Assembly: GCA_963796685.1 (NCBI GenBank)
Contig: CAWCMR010000026.1
Location: 1-64,000, forward strand
Length of the DNA: 64,000 nt
Origin: an uncultured delta proteobacterium
GTDB taxonomy: Bacteria > Myxococcota_A > Polyangia > Fen-1088
Direction of reading: 5' to 3'
The translations under genes were made by a program, and so were the position numbers. Shown here in pieces: positions 1 to 64,000 of this stretch. Positions within the stretch are counted from its first letter, which is position 1, and the number at the start of each line of letters is the position of its first letter. A model generated the notes under the pieces. It was not told where the DNA came from and ran no database searches. It saw nothing but the letters and a program-made list of their open reading frames with translations.

Positions 1-993
1 CGGCCGGTTTGGCGGCCGGCGCCGAGTTTGGCCGGCTCAGCGGGCGTGGGTTTCACCGCCAGACCGGACGGCTTTTCAGCGGGCGTGGGCTCGGCTTGGG
101 CGTGGCTCGGCGGCCCGGAGTGGCTCCTTGGCCGCGGGCTCGCCTTCGCTCGAGCCCTTGCCGCGCAGGAAGTAGAAGCCTGCGCCAATCAAAGCAACCA
201 AGGCGATGGCCGCGACGACGATGATGGGGGTCTTGCTCGATGAGGGCGGCGGCTCTTCCGACGTCGTCTTCGCTGGTCGACCACTTGGCGGGCTTGCCGG
301 ACTTCGCCTTGTAGCCCTTCCTCTGCACCGCTTTGGACTTGGGCTTGGCCCTGGTCGGTGTCGGCCTGGGACCTGACTCCTCGGGTGGCTCCGGCTCGAC
401 CACTTCGGCGGATTCGTCGGAGCCGGTGCTTTCCGATGCGGGCGCAAAGCGCTCCATCCTGGCCAGCGACGAGTCCATGGGCGGAGCCGCCGATTCGAAC
501 ATGACCGTGGCCGCGGGTTGGTTCGGCTTCGACGTCGCCTGGGGCATGGGGCTGGCAGGAACCGGCTCGGCCGGCTCGTCTGCGTCGATGTCGACATCCG
601 TGCCTTCGGAAGCCGGTGGCGATGCCGCGGCTAGCCCCCCTTAGTTGGCGATCGCCTCGCGGTTCTGCGTAGCCGCGGTGGCAATGGCTTCCCGGGCGGA
701 GGTCGGCGAGGGGGCAGAGCCTTGCTCGGGAGGCGATTTCGGGAACGGTCTTCGGGATGGGGACGCCCGGGATCGGCGCGCCCACCCCCCACAGCATGGT
801 CTTTGCCGCCCTGGCCGGCGCAGGGGCGGGCACGGCCGGCGCGGGGGACGGAGCACGGCGCTGCCGGCGCGGCCGGCTGGCTGGCGAGGGCCTTTCCACA
901 ATAGGGACACTTGGCGTTGGGATCGTTCGTCCCCGCCCAGTTCTGCGGCAGCGACAGTCGGCAATTGGGGCACTTCACCGGATTCATTGCCAC
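1..993 (-). CDS. Myxobacterial zinc-ribbon membrane protein; frameshifted, runs off the left edge
   Basis: N-terminal CPNC...CPYC, a KTMLWG motif and a Pro-rich linker. The TM segment (IIVVAAIALVALIGAGFYF) is in another frame; the coding signal is split over ORFs 631..993, 189..899, 53..547 and 76..597. Confidence 0.55.
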
Positions 994-1997
994 CTCGCGG
1001 GCGCTGGCCCGGATGCAGGAGGTGGCGTTGCCGCGGGCGGCGCGTAGCTAGGTGGCGCTGCAGCCGGAGGCGGGTAAGCGGCGGGCGGTGGCGCGGCGGC
1101 CGGAGGCGGGTACGCGGCGGGCGGCGGCGCGGCGGCCGGAGGTGGATAAGCGGCGGGTGGTGGCGGGTATGCGGCAGCCGGAGGTGGGTAAGCGGCGGGC
1201 GGCCGGGCGGCGGCCGGAGCTGGGTAGCCGTCTGGGCTGGCGCGGGGGCGACCGGCTGGCGGGCCACGGGCTGTGGCATCGCTGCCTGGCGGCGCTGGCT
1301 GCGGCGCATAGGCGGGGCGGGCAGCCGGAAGCGGCGCTGCAGCGGCCGGGCGTGCGGTCGGTGGGGCCATGGCGGATGTCGCGACCGGCGGGGGCGGCGC
1401 GGCGGGCGGAGGCGCGAGTTGGGGTGCGGCGGTCCCCGGCCGGACGCCGGTGGCGGTCAGGATCAGCTTGTCCAGATCCTCACCCGAGACGGGACCGGCG
1501 AAGGTCTCGTCGGCTTGGCCCGATACCGCGAGCTTGTCTCGATCGAAGAGGATGATTTGGACGCGCGTGTGGTTCTTCTTCCCCCTCTTGCGGCCCTTGG
1601 CTGCGACCTTTTCGACCTGGGCCCAGAGCAGGCGATCGGCGTCGACCAAGCGGGCGATCTTGAGGTAACAGGTCTCGGTGGGGTCGGCGCATTCGGACTG
1701 CAGTTGTGCGGTCTCCATGCTCACGGTCGCCAGCGTCGCATCTTCGACGCCGGGCAACTTGACCTGCGCCAGCTTGCTGTTGATCTGCTCGGCGGTTCCG
1801 GGCAGGGCCTGCTTATCGAGCGGCAGGACCATCAGCTTGAGCTTCTTTGGGGGCGGGGGCGGCGGCGGGGGCGGGGGGGCGGCGCGGGCCGGTAGACCAT
1901 GGCGAGGGGGAGCCGGCTTGCGGTGCGCGCAGCCGCTCGCGGCCACGAACAGAACCAGGGATGCGACCAGGACGCGGAGATTGAGTAGTTGAACCAT
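984..1997 (-). CDS. Hypothetical lipoprotein with Pro-rich (AAYPPP) C-terminal repeats
   Basis: Signal peptide with lipobox AASGC, globular middle domain, overlaps the start of the downstream gene. Confidence 0.65.
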   Translation of the reverse strand: MVQLLNLRVLVASLVLFVAASGCAHRKPAPPRHGLPARAAPPPPPPPPPPKKLKLMVLPLDKQALPGTAEQINSKLAQVKLPGVEDATLATVSMETAQLQSECADPTETCYLKIARLVDADRLLWAQVEKVAAKGRKRGKKNHTRVQIILFDRDKLAVSGQADETFAGPVSGEDLDKLILTATGVRPGTAAPQLAPPPAAPPPPVATSAMAPPTARPAAAAPLPAARPAYAPQPAPPGSDATARGPPAGRPRASPDGYPAPAAARPPAAYPPPAAAYPPPPAAYPPPAAAPPPAAYPPPAAAPPPAAYPPPAAAPPSYAPPAATPPPASGPAPARWQ

Positions 1998-2130
1998 CGC
2001 CACGACATTTATACCCCATTGCAAAAAAGCGGGAATGGGGATGCGAGCAATGTTTTTCATGTCAGGGCAATGCGTCGGAGGCGCGCCTCGCCGATGGCAA
2101 TCGCGTCAGCCGCTCTCGGAAATGCGTTCT

Positions 2131-2340
2131 TTCGTCCGCGCGCCCAAGCGCAGTGCTCTCGCGGAAGACGGCAGAAAGAGACACCTTTCCACGATGGATG
2201 TCGCACCCAATCGGAACGGCGAGTGGTGGTCGTAGTCGTAGTCGTGGCCGTAGCCCGTGGCCGTGGCCGACGAAGATCACTCCGGCCACGGCCACGACCA
2301 CGACCACGGCCACGACCTCCCGCGCCTATCGCGGGATTAT
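2131..2340 (+). mobile_element. ~200-bp MITE-like hairpin element, copy 1 (left TIR degenerate)
   Basis: (GTGGCC/GTAGTC)n-GACGAAGATCACTCC-(GGCCAC/GACCAC)n hairpin, ACACCTTTCCACGA motif and right end TATCGCGGGATTA, all shared with the other copies. Confidence 0.75.
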
Positions 2341-2400
2341 GGGAGCGCCTGTCAAGTATGAACCTCCGCTCGGCCTGTGATATACGCTGCCATTCAATCC

Positions 2401-3065
2401 ATGGCCGCCGCAGCGTTCTATGATTTGGATGGCACCCTGTGCCGTACGAATCTCGTCCACGCCTTCGCGTACAACGCGCGCAACCAACAAGGGGTGTTGC
2501 GCAGCATTTCGCGCACCCTGTCCACCGTGGTAAGCATTCCCGCGTTCGTCGCCGCCGACTTCTTCGACCGCCGTCTGTTCAACGACCTGTTCTTTCGTCG
2601 CTACAAAGGCGAATCCGAGGATCGCTTGCGCTACCTCGCCGAAGAGCTCTTCGACAAGGTCATCAAACCGTCGATCTTTCCCGGGGCCTACCAGCTCATC
2701 GAGAAGTCGCGTCAGCTCGGGCTTCGCCAGGTCCTGGTCACCGGCGCCATCGACTTTCACCGCCATTCCGCTTGGCCCGGCACCTCGGCATCGACGACAT
2801 GGTCACCAACCACCTCGAGTTCGTGGACGGCAAGGCCACCGGGCGCCTCTTGCCGCCGGTGATGGCGGCCGCGACCAAGGCAAGCTGGATGCGCATCTAC
2901 GCCGAAAAGGAGGGGCTCAATCTCTCCGAATGTTATAGCTACTCGGACAGCATGAGCGATTTGCCCATGCTCTCGGTGGTTGGCCACCCCACGGTGGTGA
3001 ACCCGGACTTCCGACTGAAGAACACGGCTCTGCAACACGATTGGCCGATCCTGGATCTGCGATAG
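2401..3065 (+). CDS. elbB: HAD-IB (SerB-like) phosphatase, ElbB-like; frameshift near 2757
   Basis: FYDLDGTL motif I, VTGA motif II, YSDSMSDLPML motif IV, VVNPD; first gene of an elb-type operon. Confidence 0.75.
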
Positions 3066-3099
3066 TGACCTGCGATAGCGAAAACCCGAAACGAAAACG

Positions 3100-4725
3100 A
3101 TGAGCAAGCGCGAAACCAAGGCCCTGAGAGGCCCCGTACCCCGGCACAAGGAAGGCGACGAGGTCGTCTACATCGACAACGACTCGGCGCCGCGCCTGAT
3201 CTTCTCCGGCGAGGACATCCTGAGCGAGGACTTGCCCGTCGGCACGCGCGTGGTGTACGGCAAGCCGCCCATCGAGGGGCTGAACAACCCCGGCGCCGCC
3301 ATCCGGTACGCCCTCAACCACCCGCTCGACGCCGACCCGCTGTACGCGCAGCTTGCGCCGGGCATGCGCGTGACCATCGCCCTCGACGACATCAGCCTGC
3401 CCGAGCCGCCCATGCGCACCCCCGACATCCGGCAGACCATTCTCGAGATCCTGCTCGAAATGCTCGACGCCAACGGCGTGGACGACATCCACCTGGTCAT
3501 CGCCAATTGCCTGCACCGGTTCATGACCGAGGCCGAGATGAAGCGCATGGTGGGCAAGAAGATCTTCGATGCCTTCTACCCCGACCGTTACTACAACCAC
3601 GACGCCGAGGATCCCGACGCAATTGTGCCCCTGGGCAAGACCGCGCTCGGCGAGCCGATGAACATCAACCGGCGGTGCGTGGAGAGCGACCTCGTCATTT
3701 ACGTGAACATCACCCTCGTGCCCATGGACGGCGGGCACAAATCGGTGGCGGTGGGGCTGTGCGACTACGAGAGCGTGCGCGTGCACCACGAGCCCGACAC
3801 CCTTCTCGCATGCGACAGCATGATGGATCCACCGCGCTCCATGCTGAGCACCAAGATCGAGCGCCAGGGCGCGCTGGTCGACCAGCACATGAAGGTGTTT
3901 CACATCGAGACCGCGCTCAATAACCGCATATTCGGCAGCGCGACGGACTTTCTCGGCAGGAACGAGGACGATTTCTCCGAATTCGACCGCATCAAGTACG
4001 AGGCCATGCGTCTCGGCCTGTCGAAGCTACCGACCGCAGCCAAACGGAAGATTTTCCAGATGATTCCGGCGGAGTACGAGCTGGTCGCCTGCTACGCGGG
4101 CAAGACGCAGCCGGTACACGACCGCATCATTGCCAAGCTCAATGACCAGTACATGGTCAGCATCAAGGGCCAGAGCGACATCGTCATCTTCCCCATCCCC
4201 TACGTTTCACCCGTACAGCATCAACTCGATCTTGAATCCCATCCTGGTTCAGGTCATGGGGCTGGGCTACTTCCACCAGTTCTATCGGGGTAAGCCCGTG
4301 CTGCGCAAAGGCGGGGCGCTCATCCTGTGCCATCCCTGCCACGACGAGTTCGACCACAAGTTCCACCCCAGCTACATCGAGTTCTTCAATCGCCTGCTGC
4401 CCGAGACGCGCGATTCGCACAAGCTGCGGCACAAGTACGAGGAAGAATTCGCGCACAACCCGAGCTACATCGAGATGTACCGGCGCGGAAACGCCTACCA
4501 CGGCGCCCATCCCTTCTTCATGTGGTACTGGGGCGAGCCCGGCCGTCAGCACGTGGGCAAGGTCATCGTGGCCGGTGCCAAGAACGCGCACGTTCCGGCG
4601 CGCATGGGCTGGGATCGCGCGGACTCGCTCACCGAGGCCATCTCGCAGGCGCGCAGCTTCGTGGGACCGTCGCCTCCATCACCCTGATGAAGTGGCCGCC
4701 CATCGTCATGGCGGATGTCGAGTAG
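3100..4725 (+). CDS. elbC: LarA/DUF2088 (lactate racemase N-terminal)-like protein, ElbC-like; frameshifts near 4210 and 4670
   Basis: [24 protein letters not shown] and GGHKSVAVG motifs; lies between the HAD phosphatase and ElbD. Confidence 0.7.
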
Positions 4726-4741
4726 GTACGCCGGTGAGGCC

Positions 4742-7700
4742 ATGAGCGAACGCGCGGCACGGTTGGCTTCCGCTTTCTCGGTGCGGGACATCTACCGCGG
4801 CCGGCACGTGTTCGTCCTGGGCGCGACGGGCTTTCTCGGCAAGGTGCTGCTCAGCATGCTCTTGCGCAATTTCCCCGAGGTCGGCCGCGTGTACGTCATG
4901 GTCCGGCGAGGGACCGGCACCTCCAGCGAGTCGCGCTTCTGGGATCACGTGGTGCCCTCGCACACCTTCGATCCGCTGCGCGAGCAGCATGGCGAGGGGC
5001 TGCGCGCCTTCCTGCAGGACAAGGTGCGCGTGGTGGACGGCGACATCACCGAAGCCAATCTCGGGCTCTCCGAGGAGGACGCCGCGCGCGTGGCGGGCGA
5101 CATCGACGTCGTCATCAACTCGTCGGGCAAGGTGACCTTCAACCCGCCGCTGGAATCGGCACTGCGCACCAACGTGCAAGGTACGAAGAACGTCATCGCC
5201 TTCGTCAAACGCATGAAGCGCCCGGCGCTGATCCACACCAGCACCTGCTTCGTGGCCGGCAATCGCAGTGGCGAGATCTGGGAAAGCGAGAAGCTGGACG
5301 GCTATTTCCCGCGCTGGCGCGAGCTGCCCGCCACCCGGTTCAGCGTCGAGCAAGAGATCGCCGACTGCGCGCGCATCGCCGCCGAGGTGCGCACCCAGGC
5401 CGACGACGCCCAGGTGGTGGCGAAGCTGCGCCAGAAGGCGCGCGATTTCCTGCGCGAGGCGAGCCGCGATCCCGACGACGAAGCGTCGCTCAAGATGGGG
5501 CTGGCGCGCGAGCGCAAGGACTGGATCCGCAGCGAGCTGACCGAACGCGGGATCCAGCGCGCCAAGGATTGGGGCTGGCCCAACATCTACACCTACACCA
5601 AGAGTATGGGCGACCAGCTGGTGGCCCAGGAAACCGGGCTCGTGCGTTCCATCGTCCGTCCCGCCATCGTCGAGAGCTCGATGGCCTACCCGTTTCCAGG
5701 CTGGAATGAAGGCTTCACCACCTCGGCGCCGCTGGTCTACTTGGCGCTCAAGGGCCAGAACAAGTTGCCGGTGTCGGAGTCGTTGATTCTCGACATGGTG
5801 CCGGTGGATCAGATCGCGGGCGGCATGCTGATGGTGGCGGCCCAGGCCTGCGTCGAGCAGCCGGCGCTGGTGCACCAACTGGCCAGCGGCGATCTCAATC
5901 CCTCGCGCATCGGCCGCGTGACGACGTTGACCGGCCTTTACAAGCGCCAGCGCTTCCAAGGCAAGGAGACCGGCAACAAGTTCCTCAACGAGCTGGCGGC
6001 GCGCATGGAGTTTCGGCCGGTCAGCTACGACGAATACGATCGTACCTCGTTGCCGCTGGTCAGTCGGATGACCGAGAAGGTTTCGGATGCGCTCGACAGG
6101 GTGCGACCGGCTTGGGGGGGTGGACGGGTCACCCATTGGGTCGATCAGGTCAAGAAGAAGGTCGACAACCTGAAACGCGTCACCAGGGACGCCAGTCGTG
6201 ACATCGATCTGTTCCGGCCGTTCATCCTCGACAACGCGTACGTCCTGCGCGCGGACAACATCCGTGCCTTGCGCGACCGCTTGCCGCCCGAGGAACGGTC
6301 GCTCGTGCCGTGGTCGCCCGAGACCATCGACTGGTACGACTACTTCATGAACATCCACTTCCCCGGTCTGCAGAAGTGGGTGCTGCCCGAGCTCGACGAG
6401 ACCTACGCGCCCAAGCCCAAGAGCGTGTACGCCTACCGCGACTTGCTCGAGCTCTTCGACACCACGACCAAGCTGCACGCCAAGCGCACGGCGATGCGCA
6501 TGGAGCGGGGCGGACGCACGGAATCGTACAGCTACCGCGACCTGCGCGAATTGGCCGAGCGGGCGGGGACGTTCCTGGTGGGCGCATCGGTCAAGCCCGG
6601 CGAACGGGTGATCCTGCTGGCCAAGAACTCGCCCGAATGGCCCATGTGCTACTTCGGGATTCTCAAGGCCGGCGCCACCGCGGTGCCCGTGGCCCACGAC
6701 TCGACCAGCGCGGAGGTCGTCAACATCGCACGCGCCTCGGGCGCGGTCGGTGCCATCGTCGGCGAGGACGTCCTCGACAAGCGGCCGACCCTTTCGCGCG
6801 AGCTCGACGAGGCCGGGCTCGGTGCCAAGGTTTGGCCGTTCGAGAAGGTGTTCGAGCTGGTCGACGAAGCGCTCGAGAGCGAGCGCAAGAAGTCGCTGCT
6901 GACCAAGCACGCGGCCGATGCGGTGGCCTCGCTCATCTTCACCTCGGGCACCACCGGACATCCCAAGGGCGTCATGCTCACGCACCGGAACTTCACCTTC
7001 GAGGTGGCGGAGATGTCGCGCATCTTCGACCTGGGGATCTCGGACTGCATGATGTCGGTGCTGCCGCTTCACCACACCTTCGAATTCACCGCGGGCATGC
7101 TCATGCCGCTGGCGCACGGGACGCGCATCACCTACATCCCCGACCTCACCGGCGACACCATCAACCACACGCTCAAGCACGGAAAGATCACGGCCATTGT
7201 CGGCGTGCCCGCCTTGTGGGAGACCCTGCGTCGCCGCGTGCTGCAGCGCTTTTCGGACAAGTCCGAGATCCTCGAGTCCGCGGTCAAGGCGCTGGCCGAC
7301 GTCAACTTCGAGCTGCGCGCGCGCACGGGGCTCGATCTCGGCATGCTCATGTTCCTGCCCGTGCACGAGAAGCTGGGCGGGCGCATCCGTTACATGATCA
7401 GCGGCGGCTCGGCCTTGCCCCCCGACGTGCTCAAGACTTTCTACGGCATGGGCTTCGACTTTTTCGAGGGCTACGGCCTGACCGAAACCTCGCCGGTGCT
7501 CTCGGTGAGCACGCCGAAGAACAGACCCATCGCCGGCTCGGTGGGACAGCCGTTGGCCGGGGTCGAGGTCAAGATCGACAACCCGGACAACACGGGCGTG
7601 GGCGAGGTCATCGCGCGCGGCAAGAACGTGATGGCCGGGTACTGGCAGGACGAGGAAGCCACCAACCATGCCCTTCGCGACGGCTGGTTCCACACCGGCG

Positions 7701-9232
7701 ATCTCGGCCGTTTCGACGAGGAGGGGAATCTCTACATCGTCGGGCGCAGCAAGGACATCATCATCGATGCCAACGGCAAGAACGTCTACCCCGACGAGAT
7801 CGAGGATCTCTACAAGGGCTCGCCCTACATCAAGGAGCTGTCGGTGGTCGGTCTGCCCGACGGCGTGGCCGAGCACGTCGCGTGTGCGGTGGTGCCCGAC
7901 TTGCAGGTCGAGCCTGGCCTGTCGCTGGCCGAGGTGAAGCAGAAGATCGAGGCCCACTTCCGCGTCGTCTCGGCCTCGCTGCCGTTCTGGAAGCGCGTGC
8001 GTACGCTGGAGTTCTGGGAGGGCGAGCTGCCGCGCACGAGCACGCGCAAGGTCAAGCGTCGCGACGTCACGGCCGAGCTTCGCCTCCGTCACGACAAGGC
8101 CCAGGCCGAGCGGGCCGAGGACGGAACTGCCGCGCGCAACGCCGAGGCCAGCCACAGCTGGTTCCTCGAAATCGTGGCCGATGCCTGCGGCAAGCCTTAC
8201 TCCGAGGTGCACATGTCAAGCGTGCTCGACGAGCTCGGCTTCGACAGCCTGACCTACAACGAGCTTGCGGCCGGCATCGAGAACGCGGGCGTCCACGTGC
8301 CCGAGGGGGTGGTCTTCGCCAGCGCGCACGACGTGGCGTCCCTTCTCGACATGGTCACGGGCAAGCGCCACACCACCGCGCTCGAGAAGCGGGAGAGTCG
8401 AAAAGTCGAAGACAGCGAGAGCGACGACATCAAGCTGCCCGCGCCGGTGGCCAAGCTTGGCAAGCGCGGCCTGGCCAGGGCGCAGCGCCTGTTCTACACG
8501 CGGGCGCTCAAGACCAAGGTGCGCGGCGAGGCCTACATTCCCCAGCACACCAACTTCATCGTGGCTGCCAACCATTCGTCCCACCTCGACATGGGCGCGC
8601 TCAAGGTCGCGCTCGGGGACGCGGGACACGATCTGGCTTCCCTGGCCGCCGCGGACTACTTCTTCAAGAACAAGTGGCGGCGCGCCTACTTCAAGAACCT
8701 GACCAACCTGGTGCCCATGGAGCGCAGCGGCTCGATCCGCAAGTCGCTGGGCATCGCCGAGGAGGTCCTGCGCAAGGGCAAGAGCCTGGTGCTGTTCCCC
8801 GAGGGCACGCGCTCGCGCACCGGGGAGATGGTGGATTTCCTGCCCAGCCTGGGCTACCTGGCCCTGCACGCCGACGCCGGGGTTTTGCCGGCGTACATCC
8901 ACGGCGCGTACGATGCCTTGCCGGTCGGCGATACGATTCCCAAGAAGCGCGACCTCGGCGTCTACTTCGGCCCCTTCCTGACCATCGATTTTCTGCGCCA
9001 GCTCACCCACGGCATGTCCCATCAAGAGTCGTGGCGCATGTGCTCGGCCATCACGCAGCGGATCGTCGAGAACCTGCGCGACGGGGTCACCCCGCGCTTC
9101 GACGTCGAGAGCGTGCGCGCGGCGTGGAACGGCGAGAAGCTCGGGCCGCTGGTGCCGCCGCCGTTCCGAACCCGCACGCGTAGCCCGCAAAACCTGCCAC
9201 CGCCCGGCGCGAGCGGCCGGAGGTCGTCGTGA
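4742..9232 (+). CDS. elbD: Multidomain ether-lipid synthase: fatty acyl reductase + acyl-CoA synthetase (AMP-binding) + ACP + PlsC acyltransferase
   Basis: GATGFLGK and YTYTK (FAR); FTSGTTGHPKG, GYGLTE and TGDLG (adenylation); GFDSL (Ppant Ser); NHSSHLD and FPEGTRS (acyltransferase). Same architecture as Myxococcus xanthus ElbD. Confidence 0.88.
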   Translation: MSERAARLASAFSVRDIYRGRHVFVLGATGFLGKVLLSMLLRNFPEVGRVYVMVRRGTGTSSESRFWDHVVPSHTFDPLREQHGEGLRAFLQDKVRVVDGDITEANLGLSEEDAARVAGDIDVVINSSGKVTFNPPLESALRTNVQGTKNVIAFVKRMKRPALIHTSTCFVAGNRSGEIWESEKLDGYFPRWRELPATRFSVEQEIADCARIAAEVRTQADDAQVVAKLRQKARDFLREASRDPDDEASLKMGLARERKDWIRSELTERGIQRAKDWGWPNIYTYTKSMGDQLVAQETGLVRSIVRPAIVESSMAYPFPGWNEGFTTSAPLVYLALKGQNKLPVSESLILDMVPVDQIAGGMLMVAAQACVEQPALVHQLASGDLNPSRIGRVTTLTGLYKRQRFQGKETGNKFLNELAARMEFRPVSYDEYDRTSLPLVSRMTEKVSDALDRVRPAWGGGRVTHWVDQVKKKVDNLKRVTRDASRDIDLFRPFILDNAYVLRADNIRALRDRLPPEERSLVPWSPETIDWYDYFMNIHFPGLQKWVLPELDETYAPKPKSVYAYRDLLELFDTTTKLHAKRTAMRMERGGRTESYSYRDLRELAERAGTFLVGASVKPGERVILLAKNSPEWPMCYFGILKAGATAVPVAHDSTSAEVVNIARASGAVGAIVGEDVLDKRPTLSRELDEAGLGAKVWPFEKVFELVDEALESERKKSLLTKHAADAVASLIFTSGTTGHPKGVMLTHRNFTFEVAEMSRIFDLGISDCMMSVLPLHHTFEFTAGMLMPLAHGTRITYIPDLTGDTINHTLKHGKITAIVGVPALWETLRRRVLQRFSDKSEILESAVKALADVNFELRARTGLDLGMLMFLPVHEKLGGRIRYMISGGSALPPDVLKTFYGMGFDFFEGYGLTETSPVLSVSTPKNRPIAGSVGQPLAGVEVKIDNPDNTGVGEVIARGKNVMAGYWQDEEATNHALRDGWFHTGDLGRFDEEGNLYIVGRSKDIIIDANGKNVYPDEIEDLYKGSPYIKELSVVGLPDGVAEHVACAVVPDLQVEPGLSLAEVKQKIEAHFRVVSASLPFWKRVRTLEFWEGELPRTSTRKVKRRDVTAELRLRHDKAQAERAEDGTAARNAEASHSWFLEIVADACGKPYSEVHMSSVLDELGFDSLTYNELAAGIENAGVHVPEGVVFASAHDVASLLDMVTGKRHTTALEKRESRKVEDSESDDIKLPAPVAKLGKRGLARAQRLFYTRALKTKVRGEAYIPQHTNFIVAANHSSHLDMGALKVALGDAGHDLASLAAADYFFKNKWRRAYFKNLTNLVPMERSGSIRKSLGIAEEVLRKGKSLVLFPEGTRSRTGEMVDFLPSLGYLALHADAGVLPAYIHGAYDALPVGDTIPKKRDLGVYFGPFLTIDFLRQLTHGMSHQESWRMCSAITQRIVENLRDGVTPRFDVESVRAAWNGEKLGPLVPPPFRTRTRSPQNLPPPGASGRRSS

Positions 9233-10239
9233 AAATCCTGGTGACCGGCGCGACCGGCTTTTTGGGCAACCACTTCATGGACGAGCTGTGCAAGCGCGTG
9301 GACAGCGCGGACATCCGCGTCCTGTCCCTCTTCAACACGCCGGCGCTGGACGCCCACGGGGTCGAGGTCTTGCTCGGGACGGTCACCTCCGAGTCGGACG
9401 TCGCACGGGCCATGGAAGGGGTCACGCACCTCTACCATCTGGCAGGCTTCGTCTCGCGCAAGCCGGAGGACGCCCACCTCATGTTCCAGGTCCACGTCGA
9501 CGGCACCCGCGTCGTGTGCCGGGCCGCGGCCGCGGCCGGGGTCCAGCGCATGGTCATGTCGTCGACCAGCGGCACCATCGCGATTTCCGAACGCGACGAC
9601 GAATGGCCGGACGAATCGTCGCCACCGCCCATGGCGCTCATCACGCGCTGGGGATACTACACGAGCAAGCTCTACCAGGAGGCGACGGCGCGGCGTTTTT
9701 GCGGCGACAAGGTCGAGCTTGTCATGGTGAATCCCAGCCTCCTGCTCGGGCCGGGCGACGAGCGCATCGGCTCGACCCGCGAGGTGGTGTCGTTCCTGGC
9801 CGGCGACATCCGCGTGGTTCCGTCGGGCGGGATCAACTTCGTGGACGCCCGCGACGTGGCCGCTGTCATACCCGTGGCCATGGAAAAGGGCAGGGCGGGC
9901 GAGCGCTACCTGCTCGGCGGTCACAACATGACCTTCGCCGAGTATTTCGCTCGCATGGAGCGTCTGAGCAAGGAGTACTCGCCTCGCCTCAAGCTCAAGG
10001 GCGATTGGCCGTGGCTGGCGGCGAAGGCGCAGTCGGCGATCTTCAAGGCTTTCGGCCGTACCCCGCCCATCGAGCCCGCGGCGGCCGATCAAGCCAAATA
10101 CTTCTGGTACTTCGACGGCGCGAAGGCGCGGCAGGAGCTGGGCTTTTCGCCTCGGGAAGCCAGCGCGACCATCTTCGACACCATCGCGTACGTGCGCGAG
10201 CACCATCTGGGCAACGGGGCTTTCAAGAAGAAGAGCTAG
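9229..10239 (+). CDS. elbE: NAD-dependent epimerase/dehydratase (extended SDR), ElbE-like
   Basis: VTGATGFLG and YYTSK; 4-bp overlap with elbD. Confidence 0.8.
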   Translation: MKILVTGATGFLGNHFMDELCKRVDSADIRVLSLFNTPALDAHGVEVLLGTVTSESDVARAMEGVTHLYHLAGFVSRKPEDAHLMFQVHVDGTRVVCRAAAAAGVQRMVMSSTSGTIAISERDDEWPDESSPPPMALITRWGYYTSKLYQEATARRFCGDKVELVMVNPSLLLGPGDERIGSTREVVSFLAGDIRVVPSGGINFVDARDVAAVIPVAMEKGRAGERYLLGGHNMTFAEYFARMERLSKEYSPRLKLKGDWPWLAAKAQSAIFKAFGRTPPIEPAAADQAKYFWYFDGAKARQELGFSPREASATIFDTIAYVREHHLGNGAFKKKS

Positions 10240-10249
10240 GAGGCGGATC

Positions 10250-11380
10250 ATGGCGGACACCCTGGCCAGCTTTCGCGGCTTGTTTCCCATCACCAGGACC
10301 TGCCACTACCTGAACCACGCGGCCGTGTCGCCGACCTCGACGCGCGTACGCGATGCCGTCCAGGACTGGGTCGGCGATCTGGTCCACCACGGCATGGCCA
10401 ACATCTCGGATTGGGTGCGCCGCGAGCGCGACACGCGCGCCGTGGCCGCGCGCATCCTGGGGGCCTCGCCCGACGAGGTGACGTTCGTGCGCAGCACCTC
10501 GCACGGTCTTTCCTCGTTCGCCGAGGGCTTGGCCTGGCAGCCGGGCGACGAAGTCGCGGTGTGCACGGAGCTGGAATACCCGGCGAACGTCTACCCGTGG
10601 ATGCACCTCGGCAGCCGGGGCGTCGTCGTGCGCTCCATCGCGGCCACCGATGGCGGTGTCACGCGCGAGGCAGTGGCGCAAGCCATCGGGCCGCGTACCC
10701 GCGTGGTGTCCGTCAGCTCGGTCGAATTCGCGACCGGTGTCGGCAACGATCTCGAGGCCATCGGCGCGCTCTGCCGCGAGCGCGGGGTGCTCTTCTGCGT
10801 CGACGGCATTCAAAGCGTGGGCGCGTTCCCCATCGACGTGGTGAAGGCAAACATCGATTTTCTGGCCGCCGATAGTCACAAGTGGCAACTGGGACTGCCC
10901 GGCATCGGTATCGCCTACGTTCGTCGCGAGGTCCTTCCCGCCATTCGGCCGTCCGTGGTGGGCTGGAAGAGCGTGAAGAACCCGCTCGATTTCGATCATC
11001 TGCGCTTCGAGTTGCGCGAGGACGCGGCCAAGCTGGAGGAGGGGACGCAGAGCTTCGCCACCATCCTCGGCATGGGCGCCGCGCTCGGCCTGCTCGACGA
11101 GATCGGCATCGACCGCATCGCCGCGCACATCGTGGCTTGGCTGGTGGAGGCGGAGAGCTTCTTGGCCGCCGCGGGACTCGATCCCGGTCCACGTGGAGGG
11201 GTTCGCAAGGGCATCCTGACCTTCCGCCCGCCCTCGGGTAGCGCCGAGGACTTCGTGGGCCGCGCAGGCAAGGCGGGCGTGGTGCTCTCGCCTCGTCGCG
11301 GCCGGGTGCGCATCTCCCCGCATTTCTACAACGGCGAGGCCGAGCTGGCGGCGCTGGCGGATCTCGTGCGCGCGGGGTGA
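10250..11380 (+). CDS. Class-V PLP-dependent enzyme (cysteine desulfurase/lyase-like)
   Basis: YLNHAAVSP, VDGIQ, SHKW (PLP Lys) and RISPHFYN. Confidence 0.85.
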   Translation: MADTLASFRGLFPITRTCHYLNHAAVSPTSTRVRDAVQDWVGDLVHHGMANISDWVRRERDTRAVAARILGASPDEVTFVRSTSHGLSSFAEGLAWQPGDEVAVCTELEYPANVYPWMHLGSRGVVVRSIAATDGGVTREAVAQAIGPRTRVVSVSSVEFATGVGNDLEAIGALCRERGVLFCVDGIQSVGAFPIDVVKANIDFLAADSHKWQLGLPGIGIAYVRREVLPAIRPSVVGWKSVKNPLDFDHLRFELREDAAKLEEGTQSFATILGMGAALGLLDEIGIDRIAAHIVAWLVEAESFLAAAGLDPGPRGGVRKGILTFRPPSGSAEDFVGRAGKAGVVLSPRRGRVRISPHFYNGEAELAALADLVRAG

Positions 11381-12429
11381 CGGCCATGAAGATGGAGCGC
11401 AGGGACTTCCTGAGGGCCTCGCTCGCGGGCGCCTTGTTGGTTGGAGGTTGCGGCAACGACAGGGCGCGCACGACGTGCAACCGGCGAATCGGCGATGCCC
11501 ACGCGGGAGGCGTCCATGCCCTCGCCGTCGACCCCGGTGGAGCCCTGCTGGCTTCGGGCGGCGCGGACGCGCTCATCAAGCTGTGGCGTTTGCCGGGTGG
11601 GGCATTGTTGGGCGCGCTGGCGGGGCATACCCAGGATGTCACCTCCTTGGCCATTTCGCCCGACGGAACCCGTCTGGCCTCGGGCAGCGCGGACAGCACG
11701 GTCAAGCTGTGGAGTCTTGCGGATGGGACCTTGCTGGCCACGCTGGCAGGGCACACGCTGCCTATCGCGGGACTGGCCTTCACCCCGGACGGCCGGCTGC
11801 TCGCCTCGGGCAGCGCGGACGCCACCGTCAGATTGTGGAACGTCGCCGACGGCAGCTTGCTGGCGACCCTCGCCGGGCACAGCCTCGCGGTCAAGGATGT
11901 CGCGGTCAGTCCCGACGGCACGCTCTTGGTCTCGTCGGGCGAAGACCAAACCATGAACCTGTGGAGTCTGCCCGGCGGCGCCCTGGCGAGCACGATTCCA
12001 ACCCCAAGCGGTTGGGTGGATTCCTTGGCCTTCAGCGCGGATGGAACGCTGTTGGTCACGGGCGGCAACAGTGACGGCAACGCCGTCTCGCTTTGGAGCA
12101 TGCCGGTCTGCGCGCTCGCCAAGACCCTCAAGGGACACCTCGGCGAGGTCGAGGCGGTTGCCATCACGCCGGATCAGACGATGGTGGCTTCGGGCGGGCT
12201 CGACGAGACCATCAGGCTGTGGCACGTATCCAACGGTGGCATCGCACGGGTCATCGAAGATCATTCGAATACCATCGACGCCTTGGCCGTCACGCCCGAC
12301 GGAAAGCTGCTGGTCTCGGCCAGCGCCGACCGAAGCGTGCGATTCTGGAATCTGCCGAGCGGTGCCTACGCCGGCAGCGCGAGCGACCCGGCCCTGCCGG
12401 TTCAAACCGTGGTGTCGTTCACTTGCTAG
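11377..12429 (+). CDS. Tat-signal WD40-repeat lipoprotein
   Basis: RRDFL twin-arginine motif with lipobox VGGC; about 7-8 GH...ASGSAD.TVKLW repeats. Confidence 0.85.
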   Translation: MTAMKMERRDFLRASLAGALLVGGCGNDRARTTCNRRIGDAHAGGVHALAVDPGGALLASGGADALIKLWRLPGGALLGALAGHTQDVTSLAISPDGTRLASGSADSTVKLWSLADGTLLATLAGHTLPIAGLAFTPDGRLLASGSADATVRLWNVADGSLLATLAGHSLAVKDVAVSPDGTLLVSSGEDQTMNLWSLPGGALASTIPTPSGWVDSLAFSADGTLLVTGGNSDGNAVSLWSMPVCALAKTLKGHLGEVEAVAITPDQTMVASGGLDETIRLWHVSNGGIARVIEDHSNTIDALAVTPDGKLLVSASADRSVRFWNLPSGAYAGSASDPALPVQTVVSFTC

Positions 12430-12484
12430 TAAGGATTTCCACGGAGCGGAAATGGGCTAACCTGGCTGGGCGCGGAGGACGAGT

Positions 12485-12538
12485 TTGGCGCCATTCCACC
12501 TGCGTAACGAAACCGTCCATCAAACCGGGTCAACCCCA
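12485..12538 (+). mobile_element. Solo right end of an IS3-family element (remnant)
   Basis: GAIPPA* followed by CCGTCCATCAAACCGGGTCAACCCCA, which resembles IS3-family right IRs ending in CA. Confidence 0.45.
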
Positions 12539-12557
12539 GCTTAACGACAAGGGCAGA

Positions 12558-12941
12558 CTACGACGGGGTCGGCGAGTAGGCGACCTGAAGTCCATCGGCC
12601 AGCGTGAAGAATCGTGGGTCTCCAGTCCAGATCCGGAATCCCGCGACCACCGCGGATGCCAGGATGTTTACGTCAATCCAGCCGACACCTCGCCCGAATA
12701 GTCGTCGTTCACGCACGAACTCGACGACTTCGTGGTGAGCGACCGTACTGGCTTGGTGCATCTGGGCGTAGGCTTCGAGAAGATTCCTTCTTCCGCCACC
12801 TATGTCGCCGAGAAGTAGTTCGCCGAAAACCATTTCGTGGCCTACTACCTCGTCGCGACCAAGAAGCTCGTCGAGGCCGCTGGCGAATGGCTCGCGACCT
12901 GCCAAGAATCGAATCCAGACCGAAGTGTCGACTAGGACCAT
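12558..12941 (-). CDS. vapC: PIN-domain toxin (VapC)
   Basis: VLVDTSVWI, GEL, GWID, WTGD acidic PIN residues. Confidence 0.88.
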   Translation of the reverse strand: MVLVDTSVWIRFLAGREPFASGLDELLGRDEVVGHEMVFGELLLGDIGGGRRNLLEAYAQMHQASTVAHHEVVEFVRERRLFGRGVGWIDVNILASAVVAGFRIWTGDPRFFTLADGLQVAYSPTPS

Positions 12942-13153
12942 CAGGCTACCCTACGGCTTCGCGGCGGCTCCCTCCGGCGGGGCACGTCGCGGACGCGTGG
13001 CTCGACACCACGAAGCGCACGTAACCGTTCATAGGCGGCGTGACGGACGAGCGCCTCGAGGCCGAGTCGAACAGTTTCCGTGTCGGTGCTGGCACGGCAT
13101 GCAACTTTGGCATGTCGAAGTAGCTCATCGTCGATGTGCAGCGTCTTCTTCAT
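12941..13153 (-). CDS. vapB: VapB-family antitoxin
   Basis: MKKTLHIDDELL RHH-type start, 70 aa, 1-bp overlap with the vapC start. Confidence 0.8.
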   Translation of the reverse strand: MKKTLHIDDELLRHAKVACRASTDTETVRLGLEALVRHAAYERLRALRGVEPRVRDVPRRREPPRSRRVA

Positions 13154-13735
13154 ACGCCCTATACTACCATACCTTGATGGCATGTTTATCCATATCGCTG
13201 CCCGTAAAGCCGTTGCGGCGGACAGGGCCTGTCCACTCTCGGGTCGAAGCTCGACCCGCCGTGGCCGCGCGGCTCGACGGCAAGGCGTTGACCAGACACG
13301 CCAGCAATCGCGCTCTCTCTGTGGTTCCCACCCTGTCGCGCCGGCACTACACTCGGCGGCTGGACAGCCGCCTTGGGCCATAGAAAGCGTTGGCGATTGA
13401 TTGAACCAGAACAGGGCGACACGCTTCTGGGCCTGGCAGTCTGCCATCCGACGACCAACCTGTGCACGCCGGCAGGCACCATCGTCCACGCCGAGGCAGG
13501 CGCAGCGAAAGCTCTGGCGGAGTGAAAGCCTGTTCGAAGCCGTGCACGCGGCCCGCGCGCGGAACGCGTTGACCTCGAGCAGGTAATGCCCGGACCTGAT
13601 TCAGTCGAAGGCGTGCGATTGCAGGCGCCCTTTGCCGGGCAAGGCCCCTCTGGCCAGGGCCTGTGCTATACGGGGCTCATCGACCGAGGCCACAATGGCC
13701 GTGGTGCAAACCCTCGTCGGAACGGAAGGCCTTTC

Positions 13736-14416
13736 ATGCATCTACCAATCGTGAGGTTCGGAATCGCCGTCGCCGCCAGCATCGCGGTGGCCGCCTGTGG
13801 GGGCTCGTCGAAGAAGACTGTCGATGCGGGGGACGCGCGCGCGAGCGAGGCGACGCCCGATGTCGGTATGGATACGTCGGTACCGGGCCGCGATAGTGCT
13901 GCAGACCAACCCTTGGCCAGCGGTGAGGCTGGTTCGACAGACGATGTCCCCCCGAAAGAAACCGCCGCCGACGAGGCAGGGGTGGACGGATCCCTCGCGC
14001 GCCACGATGTTGAGGTGATGGATGTCGGCCTGGCTGGTGTCGTCGATGGGCGCGGCGACGCCTACGGGGAGGCTGGTGCCATTGACGCCCAAGCCGGCGC
14101 CTCGCTCACGGTCAACCCCACGAAGGGCGACTTCGGGATCACGATGGGCGCGCCCAGCGACCCCATCGTCTTCACGGTGAGTAACGTCGGGTCGATCGCT
14201 TCCGGCAGCCCGAAGGTCACGACCAGCGGATGCAAATTCATGAAGATCACGGGCAACTCCTGCGTCGCGCCGGTGCCGCCTGGGGAATCCTGCAAGGTCA
14301 CCATGGTGTTCGACGCCCCAGGTGGGGCGGGCGGATGCTCTGGCTCGTTGATCATCGTGGCGGAGGGCTTCCCCGGTGGCCAGGTGACCATCCCGCTCAG
14401 TGGCGAGGTTCCCTGA
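13736..14416 (+). CDS. Lipoprotein with C-terminal Ig-like (choice-of-anchor D/ASH-like) domain
   Basis: Lipobox VAAC, low-complexity linker, FTVSNVG...C..PV.PGESCKVTMVF...IPLSG. Confidence 0.7.
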   Translation: MHLPIVRFGIAVAASIAVAACGGSSKKTVDAGDARASEATPDVGMDTSVPGRDSAADQPLASGEAGSTDDVPPKETAADEAGVDGSLARHDVEVMDVGLAGVVDGRGDAYGEAGAIDAQAGASLTVNPTKGDFGITMGAPSDPIVFTVSNVGSIASGSPKVTTSGCKFMKITGNSCVAPVPPGESCKVTMVFDAPGGAGGCSGSLIIVAEGFPGGQVTIPLSGEVP

Positions 14417-14726
14417 GCCGCGTCCGGGCTCGCTCTCGCCCGCGCGGACGCACGTGCCGGCGTGGCGCGTGGCGGCGTAGTCAAATTCCACCAACACCGC
14501 GGATGGGGGGCACCCCAACGCTGCGGGATCGCAGCTCATGGCCGATGTGTGGATACCCGGCCTTGTCGCCCAGGGATTTCCTCGCCCGCCTTCATGCGTG
14601 GAGGACCGGAAGCTGGGGCAGTTTTCGCTGGCGGGGGCAGCGCCCGGCAAGGGATGCTAGGACGATGTCCAACCCACCGTCGGCCTGGTTCTGAATGGCA
14701 AACCCAGCAAGCACGCAAACCGCTTC

Positions 14727-15707
14727 ATGGCATCACCCTGGGACGGATGCCAAGTGCAAGAGATGGACATGGACCTGGATGCGCTAAATAGCGCGACCCT
14801 CGATACCCTCATCGCGCGTTTTCCCCAGGAATGGGAGATCGTGGGCCGCAATCTCGTCACGGCCACGGCCAGCCATCGCACGCAGGACATCGAGGCCTTC
14901 ATTCTGCGTGCTCGCGAAGAGGCCGCGCCTTGGCTGCGCCGCGTGCAGAAGAGCCACGAGAATCCCAAGGTTCTGGCCAGCGCGCTGCCCGCCATCGTTT
15001 GCGCCCGCATGGCCTTCCTGGCCGCCCAGCGCGCGGTTCAAGCCGCAGCCCTGGGCGGTTCCTCGGGGCGCGTCCGGTTTGGCTTGTGGAGCGGCTTCTG
15101 GGTGCAGAAGCTCTTCTTCTCGCGTGGTCTTACGCGCAAGCCGGTTTCCCTGCGCGCTTTCCGGCGCTGGTGGCCGTGGATCACGCAGAAACGACTGCTC
15201 ATGCCACTGGTCGAGCCGAAGGGGATCTACGCCTTTTACTCGCAAGAGCTCATTGCCGCGCTGGCCGCGCGCATCGGCGCTCGCGCATGTCTGGAAATCG
15301 CGGCAGGCGATGGCACGCTGACGCGCTTTCTAGCCGGAGCCGGCGTGCGCGTTCGCGCCACCGATGACCACAGCTGGTCGCACGCCATCCAGTTTCCCGA
15401 GGAGGTCGAAAAGCTGGATGCCAGCCAGGCCCTCCTGCGCTACCAGCCGAGGGTGGTGCTTTGCGCGTTTCCCCCGCCGCACAACACCTTCGAGCGCGAG
15501 GTGTTTTGCACCCCCTCCGTGGACCTGTACATCGTGCTGACCACGCAGCACGAGTTCGCCGCGGGCGACTGGGCCGCGTACGAAAACCAATCCGATTTCG
15601 TGCCGCAATCCTCTCCTGACTTGGACCGTTTGCTCTTGCCCCCAATGATCGATCCGCGGGTCCTGGTGTTTGAACGCAAGCAACGCCCGGCTCACCGCCG
15701 CGACTGA
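14727..15707 (+). CDS. Putative class I SAM-dependent methyltransferase-like protein
   Basis: CLEIAAGDG motif I and ATDD motif II; start uncertain. Confidence 0.6.
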   Translation: MASPWDGCQVQEMDMDLDALNSATLDTLIARFPQEWEIVGRNLVTATASHRTQDIEAFILRAREEAAPWLRRVQKSHENPKVLASALPAIVCARMAFLAAQRAVQAAALGGSSGRVRFGLWSGFWVQKLFFSRGLTRKPVSLRAFRRWWPWITQKRLLMPLVEPKGIYAFYSQELIAALAARIGARACLEIAAGDGTLTRFLAGAGVRVRATDDHSWSHAIQFPEEVEKLDASQALLRYQPRVVLCAFPPPHNTFEREVFCTPSVDLYIVLTTQHEFAAGDWAAYENQSDFVPQSSPDLDRLLLPPMIDPRVLVFERKQRPAHRRD

Positions 15708-15758
15708 GCTCTTTGGCGGGCTCGCGCTGCTGCTCGGACTCGGCACCCGCCTGGCACC

Positions 15759-16246
15759 AAGGAATACGAGGCCGCCTACGAGCTAACTGTCGACCCCAAT
15801 ATGCTCTTCAACATCGCCCAATCCTACCGGCTGGCGGGCGAGAGCGAGAAGGCCATCACGGCCTACCGGTCGTTCATTCGTTCGGCTCCGAAGAGCGACC
15901 AGCGCGGTTTGGCCGAAGCCAAGGTGCGCGAGCTCGAGCAGCAGCGTGCTGCTCGACCGCCGGCCACCCTGTTGCTCCGGCGCTGGCCCCGACACCGCCG
16001 CTCGCGGCGCCGGCCGCCTCGTCGCCGGTGTTTTCCCCGGCCCCCGTCCCGGCCGCATCCCCAGGTGCGTCGGAGGGACGCCTTGCAGCCGGCGCAGTTG
16101 CCGCGCCGTCTCCGGCGAACGTTCTCGTATCCACCCCGGTATCGGAGCCGGTACCGGCTACTCGCCGCAATAATTCCGATCGACGACCGAACGCCGCCCC
16201 CGGCCGCCCAGGAAGTCCGACCAAGAAACCGAGCTCTTGGCCGTGA
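15759..16246 (+). pseudogene. Truncated myxobacterial TPR protein remnant
   Basis: KEYEAAYEL..DPNMLFNIAQSYRLAG..EKAITAYRSF TPR with no N-terminus, then a frameshift into a Pro-rich tail. Confidence 0.5.
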
Positions 16247-16385
16247 AGATGCACATGGGGGCCTCGGTATTCCAGCCCGGTCTGGCGCCCGGCTCTTGAC
16301 GCTCTGTGATTGTTTTCCGCTGCGACGCCTGATAGGGTCCGCGCCGTTCCCGACCTGCGATGAATTTGATGCCGAGGAGAGCTTT

Positions 16386-19300
16386 ATGACCAGCCAAAGT
16401 CGTCCGTTCGCTGCCCGGAACCGTTTTGCTCTCGTGGCGCTAACCGCCTGCTTGCTCAGCCCAGATTGTCGTGGACGTTCCGGCTCGACCGGAAACGACG
16501 ACCCCGGCCTCGAAAAAGCCTCCTACGCCCTCACCCTCGGGGGCGGGATTTCGTCCATGTCGTTGCGGCTCGATCGAGCTTCACGAACGCCTGCGTAGCC
16601 AACCAAGTGCAGTCCGCTTTCCAAGTCACGAACAACGGCACGACCTCCGTCGCACTGTCAGATATCAGCATCAAGATGTGGGTCTACGACACGACGGCCA
16701 CCCAGCGAATCGTGACGGACGTGAACGCGGGTGGCTGCGCGACCGTTGGGTCAAGCTGCGTGCACCAAGTGACGGGTGTGAAGGCGACCGTGGCGTCGGC
16801 CAGTCCGGCGTGCGGTCCCGATGCCAATCACCAGGCGAGCTGGGAGATCACCATCTCGTCTACCGACACCACAGCACTGGCGGCGGGCGGGCGGTGGACC
16901 AACATGCAGACGGGGATCCATCTCGGCAACTGGGCCAACTTCACGCCGGGCACGAGCCGGTGGTTCAGTCCTTGTCTCACGAGCGGCGGAGCTTATGTCG
17001 CCGATCCGCACTATGCCGTCTACTACAAGGGTGACCTGGTGTTCGCCTCAGGCGTGAACACGCCGCCTTGCCGCGGCCCCATCGGCACGCAGCCACTCTC
17101 CGGCTACCGGACGCCGCAGATTGCGAGCGCGCCCTTGGTGGGTCCCGTACCTCCCGAGACCCCGATGTACCTGACCGTCGGGTTGCCGGTGCGAAATCAA
17201 GCTGCTCTCAAGCAGTTCATTCGAGACGCGGCCAGCCCGACCCAGCCGCAGACCTACCGCCAATACCTCACGCCGGAGCAGTATGCCAGCAACTACGGGC
17301 CCTTGAGGACGGACTACCAGAAGGTGATCGACTGGGCCCAGGCGGCCGGTTTCACGGTGACGAAGACATTTCCGGACCACATGCTGGTTTCCATCCGAGG
17401 AACGGCAGCGAAGATCGAGAAGGCGCTGTTCTTGAATCTCAACTACTACAGCCGACCTGACGGCACGCAGTTCTACGCGCCCGATCGGGAGCCATCCGTG
17501 AACCTCGCGCCGACCCTCCGTCGCGTCAGCAATCTCGAGAACTTCTATGTCCCCAAGCCGAACCTAGACACCGAGACCGGCCAATTGCTCGGGCCGACCG
17601 ACTTTCACGACAACTATGCGGGTTGCCATCCCGAGCTCCAGGGCGACGGCCAAACCGTCGCCCTCTTTTCCTATGCAGCCTACGACATCGACGAGTTGAA
17701 GGCCTACGGGGCTGCGGCCGGCATCCCGGAGAGCGACTTCGCAAACGTGAGCATGGTAAGCGTCCAGGGCGCGTCGACCACGCCCGACACAGGAAGGAGA
17801 CTCGAGGAAGCGAACATGGACGTCGAGATGGTGCTGTCGATGGCGCCCAAGGCGAGCGTCGTCATGTATGTGTCGCCTCCGGACCTGGCGGGCACGAACG
17901 AAGCTCTTGCGCTAATCGCCAACTCTCAGGCGCTTCAGGTGTCCTCGTCGTGGGGCATGTTCAGCGACGCGGAGACTCAGGATTTGCTCGACGAGCTGGC
18001 GTCCCAACGGCAGTCGTTCTTCCATGCCTCGGGTGATAGTGGCGGCATTCCGGTCGATTCGGGCGGCATCTGGGACATGGAAAACGTCACGTTGGTCGGT
18101 GGCACGACCCCTCTGATCTACTTCCTTGTGGGGTCAACTCCGCTTAACCTCAATCGCGACACGGCCTGGTCCGGAAGCGGCGGCGGTGTGCTGACGAATG
18201 TTCCGTTGCCGTACTACCAGGTGGGCGTACCAGGGCTCGCGTCGGCGACCCATCGCAACTTTCCTGACGTGGCCGCCTACGCCAGTACGGTAGAGCGGTA
18301 TGCGAACGGAAAGATGGTTACCGAATGTTGCGCGGGAACGAGTGCGTCCTCTCCCATCTGGGCGGGCTTCATCGCGCTCGCCAACTCGCTGAGCGCCGAG
18401 CACGGCTTGCCGGCAGCGGGATTCATCAATCCGGCCATCTACTTCATCGGCCAGTCGTCGGATTACGAGACCAGATTCACGGACATCACGTTGGGAGCCA
18501 CGCCCAACACGGACCCGGCGGGGACGGCTGGGGTGCCGACGTACTTTGCGTCGGAAGGGTACGATCTGACGACCGGGTGGGGCAGCCCGAAGTGCGCCCT
18601 GATCGACAAGCTGGCCACCCCATGTGCGCCGTCCGACACCGATCCCCACAATTGCGGCGCCTGCTGGCACGATTGTCTGGGCGGAGCCTGTGTGGGGGGC
18701 GTCTGCCAGCCCGTGCGTTTCCAAGGCCTCGGAGTCGACCCGGGCGGCCACTACACCCTTGCCAGTATTGCCAGCGCGGTAAGCCCCGATGGCACCACCG
18801 TCGCGGGCACGGTGTATGGCAACTCTTATGCCCTGTGGTCTGCCTTCAGATGGACGGCAGCAGCTGGAATGGTACTTCGCTTCGGTCTGTCGGAAGGGGA
18901 AACCGATGCCGCTGCGATTTCCGCCGTCAACATCGTGGGAAGCGAAACTGGAACCGTCAGGCAAGCTCTCGTCTGGAACGGCGGCAAGGCCATCCGCCTG
19001 ACCGGATTCGGCACCGACGACACCTATGCGACGGGCGTCGCCGCCAATTGGTCGGCCTACGGATCGGTCGTGGTCGGATACTCCGATGGTTCGAGTGGCA
19101 AGAGAGCATTGCGCTGGGCCAATCTGGCCGTCGCACCACAAGCGCTCGATGCAGGGGCCACCTACGCCTGGAGTATCGCCAACGGTGTCTCCGCGGATGG
19201 CTCCATCGTCGTGGGCAACACCTCTCAAGGGGCTTTTCAATGGACAGCGGCCGGCGGTCTCACGATTCTGCCCGGCGGCGCCGCCGGGACAGGCGCCAAC

Positions 19301-19636
19301 GCGATCAGCGCGGATGGCACGGTCGTCGCGGGCACGAATGGTTCGGGAGCCGTGCGATGGGTGAATGGGCAAGCGGCCACTGCTCTTGGCGGTACCGAGG
19401 CCGCCAGGGCGGTCAATGGCGACGGCAGCGTGGTCGTCGGCGGGTACGCCGAGGCATTCATCTGGGATGCAGCCAACGGCTATCGTGCGCTTGCGACGGT
19501 GCTGACCGCCGCTGGCGCCGACCTGACGGGATGGACGCTGACCGGCGCAACGGGCGTTTCCAGCGACGGGAAAGTCATCGTGGGCGTTGGTAGCCACAAC
19601 GACTCTGACGAAGGATGGATAGCCCGACTTCCGTAG
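16386..19636 (+). CDS. Secreted S53 (sedolisin/kumamolisin) peptidase with N-terminal CBM3-like domain and C-terminal HAF-repeat propeller; frameshift near 16575
   Basis: Pro-domain YRQYLTPEQY; E-x3-D (EANMD), SGDSG, GTSASSP and GYDLTTGWGSP; CBM3-like VTNNGTTSVALSDISIK...IHLGNWANF; DPHNCGAC myxobacterial Cys motif; A.GVSADGSVVVG repeats. Confidence 0.8.
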
Positions 19637-19757
19637 GGGGCTGCGGCCAAGGCGCGGTTGGGTCGAGACATCGGCCTGGCGATGTCCTACCGTCACCTCG
19701 GACTCCTCGGGGGGACCTCTTTCAACTTCGGCCTAGGGCTGGGCGATGTTGCGCGAG

Positions 19758-20686
19758 TCACGGGAAGAACTGCGCGCCCTGCCCGCGTTGCAGGTCGAAG
19801 TCGAAGCGGCCAGTCGTGGGATCGCCGCCCATCGTGCCCCCAATCTGAGGTTGCGGCTTGGGTAGGTTGTTGATGGCCGCGTGCACGACGGCGTCGTCAA
19901 CAAGGGCGAGAAAGAAGCTCGTGGCGTAGATGCGTTCGCCAAACTGGAGGTGGAACTTGGGGCTGATCGGATCCCGGTCTTGCGGCTGGCGATCGACCTG
20001 CGCGGCGCTGCCGAATTCCTGAAACTCGACCCAGGACTCCCACATCCCATTGCTCACGATGGGCTGTGCCGCCGTGGCGTAGGAGAGGGGCACCTCGGCC
20101 GAAACCGCGCTGCCCACGAGCGCGGTAGGACGACTGGTGCTGCCCGGGGGAGCTCGCGCGTACAAGTCGAGCCAAGGACCAGGGACGCTCGAATGTCGCT
20201 GTCGTATTGGATGCGCATGCGCCCGGGACTCGTATCCGAAGCGCGAAAGCAATTCGACTCCTTCCAGTCGTTGAGGCCCGTGGTTGGATCCACGCGGCCG
20301 CGCACGCAACGTGCGGCTTCGTACGAGCTGGTCACGTCGAAGGTGAGGACGTCGTCGAGCTCGATCTGCTTTCCCGAACGCTGGAGCCTGATAATGACCC
20401 TGTTCTTCATGATGGCGGAGCCCGCGTTGTACTCACGTAGATCATCGATGGGCTCGCCGGCGAAGAAAGTCGGTGCGAGGTCGTAGGGCACCGGATTGGC
20501 CTCCGTGCCACAAACGTCTGGTGCCGAGCAATAGTCTCCCTGGTCGTTGCACCCGTACTCGTAGAGAACGCCGCTGGCTGCTCCGACGCCTTTGCCGACC
20601 GAGCACGAACACAAACCGAAAGCGCCGAAAGCGCCGAAGGCGCCGACGAGCCGAATGCCGTTCCTGGTGAAAGTGACCACCGCCAT
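19758..20686 (-). CDS. Hypothetical Cys-containing lipoprotein; frameshifted near 20130
   Basis: Signal with CSC; ORFs 20054..20686 and 19758..20309 join into one product ending RGQGAQFFP. Confidence 0.55.
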
Positions 20687-20799
20687 GACCGCCGCGAGCC
20701 TACTCTAGCAGGTATCGAGAGCGCCGGCGGCTCGGCAACAAGAGCTACGTCCCATGGGGGGCGCGCCAGTCCCGCCCCATCGAACGCGGGTGTTTTCGT

Positions 20800-21405
20800 T
20801 CACTTGCTAGCCAGCGCGGGGGGGTGCTGTCGATGGGCGCCCGGGTAGGCGGCCATGACCTTGCGTACGTAGAATTCGGTTTCGCCGTTCTTGGGAATGG
20901 TGCGGTTGACGATGGCGCCGGGTCCCGCGTTGTAGGCGGCCACGGCCAGGCGAACGTCGTGGAAGTGGGCGAGCTGCGCGGCCAGGTAGCGGCCGCTACC
21001 GTCGACCGCTTCGGCCGGATCGAAGGGATCCGATACGCCGAGCAAGCGGGCCGTCGCGGGCGTCAGCTGGCCGGGCCCCATGGCGCCCGCCGACGAGATG
21101 CGATGGACGCGACCATTCGATTCGACTTGGATGATGGCGCCGAGCAAGCCGCGTGGCAGGTGGTACTTGGCCTCGGCCATGGCCACGGTGTCGTCGATGG
21201 AGGCGTGGCCGCGGAAGAGGCAGACGGGCCGGTGCAAGGCATAGCGCCCGAGGGCCGAGACCTTGTTGCGCAGAAAGAACGGCGACAGGGGAAAGACCAG
21301 CGAGTTGCCGAAGAAGGCCACCGACAGGTTGAGCAGGCACAGCGGCGCGAGCAGCACCAGCGTCCAGGGCGCCCACTTGGGGATGCGTGCCTTCTTGCGA
21401 GCCAT
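20800..21405 (-). CDS. SLT-family lytic transglycosylase
   Basis: QVES, GAMGPGQL and AAYNAGPG motifs; N-terminal TM. Confidence 0.88.
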   Translation of the reverse strand: MARKKARIPKWAPWTLVLLAPLCLLNLSVAFFGNSLVFPLSPFFLRNKVSALGRYALHRPVCLFRGHASIDDTVAMAEAKYHLPRGLLGAIIQVESNGRVHRISSAGAMGPGQLTPATARLLGVSDPFDPAEAVDGSGRYLAAQLAHFHDVRLAVAAYNAGPGAIVNRTIPKNGETEFYVRKVMAAYPGAHRQHPPALASK

Positions 21406-21467
21406 GCCCATGCATAGCCGCTCGGCGCGCACGGCACAAATTTCGGCGTCCTATCGCACCCCTTGCA

Positions 21468-21640
21468 TCAGAAGAGATCTCCGGCTCCACCGTATTTCTT
21501 GAGCTTTGCGTACAGCGTCGAGGTGGCGATGCCAAGAGCGCGCGCGGCCCGCGTGCGGTTGCCGTGGTGCTCTTGCAAGGCTTCCTGGATGGCCGCCCTT
21601 TCTTACGCCTCGAGCGACTGACCGGTAACGACGGGGGGCG
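21468..21640 (-). pseudogene. Fis-type HTH_8 C-terminus of a sigma54 activator, with internal stop
   Basis: Translates as QSLEA*ERAAIQEALQEHHGNRTRAARALGIATSTLYAKLKKYG. Confidence 0.7.
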
Positions 21641-22152
21641 CGGTGACGTGCAGGGGAGCCGGGTCGCGGCGCCGTCGTGATGCTGCTGGAAGAACACCAG
21701 GGGTGGCCACGTTTTCCATCTCCACCGATGGTCAGGTCGACCAGGCTTCGGCGCCGACGCTGCAGCACTTTCTGCGCTGCCGGCGCACCAAGCGCGAGCG
21801 GCCGATTGCGTCCGGCGTGCTGGCGATGTTGGTCTCGGTCGCGCAGCACTGGCCGGGACGGGAAATCGACATCGTGTCCGCCTTCCGCGCCCCGCCGTTC
21901 GGCGCGCCGCACTCGAAGCACTTCACCGGCCACGCCATCGATCTGCGCGTCGAAGGGGTGAAGACTTCGAGGTTGCGCGACTTCATCTGGCGCGAGCATC
22001 ACGATGTAGGTGTCGGCTACTACCTGAACGAGGACTTCGTGCACATGGATTGGCGGCCGGGCGAAGGCGACATGGCCTGGTCGTCGGACAGCGAAGGTGA
22101 TAGCCCCGACTCATAGGTAGGATCTTAATTCCTCAATGAAATCGATCACTTA

Positions 22153-22168
22153 CTGAACGGATGTTCAA
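22153..22168. promoter_or_regulatory. LexA-like box upstream of the transposase
   Basis: CTGAAC-GGAT-GTTCAA near-palindrome. Confidence 0.4.
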
Positions 22169-22237
22169 GGTAGTTGCAGAAGACACAGGAATCCTCCTAC
22201 ACATTCGTTTGCGAAGACAAACGCGAGGAGGTTCCCT

Positions 22238-23554
22238 GTGCCCAAGAGAGACATTGCCACAATCGAGGCGGAGACACTCAGCCAAAAGCTACAGCAGGTT
22301 CTCAGCGATGCCGAGGTGGAGAAGGTGGCTCGCCGGTGTGGCTTTCTTCGACGGCGCCGTGAAATCGCCCCGGCCGCGCTTCTTATAGCCTGCATCTCGG
22401 CATTGGGGGCAGGCACGGCTGCGTGGCTCGCGGACATCCTGCGCGCCTTCAACGCGTTCACCGGCAAGGCTGTTCGCTACAAGCCTTTCCACAACCAACT
22501 GAGCAAACGGCGATTCCCCATCTTCATGCACGCCATTCTCGAACAGGCGCTCGCGAAGCTGACGGCACCTGTGCTTGAGAGTTTGCCCAAGGGCAAGCTG
22601 GCTCAGTTCTCGGAGATCCTGTGCCATGACGGCACCTCGTTTGCGCTCAAAGACACTCTGGCCAGAAAGTGGCCCGGCCGCTTCACGAAGGTGACCCCAG
22701 CGGCAGTGGAGCTCCACGTAACCATGAGCGTCTTGAGGGACAATCCCGTCGCCATTACGCTGGCCCCTGACAAGGAAAGCGAACGCCCATTCGCCCCCAA
22801 AGCGGCGTCTCTCAAAAATCGCCTGGTCCTCGAGGACCGTGGATTCGAGGATCGCGTTGTCTTTGCAGACACTCTCGACGCCGGAGGATTCTTCATCGTT
22901 CGCGGCAAAAAGAACAGCCGACCAATCATCCGAAGTGCTCGCGACAAGAATGGCAGGCGTATCCCTCGTCTCGAGGGCAAGCGACTCAAGTGGCGTGTAC
23001 TGCCTCGTCATACGGTCGACCTAGAAATCGAGTGGAAGATCAACGCCCGCAGGACCTACTGTGGTCGTCTCGTTGCCATCTACATCGAAGGAAAACGCAA
23101 CAAGAAGGGCTACACCTATCTGCACACGAATCTGTCGAGAGCGACCTTCACCGCTCACGAAGTAGGCAGAGTCTACAGACTCAGATGGCAGATTGAGCTC
23201 CTCTTCAAGGAATGGAAGTCCTACGCAAATCTCCACAAATTCGACACGGCCAAGTCACCCATCGCCGAGGGCCTGATCTGGGCAAGCCTGCTTGCCGCGA
23301 CCATCAAACGAGCGCTCACCCACGCCGCAGAACACGCATGCGGTATTCCACTGTCCACCCAGCGCGCAGCCTGCTCTGCCAAGCATTTCCTCGACGCGAT
23401 CCTGCTATCCATCCTCGAATCTGCCGCGCAGCTCCTGTCGCATATCCGTTCTGCCTTCACTTTCCTCGCGGAAAACGCACCTCGTGCGCATCCCAAACGC
23501 GATCAGGGAATGGGGCGCCTTGCGATGGGATTACGCCATTCCGCCACCGCTTAA
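22238..23554 (+). CDS. IS4-family DDE transposase
   Basis: HDGT, DRGF and YRLRWQIELLFKEWK (YREK motif); stop codon lies inside the right TIR. Confidence 0.93.
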   Translation: MPKRDIATIEAETLSQKLQQVLSDAEVEKVARRCGFLRRRREIAPAALLIACISALGAGTAAWLADILRAFNAFTGKAVRYKPFHNQLSKRRFPIFMHAILEQALAKLTAPVLESLPKGKLAQFSEILCHDGTSFALKDTLARKWPGRFTKVTPAAVELHVTMSVLRDNPVAITLAPDKESERPFAPKAASLKNRLVLEDRGFEDRVVFADTLDAGGFFIVRGKKNSRPIIRSARDKNGRRIPRLEGKRLKWRVLPRHTVDLEIEWKINARRTYCGRLVAIYIEGKRNKKGYTYLHTNLSRATFTAHEVGRVYRLRWQIELLFKEWKSYANLHKFDTAKSPIAEGLIWASLLAATIKRALTHAAEHACGIPLSTQRAACSAKHFLDAILLSILESAAQLLSHIRSAFTFLAENAPRAHPKRDQGMGRLAMGLRHSATA

Positions 23555-23708
23555 GTACCTACCTATGAGCCCCGACTACAATCCGCGCTGGGCGCGGCTG
23601 GCCCGTCGCGCGAGCCAGCATCACGGGTGCAGCGGCCCGTGCTCGTAACACTCTTACCTCCACCAGGGGCGGGTCAGGGGGGATGAAAGGCGGCCCCGGC
23701 CCCCCCGT

Positions 23709-24368
23709 CTATGGGCTCTGCAGCCACGGCACGGCGGGCGTTTCGGTGATGGTGAAGCCGTTGCGTTTGGCCAGGGCCCGACAGAGGGGGCAGAAGTCGC
23801 GCTCGCGATCGGTGGTGGTCACCTTTCCCATGGCGTCCTCCATCAGGCAACCCCGTGTCGGGCAGTGTGGGAGACCGAGGGTGTGTCCGATTTCGTGTAC
23901 CGCCACCTTGGCCAAGCGTTCGACGGCGTGGGCCTGGTTGCGGGCTTTCTTGCGGCAGCGGAACGAGGAAATGACCGTGGCCGTTCCCGGCAGCTCGCCC
24001 AGGCCCATGACGCCCCAGTCGGGGAACGGGTCCTTGGTGGTGGAGATGTCGACTTCGGTGAGGCCCAGGATGCGCCAGCCGTCTTTCGGCATACGCTGGT
24101 TCAAATAGGTGAGCAGCCTCTCGGCGCGGTAGCGCTTGCGCGCAGGATAGTAGGCGGCCTTCGGCAGCTCCTGGCAAGCAAGCACGCGCACGTCGATGGG
24201 ATAGAAGGCGCGCAGGGCCGCGACGACTTCGTCCACTCCTTGTGCCTTGCTCGCGCAACTTCCCAGAGGTTGAACGTACAGCGCCCGGCCGGCCGGAGGG
24301 GCACTCGGCGCCGGGGTTGCCACGCCCGAGCCGAGCGAGAGAACCAGCATGCCGAGAAGGAGTGTCAT
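23709..24368 (-). CDS. Archaemetzincin (peptidase M54) Zn-metalloprotease
   Basis: HEIGHTLGLPHC..GCLM...FCPLC; signal peptide. Confidence 0.88.
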   Translation of the reverse strand: MTLLLGMLVLSLGSGVATPAPSAPPAGRALYVQPLGSCASKAQGVDEVVAALRAFYPIDVRVLACQELPKAAYYPARKRYRAERLLTYLNQRMPKDGWRILGLTEVDISTTKDPFPDWGVMGLGELPGTATVISSFRCRKKARNQAHAVERLAKVAVHEIGHTLGLPHCPTRGCLMEDAMGKVTTTDRERDFCPLCRALAKRNGFTITETPAVPWLQSP

Positions 24369-24458
24369 GGGTAGCGAGAGTGCACGGAGCGTACCGAGAG
24401 CACAGAGTCCCAGGAGGGCGAAAAAGTTCCCAAGAATCCCGGAAACCTGTCTCTTCTC

Positions 24459-24666
24459 CTAATCCCGCGACAAGCGCAGTGACGTCGCGGAAGGCAGCAG
24501 AAGGACACGCCTTTCCACGATAGAGGCTCGCACCCAATCCGAGCGGCGAGTGGTGGTCGTGGCCGTCGTCGTGGACGTTCCCATGGCCGTGGCTGACGAA
24601 GATCGCTCCGGCCACGGCCACGGCCAGGACCACGACCACGACCTCCCGCGGCTATCGCGGGCTTAC
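24459..24666 (+). mobile_element. ~200-bp MITE-like hairpin element, copy 2
   Basis: CTAATCCCGCGA...TATCGCGGGCTTA; loop GACGAAGATCGCTCC. Confidence 0.78.
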
Positions 24667-24786
24667 GGTCTTCCGTCTCCGCGACCGGAGCGTGGTACTA
24701 TTCTCATCAGGTGGTGGGAACGAATCGGGTGGGCCGACGTTGATCCAGTTCGAGAAGATGCTGGAAAGTCTGTAGGGCGTCGACCC

Positions 24787-26829
24787 TCAGCCGCCCCACA
24801 GCGCGCGCAGCTTGGCGCCGACGTCGAAGGTCATGCCGCCGACGTCGGCGCGGCCGTCGTCCATCGTGGTCGAGGGGTCGTGCTCGGTCACGCACGCGAA
24901 GCGGGCAAGGATGGTTTCGGGGATGAAGCGCGTGCGCGGCGCGATGACGTGGCGGTCGCCGTGCCGGTGCTGCTGGCGCACGAAGAAGCGCAGCGGCCGG
25001 ATGAGGTGCAGCCCACTCTTGGCGCGGGTCATGGCCACGTAGAGAAGGCGACGTTCTTCCTCGATTTCCTCGGGCGAACCCGTGGCCATGTCGGATGGAA
25101 TGCAGCCATCGACGACGTTGAGGACGAAGACCGTGTCCCATTCCTGGCCTTTGGCCGAATGGATGGTCGACAGGATCAGGTAGTCCTCGTCGAGCAGGGG
25201 CGGGCCCGCTTCGGCCCCGGTGGCGCTGGGAGGATCCAGGGTCACCTCGGACAGGAAGCGCTCGCGGCTGTCGAAGCCACCGGCGATCTGTTCCAGTTGT
25301 TCGAGATCGCCGGCGCGCGCCTGGGCATCCCCGTGAAGGGCCTCCAACCGCGGCTCGTACCAGCGTCGCACGAGGCCGATTTCGCCCGGCCAGGCCGCGG
25401 ACTGGGTGTGAAGCGAGAGCACGAGATCGCAAAACGGCGGCCACTCGGACTGGGCCGCGCCCGACGGCGCGAAGACGCGCAAGGTCTGCATGTCGAAGGC
25501 GCGGGCCTCGAGCCACTGCCAGACATGCCCCGCGCCCGCCGGACCGACCCCGGCCAAGAGTTGCAGGCTGCGGAAGGCGGCGATGGAATCGCGCGGGTTC
25601 TCCGACCAGCGCAGGATGGCCAGCAAATCCTTGACGTGCGCCGCTTCGAGAAAACGCAGGCCGCCGTACTTGACGAAGGGGATGTTCCGGCGCGCAAGCT
25701 CGACCTCGAGCGCGTCGCTGTGGTGGGCGGCGCGAAAAAGGACGGCCTGGCGTTTGAGGGGAAGGCCTGCTTCACGCTGAGTCAGCACCTGCTCGGCGAC
25801 GTAGCGAACCTGCTCGGCTTCGTCGTGAACCGTCACCAGGCGCGGCCGCTCGCCCATCGTGCGGGTCGAAAAAAAATCCTTGGTAAAGCGCTGCCTGGCC
25901 AGGCCGATGACCGCGTTGCTGGCGTCGAGGATGGGCTGGCTCGACCGGTAGTTCTGCTCCAGGGTGATGACGGCGGCCGGGGGCTGATACTGCTTCGGGA
26001 AGTCGAGGATGTTGCGCACGCTGGCCGCGCGAAAGGAATAGATCGACTGGGCATCGTCGCCCACCACGGTGACGCCGACTCCCGTGGGCTTGAGCTTGAG
26101 CAGGGTTTGGGCCTGCAAGGCGTTGGTGTCCTGATACTCGTCGACGAGAACGTGGTCGAAGCGCGCGCCCACCCGCTCGGCGAGCTGCGGCTCGGACATC
26201 ATCAGCCACCAGTAGAGCAGCAGGTCGTCGTAGTCGAGCACGTGGCGCGCGCGTTTGGCGTCGACGTAGGCGGAGAAGAGCTGGCCCAGCTCCTTCTCCC
26301 ATTCCACACACCAGGGATGCGTTTGCTTGAGGCAGGCGCCGAGCGGCTCTTGCGCGTTGACGGTGCGCGAGTAGATGGCCAGGCAGGTCGCCTTGCGCGG
26401 AAAGCGCTTTTCCGTCTTGGCGAGGCCGAGCTCATGGCGAAGCAGATCGAGCAGGTCGGCCGAGTCCTCGCGGTCGAGCACGGTGAAGGCAGGGTCGAGC
26501 CCGATCGACGACGCGTGTAGGCGCAAGAGCCGGTTGGCCACCGAGTGAAACGTGCCGGCCCAGGTGATGCTGGCGGCGCCGCTCGCCGTTTGGGGCCGTT
26601 TGCCGATGATGAGCTGCGCGCGGCGGATCATCTCGGTCGCCGCCCGTCGGGTGAAGGTCAGCAGGAGCACGCGTCGCGGGTCCGCCCCCTTGGCGATGAT
26701 GGCCGCCACCCGATGAGCGAGGGTAGAGGTCTTTCCCGAGCCCGCCCCCGCGATAATCAGGAGCGGACCGTTCCCGTATTCCACCGCCTCGCGCTGAGCC
26801 GGGTTGAGTTGATCGAGCTGCTTGTCCAC
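24787..26829 (-). CDS. UvrD/Rep/PcrA-family SF1 helicase
   Basis: AGAGSGKT, DEYQD, VGDDAQSIY, NYRS, TIHSAKGQEW and EERRLLYVAMTRAK. Confidence 0.92.
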   Translation of the reverse strand: MDKQLDQLNPAQREAVEYGNGPLLIIAGAGSGKTSTLAHRVAAIIAKGADPRRVLLLTFTRRAATEMIRRAQLIIGKRPQTASGAASITWAGTFHSVANRLLRLHASSIGLDPAFTVLDREDSADLLDLLRHELGLAKTEKRFPRKATCLAIYSRTVNAQEPLGACLKQTHPWCVEWEKELGQLFSAYVDAKRARHVLDYDDLLLYWWLMMSEPQLAERVGARFDHVLVDEYQDTNALQAQTLLKLKPTGVGVTVVGDDAQSIYSFRAASVRNILDFPKQYQPPAAVITLEQNYRSSQPILDASNAVIGLARQRFTKDFFSTRTMGERPRLVTVHDEAEQVRYVAEQVLTQREAGLPLKRQAVLFRAAHHSDALEVELARRNIPFVKYGGLRFLEAAHVKDLLAILRWSENPRDSIAAFRSLQLLAGVGPAGAGHVWQWLEARAFDMQTLRVFAPSGAAQSEWPPFCDLVLSLHTQSAAWPGEIGLVRRWYEPRLEALHGDAQARAGDLEQLEQIAGGFDSRERFLSEVTLDPPSATGAEAGPPLLDEDYLILSTIHSAKGQEWDTVFVLNVVDGCIPSDMATGSPEEIEEERRLLYVAMTRAKSGLHLIRPLRFFVRQQHRHGDRHVIAPRTRFIPETILARFACVTEHDPSTTMDDGRADVGGMTFDVGAKLRALWGG

Positions 26830-26842
26830 TCAAGGCTCAAGA

Positions 26843-26858
26843 CTAGTCAAATGTTCAG
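26843..26858. promoter_or_regulatory. Putative myxobacterial LexA (SOS) box
   Basis: CTAGTCAAATGTTCAG, 13 nt before the helicase start; resembles the M. xanthus CTRHAMRYBYGTTCAGS consensus. Confidence 0.5.
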
Positions 26859-26953
26859 TGCTTGGCAAGGCCCTGACGTCGAGGGTGACAAGTGCCCAAC
26901 GGTCCACGTTCTCGCTCAAGGGGCGAACGGCGAACAATCGTCGGTGATCGTTC

Positions 26954-26980
26954 TTGACTATATGTCACATATGACATAAT
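26954..26980 (+). promoter_or_regulatory. TA promoter with palindromic operator
   Basis: TTGACT...CATAAT overlapping TATGTCA-CATA-TGACATA (26961-26978). Confidence 0.7.
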
Positions 26981-26996
26981 TTGCCCGTGGGCAAGC

Positions 26997-27389
26997 TTGA
27001 AACCGACCGCAACCAAGAAGCTCTCGGCCTCCCGAGGACCGCGCGACAAGCCCCTGGCGTGGCTGCATGGGGAGATCAAAACCCCGCCGCTCTCCGCCGC
27101 CGCACGTGTCGAGGCTGGGGTGTTGTTGCGGCGGCTACAACGAGGCGAGAGCGTGTCGATGCCCGAGTCGCGGCCCATGCCGTCCATCGGCCCGCGCTGC
27201 CACGAGCTTCGGATCGACGATACCGTGACGAAGCGGGAATGCCGGGTCGTCTACTACATCGGCATCTCGGCTATCGCGATCCTCGAGGTCTTCGCCAAGA
27301 CCACCAAAACCACGCCGCAGACGGTGATCTACCAAGCAAAGAAACGTCTTCGCCAGTATCGGACGCTGGTGGAAGGGAGTGATCTATGA
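26997..27389 (+). CDS. RelE/ParE-like (gp49/HigB-type) toxin
   Basis: SRPMPSIGPRCHELRI and VFAKTTKTTP; toxin-first gene order. Confidence 0.8.
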   Translation: MKPTATKKLSASRGPRDKPLAWLHGEIKTPPLSAAARVEAGVLLRRLQRGESVSMPESRPMPSIGPRCHELRIDDTVTKRECRVVYYIGISAIAILEVFAKTTKTTPQTVIYQAKKRLRQYRTLVEGSDL

Positions 27390-27727
27390 AAAGGGAAAAC
27401 AGGAAACGACTTGAGCTAGCAGGCTGGGCGGTAGGCAATGCCAGTGACTTCCTCGGCCTGTCCCGTGAAGAAGAAGCCCTGGTCGAGATCAGGCTGGCTC
27501 TGGGAGATGAGGTGCGTGCCTCCCGCAAGCGAGCCAACTTGACGCAGATGGCTCTGGCGAAGCTCATTGGGTCCAGCCAATCGCGGGTCGCCAAGATCGA
27601 AACCGGTGACACCACGGTGAGTATCGACCTGCAGATGAAGGCGCTTCTCGCCACCGGATCCAAGCCCGGTGCTGTATTCTCAGCGCTTGCGCGTAAACTG
27701 TCGGAACGCTCGCACAAGGCAGCCTGA
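27386..27727 (+). CDS. XRE-family HTH antitoxin (HigA-like)
   Basis: LTQMALAKLIGSSQSRVAKIETG; 4-bp overlap with the toxin. Confidence 0.82.
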   Translation: MKRENRKRLELAGWAVGNASDFLGLSREEEALVEIRLALGDEVRASRKRANLTQMALAKLIGSSQSRVAKIETGDTTVSIDLQMKALLATGSKPGAVFSALARKLSERSHKAA

Positions 27728-27840
27728 GGTTGCGGCTCAGCGTCGAACCGCGACGCCGAGATCGACTCCGGGCTCAAATGCCGAGCTCAAATGCCGAGCG
27801 CAGGTCGTCACTGTAGGATCACCGCTGCCGTTCACCGGTC

Positions 27841-30800
27841 TCAGATCCCATAGCGTGCTCGACATGCGTCGATTCTGCTCACCTCGTCCACCGTAAGGGT
27901 AAACGCACCGTAGTCCTCCTCGACCTTGCCTGCGATGAAGTAGGGGCGCTGGGGGTCGAGCATGTGGCAGAAGCGGCGGTAGGTCTCGGGGAAGAAGGTG
28001 CATTCCATGAGGCCAGTTTCGTCCTCGAAGGTGATGAACTCCATGGGATCGCCTTGCATGGTGGATACCACCTTGCCGGTGACGAGAAAGCCGGCGCAGC
28101 ACACGTGGCGGCCGACGAAGTGCGAAAGATCCTTGGCTTTGACGACTTGGCGAGAATGGATCAGATCGCCACAGAGGCTCATCGGGTGGACGTCGCACAG
28201 AAAGCCAAGCGCATGCATTTCCGCCTGCAAGCGGGCGCGCGGATCGTCGGGTTCCAGGTGACGGGCGTGGCGTTTCTGCCGCGCGGGTGAACAGATCGTG
28301 CGATCTGCGGCCGGCCATGCTCTTGCGCCAGGCGGCGATTTGCCACAGCAGCGCCGCGTGGCTTTCGTTCGGGTGTAGCCCGTCGAAGGCGCGCGCGTGC
28401 ACGAGGACGCGCGCCTCTTCCTCGTCGGGGCGGGCGCGTTCGAGAAAATCCACGACGTCGCGGTACGGCCGCTGGGCCACGATGCGGCCGCGGGTCTCGG
28501 CGCCGAGGTGGTGCAAGGTCAGCCAGCCGACGCGCACGGTGCCGGCCGCGCCCTTCCAGGGAATCTCGCTGTGGTTCACGTCGGGCGGCAGCACGCGCAC
28601 GCCCAGGCGCCGCGTTTCCGAGACATAGGCCGAGGTGGAATAGAAACCGCCTTGGTTGGTGATGACGGCGGCCATGAATTCCGCGGGGAAATGCGTCTTC
28701 AAATAGGCGGCCTGGAAGGACACGCGCGCGTACGAGGCGCTGTGCGGTTTGCAAAAGGAATAGCCGTCGAAGGACAGAATCATTTCCCACACCGCTTCGA
28801 TTTGCTCGGTGGAGACGCCGCGGCTGCGCGCGCCGGCGATGAAACGGCGAAGGTAGTCGGGCAGGCGCTTGGCGCGATCCTTCTTGCTCATCACCTTGCG
28901 CAGACCGTCCGCCTCGACGTGGTCGAAGCCGGCCAGGGCCATGGCTGCCTTGGCCACGTCTTCCTGATAGACCATGATGCCGTAATTGTCGTCGAGCACA
29001 CCCTCGAGCAACGGGTGGATGGGCTGCCAGGCGCCGCCGTGCAAGCGGCGCAGGTATTCGTGGATCCACTTGTTGGCGGCCGGGCGAATGATGCTGCTGT
29101 GGATGACCACGTGCTCGTAGTCGCCGCGACGGGCCTTCTGTTGCAAGAGGCGCGTGGCCGGGCTTTCGATGTAGAAGCAACCCATGGTGGCGCCGGCCGC
29201 GATGCTCGCCTGCGTGGCGGGATCGTCCTCGGGCTCCCAGCGGGATTCGTCGAAGGGGGTGCCGTTTGCCTGCACGTTGGCCACGGCGTCGCGGATCACG
29301 GCCAGGCTGCGATTGCCGAGCAAATCGATTTTGACGAGGCCCGCGCTTTCGGCGCTGTCCTTTTCCCATTGGATGATGGGCACGCCCTTGGGCGCGATTT
29401 CCACCGGCACGTAGCCGTCGATGGGATCGGGGGTGATGACCACGCCGCCCGGGTGCACGGAGATGTGGCGCGGAATTCCGATCAGGCGCTGGGCCAGCTG
29501 CAGGATCTCGGGCCAGGGCTCGGGGAAGTCGAGATCTTTCATCTCGGGCATCTCGCGAAGCCGATCCAATAGTTCGTCATCGTCGCTGCCGAGGTCGCTG
29601 GCGAGCTCGCGCCAGAACCAGGGCAGTCGTTTCGACACCTGCCCGATTTCGGCGTCGGTCAAGCCGAAGACTTTCGCCGTCTCGCGGATAGCCATGCGCG
29701 GTTGGAAGTTGGCGAAGCACGCGACCATGGCGCTGTGGTCGCGAAACTCGTCGAGCACCGAGGCGATGGCGGCATCGCGTTCATCCCAGGCGAAGTCCAC
29801 GTCGATGTCGGGCGGATCCTTGCGCCCCGGATTGAGGAAGCGCTCGAAGTAGAGGTTGAACTTCACCGGACACACATTGGTGATGCCCAGGCTGTAGGCC
29901 ACGATGGAGGCGGCGCCGCTGCCGCGCCCGCAGATGCGCGGCGAGCGCTTGACGATCTCCTCGACCACGAGAAAGTAGGTCGAGAATCCCATGCGCAGGA
30001 TGGTGGCGAGCTCGTGCTCGATGCGGTCGACCACGGTTTCGTGCAGCTCGGCCCCGTAGCGCTTGCGGGCACCCGCGTAGCAGCGCTCGCGCAGGACTTC
30101 GTGGCTTGGCCGTCCTGCATCCTCGCGCCACGGCGGCATCACGAGCCCAAGCTTTGGGCCGGTGAAGGTTAACCGTTCAGCCACCTCGTCGCTGGCGCGC
30201 AAGCGTTTCGGGCCAGATGTCGAAGCGGCGTTCGTAGTGCGCAGGCGGCGCCAGCCAGGCATCGGCGGGCGCGCAAAGCCCGGCTCCGCCATCGCGACTG
30301 GGCTTCAGGCGAGAAAGACTGGTGTTGAGGGCGATGGCGCGCAGAAGCCGATGCACGTCGAGATCGTCGGGAACCAGGAAAAAACTGGAAGGAACCGCCA
30401 CGCGCGGGCACGCCGAGCCGACGGGCCTCGGTGCGCGCCTTGGCCGCGCTTGGCGATGGCCGGCGCGGCAGAGCCGCGGCCACGGTTGACCCCCGCTTCG
30501 TGCAGCGGCGCGAGCAGATCCGCAGCTGGGGACCAAGCACGTAAAGCCCGGTCGCGAGGGCGGGCACGTCGCGCAGTCAGCGTAGAAATCCTTGTTGCAG
30601 TGCCGTCGCGTGATCAGCCGGCACAGATTGCGGTAGCCGTCGTCGTTCTCGACCAGGCAGACCACGCGGCGCCGCGAGCCCGGCTCGCTCACCTCGGCGC
30701 CCACGATGGGCGTGACGTCTTCCTCGCGGCACGCCTGCAGGAAGGGCCACAGCCCATACAAATTGTCGGTGTCGGTGAGCGCAACCCGTCGGTATCCGTG

Positions 30801-30884
30801 CTGCCGCGCCGCCACCGGCAGATGCTCCGGCGCCGACGTCCCCCACATCAAGGAACAGTGCGAGCGAACCACCAGCGGGACCAT
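27841..30884 (-). CDS. dnaE2: Error-prone DNA polymerase III alpha (DnaE2); multiple frameshifts near 28260 and 30170-30600
   Basis: PHP start RSHCSL and ALTDTDNLYG; GRGSGA, PPDIDVDF, HPGG, YSFCKPHS; C-terminal OB fold. Confidence 0.82.
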
Positions 30885-30921
30885 GAGGAGCCACCTCAGC
30901 AGTCGAACGGCCGAAGAAGAA

Positions 30922-31037
30922 AACCACAGAGAACACAGAGGACACAGGAGATCGGACCGGAGGAAGATGGGGTTCGGATCCAGATCCGGAAAACCCCTTT
31001 CTTTCCGGCCTCTGTGTTCTCTGTGTCCTCTGTGGTT
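30922..31037. repeat. ~115-bp CACAGAG palindromic element, copy A
   Basis: AACCACAGAGAACACAGAGGACACAG...CTCTGTGTTCTCTGTGTCCTCTGTGGTT. Confidence 0.8.
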
Positions 31038-32218
31038 CAATTTCTTGTGTCCCAATTACGCCCGAAAGCCACGGCCTTGATACCGAACTTGCCGCGAATC
31101 GCGTCGAGCGATTGCATCAGCCGGTCGTCTTTGGGGACGGGCTGGCCGCGGTCGGCGAACAGATCGAGCTGCGCGGGCGGGAAGGTCAGGCGGTCCAGGC
31201 ACAGGCGCAGGTGGCGAATGCGCACGCGGCGGGACCAGGCGCGGTCGAGCACCCCCTTGGCCATCTCGAAAAGCCGGCGATCGTTGGCCGACGCCGGCGC
31301 GAGGCTACCCTGCCTGGCCACGCGCACGCCGTCGGAATAGTCGAGCACGATGGCGAGCCTTTGCGCGGCCAGGCGGCGCTGGCGCAGCTTGCGTCCGCCC
31401 TGTTCGATCAGCGCAAACAGCGCCGTGTGCAAGGTCTCGACGTCGTTGCTGTCGTTGCCGAAATCGTGGTCGGCGACGATCTCGGGGCGTTCTTGTCCCA
31501 CCGGCAACACGGGTGATTCGTCCACGCCGCGCATGGATTCATACACGAGCTGTCCGCGGCTTGCGAACACCACTTCCAACTGGGGCAGCGTCCACGCGAG
31601 CACCTGGCCCACGCGATCCAAACGGAACTCGCGCAAGCGAACCAGGTCGCCCTCGTCGAGGCCGGGCACCAGCGCCACCGGCAAGGGCGAAAGGAAGGCC
31701 TTCTCTTGTCCTTCTTCCAAGATGTATTCGCCGGCCGGTTTCACCACACGGGTGGCCACCTTGGCCAAGAGCTTGTTGTGCGCCACCGACCAGATGGGAT
31801 CGAGCCCCAGCTCTTTGCGCACGGCCTTGCGGATGCGCCAGGCGACGTCGTAGGCCGGGCCGAACAGGCGGTGCGTTCCCGTGGCGTCGATGAACAGGTG
31901 TCCGTTGCTGTCGGTCATCTCGATGCGCGGCGAGTAGGGCAGGGCGCGCGCCAAGAGGTCGCGCATGGCCTGTTCGTAGCGATCGGCATGCGGAGGAATG
32001 ACCACGGTGTCCCGGCACAGGCGCCGCGCGCGCGCCAGGGCCATGCCTTTGCGGATGCCGTGTTGAAAGGCCTCGTCGCTCATGTCGAACACGGCGGCGC
32101 GGCTCGCGCCCTCGGGCGCGATGACCACCGGCCGTTCGCGCAGGCGGGCGTCGAGCACGCGTTCGACCGCCACCGCGAAGTCCGCGACGTTGAGGTGAAT
32201 GATCGTGCGCGCTTCCAT
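31037..32218 (-). CDS. Y-family (DinB-derived) polymerase, probably catalytically inactive (ImuB-like)
   Basis: IMS fold (RERPVVI, NKLLAKVA, KPAG). Catalytic motifs altered (HLNVADF, TDSNGHLFID); beta-clamp motif QLDLF retained. Confidence 0.8.
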   Translation of the reverse strand: MEARTIIHLNVADFAVAVERVLDARLRERPVVIAPEGASRAAVFDMSDEAFQHGIRKGMALARARRLCRDTVVIPPHADRYEQAMRDLLARALPYSPRIEMTDSNGHLFIDATGTHRLFGPAYDVAWRIRKAVRKELGLDPIWSVAHNKLLAKVATRVVKPAGEYILEEGQEKAFLSPLPVALVPGLDEGDLVRLREFRLDRVGQVLAWTLPQLEVVFASRGQLVYESMRGVDESPVLPVGQERPEIVADHDFGNDSNDVETLHTALFALIEQGGRKLRQRRLAAQRLAIVLDYSDGVRVARQGSLAPASANDRRLFEMAKGVLDRAWSRRVRIRHLRLCLDRLTFPPAQLDLFADRGQPVPKDDRLMQSLDAIRGKFGIKAVAFGRNWDTRN

Positions 32219-32229
32219 TCCTCACCCGC

Positions 32230-33078
32230 TTACGCCGCCAGCAAGCCGGCCTTGTGCAGAAGCTCGACCAGCCGGCGCGCGTTGCGTGGCGCCTGGCCGC
32301 GCACGTGGTTGTTGAAAAACAGCACGCCGGTTTTCGCCGCCTCGAGCAGGCGGCGCAGCCGCTTGTCCATCCACGCCTCGATTTCGCCGTCGGAATAGTC
32401 GTAATCGAACTGCGTCGCCATCTTGTTCGAGCGCCAGCCGAGGGCGTTGCGGCCGTGGAAGCGCACGTAGAAAAGCTCGGGGTTGGTGACCACGTCGAGG
32501 GAGGGAAAGAGCCCGGGCAGCTCAGGCTCGTCGACCGTGACCAGGGTGACGTGCCGCTTTTCGAGCTCGGCGAACACCGTGTCCTTCGCCCACGAGGCGT
32601 TGCGGAACTCGACCGCGAGCGGCAGTCCTTGCAATTCGGATAGCAGCGCTCCGAGATACGACCGGTGCTTGGGCGAGCGATCGAAGCTGGCGCCGAATTG
32701 AATCAGGACGGCGCGCAGCTGGTGCGACTGGACCAGCGGCGCGATGCCGAGGCGATACTTCTCGGCCTCGCCCTGCCAGGCCTTGGCGTCGATCTCGTGG
32801 GTCAGGGTGCGGGTCAGCTTGGCGCAAAAAAGAAAATCCGGTGGCACGAGAGCGCGCTGCCGCTCGACCGCCTCGGCGCGCGGCATCTGATACCAGGTGT
32901 AGTTCAGCTCGGTGACCGGAAATTCGCGCGCATAGAGCGGCAGCATCTGGCCGGCCTTGGTGCCCGGCGGATAGATCCCGGCCTCGATCCACTCGGGATA
33001 GGAATAGCCGGACGTGCCGACCCAAAGCGCGCGAGCGCTAGCGGGACCGGCTGGCCTTTTTGGGGAAGAACCTGACAT
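32230..33078 (-). CDS. DUF72-family protein
   Basis: VGTSGYSY.EW, ELNYTWY, AVEFRN.SW, YVRFHGRN, DYDYS and FFNNH. Confidence 0.88.
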   Translation of the reverse strand: MSGSSPKRPAGPASARALWVGTSGYSYPEWIEAGIYPPGTKAGQMLPLYAREFPVTELNYTWYQMPRAEAVERQRALVPPDFLFCAKLTRTLTHEIDAKAWQGEAEKYRLGIAPLVQSHQLRAVLIQFGASFDRSPKHRSYLGALLSELQGLPLAVEFRNASWAKDTVFAELEKRHVTLVTVDEPELPGLFPSLDVVTNPELFYVRFHGRNALGWRSNKMATQFDYDYSDGEIEAWMDKRLRRLLEAAKTGVLFFNNHVRGQAPRNARRLVELLHKAGLLAA

Positions 33079-33093
33079 CGCGAATTGCCTGAC

Positions 33094-33109
33094 CTGGACG
33101 GACGTTCAG
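33094..33109. promoter_or_regulatory. Putative LexA (SOS) box of the DUF72-dinB-dnaE2 operon
   Basis: CTGGAC-GGAC-GTTCAG, 15 nt before the start codon. Confidence 0.6.
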
Positions 33110-33148
33110 TATCCCCATGCCACCCTCATCCGTCAAGCCGCGGATCCA

Positions 33149-33347
33149 TGATCCCGCGATAGGCGCGGGAGGTCGTGGCGGTGGTCGTGGCCGTGGCCGT
33201 GGCCGGAGTGATCTTCGTCGGCCACGGCCACGGCCACGACCACCGCCACGACCACCCTTCGTCGGCCGACCTGGGCGAGCAATTTTCCCTTGGGCTACCC
33301 CTTCCGCGAGGCGCTCCGCGGCTTCGCTACGCTTGCCGCGGGATTAC
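33149..33347 (-). mobile_element. ~200-bp MITE-like hairpin element, copy 3 (inverted)
   Basis: ATCCCGCGATAGGCGCGGGAGG...GGAGTGATCTTCGTC...CCGCGGGATTA. Confidence 0.78.
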
Positions 33348-33409
33348 GGGAGATGCCGCGTGCTTGCCAAGCACCTTGGGCGATCGCACAATCTGCGCGG
33401 TACGGGGTG

Positions 33410-34327
33410 ATGGTCGAGAAACCAGGCGAAAAGCTTCAAATGCTGGTGACCGGCGCGACGGGGCTCATCGGCAGGGCGCTACTCGATCGGCTTGGACAGG
33501 CGGTGGTGCTGACCCGCGATCCGGAGCGCGCCAAGCAAAGCCTTGCCGCCGCCAAAGCGCATGCGTGGTTGCCCGAGGCCGGGCCACCTCCCCTTGATGC
33601 CTTGGATGGCGTGGACGTGGTCTTCAATCTTGCGGGCGAGCCCATCGCCGAAGGGCGCTGGACCTCGGACAAGAAGCGCCGCATCCGCGACAGCCGGGTG
33701 CTCGGCACGCGCAACCTGGTGGCCGGGCTCGCCGCCCTGGAGAGCCGTCCGCGCGTGCTCGTGTCGGCGTCGGCGGTCGGCTACTACGGCGATCGGGGCG
33801 ACGACGAGCTCTCGGAGAGCTCGGCCGCCGGGCGAGGATTTCTCGCGGACGTGTGCGCGGAGTGGGAACGCGAGGCCATGGCCGCGGAAACCCTGGGCGT
33901 GCGCGTGGTCCGCGTGCGTATCGGCATCGTGCTGGCCAAGGGCGGGGGCGCACTGGCGAGAATGCTCCCGGCGTTTCGCCTGGGGGCTGGCGGAAAGCTT
34001 GGCGACGGCAGTCAGTGGATGCCGTGGGTTCACCTCGACGACGTGGTCGGCATCCTGCTGCACGCCAGTCAGGACGGGCGCATCCAGGGCGCCGTGAACG
34101 CCGTGGGACCGCGACCGGTCACGAACGCCGCCTTCACGCGCGCCCTCGCGCGGGCCGCGCACCGCCCGGCGTTTCTCACGGTACCGAAGCTCGCGCTGCG
34201 CCTGGCGTTCGGCGAGATGGGCGAGATCCTCACCGATTCGCAGCGGGTGCTCCCGACGGTGGCCGAGCAAACCGGCTATGCCTTCAAGTACGCCGACCTC
34301 GGCGCCGCCCTGAAGGTGGCGCTCTAG
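33410..34327 (+). CDS. TIGR01777/YfcH-like NAD-dependent epimerase
   Basis: TGATGLIG, NLAGEPI..RWT, ASAVGYYG and GDGSQWMPWVH. Confidence 0.88.
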   Translation: MVEKPGEKLQMLVTGATGLIGRALLDRLGQAVVLTRDPERAKQSLAAAKAHAWLPEAGPPPLDALDGVDVVFNLAGEPIAEGRWTSDKKRRIRDSRVLGTRNLVAGLAALESRPRVLVSASAVGYYGDRGDDELSESSAAGRGFLADVCAEWEREAMAAETLGVRVVRVRIGIVLAKGGGALARMLPAFRLGAGGKLGDGSQWMPWVHLDDVVGILLHASQDGRIQGAVNAVGPRPVTNAAFTRALARAAHRPAFLTVPKLALRLAFGEMGEILTDSQRVLPTVAEQTGYAFKYADLGAALKVAL

Positions 34328-34420
34328 ATCTAGAGCACCGAACGGGTTGAATTCCTCCTGATCCAAGGGATTGCCTGGCGCCGCCGAGGCCGCTATGCAG
34401 AGCGCGCACAAGCCTTTTTT

Positions 34421-34532
34421 CACACAGAGAATACAGAGGGCACAGAGGCCCGGAAAAGCAAGGGTCTTCCGAATCTCGATCCGAACCCTTCCTTTCTCCT
34501 CCGTCTCTGTGTTCTCTGTGTCCTCTGTGGTT
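34421..34532. repeat. ~115-bp CACAGAG palindromic element, copy B
   Basis: Same arms as copy A; its core is the reverse complement homolog of the copy A core; lies between convergent genes. Confidence 0.8.
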
Positions 34533-34558
34533 AGAATCCGGAAATTGCGTTCGGTGCT

Positions 34559-35743
34559 CTAAGCCGTATACCGTTCAATCTCGACCGCGCGCCACAGGTA
34601 CCAGCTCGCCACCGATGCGTAGGGCGCCCAGGCCCGCGCCGTCCGCTCGATGGCCTCGGCGCCGGGCAGTCCGCGCGTACCGTAGGTGATGGCAAAGCCC
34701 TTTTGCACGCCTAGATCCGCCACCGGCAGGACGTTCGGCCGGCCGAGATAGAACATCAGCAGCATCTGCGCGCTCCAGCGTCCGATGCCGCGGACCCGGG
34801 ACAGTCGCTCGATGATCTCCGCGTCGGGCATCGCTTCCATCTCGGCGCGCGTGGGCAGACGACCCTCTACGGCGTGGAACGCGAGATCCAAGAGCGCAAG
34901 AGCCTTGTTTTGCGAAAGGCCCGCGCCGCGCAGCTTGGCTTGGGGCAGCGCCAGCATGGCCCCGGGGTCGTCGATTTCCTCTCGCGCACCGTGCTCGTCT
35001 TGCCCCAGCAGCGCGGCCACGCGAACGTAGATGGTGGCCGCCGCCTTGCCGGAGAGCTGCTGCGCGATGATGGCGCGGGCCAGCGCCGCGAACGGCTTCG
35101 GGCCGCCGCGCGTCTTGGGGGCGGCGGCCTGCAGGGTGAACGGTCCCGCGCGGTCGATCAGCTTGCCCAGGCGAGGATCGGCGCTTTTCAGGTGTGCGAC
35201 CGCCGCGTGCTCGTCGAAGGTCACGTTCGATGTGCGGCCGCGATAGCCCTCGCGCCAGAGCAGGCGCAATTTCGTGGGTACGCCGCTGCCCGCCGAGTAT
35301 GCGCCGAATCCGGAATGCGAGAAGACACGGTGGCAGGGCACGATGATGGGCCAGGGATTGGTGGACATGGCTCGCCCCGTCGCACGGACCGCGCCCGCCG
35401 AGCCGACCACCGCGGCCAGCTCGCCGTAGGTGCGAGTTTCGCCGGATGGGATGGCCTGGGCGGCGCGCTGCACGCGCAGCAAGAAGGGCGGGGCGTCCCT
35501 GGTGTCGAGCCCCACGCCCGAGAAGTCCTGGGCCGCGCCGCCGATATGCGCCTTGAGCGCCAGCGCGACCTCGGCGACCTCCCGCGGAGGGCGTGCCTCG
35601 ATCCGTAGCCCGGCGCGGGTCAGAGCCGCGGTTTCGAGGTCGCTCCAGTCGGGGCTGGGGAGCAGCACGCGCGAAATGCCGTGCTCGTTGAAACCAATGG
35701 CGAGGGTGCCGAGGTCGGTGCGAATCTTCGTGAAGGAACCCAT
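34559..35743 (-). CDS. Fusion of O6-methylguanine methyltransferase (Ogt) and AlkA-type 3-methyladenine glycosylase
   Basis: TYGELA..NPWPIIVPCHRV, then AQQLSGKAA, VRGIGRWSA and LPVADLG (HhH-GPD). Confidence 0.88.
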   Translation of the reverse strand: MGSFTKIRTDLGTLAIGFNEHGISRVLLPSPDWSDLETAALTRAGLRIEARPPREVAEVALALKAHIGGAAQDFSGVGLDTRDAPPFLLRVQRAAQAIPSGETRTYGELAAVVGSAGAVRATGRAMSTNPWPIIVPCHRVFSHSGFGAYSAGSGVPTKLRLLWREGYRGRTSNVTFDEHAAVAHLKSADPRLGKLIDRAGPFTLQAAAPKTRGGPKPFAALARAIIAQQLSGKAAATIYVRVAALLGQDEHGAREEIDDPGAMLALPQAKLRGAGLSQNKALALLDLAFHAVEGRLPTRAEMEAMPDAEIIERLSRVRGIGRWSAQMLLMFYLGRPNVLPVADLGVQKGFAITYGTRGLPGAEAIERTARAWAPYASVASWYLWRAVEIERYTA

Positions 35744-35937
35744 GGACTCTCAGATGAACCTTCGGGGCGGAAAGATTTCTGACCTTTGTCGAAAGGGAAG
35801 CAACTCTTGAACGGACACAGGAGTCTAGCGATGCAGCACGACCGCGATCCAAGGAAAATTCGATGGCGTCCTGCGCATTGTAATGTTTGCCCTCCCGCCA
35901 CCGTGTTGTACTGAGGACCTCTTTCCGGCAGGATGGC

Positions 35938-36586
35938 ATGCAGGTCGCACTCTCCACGATGGCCGTCTCGCCGCCGCTGCCTCAGGCATTCCTTTCCGCG
36001 TCGGATTCCTCTGACGAGGCTTTGGTGCGCGCGGCGCGGGCCGGCGACCGCCGCGCGTGTTTCGCCATCTGGTCCAAATACGCCGCCCTGGTCCAGCGCC
36101 TGGCGCGGCGGTTTCTCGGGCCGGGCCCCGACTACGCCGATCTCTGTCAAGAAGCCTTCCTGCGCATCTTCAAACGGTTGGATGAGTTGCGCGAACCGGC
36201 TGCGTTGCGTGGGTTCGTGGTCAGCGTCACCCTGGGCGTGGCGCGCAACGAGGTTCGGCGGCGGCGCATCCGCGCCATCGTCGGGCTCGTGCCCGAAGAG
36301 GTCTTGCCGGCGGCGCCAGAGCTTCCGGGGCAGGGCGAGGCCAGGGAGGAGGCGCGGGCGCTCTACCGATTGCTCGGCACCTTGAGCGCGGAAGATTCGC
36401 TCGCTCTTCGTCGCGCGTTTCGTGGAGAAGATGGAGCTTGCCGAGGTCGCGGCGGTGCACGCCATGAGCCTCTCCACGGCCAAGCGCCGCGTGGCGCGGC
36501 TGGTGGCGCGGGTGGACGCGCGTCTCGAATCGAGTCCGGTGTTGCGGGAGTACGTGGGCACGCTCGGGCAAGGGAGGGACACGTGA
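35938..36586 (+). CDS. ECF sigma factor; frameshift near 36400
   Basis: DEALVRAARAGD and DLCQEAFL; after the shift, FVARFVEKMELAEVA..SLSTAKRR (region 4). Confidence 0.75.
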
Positions 36587-38139
36587 AGGACAAACGCGAA
36601 ACCTCTGTGGCCGCCGAGGCGGACTGCCAGCGTCTGGGCGACCTTGCGGGGATCGCGGTGCCCGTGGAGGCGCGGTCTCCAGGGGCCGGACAGTGGGCCG
36701 AGATTGAACGGCGTCTCGACGGAGTCGGGCGTGGGCCATCGCGCCGGCTTCGCTGGGCGGCGTTCGCCGCATGCGCCGCGCTAGCCCTGTGCGTGGTCGG
36801 CTGGCTGGTGGCGCGGCGACCGCTTGGTTATCGCCTGCAGGGTTGTACCCTGGCCGCCGACGGCAACTTCGAGACCACGGCCAACCGCGGTGGCAGCATC
36901 GCGTTCGAGGATGGCAGCCGCGTGGCGGTCGAGAAGGACGCGCGCTTTCGCCTGGGAATGCTGCCCTTCGGGCGTGGCGCCGAAATCAATCTGGACGAAG
37001 GCCAGGTGCACTTGGCCGTGGTCCATCGCGCGAAGGCACGTTGGGCGGTGCTCGCCGGGCCATTCCGGGTGGACGTGACGGGCACGCGCTTCGGTGTGCT
37101 GTGGTCCCGGCACCGCGGACAGTTCCGCCTTGCCATGCAGGAGGGAGAGGTACGCGTCGGGGGAGGCCCGATTCCCCCGGATACGCGTGTGCATGCAGGG
37201 CAGACCGTGAACGCGGATCTGGTTGGTGGCACCTTCGAGATTGCGAACGAGCGGGCTTTGGCGACGGAAGAGGCCGGCGAAGCGACCGCGCCGGCCTTGC
37301 CACGCGAGCCGAAATCGGCTGGCGCGCACGAAGCGCGTCCGCCCCTTCCCCCGGCCTCGCCGCGCAAACGGATGGAGCCTGTCGCGCGCGCCGAACGCCG
37401 CCTCGCACACGCGACCGAGTCGAGCCGATCCGAGCCCGCGGCAGCGCTCGCACCCCCACCCGAGCCGCCGCTCAATGCCGTCCCGCCCGCTGCGTCCAGG
37501 GGACCCGAGTCCACCTTGCCGCCGCCTCCTTCCGCGCTTCCGTCCGAGCCCACGGAAATCGCCCAGACCACGCCGACGAGCCTACGCGTGGTCATCGGCG
37601 AAACCGGACAATTGGCGAACGGCTTCACCGGGGCCACCTGGATCGCGAGCGGCGAGGGCACGTCCTTCTCTTCGCCAAGCTCGTGGGAGGGCAGGGCTCA
37701 TCTTCTGCCCGAGTCGGGCCTTCTGTGCACCAGCGGAACCGTGGCGGGGCTGTCCTGCGTGAACGAAGGGATGCCGCAGATGCAGTGCAACTGGGGGCGC
37801 AATTGGGGCGTGGCCATCGGCTGGCACACGCGCGCCGACCAAAAGGCCTGGGGGGACGAGGCCGCGCGTGGGATTGCGGTCGAGTTCCGCGGCCGCTCCG
37901 CCAGCTACCGTCTGAACGCGCACCTCAAGGGCGATCCCCTCGAACGCATCTACTGCGTCGAGAACTACAAATCCGGCCAGGTCGTGCGGCCGTCCATGTT
38001 CAAGTCGGAGTGCTGGTTCGACAAGGGCGACACCCTCGATGACTTCCAGCAGGTCGACACCTTCAACCTGCAATTCTCGTCTGGAATGAGCTACGTCGCC
38101 TTCAGGTACTGCGTTTCGGCCATCATGCTCTTTCCGTGA
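36583..38139 (+). CDS. FecR-domain anti-sigma factor with extracellular putative carbohydrate-binding domain
   Basis: TM helix, FEDGS..VTGTRF..EGEV FecR motifs, Pro linker, and a Cys/Trp-rich C-terminal domain ending FRYCVSAI. Confidence 0.72.
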   Translation: MKDKRETSVAAEADCQRLGDLAGIAVPVEARSPGAGQWAEIERRLDGVGRGPSRRLRWAAFAACAALALCVVGWLVARRPLGYRLQGCTLAADGNFETTANRGGSIAFEDGSRVAVEKDARFRLGMLPFGRGAEINLDEGQVHLAVVHRAKARWAVLAGPFRVDVTGTRFGVLWSRHRGQFRLAMQEGEVRVGGGPIPPDTRVHAGQTVNADLVGGTFEIANERALATEEAGEATAPALPREPKSAGAHEARPPLPPASPRKRMEPVARAERRLAHATESSRSEPAAALAPPPEPPLNAVPPAASRGPESTLPPPPSALPSEPTEIAQTTPTSLRVVIGETGQLANGFTGATWIASGEGTSFSSPSSWEGRAHLLPESGLLCTSGTVAGLSCVNEGMPQMQCNWGRNWGVAIGWHTRADQKAWGDEAARGIAVEFRGRSASYRLNAHLKGDPLERIYCVENYKSGQVVRPSMFKSECWFDKGDTLDDFQQVDTFNLQFSSGMSYVAFRYCVSAIMLFP

Positions 38140-38151
38140 CCGCCGAATACC

Positions 38152-39420
38152 CTAAAACGTGAACGCGACGTCATCGATCCAGATCCCGAAGTTGGCGCCC
38201 ACGGGGATCTGGAACAGGACCTGGTACAGACTGGACGGGTCGAAGGCCGTCCCCGCTTGCCCCCCGCCTTCCTGGGCAAGTTGGCTGAACATCACCGTGT
38301 ACTTGGTCCACGTCGAGTCCAGGGTAACGCGATAGCCGTAGTGATCGTAGCACGCCGTCGGGCCCGTCGAGACGCCGGGCTGGCAGATGTTGCCGTCGGG
38401 CTGCGTGTCCTTGTCCGGGAAGGCGACGCGTACCACCGATGAGGTGCCTGCGTCGACCTTGGCCCAGAAGCTGATGCCCTTGTACTTGGACGCATCGTAG
38501 GGGCTGCCGAGCCCGAACCAGACGTTGGCGCCCCACAGGACGTAGCCGCCGCCGGCGACGTAGGCCGCGTATTTGCGGCACGGATCTCCGGTGTCGGTCG
38601 GGGCGAAGCCCGTGTTGGGGTCGGGATACATTTTGGCGTTCGGACTGTCGTCGTGGCTGTCGGACCACGCGCCGGCGCGGCCGTTGACGGAGGGAATGAA
38701 GCGATCGCCGTCGTTCAGGTCGTCGATCAATTCTTCGTTGCTGGCCAATCCCGGACAGGTGCTGCCGTCGGCGCCCGAATCCGCGTTTCCACCCGCGCCT
38801 CCGGTCCGCACGTCGAGCCCGCCGTCCCTGCCGATCGCTCCGCCGCTGCCCCCGAAGCCAGCATCAGGGCCGATGGCTCCCGCCGACCCTCCGGTGCTGC
38901 CCCCGGCGCCGATGCGCCCTCCGGTCGCGAGCGAGCCGCCCGCGCCGCCCCTGCTTCCACCGACCTGGCCCCCCAGCCCGCTGCCGCCCGCGCCGCCCTT
39001 GCTCCCGCCGGCCTGGCCGCCCAGGCCGCTGCCACCCGCGCCACCCTTGCTCCCGCCGGCCTGGCCGCCCAGGCCGCTGCCACCCGCGCCACCCTTGCTC
39101 CCGCCGGCCTGGCCGCCCAGGCCGCTGCCACCCGCGCCACCCTTGCTCCCGCCCATGGAGGATCCGCCCGGACCCATGCCGCCGAATCCGCCCACGGTGC
39201 CGCCCACGTTTGGAATCCCACCCGTGCCGGGTCGCCCGCCGCTGCCGTGAATACCGCCGGTGCCGGGTTGCCCGCCGCTGCCGAGAACGCCGCCCACGCC
39301 ACCCGTTGCAACGATGGGCTCTTCGTCCAGCGTATCGAGCGTGCTGCGCGCGCCGCAGCCCAAGGTGAGGAGCAATCCAAAGTGTAGGGCGAGCTTTTCG
39401 AATTTCGACTTCATGAACAT
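38152..39420 (-). CDS. Gly-rich lipoprotein with C-terminal CBM11/CIA30-like domain
   Basis: Lipobox LTLGC; LIDDLNDG, YDASKYKGISFWAK, WTKYTV.FSQL and IWIDDVAF. Confidence 0.75.
   Translation of the reverse strand: MFMKSKFEKLALHFGLLLTLGCGARSTLDTLDEEPIVATGGVGGVLGSGGQPGTGGIHGSGGRPGTGGIPNVGGTVGGFGGMGPGGSSMGGSKGGAGGSGLGGQAGGSKGGAGGSGLGGQAGGSKGGAGGSGLGGQAGGSKGGAGGSGLGGQVGGSRGGAGGSLATGGRIGAGGSTGGSAGAIGPDAGFGGSGGAIGRDGGLDVRTGGAGGNADSGADGSTCPGLASNEELIDDLNDGDRFIPSVNGRAGAWSDSHDDSPNAKMYPDPNTGFAPTDTGDPCRKYAAYVAGGGYVLWGANVWFGLGSPYDASKYKGISFWAKVDAGTSSVVRVAFPDKDTQPDGNICQPGVSTGPTACYDHYGYRVTLDSTWTKYTVMFSQLAQEGGGQAGTAFDPSSLYQVLFQIPVGANFGIWIDDVAFTF
38953..39153. repeat. 48-bp coding tandem repeat (GGSKGGAGGSGLGGQA), 3 perfect plus 1 degenerate copy
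   Basis: Read directly from the sequence. Confidence 0.85.
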
Positions 39421-39561
39421 GGCCTTTGTCGGAGTCGCCAACACTATGGCATGGCTCAGAGGCTTTTTCGCGTTAGTGGCATGACGGTTCAAGGTGCCAA
39501 TCATCACATACCACCAAGGGGCGGTTTCCCCTTTGTGTATGAAATGAGGTCTAATAGAGCC

Positions 39562-40314
39562 ATGCGGTCGCTAGCCCTGCTTGCAATGGTAGCATTTACG
39601 ATTACATGTGGGCCATCGCCGGATGCAAAGCTTCCCGGCTATACCGAGGGCACGGGCGGCTCGACCTCGGCGGGAGTGGGAGGTACGACGGATACGGGTG
39701 GCACGAGCGAGATCGGCACGGGCGGCCGCACTGGCGCGGGCGGCTCGTCGGCCGTGGGCACCGGCGGCAAGACGGGCAGCGGCGGCAGGGTTGGGACGGG
39801 CGGCAGCTCCGGCAGCGGCGGCAGGCTCGGTGCCGATGCCGGCCGCGACAGCGCAGCCTCGCCGGACGGCCGTGCTGGCACGGACGGCCGCCTGCCGGGC
39901 ACAGGGGGGGCGTTGTTCGGCACCGGCGGTGCGGGCAGCGGCGACGCGGCCAAGGGCACAGGCGGAGGTGGCGGCGCTGCGACAGGTGGAATCTCGGGCA
40001 CGCGCGACGCCGCCATGCCGCCACCCGATTCGGCGGGAAATTGCTTGAGCCAGCTTATCGCCAATGGCTACGCCTGTGGGAGCGCTCCTCCATGCAGCGC
40101 ATGCAAGGACAATTCGACGTCCAAAGCGGCGGAATGCCAGGCGGTGCTAGATTGCATCGAGGCTGGCTACCCGTGCACGGGCAACTGCCCTACTGAGTGC
40201 TTCAACAAGAACGGGGGCAACGGTCCTGTCCAGACCTGCGTCACCGCCCTGCAGACCGCCGCCTGCAGCGCTTCCGGTTGCGGGGTCACGCTGCCGCCCA
40301 ACGGTGGCGGCTAG
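39562..40314 (+). CDS. Gly-rich lipoprotein with Cys-rich C-terminal domain
   Basis: Lipobox ITC, GTGG repeats and many C-terminal Cys. Confidence 0.7.
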   Translation: MRSLALLAMVAFTITCGPSPDAKLPGYTEGTGGSTSAGVGGTTDTGGTSEIGTGGRTGAGGSSAVGTGGKTGSGGRVGTGGSSGSGGRLGADAGRDSAASPDGRAGTDGRLPGTGGALFGTGGAGSGDAAKGTGGGGGAATGGISGTRDAAMPPPDSAGNCLSQLIANGYACGSAPPCSACKDNSTSKAAECQAVLDCIEAGYPCTGNCPTECFNKNGGNGPVQTCVTALQTAACSASGCGVTLPPNGGG

Positions 40315-40364
40315 CCTCTCGCCAACGGCGTGACAGACTGATTCATGATCCTGGGTCTTGCGCT

Positions 40365-40601
40365 GTGAGCGATCTCGTTCGTACGAACAAGCTGCCCTAC
40401 GTCGTCAAGCTGGCGCGCGGGGACTACTACTGGTGCGCCTGCGGGTTGTCCAAGCGGCAGCCCTACTGCGACGGATCGCACCGAGGCACCCTGCACTCGC
40501 CCATGAAGGTCGCTCAAACCGAACCCGGCGAGGTCAAGCTGTGCGGCTGCAAGCAGTCGGCGACGAAGCCCTACTGCGATTGCACCCACGAAAAGCTGTA
40601 G
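40365..40601 (+). CDS. CDGSH iron-sulfur domain protein (two CDGSH-type motifs)
   Basis: WCACGLSKRQPYCDGSH and LCGCKQSATKPYCDCTH. Confidence 0.88.
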   Translation: MSDLVRTNKLPYVVKLARGDYYWCACGLSKRQPYCDGSHRGTLHSPMKVAQTEPGEVKLCGCKQSATKPYCDCTHEKL

Positions 40602-40681
40602 GATCGAGGTAGACGACCAAGCACGGGACGGCCCCCGGACGCTGGCGCGCCAGCGGAAGCACCCCGTGGTATCCTTCCCGA

Positions 40682-40876
40682 GTGGAACGTTCATTGCGAA
40701 CCTACCAAGACCCGACCGAGGCCGATGAGGCTGATCGGCGGTACTACGCCTCGCTCTCGCCGCAGGAGCGCCTGGACATGGTCGTCGAATTGGTGGACCG
40801 CTACCTGAGTACCTACGGTGAAGCTGCAGAAAGATTTGAAAGAGTTCATCGCATTGATGAACTCCCACGGCGTTGA
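40682..40876 (+). CDS. Small hypothetical protein, partner of the nucleotidyltransferase
   Basis: DRRYYASLSPQERL; overlaps the next gene; TATCCT 6 nt upstream (possibly leaderless). Confidence 0.6.
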   Translation: MERSLRTYQDPTEADEADRRYYASLSPQERLDMVVELVDRYLSTYGEAAERFERVHRIDELPRR

Positions 40877-41288
40877 CTACGTCGTGGTCGGGGGCCACGC
40901 CGTCGGATACCACGGTTATCCGCGCTTCACCGGAGACATCGATCTGTTCATCCGCTCGACGTCCGATAACGCAGTCCGCGTGCTGGCCGTGTTGAGAGCT
41001 TTCGGCTTTTCCGATCTGAGCGACGTCGAGTCGATCCTCTCGCAGCCTGGGAAGGTCGTTCAGCTCGGCCGCCCGCCCAATCGTATCGACATTCTGACCG
41101 GGATCAGCGGGGTCGATTTTGGCGAGGCCTCGGCAGGTGCCCAGCTCTCCCACCTGGATGGTGTCCCGGTGCGAATCATCGGACGGGCAGCGTTGCTCAA
41201 GAACAAGCGCGCCTCCGGCCGCGCGAAGGATCTGGCCGACGTCGAGGAACTGGAAAAGCTTCCGACTGGAAAGGGCCAGCAGAGCTAG
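40818..41288 (+). CDS. Minimal nucleotidyltransferase (DUF6036-like)
   Basis: VVGGHAV.YHGYPRFTGDID...KRASGRAKDLAD. Confidence 0.8.
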   Translation: MKLQKDLKEFIALMNSHGVDYVVVGGHAVGYHGYPRFTGDIDLFIRSTSDNAVRVLAVLRAFGFSDLSDVESILSQPGKVVQLGRPPNRIDILTGISGVDFGEASAGAQLSHLDGVPVRIIGRAALLKNKRASGRAKDLADVEELEKLPTGKGQQS

Positions 41289-42793
41289 ATCCGCCCGCCG
41301 GTGAGCGACATGCTGCTCTTGGGGGTGCGGCTCTCGTTGGCGGCGCTGACGCGTACGCCGGCGCGATCCACGACCGGGCAGCGGTTTTCGCACGTGCCGC
41401 AGCCGGTGCAGTGGTCGAGGTCGACATAGGGGAATTTCAGTGTCTTTTGTGTGCCGTCGCGGGCGGTGATGGTTTCGACCTTGAAGTAGATGGCCTTGGG
41501 CGAGGTCGGGCAAACCTCCTCGCACACGATGCACTCGGTGCCGTAGCCCCAGGGCAGGCAGCGGCCCTTGTCGAAGAAGGCCGAGCCGATGCGCACGGGC
41601 GGTTTGGCCGGCATGGCGCCGACCTTGTCCGCCACCTTGAGGTGCGTGATGGCCCCGGTAGGACAGACCTGTCCGCACAGGGTGCAGCTGCTTTCGCAGT
41701 AGCCGATGCGTGGAATCAGGATGGGCGACCAGAAGCCCTCCAGGCCTGCCTCGTAGAGCGCGGGTTGCAGGCCGCCGGTCGGGCACACCTTCATGCAGGC
41801 GTCGCACTTGAGGCACTTGGCGAGGAAGTCGGGTTCGTCGAGGGCGCCGGGTGGACGGATGCGCGCGGGGTTGGGGCGCGGATCCACGCCGTCGGAGGCA
41901 CGCATGAGAGGAACCGCCGCCACGCCCGCCACGCCCGCGGTGAGCCACTTGCGGCGGGACAGATCGGTCTCGACCTTCGCCAGCTTGAGACTGGGCAGGA
42001 AGCGGTAGGCGATGCCGCCGCGCTTGCAGCTGGTGGTGCAATTCAGGCACACCATGCACTCGGTGGCGCGCAGGGTGCCCTGCGGATCGGCGGCGCCCTG
42101 ACAGTCGGCGCCGCACACGTCGCACTCGTTGCAGCGGCTCAAGTCCTTGCTGATGCGGAAGAGCGAGAACTTGGACAGCAGTCCCAGAAACGCGCCGAGC
42201 GGACACAGCACGCGGCAGTAGAAACGCGGGTAGACGAAGTTGAGCGCCAAGGCGCCGAAGAAGACGATGGTGACGAGCGTTCCCCACTGGAAGTGGCGCT
42301 CGCCCTGGTAGAGGCCGAAGGCGGTGTTGCTGGCCGCCGGCAGGGCCGAGACGGACAGGCCGCGCCAGGTGGACGCGATGGGATCGAGAAGCCCGATCTG
42401 CACGCTGCCGGCCGCGGCCAGTCCCAGCATCACGGCCAGCACGGCGTACTTGATCTTGTGCGACGTGCGCGGGGCATTTTGCTCGACCCGCTGCAAGACC
42501 TTGCGCTTGCGGCCGAGGAAGCCGAGGAAATGGTGGAGCACCCCCATGGGGCACATCCAACTGCAGAAGAAGCGGCCGAACACCAGGGTCAGCACGATGA
42601 GCGGGAGCGACCACAAAAGCGCATGGTGCAGGGCGTGCGAGGCGAGCGCGGTGGTGAGCGCGACCAGCGGATCCAGCTCGAGGAACCACGGGACGTCGTA
42701 GCCGCGGATGAAGTGCGACGTCGTGGCGAAGACGAGGAAGAGAAAGAAGGCGAAAAAGACGGCTTGGTATGCCCGGCGCAACCAGAGGAACAT
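41285..42793 (-). CDS. Membrane polyferredoxin (NapH/MauN-like fused to NapG/MauM-like 4Fe-4S domains)
   Basis: GRFFCSWMCPMG, RFYCRVLCPLG, several CxxCxxCxxxCP motifs, IRPPGA. Confidence 0.85.
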   Translation of the reverse strand: MFLWLRRAYQAVFFAFFLFLVFATTSHFIRGYDVPWFLELDPLVALTTALASHALHHALLWSLPLIVLTLVFGRFFCSWMCPMGVLHHFLGFLGRKRKVLQRVEQNAPRTSHKIKYAVLAVMLGLAAAGSVQIGLLDPIASTWRGLSVSALPAASNTAFGLYQGERHFQWGTLVTIVFFGALALNFVYPRFYCRVLCPLGAFLGLLSKFSLFRISKDLSRCNECDVCGADCQGAADPQGTLRATECMVCLNCTTSCKRGGIAYRFLPSLKLAKVETDLSRRKWLTAGVAGVAAVPLMRASDGVDPRPNPARIRPPGALDEPDFLAKCLKCDACMKVCPTGGLQPALYEAGLEGFWSPILIPRIGYCESSCTLCGQVCPTGAITHLKVADKVGAMPAKPPVRIGSAFFDKGRCLPWGYGTECIVCEEVCPTSPKAIYFKVETITARDGTQKTLKFPYVDLDHCTGCGTCENRCPVVDRAGVRVSAANESRTPKSSMSLTGGRI

Positions 42794-42795
42794 GG

Positions 42796-43848
42796 CTAAC
42801 CTCCCAGCTCCACGGTCTTGAGGCTTCGCCACTCGGACGTGCCCAGGCCGGCCTTCACTCCCTCGACGATGAACCCGAGGCTGGCGGGCGACAGACCGAG
42901 CAGCCCGGCGCCGAAGGCGTCGAGGGCGACCTCGTCGCAGCTGACCGCGATGGTGTCCATCTCCTTCACGTCGGCCAGGCTGCCGCCGGTGGGACCGTTG
43001 GCCAGCAGGATTCGCGTGGCGTCCATGACCGTGAGGGTGGGCTTGATCATGGAGGCCAGATCGACAATGGAGAGGTGGATGTTTTGGTGCAGCTTCACGC
43101 GCTGGCCGCCCAGCATGCCGTACCAATTCTTCATGGCCATGGTGGCGCCGGACAGGCCGTGCTGCTTGACCACGGGGATGTTGATCACCCGGTCGGCCTC
43201 GACGAAGGGGAACAGCACGTCGGCCGTGCGCAGCAGCTTGCCCGCCACGTCGACCTCGCGAAACGCTGGGGCATCGGGCCGCACCACGGTGGCACCGGCG
43301 GCCTTGGCAGCCTTCTCGATGCCCGAGCGGGCAAAGCACTGTTCGGGGGTATTCACCGAGACGTCGGTGACCCAGATCTTGCCGGCGCCGGCCGCGGCGA
43401 CCAATCTCACCACCTCGGCCACCACGTCGGGATTGGTGTTGGCGGCCTGTTCGGGCAGACGGTTCCAACCGATGTTGGGCTTGATGACCACGCGCTCGCC
43501 GCGTTTCACGAAGCGGCCCATGCCGCCCATGGCCTCGACGGCGCGGCGGACATTGGCCGCAGCATCGGACCCGCGCGCGATGGCCATCTCCACCGTGCCT
43601 TGGATCTTCTGCACGCGGTGATCTTTCAACTTGGGCAGGGTCTTGCTCTTGCCGTGGTGGTCGCGAGCGCTCAGCCCGAGCCCCAGGGCCACCGATCCGG
43701 CGGCCATGGCGGCGGTGAGCCCCACGCGGAACAGGGCGCGCCGATTCATCCCGTCCCCTTCACCCATGCCGTCCGGGTTCTTGCCACCTTCGCGCAGCCG
43801 CGCCTCGGGCACGACGTCGCCAGGGCGCGGGGGATCGCCGTTGCTCAT
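42796..43848 (-). CDS. Tat-exported DUF362 protein (paralog 1)
   Basis: NRRALF; VIKPNIGW, INIPVVKQH..AMKN, DATRILL.NGP and VALDA. Confidence 0.8.
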   Translation of the reverse strand: MSNGDPPRPGDVVPEARLREGGKNPDGMGEGDGMNRRALFRVGLTAAMAAGSVALGLGLSARDHHGKSKTLPKLKDHRVQKIQGTVEMAIARGSDAAANVRRAVEAMGGMGRFVKRGERVVIKPNIGWNRLPEQAANTNPDVVAEVVRLVAAAGAGKIWVTDVSVNTPEQCFARSGIEKAAKAAGATVVRPDAPAFREVDVAGKLLRTADVLFPFVEADRVINIPVVKQHGLSGATMAMKNWYGMLGGQRVKLHQNIHLSIVDLASMIKPTLTVMDATRILLANGPTGGSLADVKEMDTIAVSCDEVALDAFGAGLLGLSPASLGFIVEGVKAGLGTSEWRSLKTVELGG

Positions 43849-44420
43849 TTCATCTTCTCCTTCAGCGCACGCGCCACCACCGGCAACGCTGCCTCGGCTT
43901 TGGCATCGAAGGCGGTCAATTTGGTGTAGTAGCGGCCGTGGTGAAATACCAACGACATGGGGCCGACGATGGCCTCGGGCCAGCCTTCCACGAACTTGGC
44001 GGTGGCGGATTTCTCTTTGTCGAAAATCGCCTGGGCATTTTCGGGTGTGGCCATGTCGTACACGTCGCACACCAGGTCGCTACCCTCGGGCGTCGCCATC
44101 TCGGCAGCGGCCAACTTGCGGAAGTGGCGTTCGATGAAGATGGGCGCGGCGCCGTCGATGTAGTCGAAGAGGCCCTTCTCGTCGTACAGCGCGACTTTCT
44201 CCTTGACCCTCGCGCCCGTGGGAGCCGGCTCGAAAAGCGCGCGCAGGGCAGCGTCCGCCTCTTGCCCGCTCGGGCGCGCCAACGCGGGCGAGTGCTCGAC
44301 GGGCGGCGCCTTGTGGCCTTGCCAGACAAGGGTACCGATGAGGGTCGGCGGGATCACGGCCAGGACTGCGAAGACGAGGATGCGCACGGGACTGCGAAGA
44401 GGGTATGTCGGGAACGGCAT
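43845..44420 (-). CDS. Membrane-anchored DUF6599-like protein
   Basis: TM helix; LFDYIDGAAPIF, DVYDMATPENA.AIF and GRYYTKL. Confidence 0.65.
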   Translation of the reverse strand: MPFPTYPLRSPVRILVFAVLAVIPPTLIGTLVWQGHKAPPVEHSPALARPSGQEADAALRALFEPAPTGARVKEKVALYDEKGLFDYIDGAAPIFIERHFRKLAAAEMATPEGSDLVCDVYDMATPENAQAIFDKEKSATAKFVEGWPEAIVGPMSLVFHHGRYYTKLTAFDAKAEAALPVVARALKEKMK

Positions 44421-44444
44421 GCCGATCAAGGCCGACCGCAGCGT

Positions 44445-44456
44445 AATTCCGGAATT
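44445..44456. promoter_or_regulatory. Perfect palindrome in a divergent promoter (operator candidate)
   Basis: AATTCCGGAATT. Confidence 0.45.
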
Positions 44457-44546
44457 GCGGTATCGCAGTGAGGTGTGGATAATGACCTCGCTCGGCCGGG
44501 GATGTTCCTGGCAGAAGGCCGACTGGTTCCAGCGAAGGAGGATACG

Positions 44547-45219
44547 ATGACTCGTCTAGGCTCTATGATTTCGTGCACCGCACTTGGATTGGGTGCCGTG
44601 CTTTCGGGTTGTGGAGGCGGCGGCAGCAGCGGCGGCGGGGGCGGCGCCTCCAGCGCGCTGGATCTCATTCTCGCGAGCAACGCGGTTGGGGGATGGGCAT
44701 TCGACAACAGCGATTCGCATCTCACGAACGGACCTGCCACTGCCACGACCGAAGCGGCTACCGGCGCGCTCATCGATGGCGCCTCGGCCGACTTCTTCGC
44801 AGCCCCCAGCACCCCGGTGCAATTTGCCTGGATGAACTACCTGAACACGAGCATCAGCACGGCAGACACCACCAGCGGTGCCCCGGACCAGTACTTCCCG
44901 AAAGGGGCCACCCTAACGCTCTATGTTTTGCAGATGCCCAACGCAACCCAAGTATCGGGGCTCTACTCCTCGCTGCTCAGTGCCTCGCTCTACGTCGGGA
45001 AAACCTGGACTGAGCCGAGCCTCTCCAGAGGTCGGAACCGATTCTCGTATCGCCAACACGGGGGATCACTGGTGGATCAATTTCTACAAGGGCAACTTCT
45101 ACGTCGAGGTGAGCGTCGGTCCATCGTACAGCCCTCCGCCCGATTACACGCCACCGGAAAACGCGGCCACCAAGGCGGAGGCATTCGCCTTCGCCTCGGC
45201 GGTTGCGGCGAAGATCTGA
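44547..45219 (+). CDS. DUF6599-like lipoprotein; frameshift near 45020
   Basis: AAGGAGG RBS, lipobox LSGC, ALIDGASADF, LYVLQMP and FYKGNFYVEV. Confidence 0.55.
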
Positions 45220-45221
45220 TC

Positions 45222-46433
45222 TCACCCCATCGGGTCGGCCTCGTCAGCGGCGCCGCTATCGATGGTGGCGCCCCCATCGATGGCCGGGGTGCCATCCGCC
45301 GCCAGGGCGACCAGGGTGTAGTCCTTGGTCCCGATGCCTAGCTGGTGGGCGCCGTCGAGCCAGACTGTGATGTCTGCGGCGACGGCGTCGGAAGGTTTTT
45401 GATTGTGAAAGGGAGTAGTGCGTAGCTGGTTGATGAGATCCAAGGCGTAACGATCCAAGGCCAGGGGATCCATGGATGCGAAGATACGCCCCGGAAAACG
45501 GTCGACAGGGGAGGCTGTGTCACCCACTGCGACGGCCTGCAATGCGTCCACGATCGTGAGCTTGATGCTGTTGCGGATCTGCGGGATGTTGTAGAGGGCG
45601 GGCAAGGCCGTCGGCAGGTCGATACCGTTGGCCTTGTCGGTGTGGAAGCTGCCCGGAATGTCGATGATGCCGAAGATGTTCTTCAGGGCGACGGTGATGC
45701 CGGATTGGTTGTGGTATTTGAGCACCGGGCAATTGATGGTCACGTCGGTCATCTCGGTCAGGATGCGCGAAAGGCGAGGGGTCAAGCCTTGGAAGGTTCC
45801 GAAGAACTGGTCGGAATAGCGCGGGCCGTGCCAGTCCTTGAGGGTTACGACGGTGCCCAGCAGTTGCGCACCCTGCAAATGCTCGTCGGTATACTTCCCG
45901 GCACCCTTCAATTCGTCGAGCTGCCTATCCCAGACGATGATATTGCCGGGGCAGACATCGGTGTGAGTCTGCAGGTTCTTGATGATGGCTCGAACCAGCG
46001 CCGGCGATGTCGGGAAATGCGAATTGAGGCAATTGACCTTGAGGCCGATCCGCGTACATGTGCCGATATTCGGCAGAAGAACCGACCATGGGTTGGCAGC
46101 GCCGCCAGCCAGAGTCGATAGAACCGCATCGACCATCTCTGCGACCACGTCGAGCTGAGGCTGCGCGAGGCTCTTGCCGGTGGCGTCGATGCTGTCGTCA
46201 CGTTGGATGGTGACGACGGTCGAGGCTCCTGTCATCGGGCCGGAGGATCGCTCCTCCGCGACGATACCGCCGTCGGGTGGGCTGCAACCGCAGGTCGACG
46301 CAACCGCAGCATCGGGCCAGGTGCCGCCGACGTCGGGGAAGCAGCCCGCCACACCACCCAGGGACGCCGCCGCTGCCGCACTGGCCGCGCCGGCCAATAT
46401 TTCTCGTCGGGTCAGTCCTGGCTTGTCCGCCAT
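45222..46433 (-). CDS. Tat lipoprotein, DUF362 (paralog 2)
   Basis: TRREIL..VAGC; GLKVNC, INCPVLKYH..ALKN and DPLALD. Confidence 0.75.
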   Translation of the reverse strand: MADKPGLTRREILAGAASAAAAASLGGVAGCFPDVGGTWPDAAVASTCGCSPPDGGIVAEERSSGPMTGASTVVTIQRDDSIDATGKSLAQPQLDVVAEMVDAVLSTLAGGAANPWSVLLPNIGTCTRIGLKVNCLNSHFPTSPALVRAIIKNLQTHTDVCPGNIIVWDRQLDELKGAGKYTDEHLQGAQLLGTVVTLKDWHGPRYSDQFFGTFQGLTPRLSRILTEMTDVTINCPVLKYHNQSGITVALKNIFGIIDIPGSFHTDKANGIDLPTALPALYNIPQIRNSIKLTIVDALQAVAVGDTASPVDRFPGRIFASMDPLALDRYALDLINQLRTTPFHNQKPSDAVAADITVWLDGAHQLGIGTKDYTLVALAADGTPAIDGGATIDSGAADEADPMG

Positions 46434-46467
46434 GTGTTCTTGCCTCCCGCGGAACGAAAACTGGAAA

Positions 46468-46490
46468 ATCCGAAATTCGGAAATTCGGAT
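46468..46490. promoter_or_regulatory. Palindromic operator candidate in a divergent promoter
   Basis: ATCCGAA-N9-TTCGGAT, containing AATTCGGAAATT. Confidence 0.5.
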
Positions 46491-46605
46491 GAAGATTAGC
46501 ACATAGATCTTCCGCGCTCTGATACAATTCTCCGCGGTCGGAGTGGGGCATGGGCTTTCTCAACGACGGCGTTCGGCGCAGTCACAACCGATAAGGAATC
46601 CCGCC

Positions 46606-47517
46606 ATGAAAGTCATTTCTCGACGTAGCTTCGTAGGTGGCTCGATCGCAGCGGCCGCGGCCCTGAAGTACGGCCGGGTCTTTGCCGCGGGCAGCACCCC
46701 TGACATCGTCGACGTGTCGGGAAGCGATCCCGCGAAGATGGTCGCGGCTGCGCTGGCGGGGCTCGGGGGCATCTCGAAGTTCGTAAAGAAGGGCGATTTT
46801 GTCGTCATCAAGCCCAACGCGGCGTTTGCGAACCCGCCGGCCTGGGGAACCACCACCCATCCCGAGACCGTGGTGGCCATTGCCAAGGCCTGCCTGGATG
46901 CCAAGGCCAAAGAGGTCTTGATCCTGGAATTTCCCCAAGCCAAAGGTGAGAAGTGTCTGGAACGCTGCGGGCTGACGGCCGCGATGGCCGCGCTGCCGGC
47001 GGCGAAGGTCAAGCTGCTGAGCGGCGCCGGGGATTTCCAGAAAGTCGATGTGAAAGGTGGGGTAACGCTGAAGTCGGTCGAGGTCGCCAAGGCGATACTT
47101 TCGGCCGATGTGTTCATCAACGTGCCTGCCGCCAAGGCGCACTACCAGGCCGGGGTTTCCCTCGGGCTCAAGAACCACATGGGGCTCATTTTCGACCGCC
47201 AAGCCTTCCACACCGCGATGGAGCTGCACCAGGCGGTCGCCGACTTGGGACGCGTGATCGTCCCCAATCTGACCATTCTCGATGCCACACGGGCGCTGCT
47301 GACCAATGGCCCGGCGGGACCTGGCGACACCGCGACGCCGGGACGCATGGTGGCCGGCCGTAAGGTCGTGTCGGTGGACGCCTACGGCCTCACCGTGGCC
47401 AAGTTCAACAACAAAATCATGACCCCGGCGGAAGTGCGTTACATCGAGCTCGCAGGCAAGGCTGGCCTTGGTGAAATCGACATCGCCAAGATGAAAGTCA
47501 AGAAAGTCAACGCGTAG
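46606..47517 (+). CDS. Tat-exported DUF362 protein (paralog 3)
   Basis: SRRSFV; VIKPNAAF, INVPAAKAH..GLKN and DATRALLTNGP. Confidence 0.82.
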   Translation: MKVISRRSFVGGSIAAAAALKYGRVFAAGSTPDIVDVSGSDPAKMVAAALAGLGGISKFVKKGDFVVIKPNAAFANPPAWGTTTHPETVVAIAKACLDAKAKEVLILEFPQAKGEKCLERCGLTAAMAALPAAKVKLLSGAGDFQKVDVKGGVTLKSVEVAKAILSADVFINVPAAKAHYQAGVSLGLKNHMGLIFDRQAFHTAMELHQAVADLGRVIVPNLTILDATRALLTNGPAGPGDTATPGRMVAGRKVVSVDAYGLTVAKFNNKIMTPAEVRYIELAGKAGLGEIDIAKMKVKKVNA

Positions 47518-47526
47518 CGCGTATCC

Positions 47527-50500
47527 ATGAAACGCGCGGTCTTTGTCGTGGCCGCGGTGGCGCTGGCGTACGCGGCTCCATCGTGGGGCCGCACTCCTGA
47601 AATTGCCGTCGATCCCGTCAATGGCATCTGGATCGCGCAGGACGACAAGTTCATCTTTCAGACCCTCGACCGTTGGACTGTCTTTTCGGCGGGCGCGACC
47701 GTCAACAAGCTGGTCGTGGATCAGAACATCCTGTGGATCGCCACCGACGACGGGGTCATCCGTTTCGAGACCGGCAGCCAGCGATCGACCAAGCTGACCA
47801 TGGATGACGGCCTTCCCAGCCAGCGGGTCAGCACCGTCGCTTTCGACGACCAGTACGTTTGGTTCGGCACCAACAAGGGCCTGGTGCGCTACCGCAAGAC
47901 GGATCGCACGCTCAAGTTGTACGACGAAACCAACGGCCTGCCGAACAAGGCGGTCACCTACGCTGTCACCATCGGTCGGCAGGTCTGGTTCGGCACCCAC
48001 GCCGGAATCGCCGTGTTCAGCCCCGACGTCGATGGCTTGCGCGCGTTCGGCGAGGTGGACGGCATGGCCTCGGGCGACGTCGCCGAGCTGTTTCAGGTCG
48101 GCAGCGATCTGTGGTGTCGCACCGATGTCGGGTTGTCGCGTTTTCGCATTCAACAACGCGTGTTCAACAACTTCCCTCTGACCCTGATGGGCGCGCAGCA
48201 ACTGCGCGTGATGTCGGTCGACGGCGCCGACATTTGGCTCGGAACCGACAACGGCCTCTACCAGTTCCAAGACGCCAGCGACAGTATCATTCCCTTTCCT
48301 CAGCAATCCGCGCTGGGCAGCAAGATGATCGTCGGCGTCGAGCCAACCAGCTCCTACGTCTATATCACCACCGACAAAGAGGTCCTGCAATACAGCCGCA
48401 CCTCGCTGGCCATTCGTCGGTGGACGGCGGCCGAGGGACTCACCCATCAGGAGGGCTCGACGGGCACCCTGACCCAGGGTGGTTTCTTCACCGTCATGTT
48501 TCCCGACTCGGCCGAGATGTACAACATCCAGCTCGACCAGTGGACAGATCGGAAGATAGAGGTGAAGGCCGGCAGCGGCAATAGGACCACGGCGCGCGTG
48601 TTTGGCCAGCTCGACTCGGAAATGCCCTACAACAACGTCCATCTGGGTCCTGGCTTCCTTCACGGAACGCCCGATTCCGAGAACCAGTATGCCAATGCCA
48701 CGGGCGGCTTTGGCTTCGGACAGCAGCTCGACAAGGATCGGACCTTCAACGGCTCCGTGTATCTCGACTACGGTCAGCTCAACGCGAGTGGAATTCGCGA
48801 TTTGCAATACAAGATCGAGTACCTCGGCAACCAGAACGATGTCGTACGCGACGTGCGCATCGAAGACAAGTTGAAGTATCGCTACGTGGAAGAAGGGTTG
48901 GAGAGGCAGCTCCTGCTCCAGGGGGCCCATGTGGGCTTGGCCACCCCGGGGGCCGAGCCCAAGGTGAGCATGACCGCCGACGCAGGCTTTCGTCGCGGGC
49001 AGGTCGTGCGCGACTTCATCACCGGTCCGCGGCAAGAGACCTATCAACTCTCGCAGAAGTACATTCTGCCCGGAACCGACAGGGTCTATGTGGACGGCGA
49101 GTTGCTCAACAACGGGACCGACTACACCATCGTCTACACCGCCGGGCAACTGCTCTTCCTCAATCCCGAGCGCATCGACGATCTGAGCGTCATCACGGTC
49201 GAGTACGAGCACGACCTCGTACCCAAGAAGGACCTGGGAAATCTTTCCTTGTCCTCCAGGCTGCCGGTGACCAATGAAATCGGAAATTGGGCGCTTTCCG
49301 GAACGCCCACCATCGTCAGCAGCGACACCGCCCTTTACAACCAAATTGACGGCGGCGCACCCAAGTACATCGATCGGGGTTGGATTAGCGGCGTGTACGC
49401 CACCTACCAGCAAGGCGGCAGCAGCATCCAGGTCGCCATCCACAACATGGGCACCGCGGACTTCGCACAATCCCTTTATCAATTCGATCTGCCGGTCTCG
49501 CGCCTGACACTCAATACGCTGCCCGACGGCACGGTCAACGCGGTCGTGGACATGGGCTTGCCCAGCGCCTACGCGGCCGAGGCCGTCGTCGATCAGTACG
49601 TCATCGAGGTGTCCATCGACGACCGTTCGGATGCGGCGCTGGCCTACATCAAGACCTTCACCATGGAGATTCTCAATCGCAGCAAGCAGGCCGGTGCGAG
49701 CCTTGGCGATCAATTCAAGGAATGGATGGTGGCCACGAGAGTTGCCGCCTCGCCCGTCAGCGGCATGGAAATTGGTGCGCGCGCTGTCGAGCTGCAACAG
49801 ATGTCGGACACCCGGGATGCCAACGGCAATCTCATCAGCCCGGCCTTGCACCTGACCACCGGGGCGCTCGATGGTCGCTATCAGACGAAGGTAGGCGAGG
49901 GCGGGCTTATGACCGGTTACGCCGAAATGGCGGGCTCGCACGATTCGACCGGCCCGCGACCCGACGGCTTGGCCGGAATGGCCTTTCTGCGTCTATCCAG
50001 CCCGACCCTCGAAGGCATGCTGTCCGGCCGACTGAACTCGGAAGGGTGGACGCCCATTGGCCATACCACGCCGACCCCCGTCGATCCCTCGACGAGAACC
50101 TGGAACGATGCGCGACTGGGGACCTTGCGCGACGAGACCCGTTTCAACGTCACCGGCTATCCCGTGGCGTGGTTGCCGATTACCGCGCTGTTCACCCGGC
50201 AACGTGCCTGGCTGCCTGACGGAAGTGGAGGCACGGGCACGCTCCAACATGCCATCGCACGGGTGCAGCTCAACAAGGCCGGCCTGCCCGGCACCACCCT
50301 GCAGCTCGGCAGCACCGAGCTCGACAATCCCAACGGCTTTCAGACCCATCGTTTGCAGGGCTCCCTGCAAACAGACTACGATCTCGCGCCCGCGCTCTCT
50401 TTCACCCATCTCAAGAAATTCAATATTCGGGCGCTCTACAGTCTCTCGCAAGGCGAGACCGACGAGAATGGCACATACGCCTATGAGGATCGGGTGCGAT

Positions 50501-51712
50501 TGATGCGCTTCGAGGGCAAGCTCTCACCCACCGCGACCGAGTCCATCTACGCGCTCTATCGCTCGCGCGACGTCGGCCGGCAACTCGATCCCGGCAGCCC
50601 CTTCTGGCGCAGTCTCTACCACTGGGAAGCTCACCTCCGGCGCGCAAAGCCGGATCATCCCCGGCCTCGTGCCGCAATTGAATTACAACCTGATCTACGA
50701 CGACAATCGTACGGCCCCGATCGCCCCTGGCGCGGCTGCAAGTGCCACGCCAGCAGGCGCGCCTGCAGCCGCAGGCTCAGGCGTCTTGAGCGTGAACCAG
50801 TGGGCCAACACGGGGCCCGCGGGCTCGGCCATCACGCCGGTCGGGCCGGGGCCCCTGGCTCTTCAAGCCCCAACGGTGACGGTGACGGGGTCGATCGGCG
50901 CGGGGCTTGGCATCTACCCCGGACAGTGGTTCGCCAAGCTTGCCCCGCTCGCCCTTTCCCCCAGCGTCGCGGTCGGTGACAGCGAGCAGACCGTCACCGG
51001 CTACAAAACCACCTACGGCCGCGTCTACGACTTCGTGGTGCTGGAAGTGTGGGGGGGGCGAAAATTGGAGATGCAGCTCTATCAGCGCTACCGTGTCACG
51101 ACCACCTCGACCGACGCTCAGCCCGAGCCCTACGAGAGCGCGACCACCACCATCCTGCAGAACCGCATCGTCTACCGGCCCATCTTCACCTCGCCCATTA
51201 CGCTTCTCCTCAACTATGCCAAGGATCGGGGCATCAATGACCCGACGCTGATTTCGAACGCCGGTCCGTGGTGGACCAAGGAAAGCTATCAGAGCACCCT
51301 GCAGTGGCTGATGCGTTGGAACCAGACGTTCACCACACGCTCGACCGCCACGGGAACGCTGGAGCGCACCTCGGACTCTTTCGCGGCGGGCGCCGATTCG
51401 GGCGAGTATCTACCCGCGGATCACTCCAAGTACTCCGTGTACGGCGAATTTCAGATCCGAATCTACCCGTTGCCTGAAGTCTCGGCCCTCTACATCTACC
51501 AGACCTCGGGCGTCGCGCGCTGGTTCGGCAGCGGCGTTGGCGCCTTCGAGGCATGGGAGCTCCTGCCGGCCGCCGGCGTGATCTGGCGCCTGGGCGACAA
51601 GCTGTATCTCGATGCGCAGTTCAGCTACGACTATCTCGGCTGCATGTCGGGCATCGCCTGCGCGCCTGTCTCGAGGGTGCTTCCGCACCTGTACTTCACC
51701 ATGAATCTGTAG
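47527..51712 (+). CDS. ~1390-aa putative outer-membrane protein: beta-propeller + SprA-like motif + DUF6599-like insert + beta-barrel; frameshift near 50627
   Basis: Signal peptide, WFGT.KGL/DGLPS propeller repeats, GTDYTIVYTAGQL..VEYE, LYNQIDGGAPKY, amphipathic strands, C-terminus YFTMNL. Confidence 0.65.
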
Positions 51713-51730
51713 CGGCGGGGTGATACCCTC

Positions 51731-52726
51731 GTGAACGTCATGCGTAGTCGGTGCCTGCTCTCGTTCCTGCTTGCTTCGGCGACGCTTTCCGCCTGCAAGT
51801 CGCGCACGACCGAGGTCGTCGTCTTCTACGCCAGCAGCCTCTCGGCGGTCTTGGGCGACGCGGCCGAGGCGTTCCACAGGGCCAATCCGGACCTACGCGT
51901 CCGCCTCGAGCCCTCGGGCTCGCAGGTGGCCGTACGCAAGGTGGTCGAGCTCGGCATGCGCGCCGACATCGTGACCGTCGCCGATGCGGCCCTCATCGAC
52001 AAGATGATGATCCCTGCGCACGCCACCTGGAACGCCGTGTTCGCGACCAACGAGATCGTCATCGCCCACAAGGATCACAGCAAGTGGACGGAGCAGATCA
52101 CGGCGCAAAACTGGCCCGAGATCCTCACGCGCCAGGGCGTTCGGCTCGGGCGGGCCGATCCCGACACCGCACCGGTCGGTTACCAGACCCTGATGGTCTG
52201 GCAGCTCGCCGAGACATCAGGCCTCTACGGTCCCGCGGGTGCGCAGCTATCCGAGCGCATGAAGGCCCAATGTTCGAAGGATCACGTGGTCCACGACGAG
52301 GCCGAGCTTCTGGCTCTGCTCGAATCGCGGGCCATCGACTACGCCTTCCTCTTTCGGTCGACCGCCGAGGACCACCACCTCAAGATTCTGGCGTTGCCGC
52401 CGGAGATCAACCTGTCCCGACAGGACCAGGCCGCGTCCTATGCCCGCGTCAAGGTCGGGATCCGCATGAAACAAGGGCAGGGCAAGGCAAGCATCGTCGG
52501 CGCTCCGGTGACCTATGGCCTCGCCATTCCGAACCGTGCCCCCCATGCCGCCGCCGCCAGCCGCTTCGTCGCCTTCTTGCTTGGCCAGTCCGGCCGCCGT
52601 TTGTTCGAGCGCAGAGGCTTCCACCCCGTCTCGCCCGCCCGGTGCGTTGCGTGCGCCGGCCTTCCCGCGGAGCTCCAGGCGCTCGTGCTGTCCGCCGCGC
52701 CCGCCGCCGAGGCGGCAACGCCGTGA
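51731..52726 (+). CDS. WtpA/ModA-like oxyanion (tungstate/molybdate) ABC substrate-binding lipoprotein
   Basis: Lipobox LSAC; ASSL, SGSQ, FATNE, DP..PVGY, E.ELL.LLE..IDYAF, LPPEINL and TYG. Confidence 0.78.
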   Translation: MNVMRSRCLLSFLLASATLSACKSRTTEVVVFYASSLSAVLGDAAEAFHRANPDLRVRLEPSGSQVAVRKVVELGMRADIVTVADAALIDKMMIPAHATWNAVFATNEIVIAHKDHSKWTEQITAQNWPEILTRQGVRLGRADPDTAPVGYQTLMVWQLAETSGLYGPAGAQLSERMKAQCSKDHVVHDEAELLALLESRAIDYAFLFRSTAEDHHLKILALPPEINLSRQDQAASYARVKVGIRMKQGQGKASIVGAPVTYGLAIPNRAPHAAAASRFVAFLLGQSGRRLFERRGFHPVSPARCVACAGLPAELQALVLSAAPAAEAATP

Positions 52727-53943
52727 AACGCGCCTGGGTCCAAGCGGCGGTCGCGACGGTCGTTTTGGCCGCGATTCACGTTGGTATCGGCATGGCGCCC
52801 ATGTCGCCGTTTTCGCTGGGCGTGAACCTGGCGCTGTTCTTCACCAACCTCTTCGTGTTCTACACCGCGGCCATGGTGCTGCGCCGGCGCTCGGCGCGCT
52901 CGGTGTTGCTCTTCGTCGCCGGATACTCCGCGCTGTTCGTGCTGATCCTTGCCGTACTGAACAAGCCGCCGCTCTTCATCCTGCTGGTCATCGCCTACGC
53001 GGGGTTCTTCGGGGCGCCGGTGCTGCTCGGGTTCTTCGCCATCTTCGTTCTCTGCTTCGTGATCCTGCAGCCCTTCGCCTTCGAAACCTTCATTCCGCTC
53101 TCGCTCATCTACTCGGTCTACTGGATGACGCGCGGGAAAGCCTCGCGCTTCGCGCGCTTGTGTCTGTGTGGGGGCCTCTTGGCCCTGACCTTGGTGCTCT
53201 TTCCTCTCATCTACTTGAGCATGCAGGATTCCTTGCAGACGCTCTGGCGCACCTTCATGCGAGGAGACGTGGCCAGCGCCATCTGGCTGAGCCTGCTCAC
53301 CTCGACCATCGCCACGGTGGTGTTGGCAGTCTGGTCCGTGCCGCTCGCCTATGCACTGGCGCGCATCGATTTTCCGGGCAAGCGCTGGGTCGAGTCCATC
53401 GTCGACGTCCCCATCTTGGTTCCGCAGTCGGTGGCCGGGGTGGCGCTGATCGTGCTGCTCGGTCCGGGCAGCGTTCTCGGCGGTGCGTTCGAGAGCCTCG
53501 GGTTGCCCATTTCGGGCTCGCTGCTCGGCATCGTCATCGCGCAGGTTTTCGTGGCCGCGCCCTTTCTCGTGAAGACGGCGATGACGGCCTTCGAGGCGGT
53601 GCCGCTACAGTACGAGCTGGCATCGCGCAGCCTGGGCGCGTCGCCGGCCGCCACCTTCGCGCGCATCTCGCTGCCACTGGCCTCGCGCGGAATCATGGTC
53701 GGCGCCACGCTGGCCTGGGCGCGCGCCATCAGCGAATTTGGCTGCATCGTGCTCTTCGCCAGCTCGCCGGTCACCGCGCCGGTCCTGGTCCACACGGAAT
53801 TCTTGCGCGCCGGCGCCTCGGAAAGCCGGCCCATCGCCATTCTGCTGCTCATCATCTGCTTGTGGGTATTCGCGATGTTGCAGTTCGGGCAGTCCCTGAT
53901 GCCGTTCGCCCTGCGCGGCCCGCGCGGAGGCCGTCACCCATGA
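52723..53943 (+). CDS. WtpB/ModB-like ABC permease with extra N-terminal TM region
   Basis: VPLAYALAR..FPGK, DVPILVP and WARAISEFG. Confidence 0.82.
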   Translation: MKRAWVQAAVATVVLAAIHVGIGMAPMSPFSLGVNLALFFTNLFVFYTAAMVLRRRSARSVLLFVAGYSALFVLILAVLNKPPLFILLVIAYAGFFGAPVLLGFFAIFVLCFVILQPFAFETFIPLSLIYSVYWMTRGKASRFARLCLCGGLLALTLVLFPLIYLSMQDSLQTLWRTFMRGDVASAIWLSLLTSTIATVVLAVWSVPLAYALARIDFPGKRWVESIVDVPILVPQSVAGVALIVLLGPGSVLGGAFESLGLPISGSLLGIVIAQVFVAAPFLVKTAMTAFEAVPLQYELASRSLGASPAATFARISLPLASRGIMVGATLAWARAISEFGCIVLFASSPVTAPVLVHTEFLRAGASESRPIAILLLIICLWVFAMLQFGQSLMPFALRGPRGGRHP

Positions 53944-54725
53944 TCGAGCTGACGAACCTCCGCTGCACCTTCGGCGACTTCGCGCTGCGGGACATTTCCC
54001 TGCACCTCGACAAGGGCGACTACTGGGTCATCCTGGGTCCGAGCGGCTGCGGCAAGTCGGTCCTCTTGCAGACCATCGCGGGCTTCTTCGCGCCCGCGCA
54101 CGGGCGGATCCACGTGGACGGCCGCGACGTGACCGGGGTGGCGCCCGAGCATCGCAAGATGGGGCTCGTGTTTCAGCAGGCCGCGCTGTTCCCCCACAAG
54201 TCGGTTCGCGAGAACATCGCGTACGGCTTGCGTGCGCGCAAGGTCGCGCGCGAGGAGGTGGACCGCACCGTCGACGACTTGATCGTGCGTCTCGGGTTGC
54301 GTGCCATCCTCGGTCGTCCGGTGGCCACGCTCAGCGGGGGCGAGGCGCAGCGCGTGGCCGTGGCGCGCGCCCTGGCCATCAAGCCCGATCTGCTTCTTCT
54401 CGACGAGCCCATGAGCGCGCTCGACCACAACACGCGCCTCGAATTGCAGACGGAGCTGGCCAGGGTTCACAAGGAGCTGGGACTGACCACCCTGCACGTC
54501 ACGCACAGTCGCGAGGAGGCTGCGGCCTTGGGCGACCACGTCGCCATCATGCTGGGCGGCCGCATCGTGCAACGCGGAAGCGCGGCAGAAGTGCAAGGTC
54601 GACCGCGTTGTCCGTTCGTGGCGCGCTTCCTCGGACTGGAGCCGTCCTCTATTGTCGCATTGCCGGCCTGCGCCCACCGCTGCGTCGAAAAGCCGGGCGA
54701 ATGCGTCGCAGAAGAGGCAAGCTAA
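53940..54725 (+). CDS. WtpC/ModC-like ABC ATPase
   Basis: GPSGCGKS, LSGGE, LLLDEP and HVTH; short, with Cys-rich tail. Confidence 0.88.
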   Translation: MIELTNLRCTFGDFALRDISLHLDKGDYWVILGPSGCGKSVLLQTIAGFFAPAHGRIHVDGRDVTGVAPEHRKMGLVFQQAALFPHKSVRENIAYGLRARKVAREEVDRTVDDLIVRLGLRAILGRPVATLSGGEAQRVAVARALAIKPDLLLLDEPMSALDHNTRLELQTELARVHKELGLTTLHVTHSREEAAALGDHVAIMLGGRIVQRGSAAEVQGRPRCPFVARFLGLEPSSIVALPACAHRCVEKPGECVAEEAS

Positions 54726-54731
54726 GGGGCC

Positions 54732-55793
54732 ATGCAGCCGGAGCGCACACCTCTCGCCAAGGTCTTCAACACGCCGTTCCTGTCGCTCGACGGCACCAGC
54801 GTGGAGATGGCGACGCTGCTCTTCCTGTTCCTGGCGGTCCTCGTTATCAGCAATGCCCATCGTCATCGGCAGTTGATTCGGCGATTCGTGCAGGCGCTGT
54901 CGTTCGTGGTCTTCTTCTACGTCGTGTATTCGTGTCTGGGCGTGTTCGGCATGATCCGCAACGGACTCTACGGCCTGACGCTGGTGGGGTCGGCCTACAG
55001 CGAGTCCTTCTACTGGCTCGCCCTGCCCATCGTGATCATCGCCGTGACCTTGCTGCACGGCCCGGTCTTTTGCGGTTGGATCTGCCCCACGGGGAGTTTG
55101 CAGGATCTCTCCGGCTGGGTTCGCAAGCGGTTGCCGCGACGGCCGGGCGGCCTCAGCCGCGCGCAACTCTTCGCCATCGCCGGCGCGAGCCTGGGGTTCA
55201 TCGCGCTCATGGTTTGGCTGGGGGTCAGGAAGAAACTGTTCATCGAGGACTCGAGCTTGCACTGGGCCGCCATGCTGCTCCTCTTGTGCTGTCTGGTCCT
55301 GGCCGGCGTGATCGACGACATCCCGACGCGCAAGCTCCGCATCCTCAGCTTGGCCGCGATCTTCCTGACCGCGGTCTCGCACATGGTAGTGACCTCGCCC
55401 GTGCACTTCGCGTTCACGGCGCGTGACGATCCGGCCTCCGCGCTCACCACGCTGGTCATCCTCGTGGCTGGAACCTTCGTGCTGCGTTCCTGGTGCCGCT
55501 ACCTTTGTCCCTGGGGCCAATTCATGGGCTTTTTGCACAGGTTTTCCCGCCTGCGCATCCTGCTCGACGCCGGCAAGTGCAACCACTGCGGCGTGTGCGA
55601 CACCAGCTGCGACGTGGCTGCCATCGAGAAGGGCGTGATTCGCATCTCGAGCTGCCAGTTCTGCTACGCCTGCGTGGACCACTGCTCGAATTCGGCGCTG
55701 AAGGTCGAAGATGTGTGGTCGATTCGTACCAAGCAGGAAAGCGATCAGGCCCAAGCGAAGGCGTCCGCACCCGGCGAGAGCGCGCCGGCATGA
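54732..55793 (+). CDS. NapH/NosR-like membrane 4Fe-4S protein
   Basis: FCGWICPTG, WCRYLCPWG, CNHCGVCDTSC and CQFCYACVDHC. Confidence 0.82.
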   Translation: MQPERTPLAKVFNTPFLSLDGTSVEMATLLFLFLAVLVISNAHRHRQLIRRFVQALSFVVFFYVVYSCLGVFGMIRNGLYGLTLVGSAYSESFYWLALPIVIIAVTLLHGPVFCGWICPTGSLQDLSGWVRKRLPRRPGGLSRAQLFAIAGASLGFIALMVWLGVRKKLFIEDSSLHWAAMLLLLCCLVLAGVIDDIPTRKLRILSLAAIFLTAVSHMVVTSPVHFAFTARDDPASALTTLVILVAGTFVLRSWCRYLCPWGQFMGFLHRFSRLRILLDAGKCNHCGVCDTSCDVAAIEKGVIRISSCQFCYACVDHCSNSALKVEDVWSIRTKQESDQAQAKASAPGESAPA

Positions 55794-57259
55794 ATTCGCG
55801 CACCCTCGTCGCCGCCCTGGTTTGCTCGTTGCCATGTCCCGCCGCCGCCGCGGAATGCCAGGTTTGGTCGCAAAGTCGGTGCGACGCGCAGAACCAGGCC
55901 TCGATCGAGCTCGGTGCTGCCGATGCCGCCCCGCCGCACGCCTGGAGCTTCGACGGCAGCGGTCGCGTCTGGGGCTACGAGCCCGGTCTGACGGTCTGGT
56001 CCTCGCCCGCGCTGGGCGTGGCTGGTGACCAACCCATCGTCGTGGCGGGCAACTACGACCACACGATCTATTGTCTGAACGCCGCCACCGGCGAGACCCT
56101 GTGGCAGCTCACCACGGGGGGGCCAGTCTATGCGGCCCCGGTCTTTTTTCAGGATGGTGCACGCCAGATCGTGTTCGCCGCCTCCAACGACCGCATCGTG
56201 TATGCCATCGATCCCGCGCTGGGCCGCCAGATCTGGGTGCATGCGGTCGAGGACTTCCGTCCCACCCTGGGCGGTGCGCGCCTCGCCGCTCCTTGCGTGG
56301 GCGGTACCGGCGACCAGGGCGAGAAAGACGACGCGGTCTTCGTTCCCTACTGGATCTGGGATCGCTCGCTTGCCCACAGCGAGCAGCGAAGCGGCGTGGT
56401 CGCGCTCGCTGTCGAGGATGGACATCTCCTCTGGCGCGCGGATCTGGGGGACAACGAGTTGACCGCCGCCATCTTCGTGCGCTTGCAAGGCCGGGGAACG
56501 CTCTTCCTCGGCTCGTCGAGCGGCAACATCTACGCCATCGCGGCCAAGAGCGGCCAGGTGCTGTGGAAGAAGGCCGAGCTCGACTGCGTGCGAAGCCCAC
56601 CGGCTTTTGTTTCGACCAGCCAGGGACCCATGCTGGTAACGGGATCCAAGTTCGGGACCGTGCGCGGACTCGATGCGCTCACGGGGGCCGAGCGCTGGCA
56701 GTTCCGCACTGGCGACAGGATCACGGGGGCGCCGGCGACTCTCGCGGGAACGCCGCCGCGGGCTTTCGTGGGCTCGTACGATCGGAATCTCTACGCCATC
56801 GGGGCAGACGACGGCTCGGCGCTTTGGCACGACACGGCCCGCGGCGGGGTCTTTTCCTCGCCCGCCATCATCGCAGGCGGCGGTGAACCGATGGTGTTGT
56901 CCATGGCCTGGGACCACATGCTGCACGCAAACGCTCTCGACCGCGGGCGGCCGATCTTTTCCGCGTTCACCGGCCGGCCGCTGTGGAACGTGGGCGGCAT
57001 GGACGACAGCAATTGGTCTTCGCCGGCCGCCGGGCGCATCCACGGTCATTGGATGGCGTTCGTGGGCAGTTACGACGGAACCTTGCGCGCGCTTCCACTC
57101 GGCGCGCACGAACGCTCGGCGCCAGAGCTTCGATCCAATCTGTGGTTCTGGCTTTCCTTCCCGATCTTTCTCGTGCCCATCGCCGCCGTTGCGATTCTTC
57201 TCACCCGGCGCGAGCGGCGACGCAGGCTCGGGCTCGGGGCCTCTATTCCAGCTCGTTGA
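55790..57259 (+). CDS. PQQ-like (BamB-type) beta-propeller protein with C-terminal TM anchor
   Basis: SSPA / GSYD..LYA repeats, signal peptide, C-terminal hydrophobic helix followed by RRERRRR. Confidence 0.75.
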
Positions 57260-57794
57260 CGACCAGGGGGATCTGGCTACCGGTGACATCGCCGATGCTG
57301 TTGATCACGCCGGCTCGAGTAAATTCTGCCAAGGTCCCGTTGCAATTCATGTCGCCCTTCGAAAACGCGGTGAACTTCGCGGCGACCCCGGTTCCCGAGG
57401 CGCTGTACCCGGGCATGTAGTGGTGTGGATCCGGCATGGCGAAATCGAGCGCCTTCCAGACGGGATCCGAGGCCCAGATCGGGTTGTTGCCGGGGCAGGC
57501 GGCGCCAGTCAAGCAGCCGCATTCCCTCGCACTGGCCCAGGCCGCCGATGGGCCGGGGAACTCCTTGGTCAGGACCTTTCCGAACGCCACGGTGTGATCG
57601 GACTCGTAGTACGCCAGCGAGCCAACCCACTCTTTGTTCAGTTGCCCCACGGCCTCGGATGTTCTGGCTTTGCGGACGTACCGGCTGAAGGCGGGAATGG
57701 CGATGGCAGCCAGGAGCCCGATGATTGCCACGACAATCATCAGCTCGACCAGGGTGAATCCAGAGATCCCGTGTCGGATTCCACGTGGTGCCAT
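57243..57794 (-). CDS. pilA: Type IV major pilin-like protein
   Basis: G|[32 protein letters not shown] and GDMNCNG. Confidence 0.8.
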
Positions 57795-57834
57795 GCCTGC
57801 TCCTAAATGCCAAAGACCTTCTTGTTGCGGATTA

Positions 57835-57850
57835 TGCAGCAACAGTGCCA
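57835..57850 (-). promoter_or_regulatory. Sigma54 -24/-12 promoter of the pilin
   Basis: Minus strand reads TGGCAC-TGTTG-CTGCA. Confidence 0.7.
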
Positions 57851-58100
57851 AAAGCATCTTCGCCGGAAAGAATGGAAAAATCCATGGTCTTTCCAGTGAA
57901 TTGTGAGACGCGTCACTTGCCCCACTATCCCGTTGAGTTTACGGACTGCCACTTTTTGCCCCTTTGAAGGCGGAGATTGGACGTTTAGCGTCTGCTGCGA
58001 GAGGCGGCCTTATTCCCCGGCAACCGGATGTCGCGCCTTGGGGCGCCACTTCCCTGATCGCCGGTGAAATCCGAGCGCGGTTCGACTAGGCTTCGGCCTC

Positions 58101-59204
58101 ATGCGCCCCCCCACCGCACGCGTGTCACCTGCCGCCACGGGCCAGCTCGAGCTTCGAGAAGGCTCCAGCCGACTCGTGGCCCTGTTGCGCGAGAGACAGA
58201 AGTTGCTGGCCAACGTGACACGAAAGAAGGGCAAGCTCGAAAAGCTGCTCGCGACGGTGGACGCCCAGCATGTGCAGATGGTGCAGCTGTCGAGCGCGGT
58301 CCGGCCTCTGCTGGCGCAGGGACAGGCGCTCGATCGCGAGGTCCACGGGCTCTTCGCCGCCATCCTGGCCAGGCCGAGCCTGAAACGAAGAGATCGGCGC
58401 CTGATCCAGGATCTCTACCAGACGCTGCAGCTAAAGGGGGTTCTGACCCCCACGCCGGCTCCCGACGATGACCTGTTCGAATTCGACCATGGGTCTGGCC
58501 AGGGAGCATCGGACTTTCCCGCTGACGAGGTCCCGCCGTCGCCCGACCCGGCTGCTGAAAGTCCGTCCGCGAGGCGCGCGTCCGGCTCCACCGCGACGGC
58601 CATGCGGGATCTCTTTCGCCGCCTCGCGACCGCCATCCACCCCGACAAGGCCCAGGACGCGGATTCGCAGGAAAAGTGGACCGAGGTCATGAAGGAGGTG
58701 ACCCGCGCCTACCAAGACGGCGATCTGGCCCGCCTGCTCGAGCTGGAGAAGGTGTGGCTCGCGGGGGAGTCCCCCGACGCCGGCAACGATGAGGACGAGA
58801 CGGAACGGCGCTGCTCCAGCCTCGAGCAAACCAACCGCGAGCTGAAGCGTCAGCTCAAGGACCTGGACGCAAGAATGCGCGAGCTCAAGCGTTCGGCTCC
58901 CGCCGAGCTGGCAACCGCCCTTGGTCTTGGAGGCAGGCACGGGAATGCTCAGGTCAGCGAGGTGGTGTCCACGCTCGAAGACGAGGTCGAGGCTTTGCGG
59001 GAGACCCGTGATTTCGTGCAGTCCTTCGCTGACGGCAAGATCACCTGCGCCCAGTTCGTCGCTGGACCTTCGGGCGGGCAGGTCACGGATCCTGACGAGG
59101 AGCTCGAAATGGGCGATCTCGAAGATTTTCTCATCGACGCCTTCATGTCATCGGGCTTCGGCGCTCAGGGCCCCCGCGCTTCTCGCCGCCGCCGAGGGAG
59201 GTGA
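58101..59204 (+). CDS. Coiled-coil protein with central J-domain-like (HPD) motif
   Basis: RDLFRRLATAIHPDK..MKEVTRAY. Confidence 0.75.
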   Translation: MRPPTARVSPAATGQLELREGSSRLVALLRERQKLLANVTRKKGKLEKLLATVDAQHVQMVQLSSAVRPLLAQGQALDREVHGLFAAILARPSLKRRDRRLIQDLYQTLQLKGVLTPTPAPDDDLFEFDHGSGQGASDFPADEVPPSPDPAAESPSARRASGSTATAMRDLFRRLATAIHPDKAQDADSQEKWTEVMKEVTRAYQDGDLARLLELEKVWLAGESPDAGNDEDETERRCSSLEQTNRELKRQLKDLDARMRELKRSAPAELATALGLGGRHGNAQVSEVVSTLEDEVEALRETRDFVQSFADGKITCAQFVAGPSGGQVTDPDEELEMGDLEDFLIDAFMSSGFGAQGPRASRRRRGR

Positions 59205-59290
59205 AGGTGACCGGGAAACGGCTCCCAGGAGTCCCTACGCCCGTTTCCGCTTGCGCGATGAGTTGAGACGGAATTCGTTGCGCGGTCGCA

Positions 59291-59493
59291 CTAATCCCGC
59301 GACAAGAAGAGCGACAGCGCGGAACGTACCAGACAGAGACACCTTTCCACGACGGATGCACGCACCTGTCGGAACGATGACGGGTGGTCGTAGACGTAGA
59401 CGGCTCACCGTGGCCGTGGCCGACGAAGATCACTCCGGCCACGGCCAGGGCCACGACTACGACCACGACCCTCTGCGGCTATCGCGGGATTAG
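59291..59493 (+). mobile_element. ~200-bp MITE-like hairpin element, copy 4 (best-preserved ends)
   Basis: CTAATCCCGCGA...TCGCGGGATTAG perfect 12-bp inverted ends. Confidence 0.82.
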
Positions 59494-59581
59494 GGCGGTC
59501 GGCATAACCAACGCCGGGATCTGGCATCAAAGCCGATATGACAGTTCGAGTCGTCGCCTGTATTCCAAGAAGGAGGAATCC

Positions 59582-60115
59582 ATGAATCGCCTGCTCAGCT
59601 CTCGCATCCCGTTGGCCCTCGCTCTTGCCGGACTGCTTCCCGCGTGTGCATCGAAGCCCCAGACGAAGCCGACCGCCGGACCCGTGCGGCCGTTCGTCGA
59701 GCGCCACCCGAGCGTTCCGCAGGAAGCGCCCAACGCCACCACGACGACCGTGCACCTTTCCGACGAGATCGTTCGTGCTTGCGGGATTTCCGATCCCGAT
59801 TCCTACTTCGCGTTCGACTCGGCCCGGCTCAACGGCGAGGACGTGCGCGTGCTCGACCAGGTCGAAACCTGTTTCGCCTCGGGTCCCCTCAAGGGGCGCA
59901 AGATGAAGCTGGTGGGACGCGCGGATCCGCGCGGTAGCGAAGAGTACAACATGACGCTCGGCCAACACCGCGCCGACTCGGTCGTGAAGTACCTGGCGTC
60001 GAAGGGCCTGGCCAGCAACATGATGGAGAGCACCAGCCGCGGAAAGCTGGACGCCGTCGGCACCGACGAACCTTCCTGGGCGCACGATCGACGCGTCGAC
60101 ATCCTGCTCGACTAG
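59582..60115 (+). CDS. pal: Pal/OmpA-family peptidoglycan-associated lipoprotein
   Basis: Lipobox LPAC; YFAFDSA, GRADPRGSEEYNMTLGQHRA and DRRVD. Confidence 0.82.
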   Translation: MNRLLSSRIPLALALAGLLPACASKPQTKPTAGPVRPFVERHPSVPQEAPNATTTTVHLSDEIVRACGISDPDSYFAFDSARLNGEDVRVLDQVETCFASGPLKGRKMKLVGRADPRGSEEYNMTLGQHRADSVVKYLASKGLASNMMESTSRGKLDAVGTDEPSWAHDRRVDILLD

Positions 60116-60136
60116 CCCGGCCGAACAGCGAGGCGA

Positions 60137-60841
60137 ATGCCTTCCACGCCCCCCACCGACCTCACGATCAATCTCGGCCTCTCCACGCTGCTTGCGCACG
60201 CGTCCCTGCCGGTCCTGGCAGTCGTCATCGTGCTGCTGGCGGCCTCGACATCCGTCTGGATCGTCGGCGTCCTCAAGGTGCTGCAAGTGGGACGCTTGCG
60301 CGCGAGGGCGCGGGCCTTCGAGCAGCGGGCGCATGGGGTGCGCTCTGCCGCCGATTTGATTTCCCTGGTGCGTCGGGCACGAGAATCGGCCGGGGTACGC
60401 GTGCTCCAGACCATGCTGACGCGGGGTAGCCCGGCCGCGACCACACGCTTGCGCGCGGTCGCCGACCGCGCCATCGTCGACGAGGGGCAGCGCGCGAAGG
60501 TCCTCATGCCGGTGCTGGCCTCGATCGGGGCGGCCGCGCCCTTCGTGGGGTTGTTCGGTACGGTCTACGGAATCATGGACGCATTCGCGCGCATCGGCGC
60601 CGCCCGTAGCGCCTCGTTGCCCGTGGTTGCTCCGGCGATCGGAGAGGCCCTCATCACCACGGCCATCGGCTTGGCCGCGGCCATTCCCGCCGTGTTGTTC
60701 TACAACCTGGTGGACAAGCAGATCTCCGACTTCCTGGCCGAAGTCGAGGCGTCGGCCGCCGAATGGATCGTCATTCTTGCCGTCGAAAGCCAGGTGGCAC
60801 CGCTGGCCGCTCCGCTCGCGGACAGCGACGAGCCGGGCTAG
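60137..60841 (+). CDS. tolQ: TolQ/ExbB proton-channel protein
   Basis: APFVGLFGTVYGIM..VAPAIGEALITTA.GL. Confidence 0.85.
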   Translation: MPSTPPTDLTINLGLSTLLAHASLPVLAVVIVLLAASTSVWIVGVLKVLQVGRLRARARAFEQRAHGVRSAADLISLVRRARESAGVRVLQTMLTRGSPAATTRLRAVADRAIVDEGQRAKVLMPVLASIGAAAPFVGLFGTVYGIMDAFARIGAARSASLPVVAPAIGEALITTAIGLAAAIPAVLFYNLVDKQISDFLAEVEASAAEWIVILAVESQVAPLAAPLADSDEPG

Positions 60842-60852
60842 GAGGGGCACCC

Positions 60853-61281
60853 ATGTCGCTCGCGAGCCGCGGCCGGGGATCGTCCAACTCTTCGTTCCGC
60901 GACATCAACGTCACGCCCATGGTGGACGTGATGCTGGTTCTGCTCATCGTGTTCATGGTCACCGCGCCGCTCCTGGTCAACGGTTTGCCCATCGACCTGC
61001 CGGAGGTCCAGGCCACGAACACCCCCATCGAGGATGCCAAGCTGGTCATCTCGATTACCGGCGACGAGAGGATTCTGTTCGGGGAAGAGGACGTCACCGC
61101 GAATCTGGAACGAATCCTGCGCACGGATCCCAGGGTCCAACGGGCGCACGAAGTCTATATTCGCGCCGACAAGATGGCCCACTACGGCGTGGTGGCCCGC
61201 GCCGTGGCGGCAGCCAGGTCCGCCGGGGTCACCTCGCTCAATCTCCTCGTCGATCAAGAGAGCGAGGGGCCGTTGCAGTGA
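60853..61281 (+). CDS. tolR: TolR/ExbD protein
   Basis: INVTPMVDVMLVLLIVFMVTAP and IRAD...YG. Confidence 0.88.
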   Translation: MSLASRGRGSSNSSFRDINVTPMVDVMLVLLIVFMVTAPLLVNGLPIDLPEVQATNTPIEDAKLVISITGDERILFGEEDVTANLERILRTDPRVQRAHEVYIRADKMAHYGVVARAVAAARSAGVTSLNLLVDQESEGPLQ

Positions 61282-62309
61282 CCAGGGCAGGCTTCCGCGC
61301 CAGCGATGTCGCCATCGCCATCGCCGTGGCCAGCGGCGCCCAGTGGGCGCTCTTCCTGGCCTTCTCGTCCTCGTCTCCGCCGCCCGTCAGGGCGAACATC
61401 TCGGACGAGAATTCGCGGCCCATCGCGGTTTCGATCACGCCGGTCTCCACCATCCCGTCCGGGGAACATCGCCAGCGGCCGTTGCCGAAAGCGTGGCAAC
61501 GGCACAACCCCAAGCCCGCTGTTGCCCAGGCCGCTCCTCTCCTCGGCGAGCCGCAACCGCCGGCCGTGGTTTCGCCGACCCCCGCACTGCCCGACGCCGC
61601 GGTCCTCGCGGCCAGGTCGCCGCCCGATGCCGCGGTTCTTGCGGCCAGGCCGTTGCCCGACGCCGCGGTTCTTGCGGCCAGGCCGTTGCCCGACGCCGCG
61701 GTTCTTGCGGCCAGGCCGCTGCCCGACGCCGCGCCGTCCGGGAAGATAGCAGCGGTTCCTGCCAGCAGTCGGGCCGTGACCCGGTCGTCGCCCCAACGGA
61801 AGGAGCCCATCGCCTTGACCACCGCGCCTCCCGCCCACCTCGAGCGATCCACTGAAGCCACGCGGCCGCTTCCGCCGCCGGGACCGGTCGCCGGCAGCTC
61901 GGGGGGGATGGAGGGAGTGTCGGCGGCGCCCAGGTCGAACGAGCCGGCAGGCCCCGGTGCAGAGGGCGAGGTCGATCCGCTCAAGGCACACGCCATCGCC
62001 CTCTATCGCGCCGAGCTGGCCGCGTGGTTCATGGCGAGATTCGATATCCGAGGCAAGCTACCGTTCGCAACCTTGAAGGGGTTGCGGGCCCGGGCGGTGG
62101 TAACCATCTCGCCGGACCATACGGTGATCGGATACACGCTGGCGGCGAAGAGCGGCGATCCCACCTTCGATGCCCAGGTCCACGCCACGCTCGCCGCCAT
62201 CGAGTCGAGCGGCGCGCCGCTGCCGGCCCCCCCGCCGCTCTATCCAGACTTGCTCGGGACCTCCTTGCCGGTCAACTTCGAATGTACATCGAGGATCGCA
62301 TGCGAATAG
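61278..62309 (+). CDS. TolA/TonB-like energy transducer
   Basis: N-terminal TM, Pro-rich linker, C-terminal SGDPTFD..LPAPP. Confidence 0.75.
   Translation: MTRAGFRASDVAIAIAVASGAQWALFLAFSSSSPPPVRANISDENSRPIAVSITPVSTIPSGEHRQRPLPKAWQRHNPKPAVAQAAPLLGEPQPPAVVSPTPALPDAAVLAARSPPDAAVLAARPLPDAAVLAARPLPDAAVLAARPLPDAAPSGKIAAVPASSRAVTRSSPQRKEPIALTTAPPAHLERSTEATRPLPPPGPVAGSSGGMEGVSAAPRSNEPAGPGAEGEVDPLKAHAIALYRAELAAWFMARFDIRGKLPFATLKGLRARAVVTISPDHTVIGYTLAAKSGDPTFDAQVHATLAAIESSGAPLPAPPPLYPDLLGTSLPVNFECTSRIACE
61589..61733. repeat. 33-bp coding tandem repeat (LPDAAVLAARP), ~4.4 copies
   Basis: Read directly from the sequence. Confidence 0.88.
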
Positions 62310-63646
62310 ATCGAAGGACTGGCGTGTGGGTGTTTTGTGCGTCGCTGCTGCTGACCGCGGCATGGTGGTCGATGCGAAACGTGAAGGCGCAGGGTTCCGA
62401 GGACAGTGTGCTGGGCACCATCGACGTGAACGGTTCGGCGGGTACCGCGCTGCCACTGCCGAAGCTGGCGATCGTGCCCCTGCTCACGCACGGGCAGGCC
62501 GACGAAGTCGCGCAGCTCGTGGCGCGAGGCGATTTCTCACTGTGCGGTCAGTTCGACGTCCTCGACGACAGCGCGGCACCGCCAGGCCCGTTCCTCGTCG
62601 AGGTGCCGCCCGATCTGGGCGCTTGGAAGCAGGCCGGCGCCGAATACGTGGTGCAGGTGTACGCGCAGGGCGCCGGGCAAGCCGACGGACACCTGGTTGG
62701 CGAGGCCTATCTCGCGAAGGTTGGCTCGGCCCCGGCGCCCATCGATGCCGGCGCCCCGGCCCTCGTCAAAGCCCTCTTTCGCACCAGCGTACCTTTGCGC
62801 CAAGACCTGCGTATGTCGGCCCACCGACTGGTCGACGTGTTGCTGGGCGCGCTCACGGGGCGCCCCGGCGGCTTTGCCAGCCGCATGGTTTATGCCGCGA
62901 ACGTGGGGACCGCGCGCCAAGTGTTCGTTCTGGATTCGGACGGTTTCGATTTGCACGCGGCCAGTCCACCCTTGGACACGGCGCTCTCCCCGACCTTTGG
63001 CCCGGGCGATGTCTTGTTCTATGCGCTCAGCCGGAACTACTCCCCCTTCAAGCTCGCGTCGACGCCGTCGGGAGTGCTGACACCGGACCAGGTTCCCGGC
63101 TCGCTCATGGGCGTGGCCTTTTCCGCCGATCGAGGCCGCATGCTCCTCATCGCGATGGCCGAGGAGGTGAGCACGATCTACCTCGAGTCGAAGGGCAAGC
63201 GACAAACCTATGCGCACGCGCCGCTGGCCAATCATCCCGCCTTTGGGCCGTCGGGCATGATCGCCTATGTGGCGGGTCGTCACGTGCAGCGCATTTACGT
63301 CGATCGTCGCCCCATCTCGCCGCCGGAGCTCATGGCCTCGGCGCCGGTGTTCTGCGAGACCCCGCAGGGACTCTTGATATTCTATACGGTGGAGACCAAG
63401 GGCGGTTCCGACATCGTGGCCAGCTATCCGAGCGGGCAGGGGTTGCACCGCCTTACGCAGCGGCAGGGCTCCAACCGGGATCCGGCGTGCAGTCCCGACG
63501 GTCGCCTGCTGGCTTTCTTCTCCACCCGCGAGCCCGGTAAGGGAGCCGGGCTCTACGTCATGCCCATCGCGCGGCCTTGGTTGGCGCGGAAGATCTCGGG
63601 CCAGATCGGCGATTCGCTGCGTTGGGCGTCTACCGTGGCGCCGTAG
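62300..63646 (+). CDS. tolB: Divergent TolB-like protein
   Basis: AH..VD.LL.ALTG.PG.FASR, DSDG, PD40 repeats (PACSPDGR.LAF.STR). Confidence 0.78.
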   Translation: MRIDRRTGVWVFCASLLLTAAWWSMRNVKAQGSEDSVLGTIDVNGSAGTALPLPKLAIVPLLTHGQADEVAQLVARGDFSLCGQFDVLDDSAAPPGPFLVEVPPDLGAWKQAGAEYVVQVYAQGAGQADGHLVGEAYLAKVGSAPAPIDAGAPALVKALFRTSVPLRQDLRMSAHRLVDVLLGALTGRPGGFASRMVYAANVGTARQVFVLDSDGFDLHAASPPLDTALSPTFGPGDVLFYALSRNYSPFKLASTPSGVLTPDQVPGSLMGVAFSADRGRMLLIAMAEEVSTIYLESKGKRQTYAHAPLANHPAFGPSGMIAYVAGRHVQRIYVDRRPISPPELMASAPVFCETPQGLLIFYTVETKGGSDIVASYPSGQGLHRLTQRQGSNRDPACSPDGRLLAFFSTREPGKGAGLYVMPIARPWLARKISGQIGDSLRWASTVAP

Positions 63647-64000
63647 GTCCCGCCTCCGCGGGGGCGGACGGCGAGGCGGGGGCGGGCGCGCCGGACGGGG
63701 CGGGGGTTGGGCTGGTTGCGCCGGGCATGTCGACGAGCTCGATTTCGACGCCTTCGAGCATCCCGCCTCCGGCGAACGCGGGTGGCTGTGCGGAGGGCGC
63801 CGTCACGCGACCGCTCACCGACAACGACGCCGGCGCCAGGCCCAGGGTCACCAGTCGATCCGCGACGAGGCTGGCGCGCAAGGCCGGGAGCGTGAAGACG
63901 CTGTGACCGCGACCCTTCGGGATTGGCCCGTAGACGACGACGCGAAATCGCCAACCCGGGGTGGTCGCCAGCGCTTGCGCCAGAGCTGCCAGCACGCCTT
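63630..64000 (-). CDS. C-terminus of a hypothetical protein, OmpA/MotB-like (partial)
   Basis: RASLVADRLVTLGLAPASLSVSG; runs off the right edge. Confidence 0.4.
   Translation of the reverse strand, partial: GVLAALAQALATTPGWRFRVVVYGPIPKGRGHSVFTLPALRASLVADRLVTLGLAPASLSVSGRVTAPSAQPPAFAGGGMLEGVEIELVDMPGATSPTPAPSGAPAPASPSAPAEAGPTAPR

Follow-up and report, generated by a model that had tools for sequence, protein, structure and literature searches.

The gene cluster at 41285..57259 of the analysed DNA (the window, 64,000 nucleotides) may constitute a conserved and uncharacterised enzyme system of the cell envelope, specific to a lineage of uncultured Myxococcota (Polyangia-type MAGs), in which Tat-exported, cytoplasmically loaded LarA-like enzymes would dock on DUF6599 proteins and be wired to the membrane via NapGH-type ferredoxins. 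All steps of this reading are inferred, and as a whole we assign it a probability of about 0.4. Every component listed for the region in an initial annotation was found (Table 1). Its view of an undescribed multi-component envelope locus, combining Tat-signal DUF362 proteins, DUF6599, NapH-type polyferredoxins and a giant secreted protein (a putative outer-membrane protein in that annotation), was borne out by conservation in 17 Myxococcota loci. Its interpretation stood for the envelope locus and the link between DUF362 and DUF6599, but not for the proposal of W/Mo enzymes fed by an importer.

Table 1. Features of the cluster (positions in the window; TM, transmembrane segment).
Feature	Position	Strand	Description
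Polyferredoxin 1	41285..42793	-	502 aa NapH-NapG fusion; about 4 TM; two CxxxCP and two [4Fe-4S] motifs
DUF362_1	42796..43749	-	317 aa; Tat signal NRRALF; PF04015 171.7 bits
DUF6599_1	43845..44420	-	191 aa; N-terminal TM (residues 14-32), then DUF6599 domain; PF20244 61.4 bits
Lipoprotein with DUF6599-like domain	44547..45219	+	Lipobox LSGC; 1-nt insertion near 45017-45021 breaks the frame (three-frame reading)
DUF362_2	45222..46433	-	403 aa; Tat signal TRREIL, then lipobox VAGC; PF04015 68.2 bits
Upstream region of DUF362_3 operon	46488..46605	+	Conserved; alignment of 10 loci
DUF362_3	46606..47517	+	303 aa; Tat signal SRRSFV; predicted LarA-like fold; PF04015 144 bits
Giant secreted protein	47527..51712	+	Sec signal; ~1,395 aa on read-through of the 1-nt insertion near 50623-50628 that breaks the frame; HTCS-type Reg_prop propeller, internal DUF6599 domain, ~650-aa C-terminal region of unknown fold
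WtpA-like oxyanion-binding lipoprotein	51740..52726	+	TIGR03730 235.4 bits (cut-off 242.75); NF003196 265.9 bits (cut-off 355)
WtpB-like permease	52723..53943	+	NF040839 215.4 bits (cut-off 340), residues 150-387
WtpC-like ABC ATPase	53940..54725	+	NF040840 285.9 bits (cut-off 440)
Polyferredoxin 2	54732..55793	+	353 aa, NapH-like; 6-7 TM; two CxxxCP and two [4Fe-4S] motifs; TIGR02163 67.6 bits (cut-off 213)
Beta-propeller	55790..57259	+	489 aa; PQQ_2/BamB-type repeats; signal peptide; C-terminal TM anchor (residues 453-471); PQQ_2 101.2 bits

The cluster was compared with 17 related Myxococcota MAG loci and six loci of other phyla (Gemmatimonadota, Bacteroidota). Since the cluster is found again in these 17 Myxococcota loci, its arrangement is not due to chance. 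The recurring core consists of polyferredoxin 1, three DUF362 proteins and three DUF6599 modules. DUF362_2 adjoins DUF362_3 in 17/17 Myxococcota loci, the giant gene comes after DUF362_3 in all 15 assessable loci, and in 12 of 13 assessable loci polyferredoxin 1, DUF362_1 and DUF6599_1 are found upstream. Of nine Myxococcota loci, four have polyferredoxin 2 together with the anchored propeller. The lipoprotein and giant genes appear as split ORFs in the window because each carries a 1-nt insertion, seen in a DNA alignment with a 90%-identical locus (L001); elsewhere the giant protein is encoded by single ORFs of 1,319-1,413 aa. The region upstream of DUF362_3 contains an AAGA(A/T)TAGCA box and, 21 nt downstream of it, a -10-like TCTGnTA(C/G)AAT box, and the ~78-nt leader of the operon holds a GC-rich palindrome. 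Neither a consensus promoter (scanner) nor an Rfam match was obtained there. Tol-Pal genes and a pilin gene follow downstream of the cluster.

All three DUF362 paralogs scored far above the PF04015 cut-off of 24 bits. As had been read from the sequence before, they carry N-terminal twin-arginine signals and a K-x-H...K-N core and are devoid of CxxC-type cluster motifs (2, 7 and 3 Cys, zero motif matches). They fall into three clades, each spanning the loci (SH-aLRT 99-100 overall; 99-100 for DUF362_1, 100 for DUF362_2); judged from these sequences, the triplication is an ancient duplication. DUF362_1 orthologs from 12 loci share 59-88% identity. The most divergent paralog is DUF362_2, whose RR motif and lipobox are kept in 14/14 orthologs. 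In a diverse alignment of 105 DUF362 relatives (DUF362_3 numbering), N71, K177, H179, H202 and D258 were invariant (105/105), followed by K189 (104/105), D226 (103/105) and N190 (93/105). The Tat RR was kept in 101-103 of the 105 sequences.

The fold of DUF362_3 was predicted with AF2 (pLDDT 95.8) and searched against the PDB with Foldseek. Thirteen matches listed up to rank 19 had E-values of 3e-7 to 1.6e-5 (prob 1.00); they comprise twelve named nickel-pincer racemases of the LarA family plus an unnamed T. maritima protein, and the next match had an E-value of 8e-4. The overlap is partial (TM normalised to target 0.30-0.37). A passage in PMC11770544 places DUF362 and LarA_N in one Pfam clan. 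The spacing H179-10-K189-13-H202 can be set beside His-10-Lys-16-His of I. pallida LarA (LarA_Ip), in which, according to a passage in PMC12611868, His173 is catalytic, Lys183 is the tether and His199 is a Ni ligand. Both proteins have an (S/T)-x-G-x-K turn, and in both the first His lies 11 residues past the preceding D-x-x-I strand. In a by-eye register, the K-x-H...K-N core would parallel the catalytic His, the cofactor-tethering Lys and the Ni-ligand His of LarA. In a low-confidence extension of the DUF362/LarA profile alignment, the residue facing the Gly-Gly-His-Lys turn of LarA is H179 instead of K189, so the residue equivalence comes from the by-eye register only. In this register, ribose-binding Asp70 and phosphate-binding Arg73 of LarA_Ip stand opposite K69 and A72; these binders are not kept in DUF362, and the first catalytic His of LarA is Asp/Glu in 95/105 relatives. 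The window also encodes a LarA homolog; its profile comparison with DUF362 was not significant (E 0.14-0.27), and the Lar_N model touched one of the 105 relatives (E 0.002). Genes for larB, larC or larE were found neither in the window nor in the loci scanned.

The same pocket could make DUF362 a simple metal-dependent hydrolase or isomerase in which the invariant His, Asp and Lys residues bind the metal directly, with Tat export for correct metal loading, DUF6599 as a substrate-binding or anchoring partner and polyferredoxins of separate role. Together with N71, these residues indeed resemble a His/carboxylate metal site, and the missing ribose and phosphate binders as well as ferredoxin-free DUF362-DUF6599 pairs in other phyla point the same way. 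We nevertheless consider it rather unlikely: polyferredoxin 1 starts 2 nt past the DUF362_1 stop and the two are kept together in 12 of the 13 assessable loci, Pfam, as quoted in a passage of PMC5742341, describes frequent fusions of DUF362 with Fe-S domains, and the sole structural relatives among the Foldseek matches listed are hydride-transfer enzymes.

The two free DUF6599-like proteins of the initial annotation could both be recovered. DUF6599_1 (AF2 pLDDT 87.3) exceeds the PF20244 cut-off of 27 bits and has orthologs in related loci. The lipoprotein gave no match in the Pfam scan, and its intact orthologs aligned to DUF6599 in hhalign (prob 85.9%, E 5e-6). A third module is located inside the giant protein (prob 97.7%, E 1.5e-12), and each DUF362 gene has one DUF6599 module encoded beside it. 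Further support for a DUF362-DUF6599 link across phyla is provided by 4/6 Gemmatimonadota/Bacteroidota loci, where a DUF6599 gene with a signal peptide comes immediately after DUF362, the two overlapping or at most 42 nt apart, with neither ferredoxin nor Wtp neighbours. These pairs count against redox wiring as a universal trait. Three of their four DUF362 proteins carry the RR, while that of L021 has a Sec-like signal; the DUF362 protein of L019 carries the RR though its locus is without a DUF6599 gene. A DUF362-DUF6599 fusion protein was not found, which is weak evidence.

Predictions place the three DUF6599 modules in three different layers of the envelope. The cluster might supply structural or assembly components of the myxobacterial envelope, or form an electron conduit to the cell surface, with the DUF362/DUF6599 pairs as adaptors rather than small-molecule enzymes. 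The giant protein is weakly similar to the T9SS outer-membrane proteins PorZ and SprA, and the downstream Tol-Pal and pilin genes would also fit. However, these similarities (26 and 20 bits) are far under the cut-offs and at noise level, and the downstream genes are not kept beside the cluster in more distant loci. Haem motifs or another redox-centre chain able to span the periplasm are absent, and the invariant polar pocket of DUF362 is typical of catalysis. We regard such a role as highly improbable, the least probable of the readings considered.

Both membrane polyferredoxins are NapH-like, as claimed, each with two CxxxCP and [4Fe-4S] motifs. In polyferredoxin 1, residues 2-263 match NapH (NF007013, 74 bits, cut-off 234). 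Further along the protein come an internal SRRKW with a hydrophobic stretch, resembling a Tat signal, and then another four [4Fe-4S] motifs; residues 276-484 match NapG (NF007012, 94.5 bits, cut-off 269). The anchored PQQ-like propeller was likewise recognised by its PQQ_2 repeats and single C-terminal TM segment; it reached 52.7 bits with the PQQ dehydrogenase model TIGR03075 (cut-off 480).

The transporter had been called WtpABC-like. This name holds in so far as Wtp models are the best NCBIfam matches of all subunits, but all scores stay under the equivalog cut-offs. The WtpA-like protein matched ModA/WtpA-class proteins of the PDB with E-values of 1e-57 to 5e-45, and the permease carries an N-terminal extension, ~150 aa long and made of extra TM segments, that aligns in orthologs. 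The initial annotation had proposed that the DUF362 proteins are new W/Mo redox enzymes, supplied with metal by this importer in one envelope-spanning complex with the giant and NapH proteins. The Wtp genes belong to the DUF362_3 operon, where they overlap their neighbours or are 6-27 nt away from them. Here and in four close relatives they are flanked by the giant gene and polyferredoxin 2, which speaks for some functional tie. Five loci have them adjacent to the cluster, in 8/12 assessable Myxococcota loci they lie no more than 5 kb away, and the linkage survives inserted transposase, arylsulfotransferase or sulfatase genes. Tat signals fit the export of cofactor-loaded proteins, and no Pfam match to a Mo/W-pterin enzyme or Moco-synthesis gene occurred among the 66 window ORFs scanned, as had been stated. 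However, a 64-kb stretch is too small a part of the genome to argue against Mo/W enzymes in the rest of it, and synteny among relatives can reflect inheritance rather than function. In the neighbourhood comparison, wtpABC is absent in 4/12 Myxococcota loci and in 6/6 loci of other phyla. The Rfam search found no Moco riboswitch or other Rfam family, and no pterin-synthesis gene lies nearby. The fold, that of LarA nickel-pincer racemases and unlike any pterin enzyme, indicates a cofactor chemistry different from W/Mo. The proposal is thus improbable: W/Mo dependence of the system is unsupported, and the importer looks like an optional add-on, not a cofactor supplier.

In the LarA-like reading that we prefer, the DUF362 enzymes would be folded and loaded in the cytoplasm, the invariant K-x-H...K...H pocket receiving the cofactor. 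The leading cofactor candidate is a nicotinic-acid/nickel pincer of the LarA type, with a directly bound metal as alternative. After Tat export they would dock on DUF6599 partners placed at different envelope positions, namely the inner-membrane-anchored protein, the lipoprotein and the domain of the ~1,400-aa secreted protein with its ligand-binding-type propeller. Docked enzymes may then transfer hydride on a small hydroxylated substrate, e.g. a hydroxy-acid or sugar derivative. Polyferredoxin 1, the NapH-NapG fusion translationally coupled to DUF362_1, could link these periplasmic reactions with the quinone pool or with reductant from the cytoplasm. NosR-type proteins keep the N2O reductase cofactor reduced; the fusion might similarly hold the DUF362 cofactor reduced, or carry substrate electrons. 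WtpABC, polyferredoxin 2 and the anchored propeller would be an accessory module, inserted in the operon of one sub-lineage and not defining the system.

Among known systems, the LarA superfamily (DUF2088/Lar_N; 2-hydroxyacid racemases/epimerases dependent on the nickel-pincer nucleotide, NPN) is the sole confident structural match of the DUF362_3 model among the matches listed, and the His-10-Lys-13-His pattern and (S/T)xGxK turn add to the likeness. DUF362 is shorter (~270 mature residues compared to ~420) and, unlike LarA, is Tat-exported, with one paralog a lipoprotein and with DUF6599 and polyferredoxins as partners; it lacks a significant sequence-profile match, the ribose/phosphate binders and the first catalytic His. 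Polyferredoxin 1 shares the NapH-type membrane domain, with two CxxxCP and two [4Fe-4S] motifs, with the NapGH quinol dehydrogenase of periplasmic nitrate reductase, NosR and MauMN. Its four-cluster ferredoxin after an RR segment recalls NapG, and as for NapGH it is encoded beside a predicted Tat-exported periplasmic enzyme. In contrast to NapGH, both parts are fused in one protein scoring far under the family cut-offs. The locus is without NapA/B/C, NosZ or Mau genes, and the client would be a LarA-fold protein. The importer resembles WtpABC, the archaeal-type tungstate/molybdate ABC importer, but its permease has the additional TM extension, and the archaeal 'NDDPAGY' stretch reads (D/N/E)(T/L)APxGY in 7/7 Myxococcota copies where the motif search found the stretch. 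Finally, over its N-terminal ~70-290 residues the giant protein matches the periplasmic sensor propellers of Bacteroides hybrid two-component systems (4a2l, 3v9f, 3ott; E 2.7e-36, obtained with 4a2l, to 1.5e-14). Instead of kinase or regulator domains, the DUF6599 domain and the ~650-aa region follow the propeller.

The cluster at 41285-57259 comprises four transcription units according to gene calls based on third-position G+C and family scans, the window having ~65% G+C. A plus-strand operon of eight genes is headed by DUF362_3 and ends with a gene for a PQQ_2-type propeller, and the gene for polyferredoxin 1, a NapH-NapG fusion of 502 aa, starts 2 nt after DUF362_1. Two genes are interrupted. 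Compared with L001, a related locus at 90% identity, one extra base is found near 45017-45021 in the gene of the DUF6599-like lipoprotein and one near 50623-50628 in the giant gene, which is a single ORF of 1,319-1,413 aa in other loci. Since L001 itself has frame breaks in a different gene, that of polyferredoxin 1, sequencing error is as good an explanation of the window breaks as decay, which makes assembly indels plausible. Just upstream of the cluster, one gene codes for a CDGSH iron-sulfur protein and another for a DUF2204 nucleotidyltransferase. On its 3' side lie Tol-Pal genes and a type IV pilin-like gene, whose best match, the myxobacterial PilA model, is scored well short of the cut-off. 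Elsewhere, the window carries a VapBC-like pair and a transposase.

Features of the window and of the DUF362 cluster
Feature	Coordinates	Strand	Unit or position
LarA homolog	3100-4293	+	elsewhere in window
1,505-aa reductase/adenylation/carrier/acyltransferase protein	4715-9232		adjoins LarA homolog
VapBC-like PIN/antitoxin pair	12558-13489	-	elsewhere in window
DDE transposase	22238-23554	+	elsewhere in window
CDGSH iron-sulfur protein	40197-40598	+	just upstream of cluster
DUF2204 nucleotidyltransferase	40818-41288	+	just upstream of cluster
Polyferredoxin 1	41285-42793	-	unit 1
DUF362_1	42796-43749	-	unit 1
DUF6599_1	43845-44420	-	unit 1
Lipoprotein gene	44547-45219	+	own unit
DUF362_2	45222-46433	-	own unit
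Region upstream of DUF362_3	46488-46605		
DUF362_3	46606-47517	+	eight-gene operon
Giant gene	47527-51712	+	eight-gene operon
WtpA, WtpB, WtpC	51740-54725	+	eight-gene operon
WtpA-like protein	51740-52726		eight-gene operon
Polyferredoxin 2	54732-55793	+	eight-gene operon
PQQ_2-type propeller, C-terminal TM anchor	55790-57259	+	eight-gene operon
Type IV pilin-like gene	57243-57857	-	3' of cluster
Tol-Pal genes (OmpA/Pal, TolQ, TolR, TolB-like)	59384-63646	+	3' of cluster

All three paralogs that the initial annotation assigned to DUF362 score above the PF04015 gathering threshold (171.7, 68.2 and 144 bits; cut-off 24), and their Tat motifs, K-x-H...K-N core and lack of Cys-cluster motifs match its description. 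The N-termini of 3/3 paralogs combine a twin-arginine motif with a hydrophobic stretch behind it, which makes them predicted Tat substrates. Of 105 diverse relatives, 101-103 retain the RR and 97 the pattern RRx##. A single-sequence search of the PDB gave no match, and a profile search returned one match at chance level. Lar_N (PF09861), a domain of the nickel-pincer nucleotide (NPN) lactate racemase LarA, matched none of the three window proteins and one of the 105 relatives (E 0.002), and no significant alignment resulted when DUF362 profiles were compared by hhalign with the atypical LarA homolog that the window encodes (E 0.14-0.27). No longer, fused DUF362 proteins were found, which is weak evidence, and a protein atlas search recovered only the clusters of the query proteins themselves. 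The best NCBIfam match of the window DUF362 proteins is a family named for a Nostoc protein, a lead rather than evidence; no paper on Npun_F2552 was found in the literature searched. DUF362 is a large family, for which no function was assigned in the available text of the literature searched.

The structure of DUF362_3 was modelled (pLDDT 95.8, pTM 0.89) from a diverse alignment in which 100 cluster representatives were joined by the three paralogs of the window and by five distant homologs. Among the matches listed, a Foldseek search of the PDB with this model returned LarA-family entries only, down to E 1.6e-5. Thirteen rows were listed to rank 19, twelve being LarA, malate racemase or LarA-like proteins and one an unnamed T. 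maritima protein. These rows had probability 1.00, E values of 3e-7 to 1.6e-5, TMq 0.41-0.50 and 11-14% identity, and the model covers LarA partially (TMt 0.30-0.37). As modelled, DUF362_3 has a LarA fold. The Foldseek result agrees with the assignment of DUF362 and DUF2088 to the same Pfam clan, CL0471 (PMC11770544); in the available text of that paper DUF362 served solely as an outgroup.

We hypothesize that DUF362 binds the pincer cofactor. In LarA_Ip, the I. pallida LarA, a His is followed by ten residues, a Lys, sixteen residues and a second His; these are catalytic His173, Lys183, to which the cofactor is tethered by a thioamide, and His199, the fourth Ni ligand (PMC12611868). In DUF362_3 the spacing is ten residues from H179 to K189 and thirteen from there to H202, the register of the two triads being set by eye. 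In both proteins the first His stands 11 residues after the preceding D-x-x-I strand, and both share an (S/T)-x-G-x-K turn. In the DUF362 alignment H179 is present in 105/105, K189 in 104/105 and H202 in 105/105 sequences. The K-x-H...K-N core gains meaning in the light of the LarA comparison. Other positions speak against a full correspondence: in the by-eye register, K69 and A72 of DUF362_3 lie opposite the ribose Asp (Asp70) and the phosphate Arg (Arg73) of LarA, and the position of the first catalytic His of LarA is Asp/Glu in 95/105 relatives. The weak hhalign extension against the window LarA homolog suggests a register that differs from the one set by eye. One main rival explanation is that DUF362 is a directly metal-binding, non-redox enzyme. 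None of the lar biosynthesis genes larB, larC and larE was found within the 64-kb window; lar as well as Moco genes may lie elsewhere in the genome.

The window LarA homolog itself is genuine (Lar_N 127.5 bits), and in the PDB it is matched best by two LarA-like enzymes of the 'single catalytic histidine' kind, 9q2u (E 1e-19) and 9q3j (E 3e-17). It suggests that the organism makes the nickel-pincer cofactor. The gene adjoins that of a large reductase/adenylation/carrier/acyltransferase protein.

For the three DUF362 proteins there are three DUF6599 modules, each encoded beside one DUF362 gene. Two free DUF6599-like proteins had been reported, and both were recovered: the anchored protein DUF6599_1 belongs to the family by Pfam (PF20244, 61.4 bits vs a cut-off of 27), and the lipoprotein, which has no Pfam match, aligns with DUF6599 in hhalign (probability 85.9%, E 5e-6). 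The third module corresponds to residues ~567-694 of the giant protein (hhalign probability 97.7%, E 1.5e-12); its Pfam scores, 22.1 and 26.8 bits, stay under the threshold. The DUF6599_1 model (pLDDT 87.3) had no Foldseek match in the PDB at E <= 1e-3. Its nearest folds are the PknH sensor, TiME and TP0453 (E 8e-3 to 0.1), extracytoplasmic ligand-binding or sensor domains whose similarity is weak (TM ~0.36) and a lead only. Judged only by gene order, we infer that DUF362 binds DUF6599. No literature on DUF6599 was found in the collection searched. The lipoprotein is circularly permuted in three related loci (L003 7939-8568, L004 230-1027 and L006 7903-8613), with the C-terminal 'WW.N..KG.YY' half first, and DUF6599_1 is a tandem double domain in L012 (6837-7910).

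The membrane part of polyferredoxin 1 is NapH-like, with two CxxxCP and two [4Fe-4S] motifs; its second part is NapG-like and has four [4Fe-4S] motifs after an internal RR-plus-hydrophobic segment. Polyferredoxin 2 (353 aa) is NapH-like as well, its TM domain with two CxxxCP motifs being accompanied by two [4Fe-4S] motifs. With the NapH/MauN models TIGR02163 and NF007013, polyferredoxin 1 scored 69-74 and polyferredoxin 2 59-68 bits vs cut-offs of 213-234, far below the curated thresholds, and both proteins are therefore NapH-like and not Nap components, in line with the earlier description of two NapH-like polyferredoxins. The anchored PQQ-like propeller was also borne out by its PQQ_2 repeats and C-terminal TM anchor; it matches generic PQQ_2/BamB-type repeats only. 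A PQQ-dependent dehydrogenase (TIGR03075) was considered for it and rejected (52.7 bits vs 480). The giant protein starts with a Sec-type signal, and the propeller behind it shares homology with the sensor domains of hybrid two-component systems of Bacteroides (E 2.7e-36). Its C-terminal ~650 residues had no PDB match. Hydrophobic residues alternate in its conserved C-terminus, the last residues of which are ...Y-F-T-M-N-L, a sequence compatible with an outer-membrane barrel without proving one, and a crude strand-alternation test for a barrel gave no signal. A structural role of the cluster proteins is a further main rival.

Metagenomes contain close relatives of DUF362_3 and DUF6599_1 by the hundreds, and the named ones are from Polyangia, Myxococcales or Deltaproteobacteria MAGs. 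A scan of genome contigs gave 23 loci, 17 of Myxococcota type at 64-90% identity and six distant ones at 30-33% identity (1 Gemmatimonadota and 5 Bacteroidales). Window proteins were mapped onto the Myxococcota loci. DUF362_2 lies beside DUF362_3 in 17/17, and polyferredoxin 1, DUF362_1 and DUF6599_1 are found upstream in 12 of 13 assessable loci, L009 being the exception. The DUF6599-like lipoprotein is present in all loci that reach its position, again except L009. The initial annotation had expected the giant gene and the wtp genes to travel with DUF362; this held for the giant gene, which follows DUF362_3 in 15/15 assessable loci, and held only in part for wtp, present in 8/12 Myxococcota and 0/6 distant loci. 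The wtp genes come directly after the giant gene in 5 loci and 3-5 kb further on in 3, and they are absent from the 5.7-6.0 kb of sequence present in 4. Polyferredoxin 2 and the propeller occur in 4/9 assessable loci, closest relatives only. Where wtp is displaced, transposases, arylsulfotransferase, DUF2478/NTPase or sulfatase and radical-SAM genes intervene. These inserts (L011 17539-20097, L012 15251-17853, L013 9690-12265) are of two alternative sets, an arylsulfotransferase with a DUF2478/NTPase protein or a sulfatase with a radical-SAM (maturase-like) protein, and their sequences hint at a tie to sulfated substrates.

In quick trees the DUF362 paralogs form three separate clades (SH-aLRT 99-100), and the triplication is therefore older than these lineages. 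The six distant loci are a small sample picked by two peptide patterns. In 4/6 (L018, L020, L021, L022) the very next gene after DUF362 encodes a DUF6599 protein with a signal peptide, the two genes overlapping or being at most 42 nt apart; L019 and the truncated L023 have no such pair. The RR motif is present in 4/5 full-length distant DUF362 proteins, and no polyferredoxin gene was found in any of the six loci.

We propose that DUF362 enzymes with a LarA fold would be loaded with cofactor in the cytoplasm and then exported by Tat, to sit on DUF6599 modules at three positions of the envelope. The NapGH-type polyferredoxin may be their link to the membrane, serving either substrate electrons or the upkeep of the cofactor, and the block of wtp, polyferredoxin 2 and propeller would be an accessory insertion of one sub-lineage. 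On a bolder reading, which we consider improbable (roughly 15%), Tat-exported DUF362 would be a second, periplasmic branch of NPN enzymes and, with DUF6599 and the NapH-NapG polyferredoxin, a new type of periplasmic hydride-to-quinone oxidoreductase. If true, some of the 'missing' NPN cofactor users would be these proteins, and the question of which proteins use it in genomes without larA would become directly testable. About 15% of the genomes analysed, many cyanobacteria included, have larBCE without larA (PMC11796402). Pincer enzymes other than LarA have recently been described; in the available text of their report they comprise AKR homologs together with an ornithine cyclodeaminase, and DUF362 is not among them (PMC13524815). 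No paper combining 'nickel-pincer' with 'twin-arginine' was found in the literature searched. If the LarA-like pocket of DUF362 binds the pincer cofactor, both its export and its link to Fe-S electron carriers would be firsts for a nickel-pincer enzyme. Even without this cofactor, the conserved pair of Tat-DUF362 and DUF6599 deserves to be characterised as a periplasmic module shared across phyla.

Ten loci (the window, L001-L008 and L017) have in common, upstream of DUF362_3, an AAGA(A/T)TAGCA box and, 21 nt downstream of it, a TCTGnTA(C/G)AAT box; in more distant loci the -10-like box differs. The leader contains a GC-rich palindrome of the GACCGCG...CGCGGTC type. A promoter and terminator scan gave no excess over shuffled background. 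At gathering thresholds Rfam matched nothing anywhere in the 64-kb window, and on the divergent promoter regions it gave a chance miRNA match only; there is therefore no Moco riboswitch. The third main rival, the W/Mo enzyme of the initial annotation, draws on the WtpABC-like transporter, which was indeed recognised: Wtp families are the closest for all three subunits, each below its equivalog cut-off (WtpA 235.4 bits vs 242.75, TIGR03730; WtpB 215.4 vs 340, NF040839; WtpC 285.9 vs 440, NF040840). The tie of DUF362 to tungsten or molybdenum is unsupported, wtp being missing from 4/12 Myxococcota and 6/6 distant loci and the riboswitch being absent, and our result corrects this tempting link. 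The WtpB-like permease has a conserved N-terminal extension of ~150 aa with extra TM segments. The acidic pair of the archaeal 'NDDPAGY' stretch has given way to (T/L)A in the WtpA-like protein of the window as well as in its orthologs from Myxococcota. The octahedral-site Asp lies in this stretch, and the tungstate/molybdate specificity of the WtpA-like protein is putative. The octahedral site is made by one Asp and one Glu (PMC11350598). Overall, WtpA is like the solved archaeal ModA/WtpA-class proteins, with which it aligns at E 1e-57, and differs from them in that the 'NDDPAGY' stretch of MA_0280 reads (D/N/E)(T/L)APxGY in 7/7 Myxococcota WtpA copies where the motif was found.
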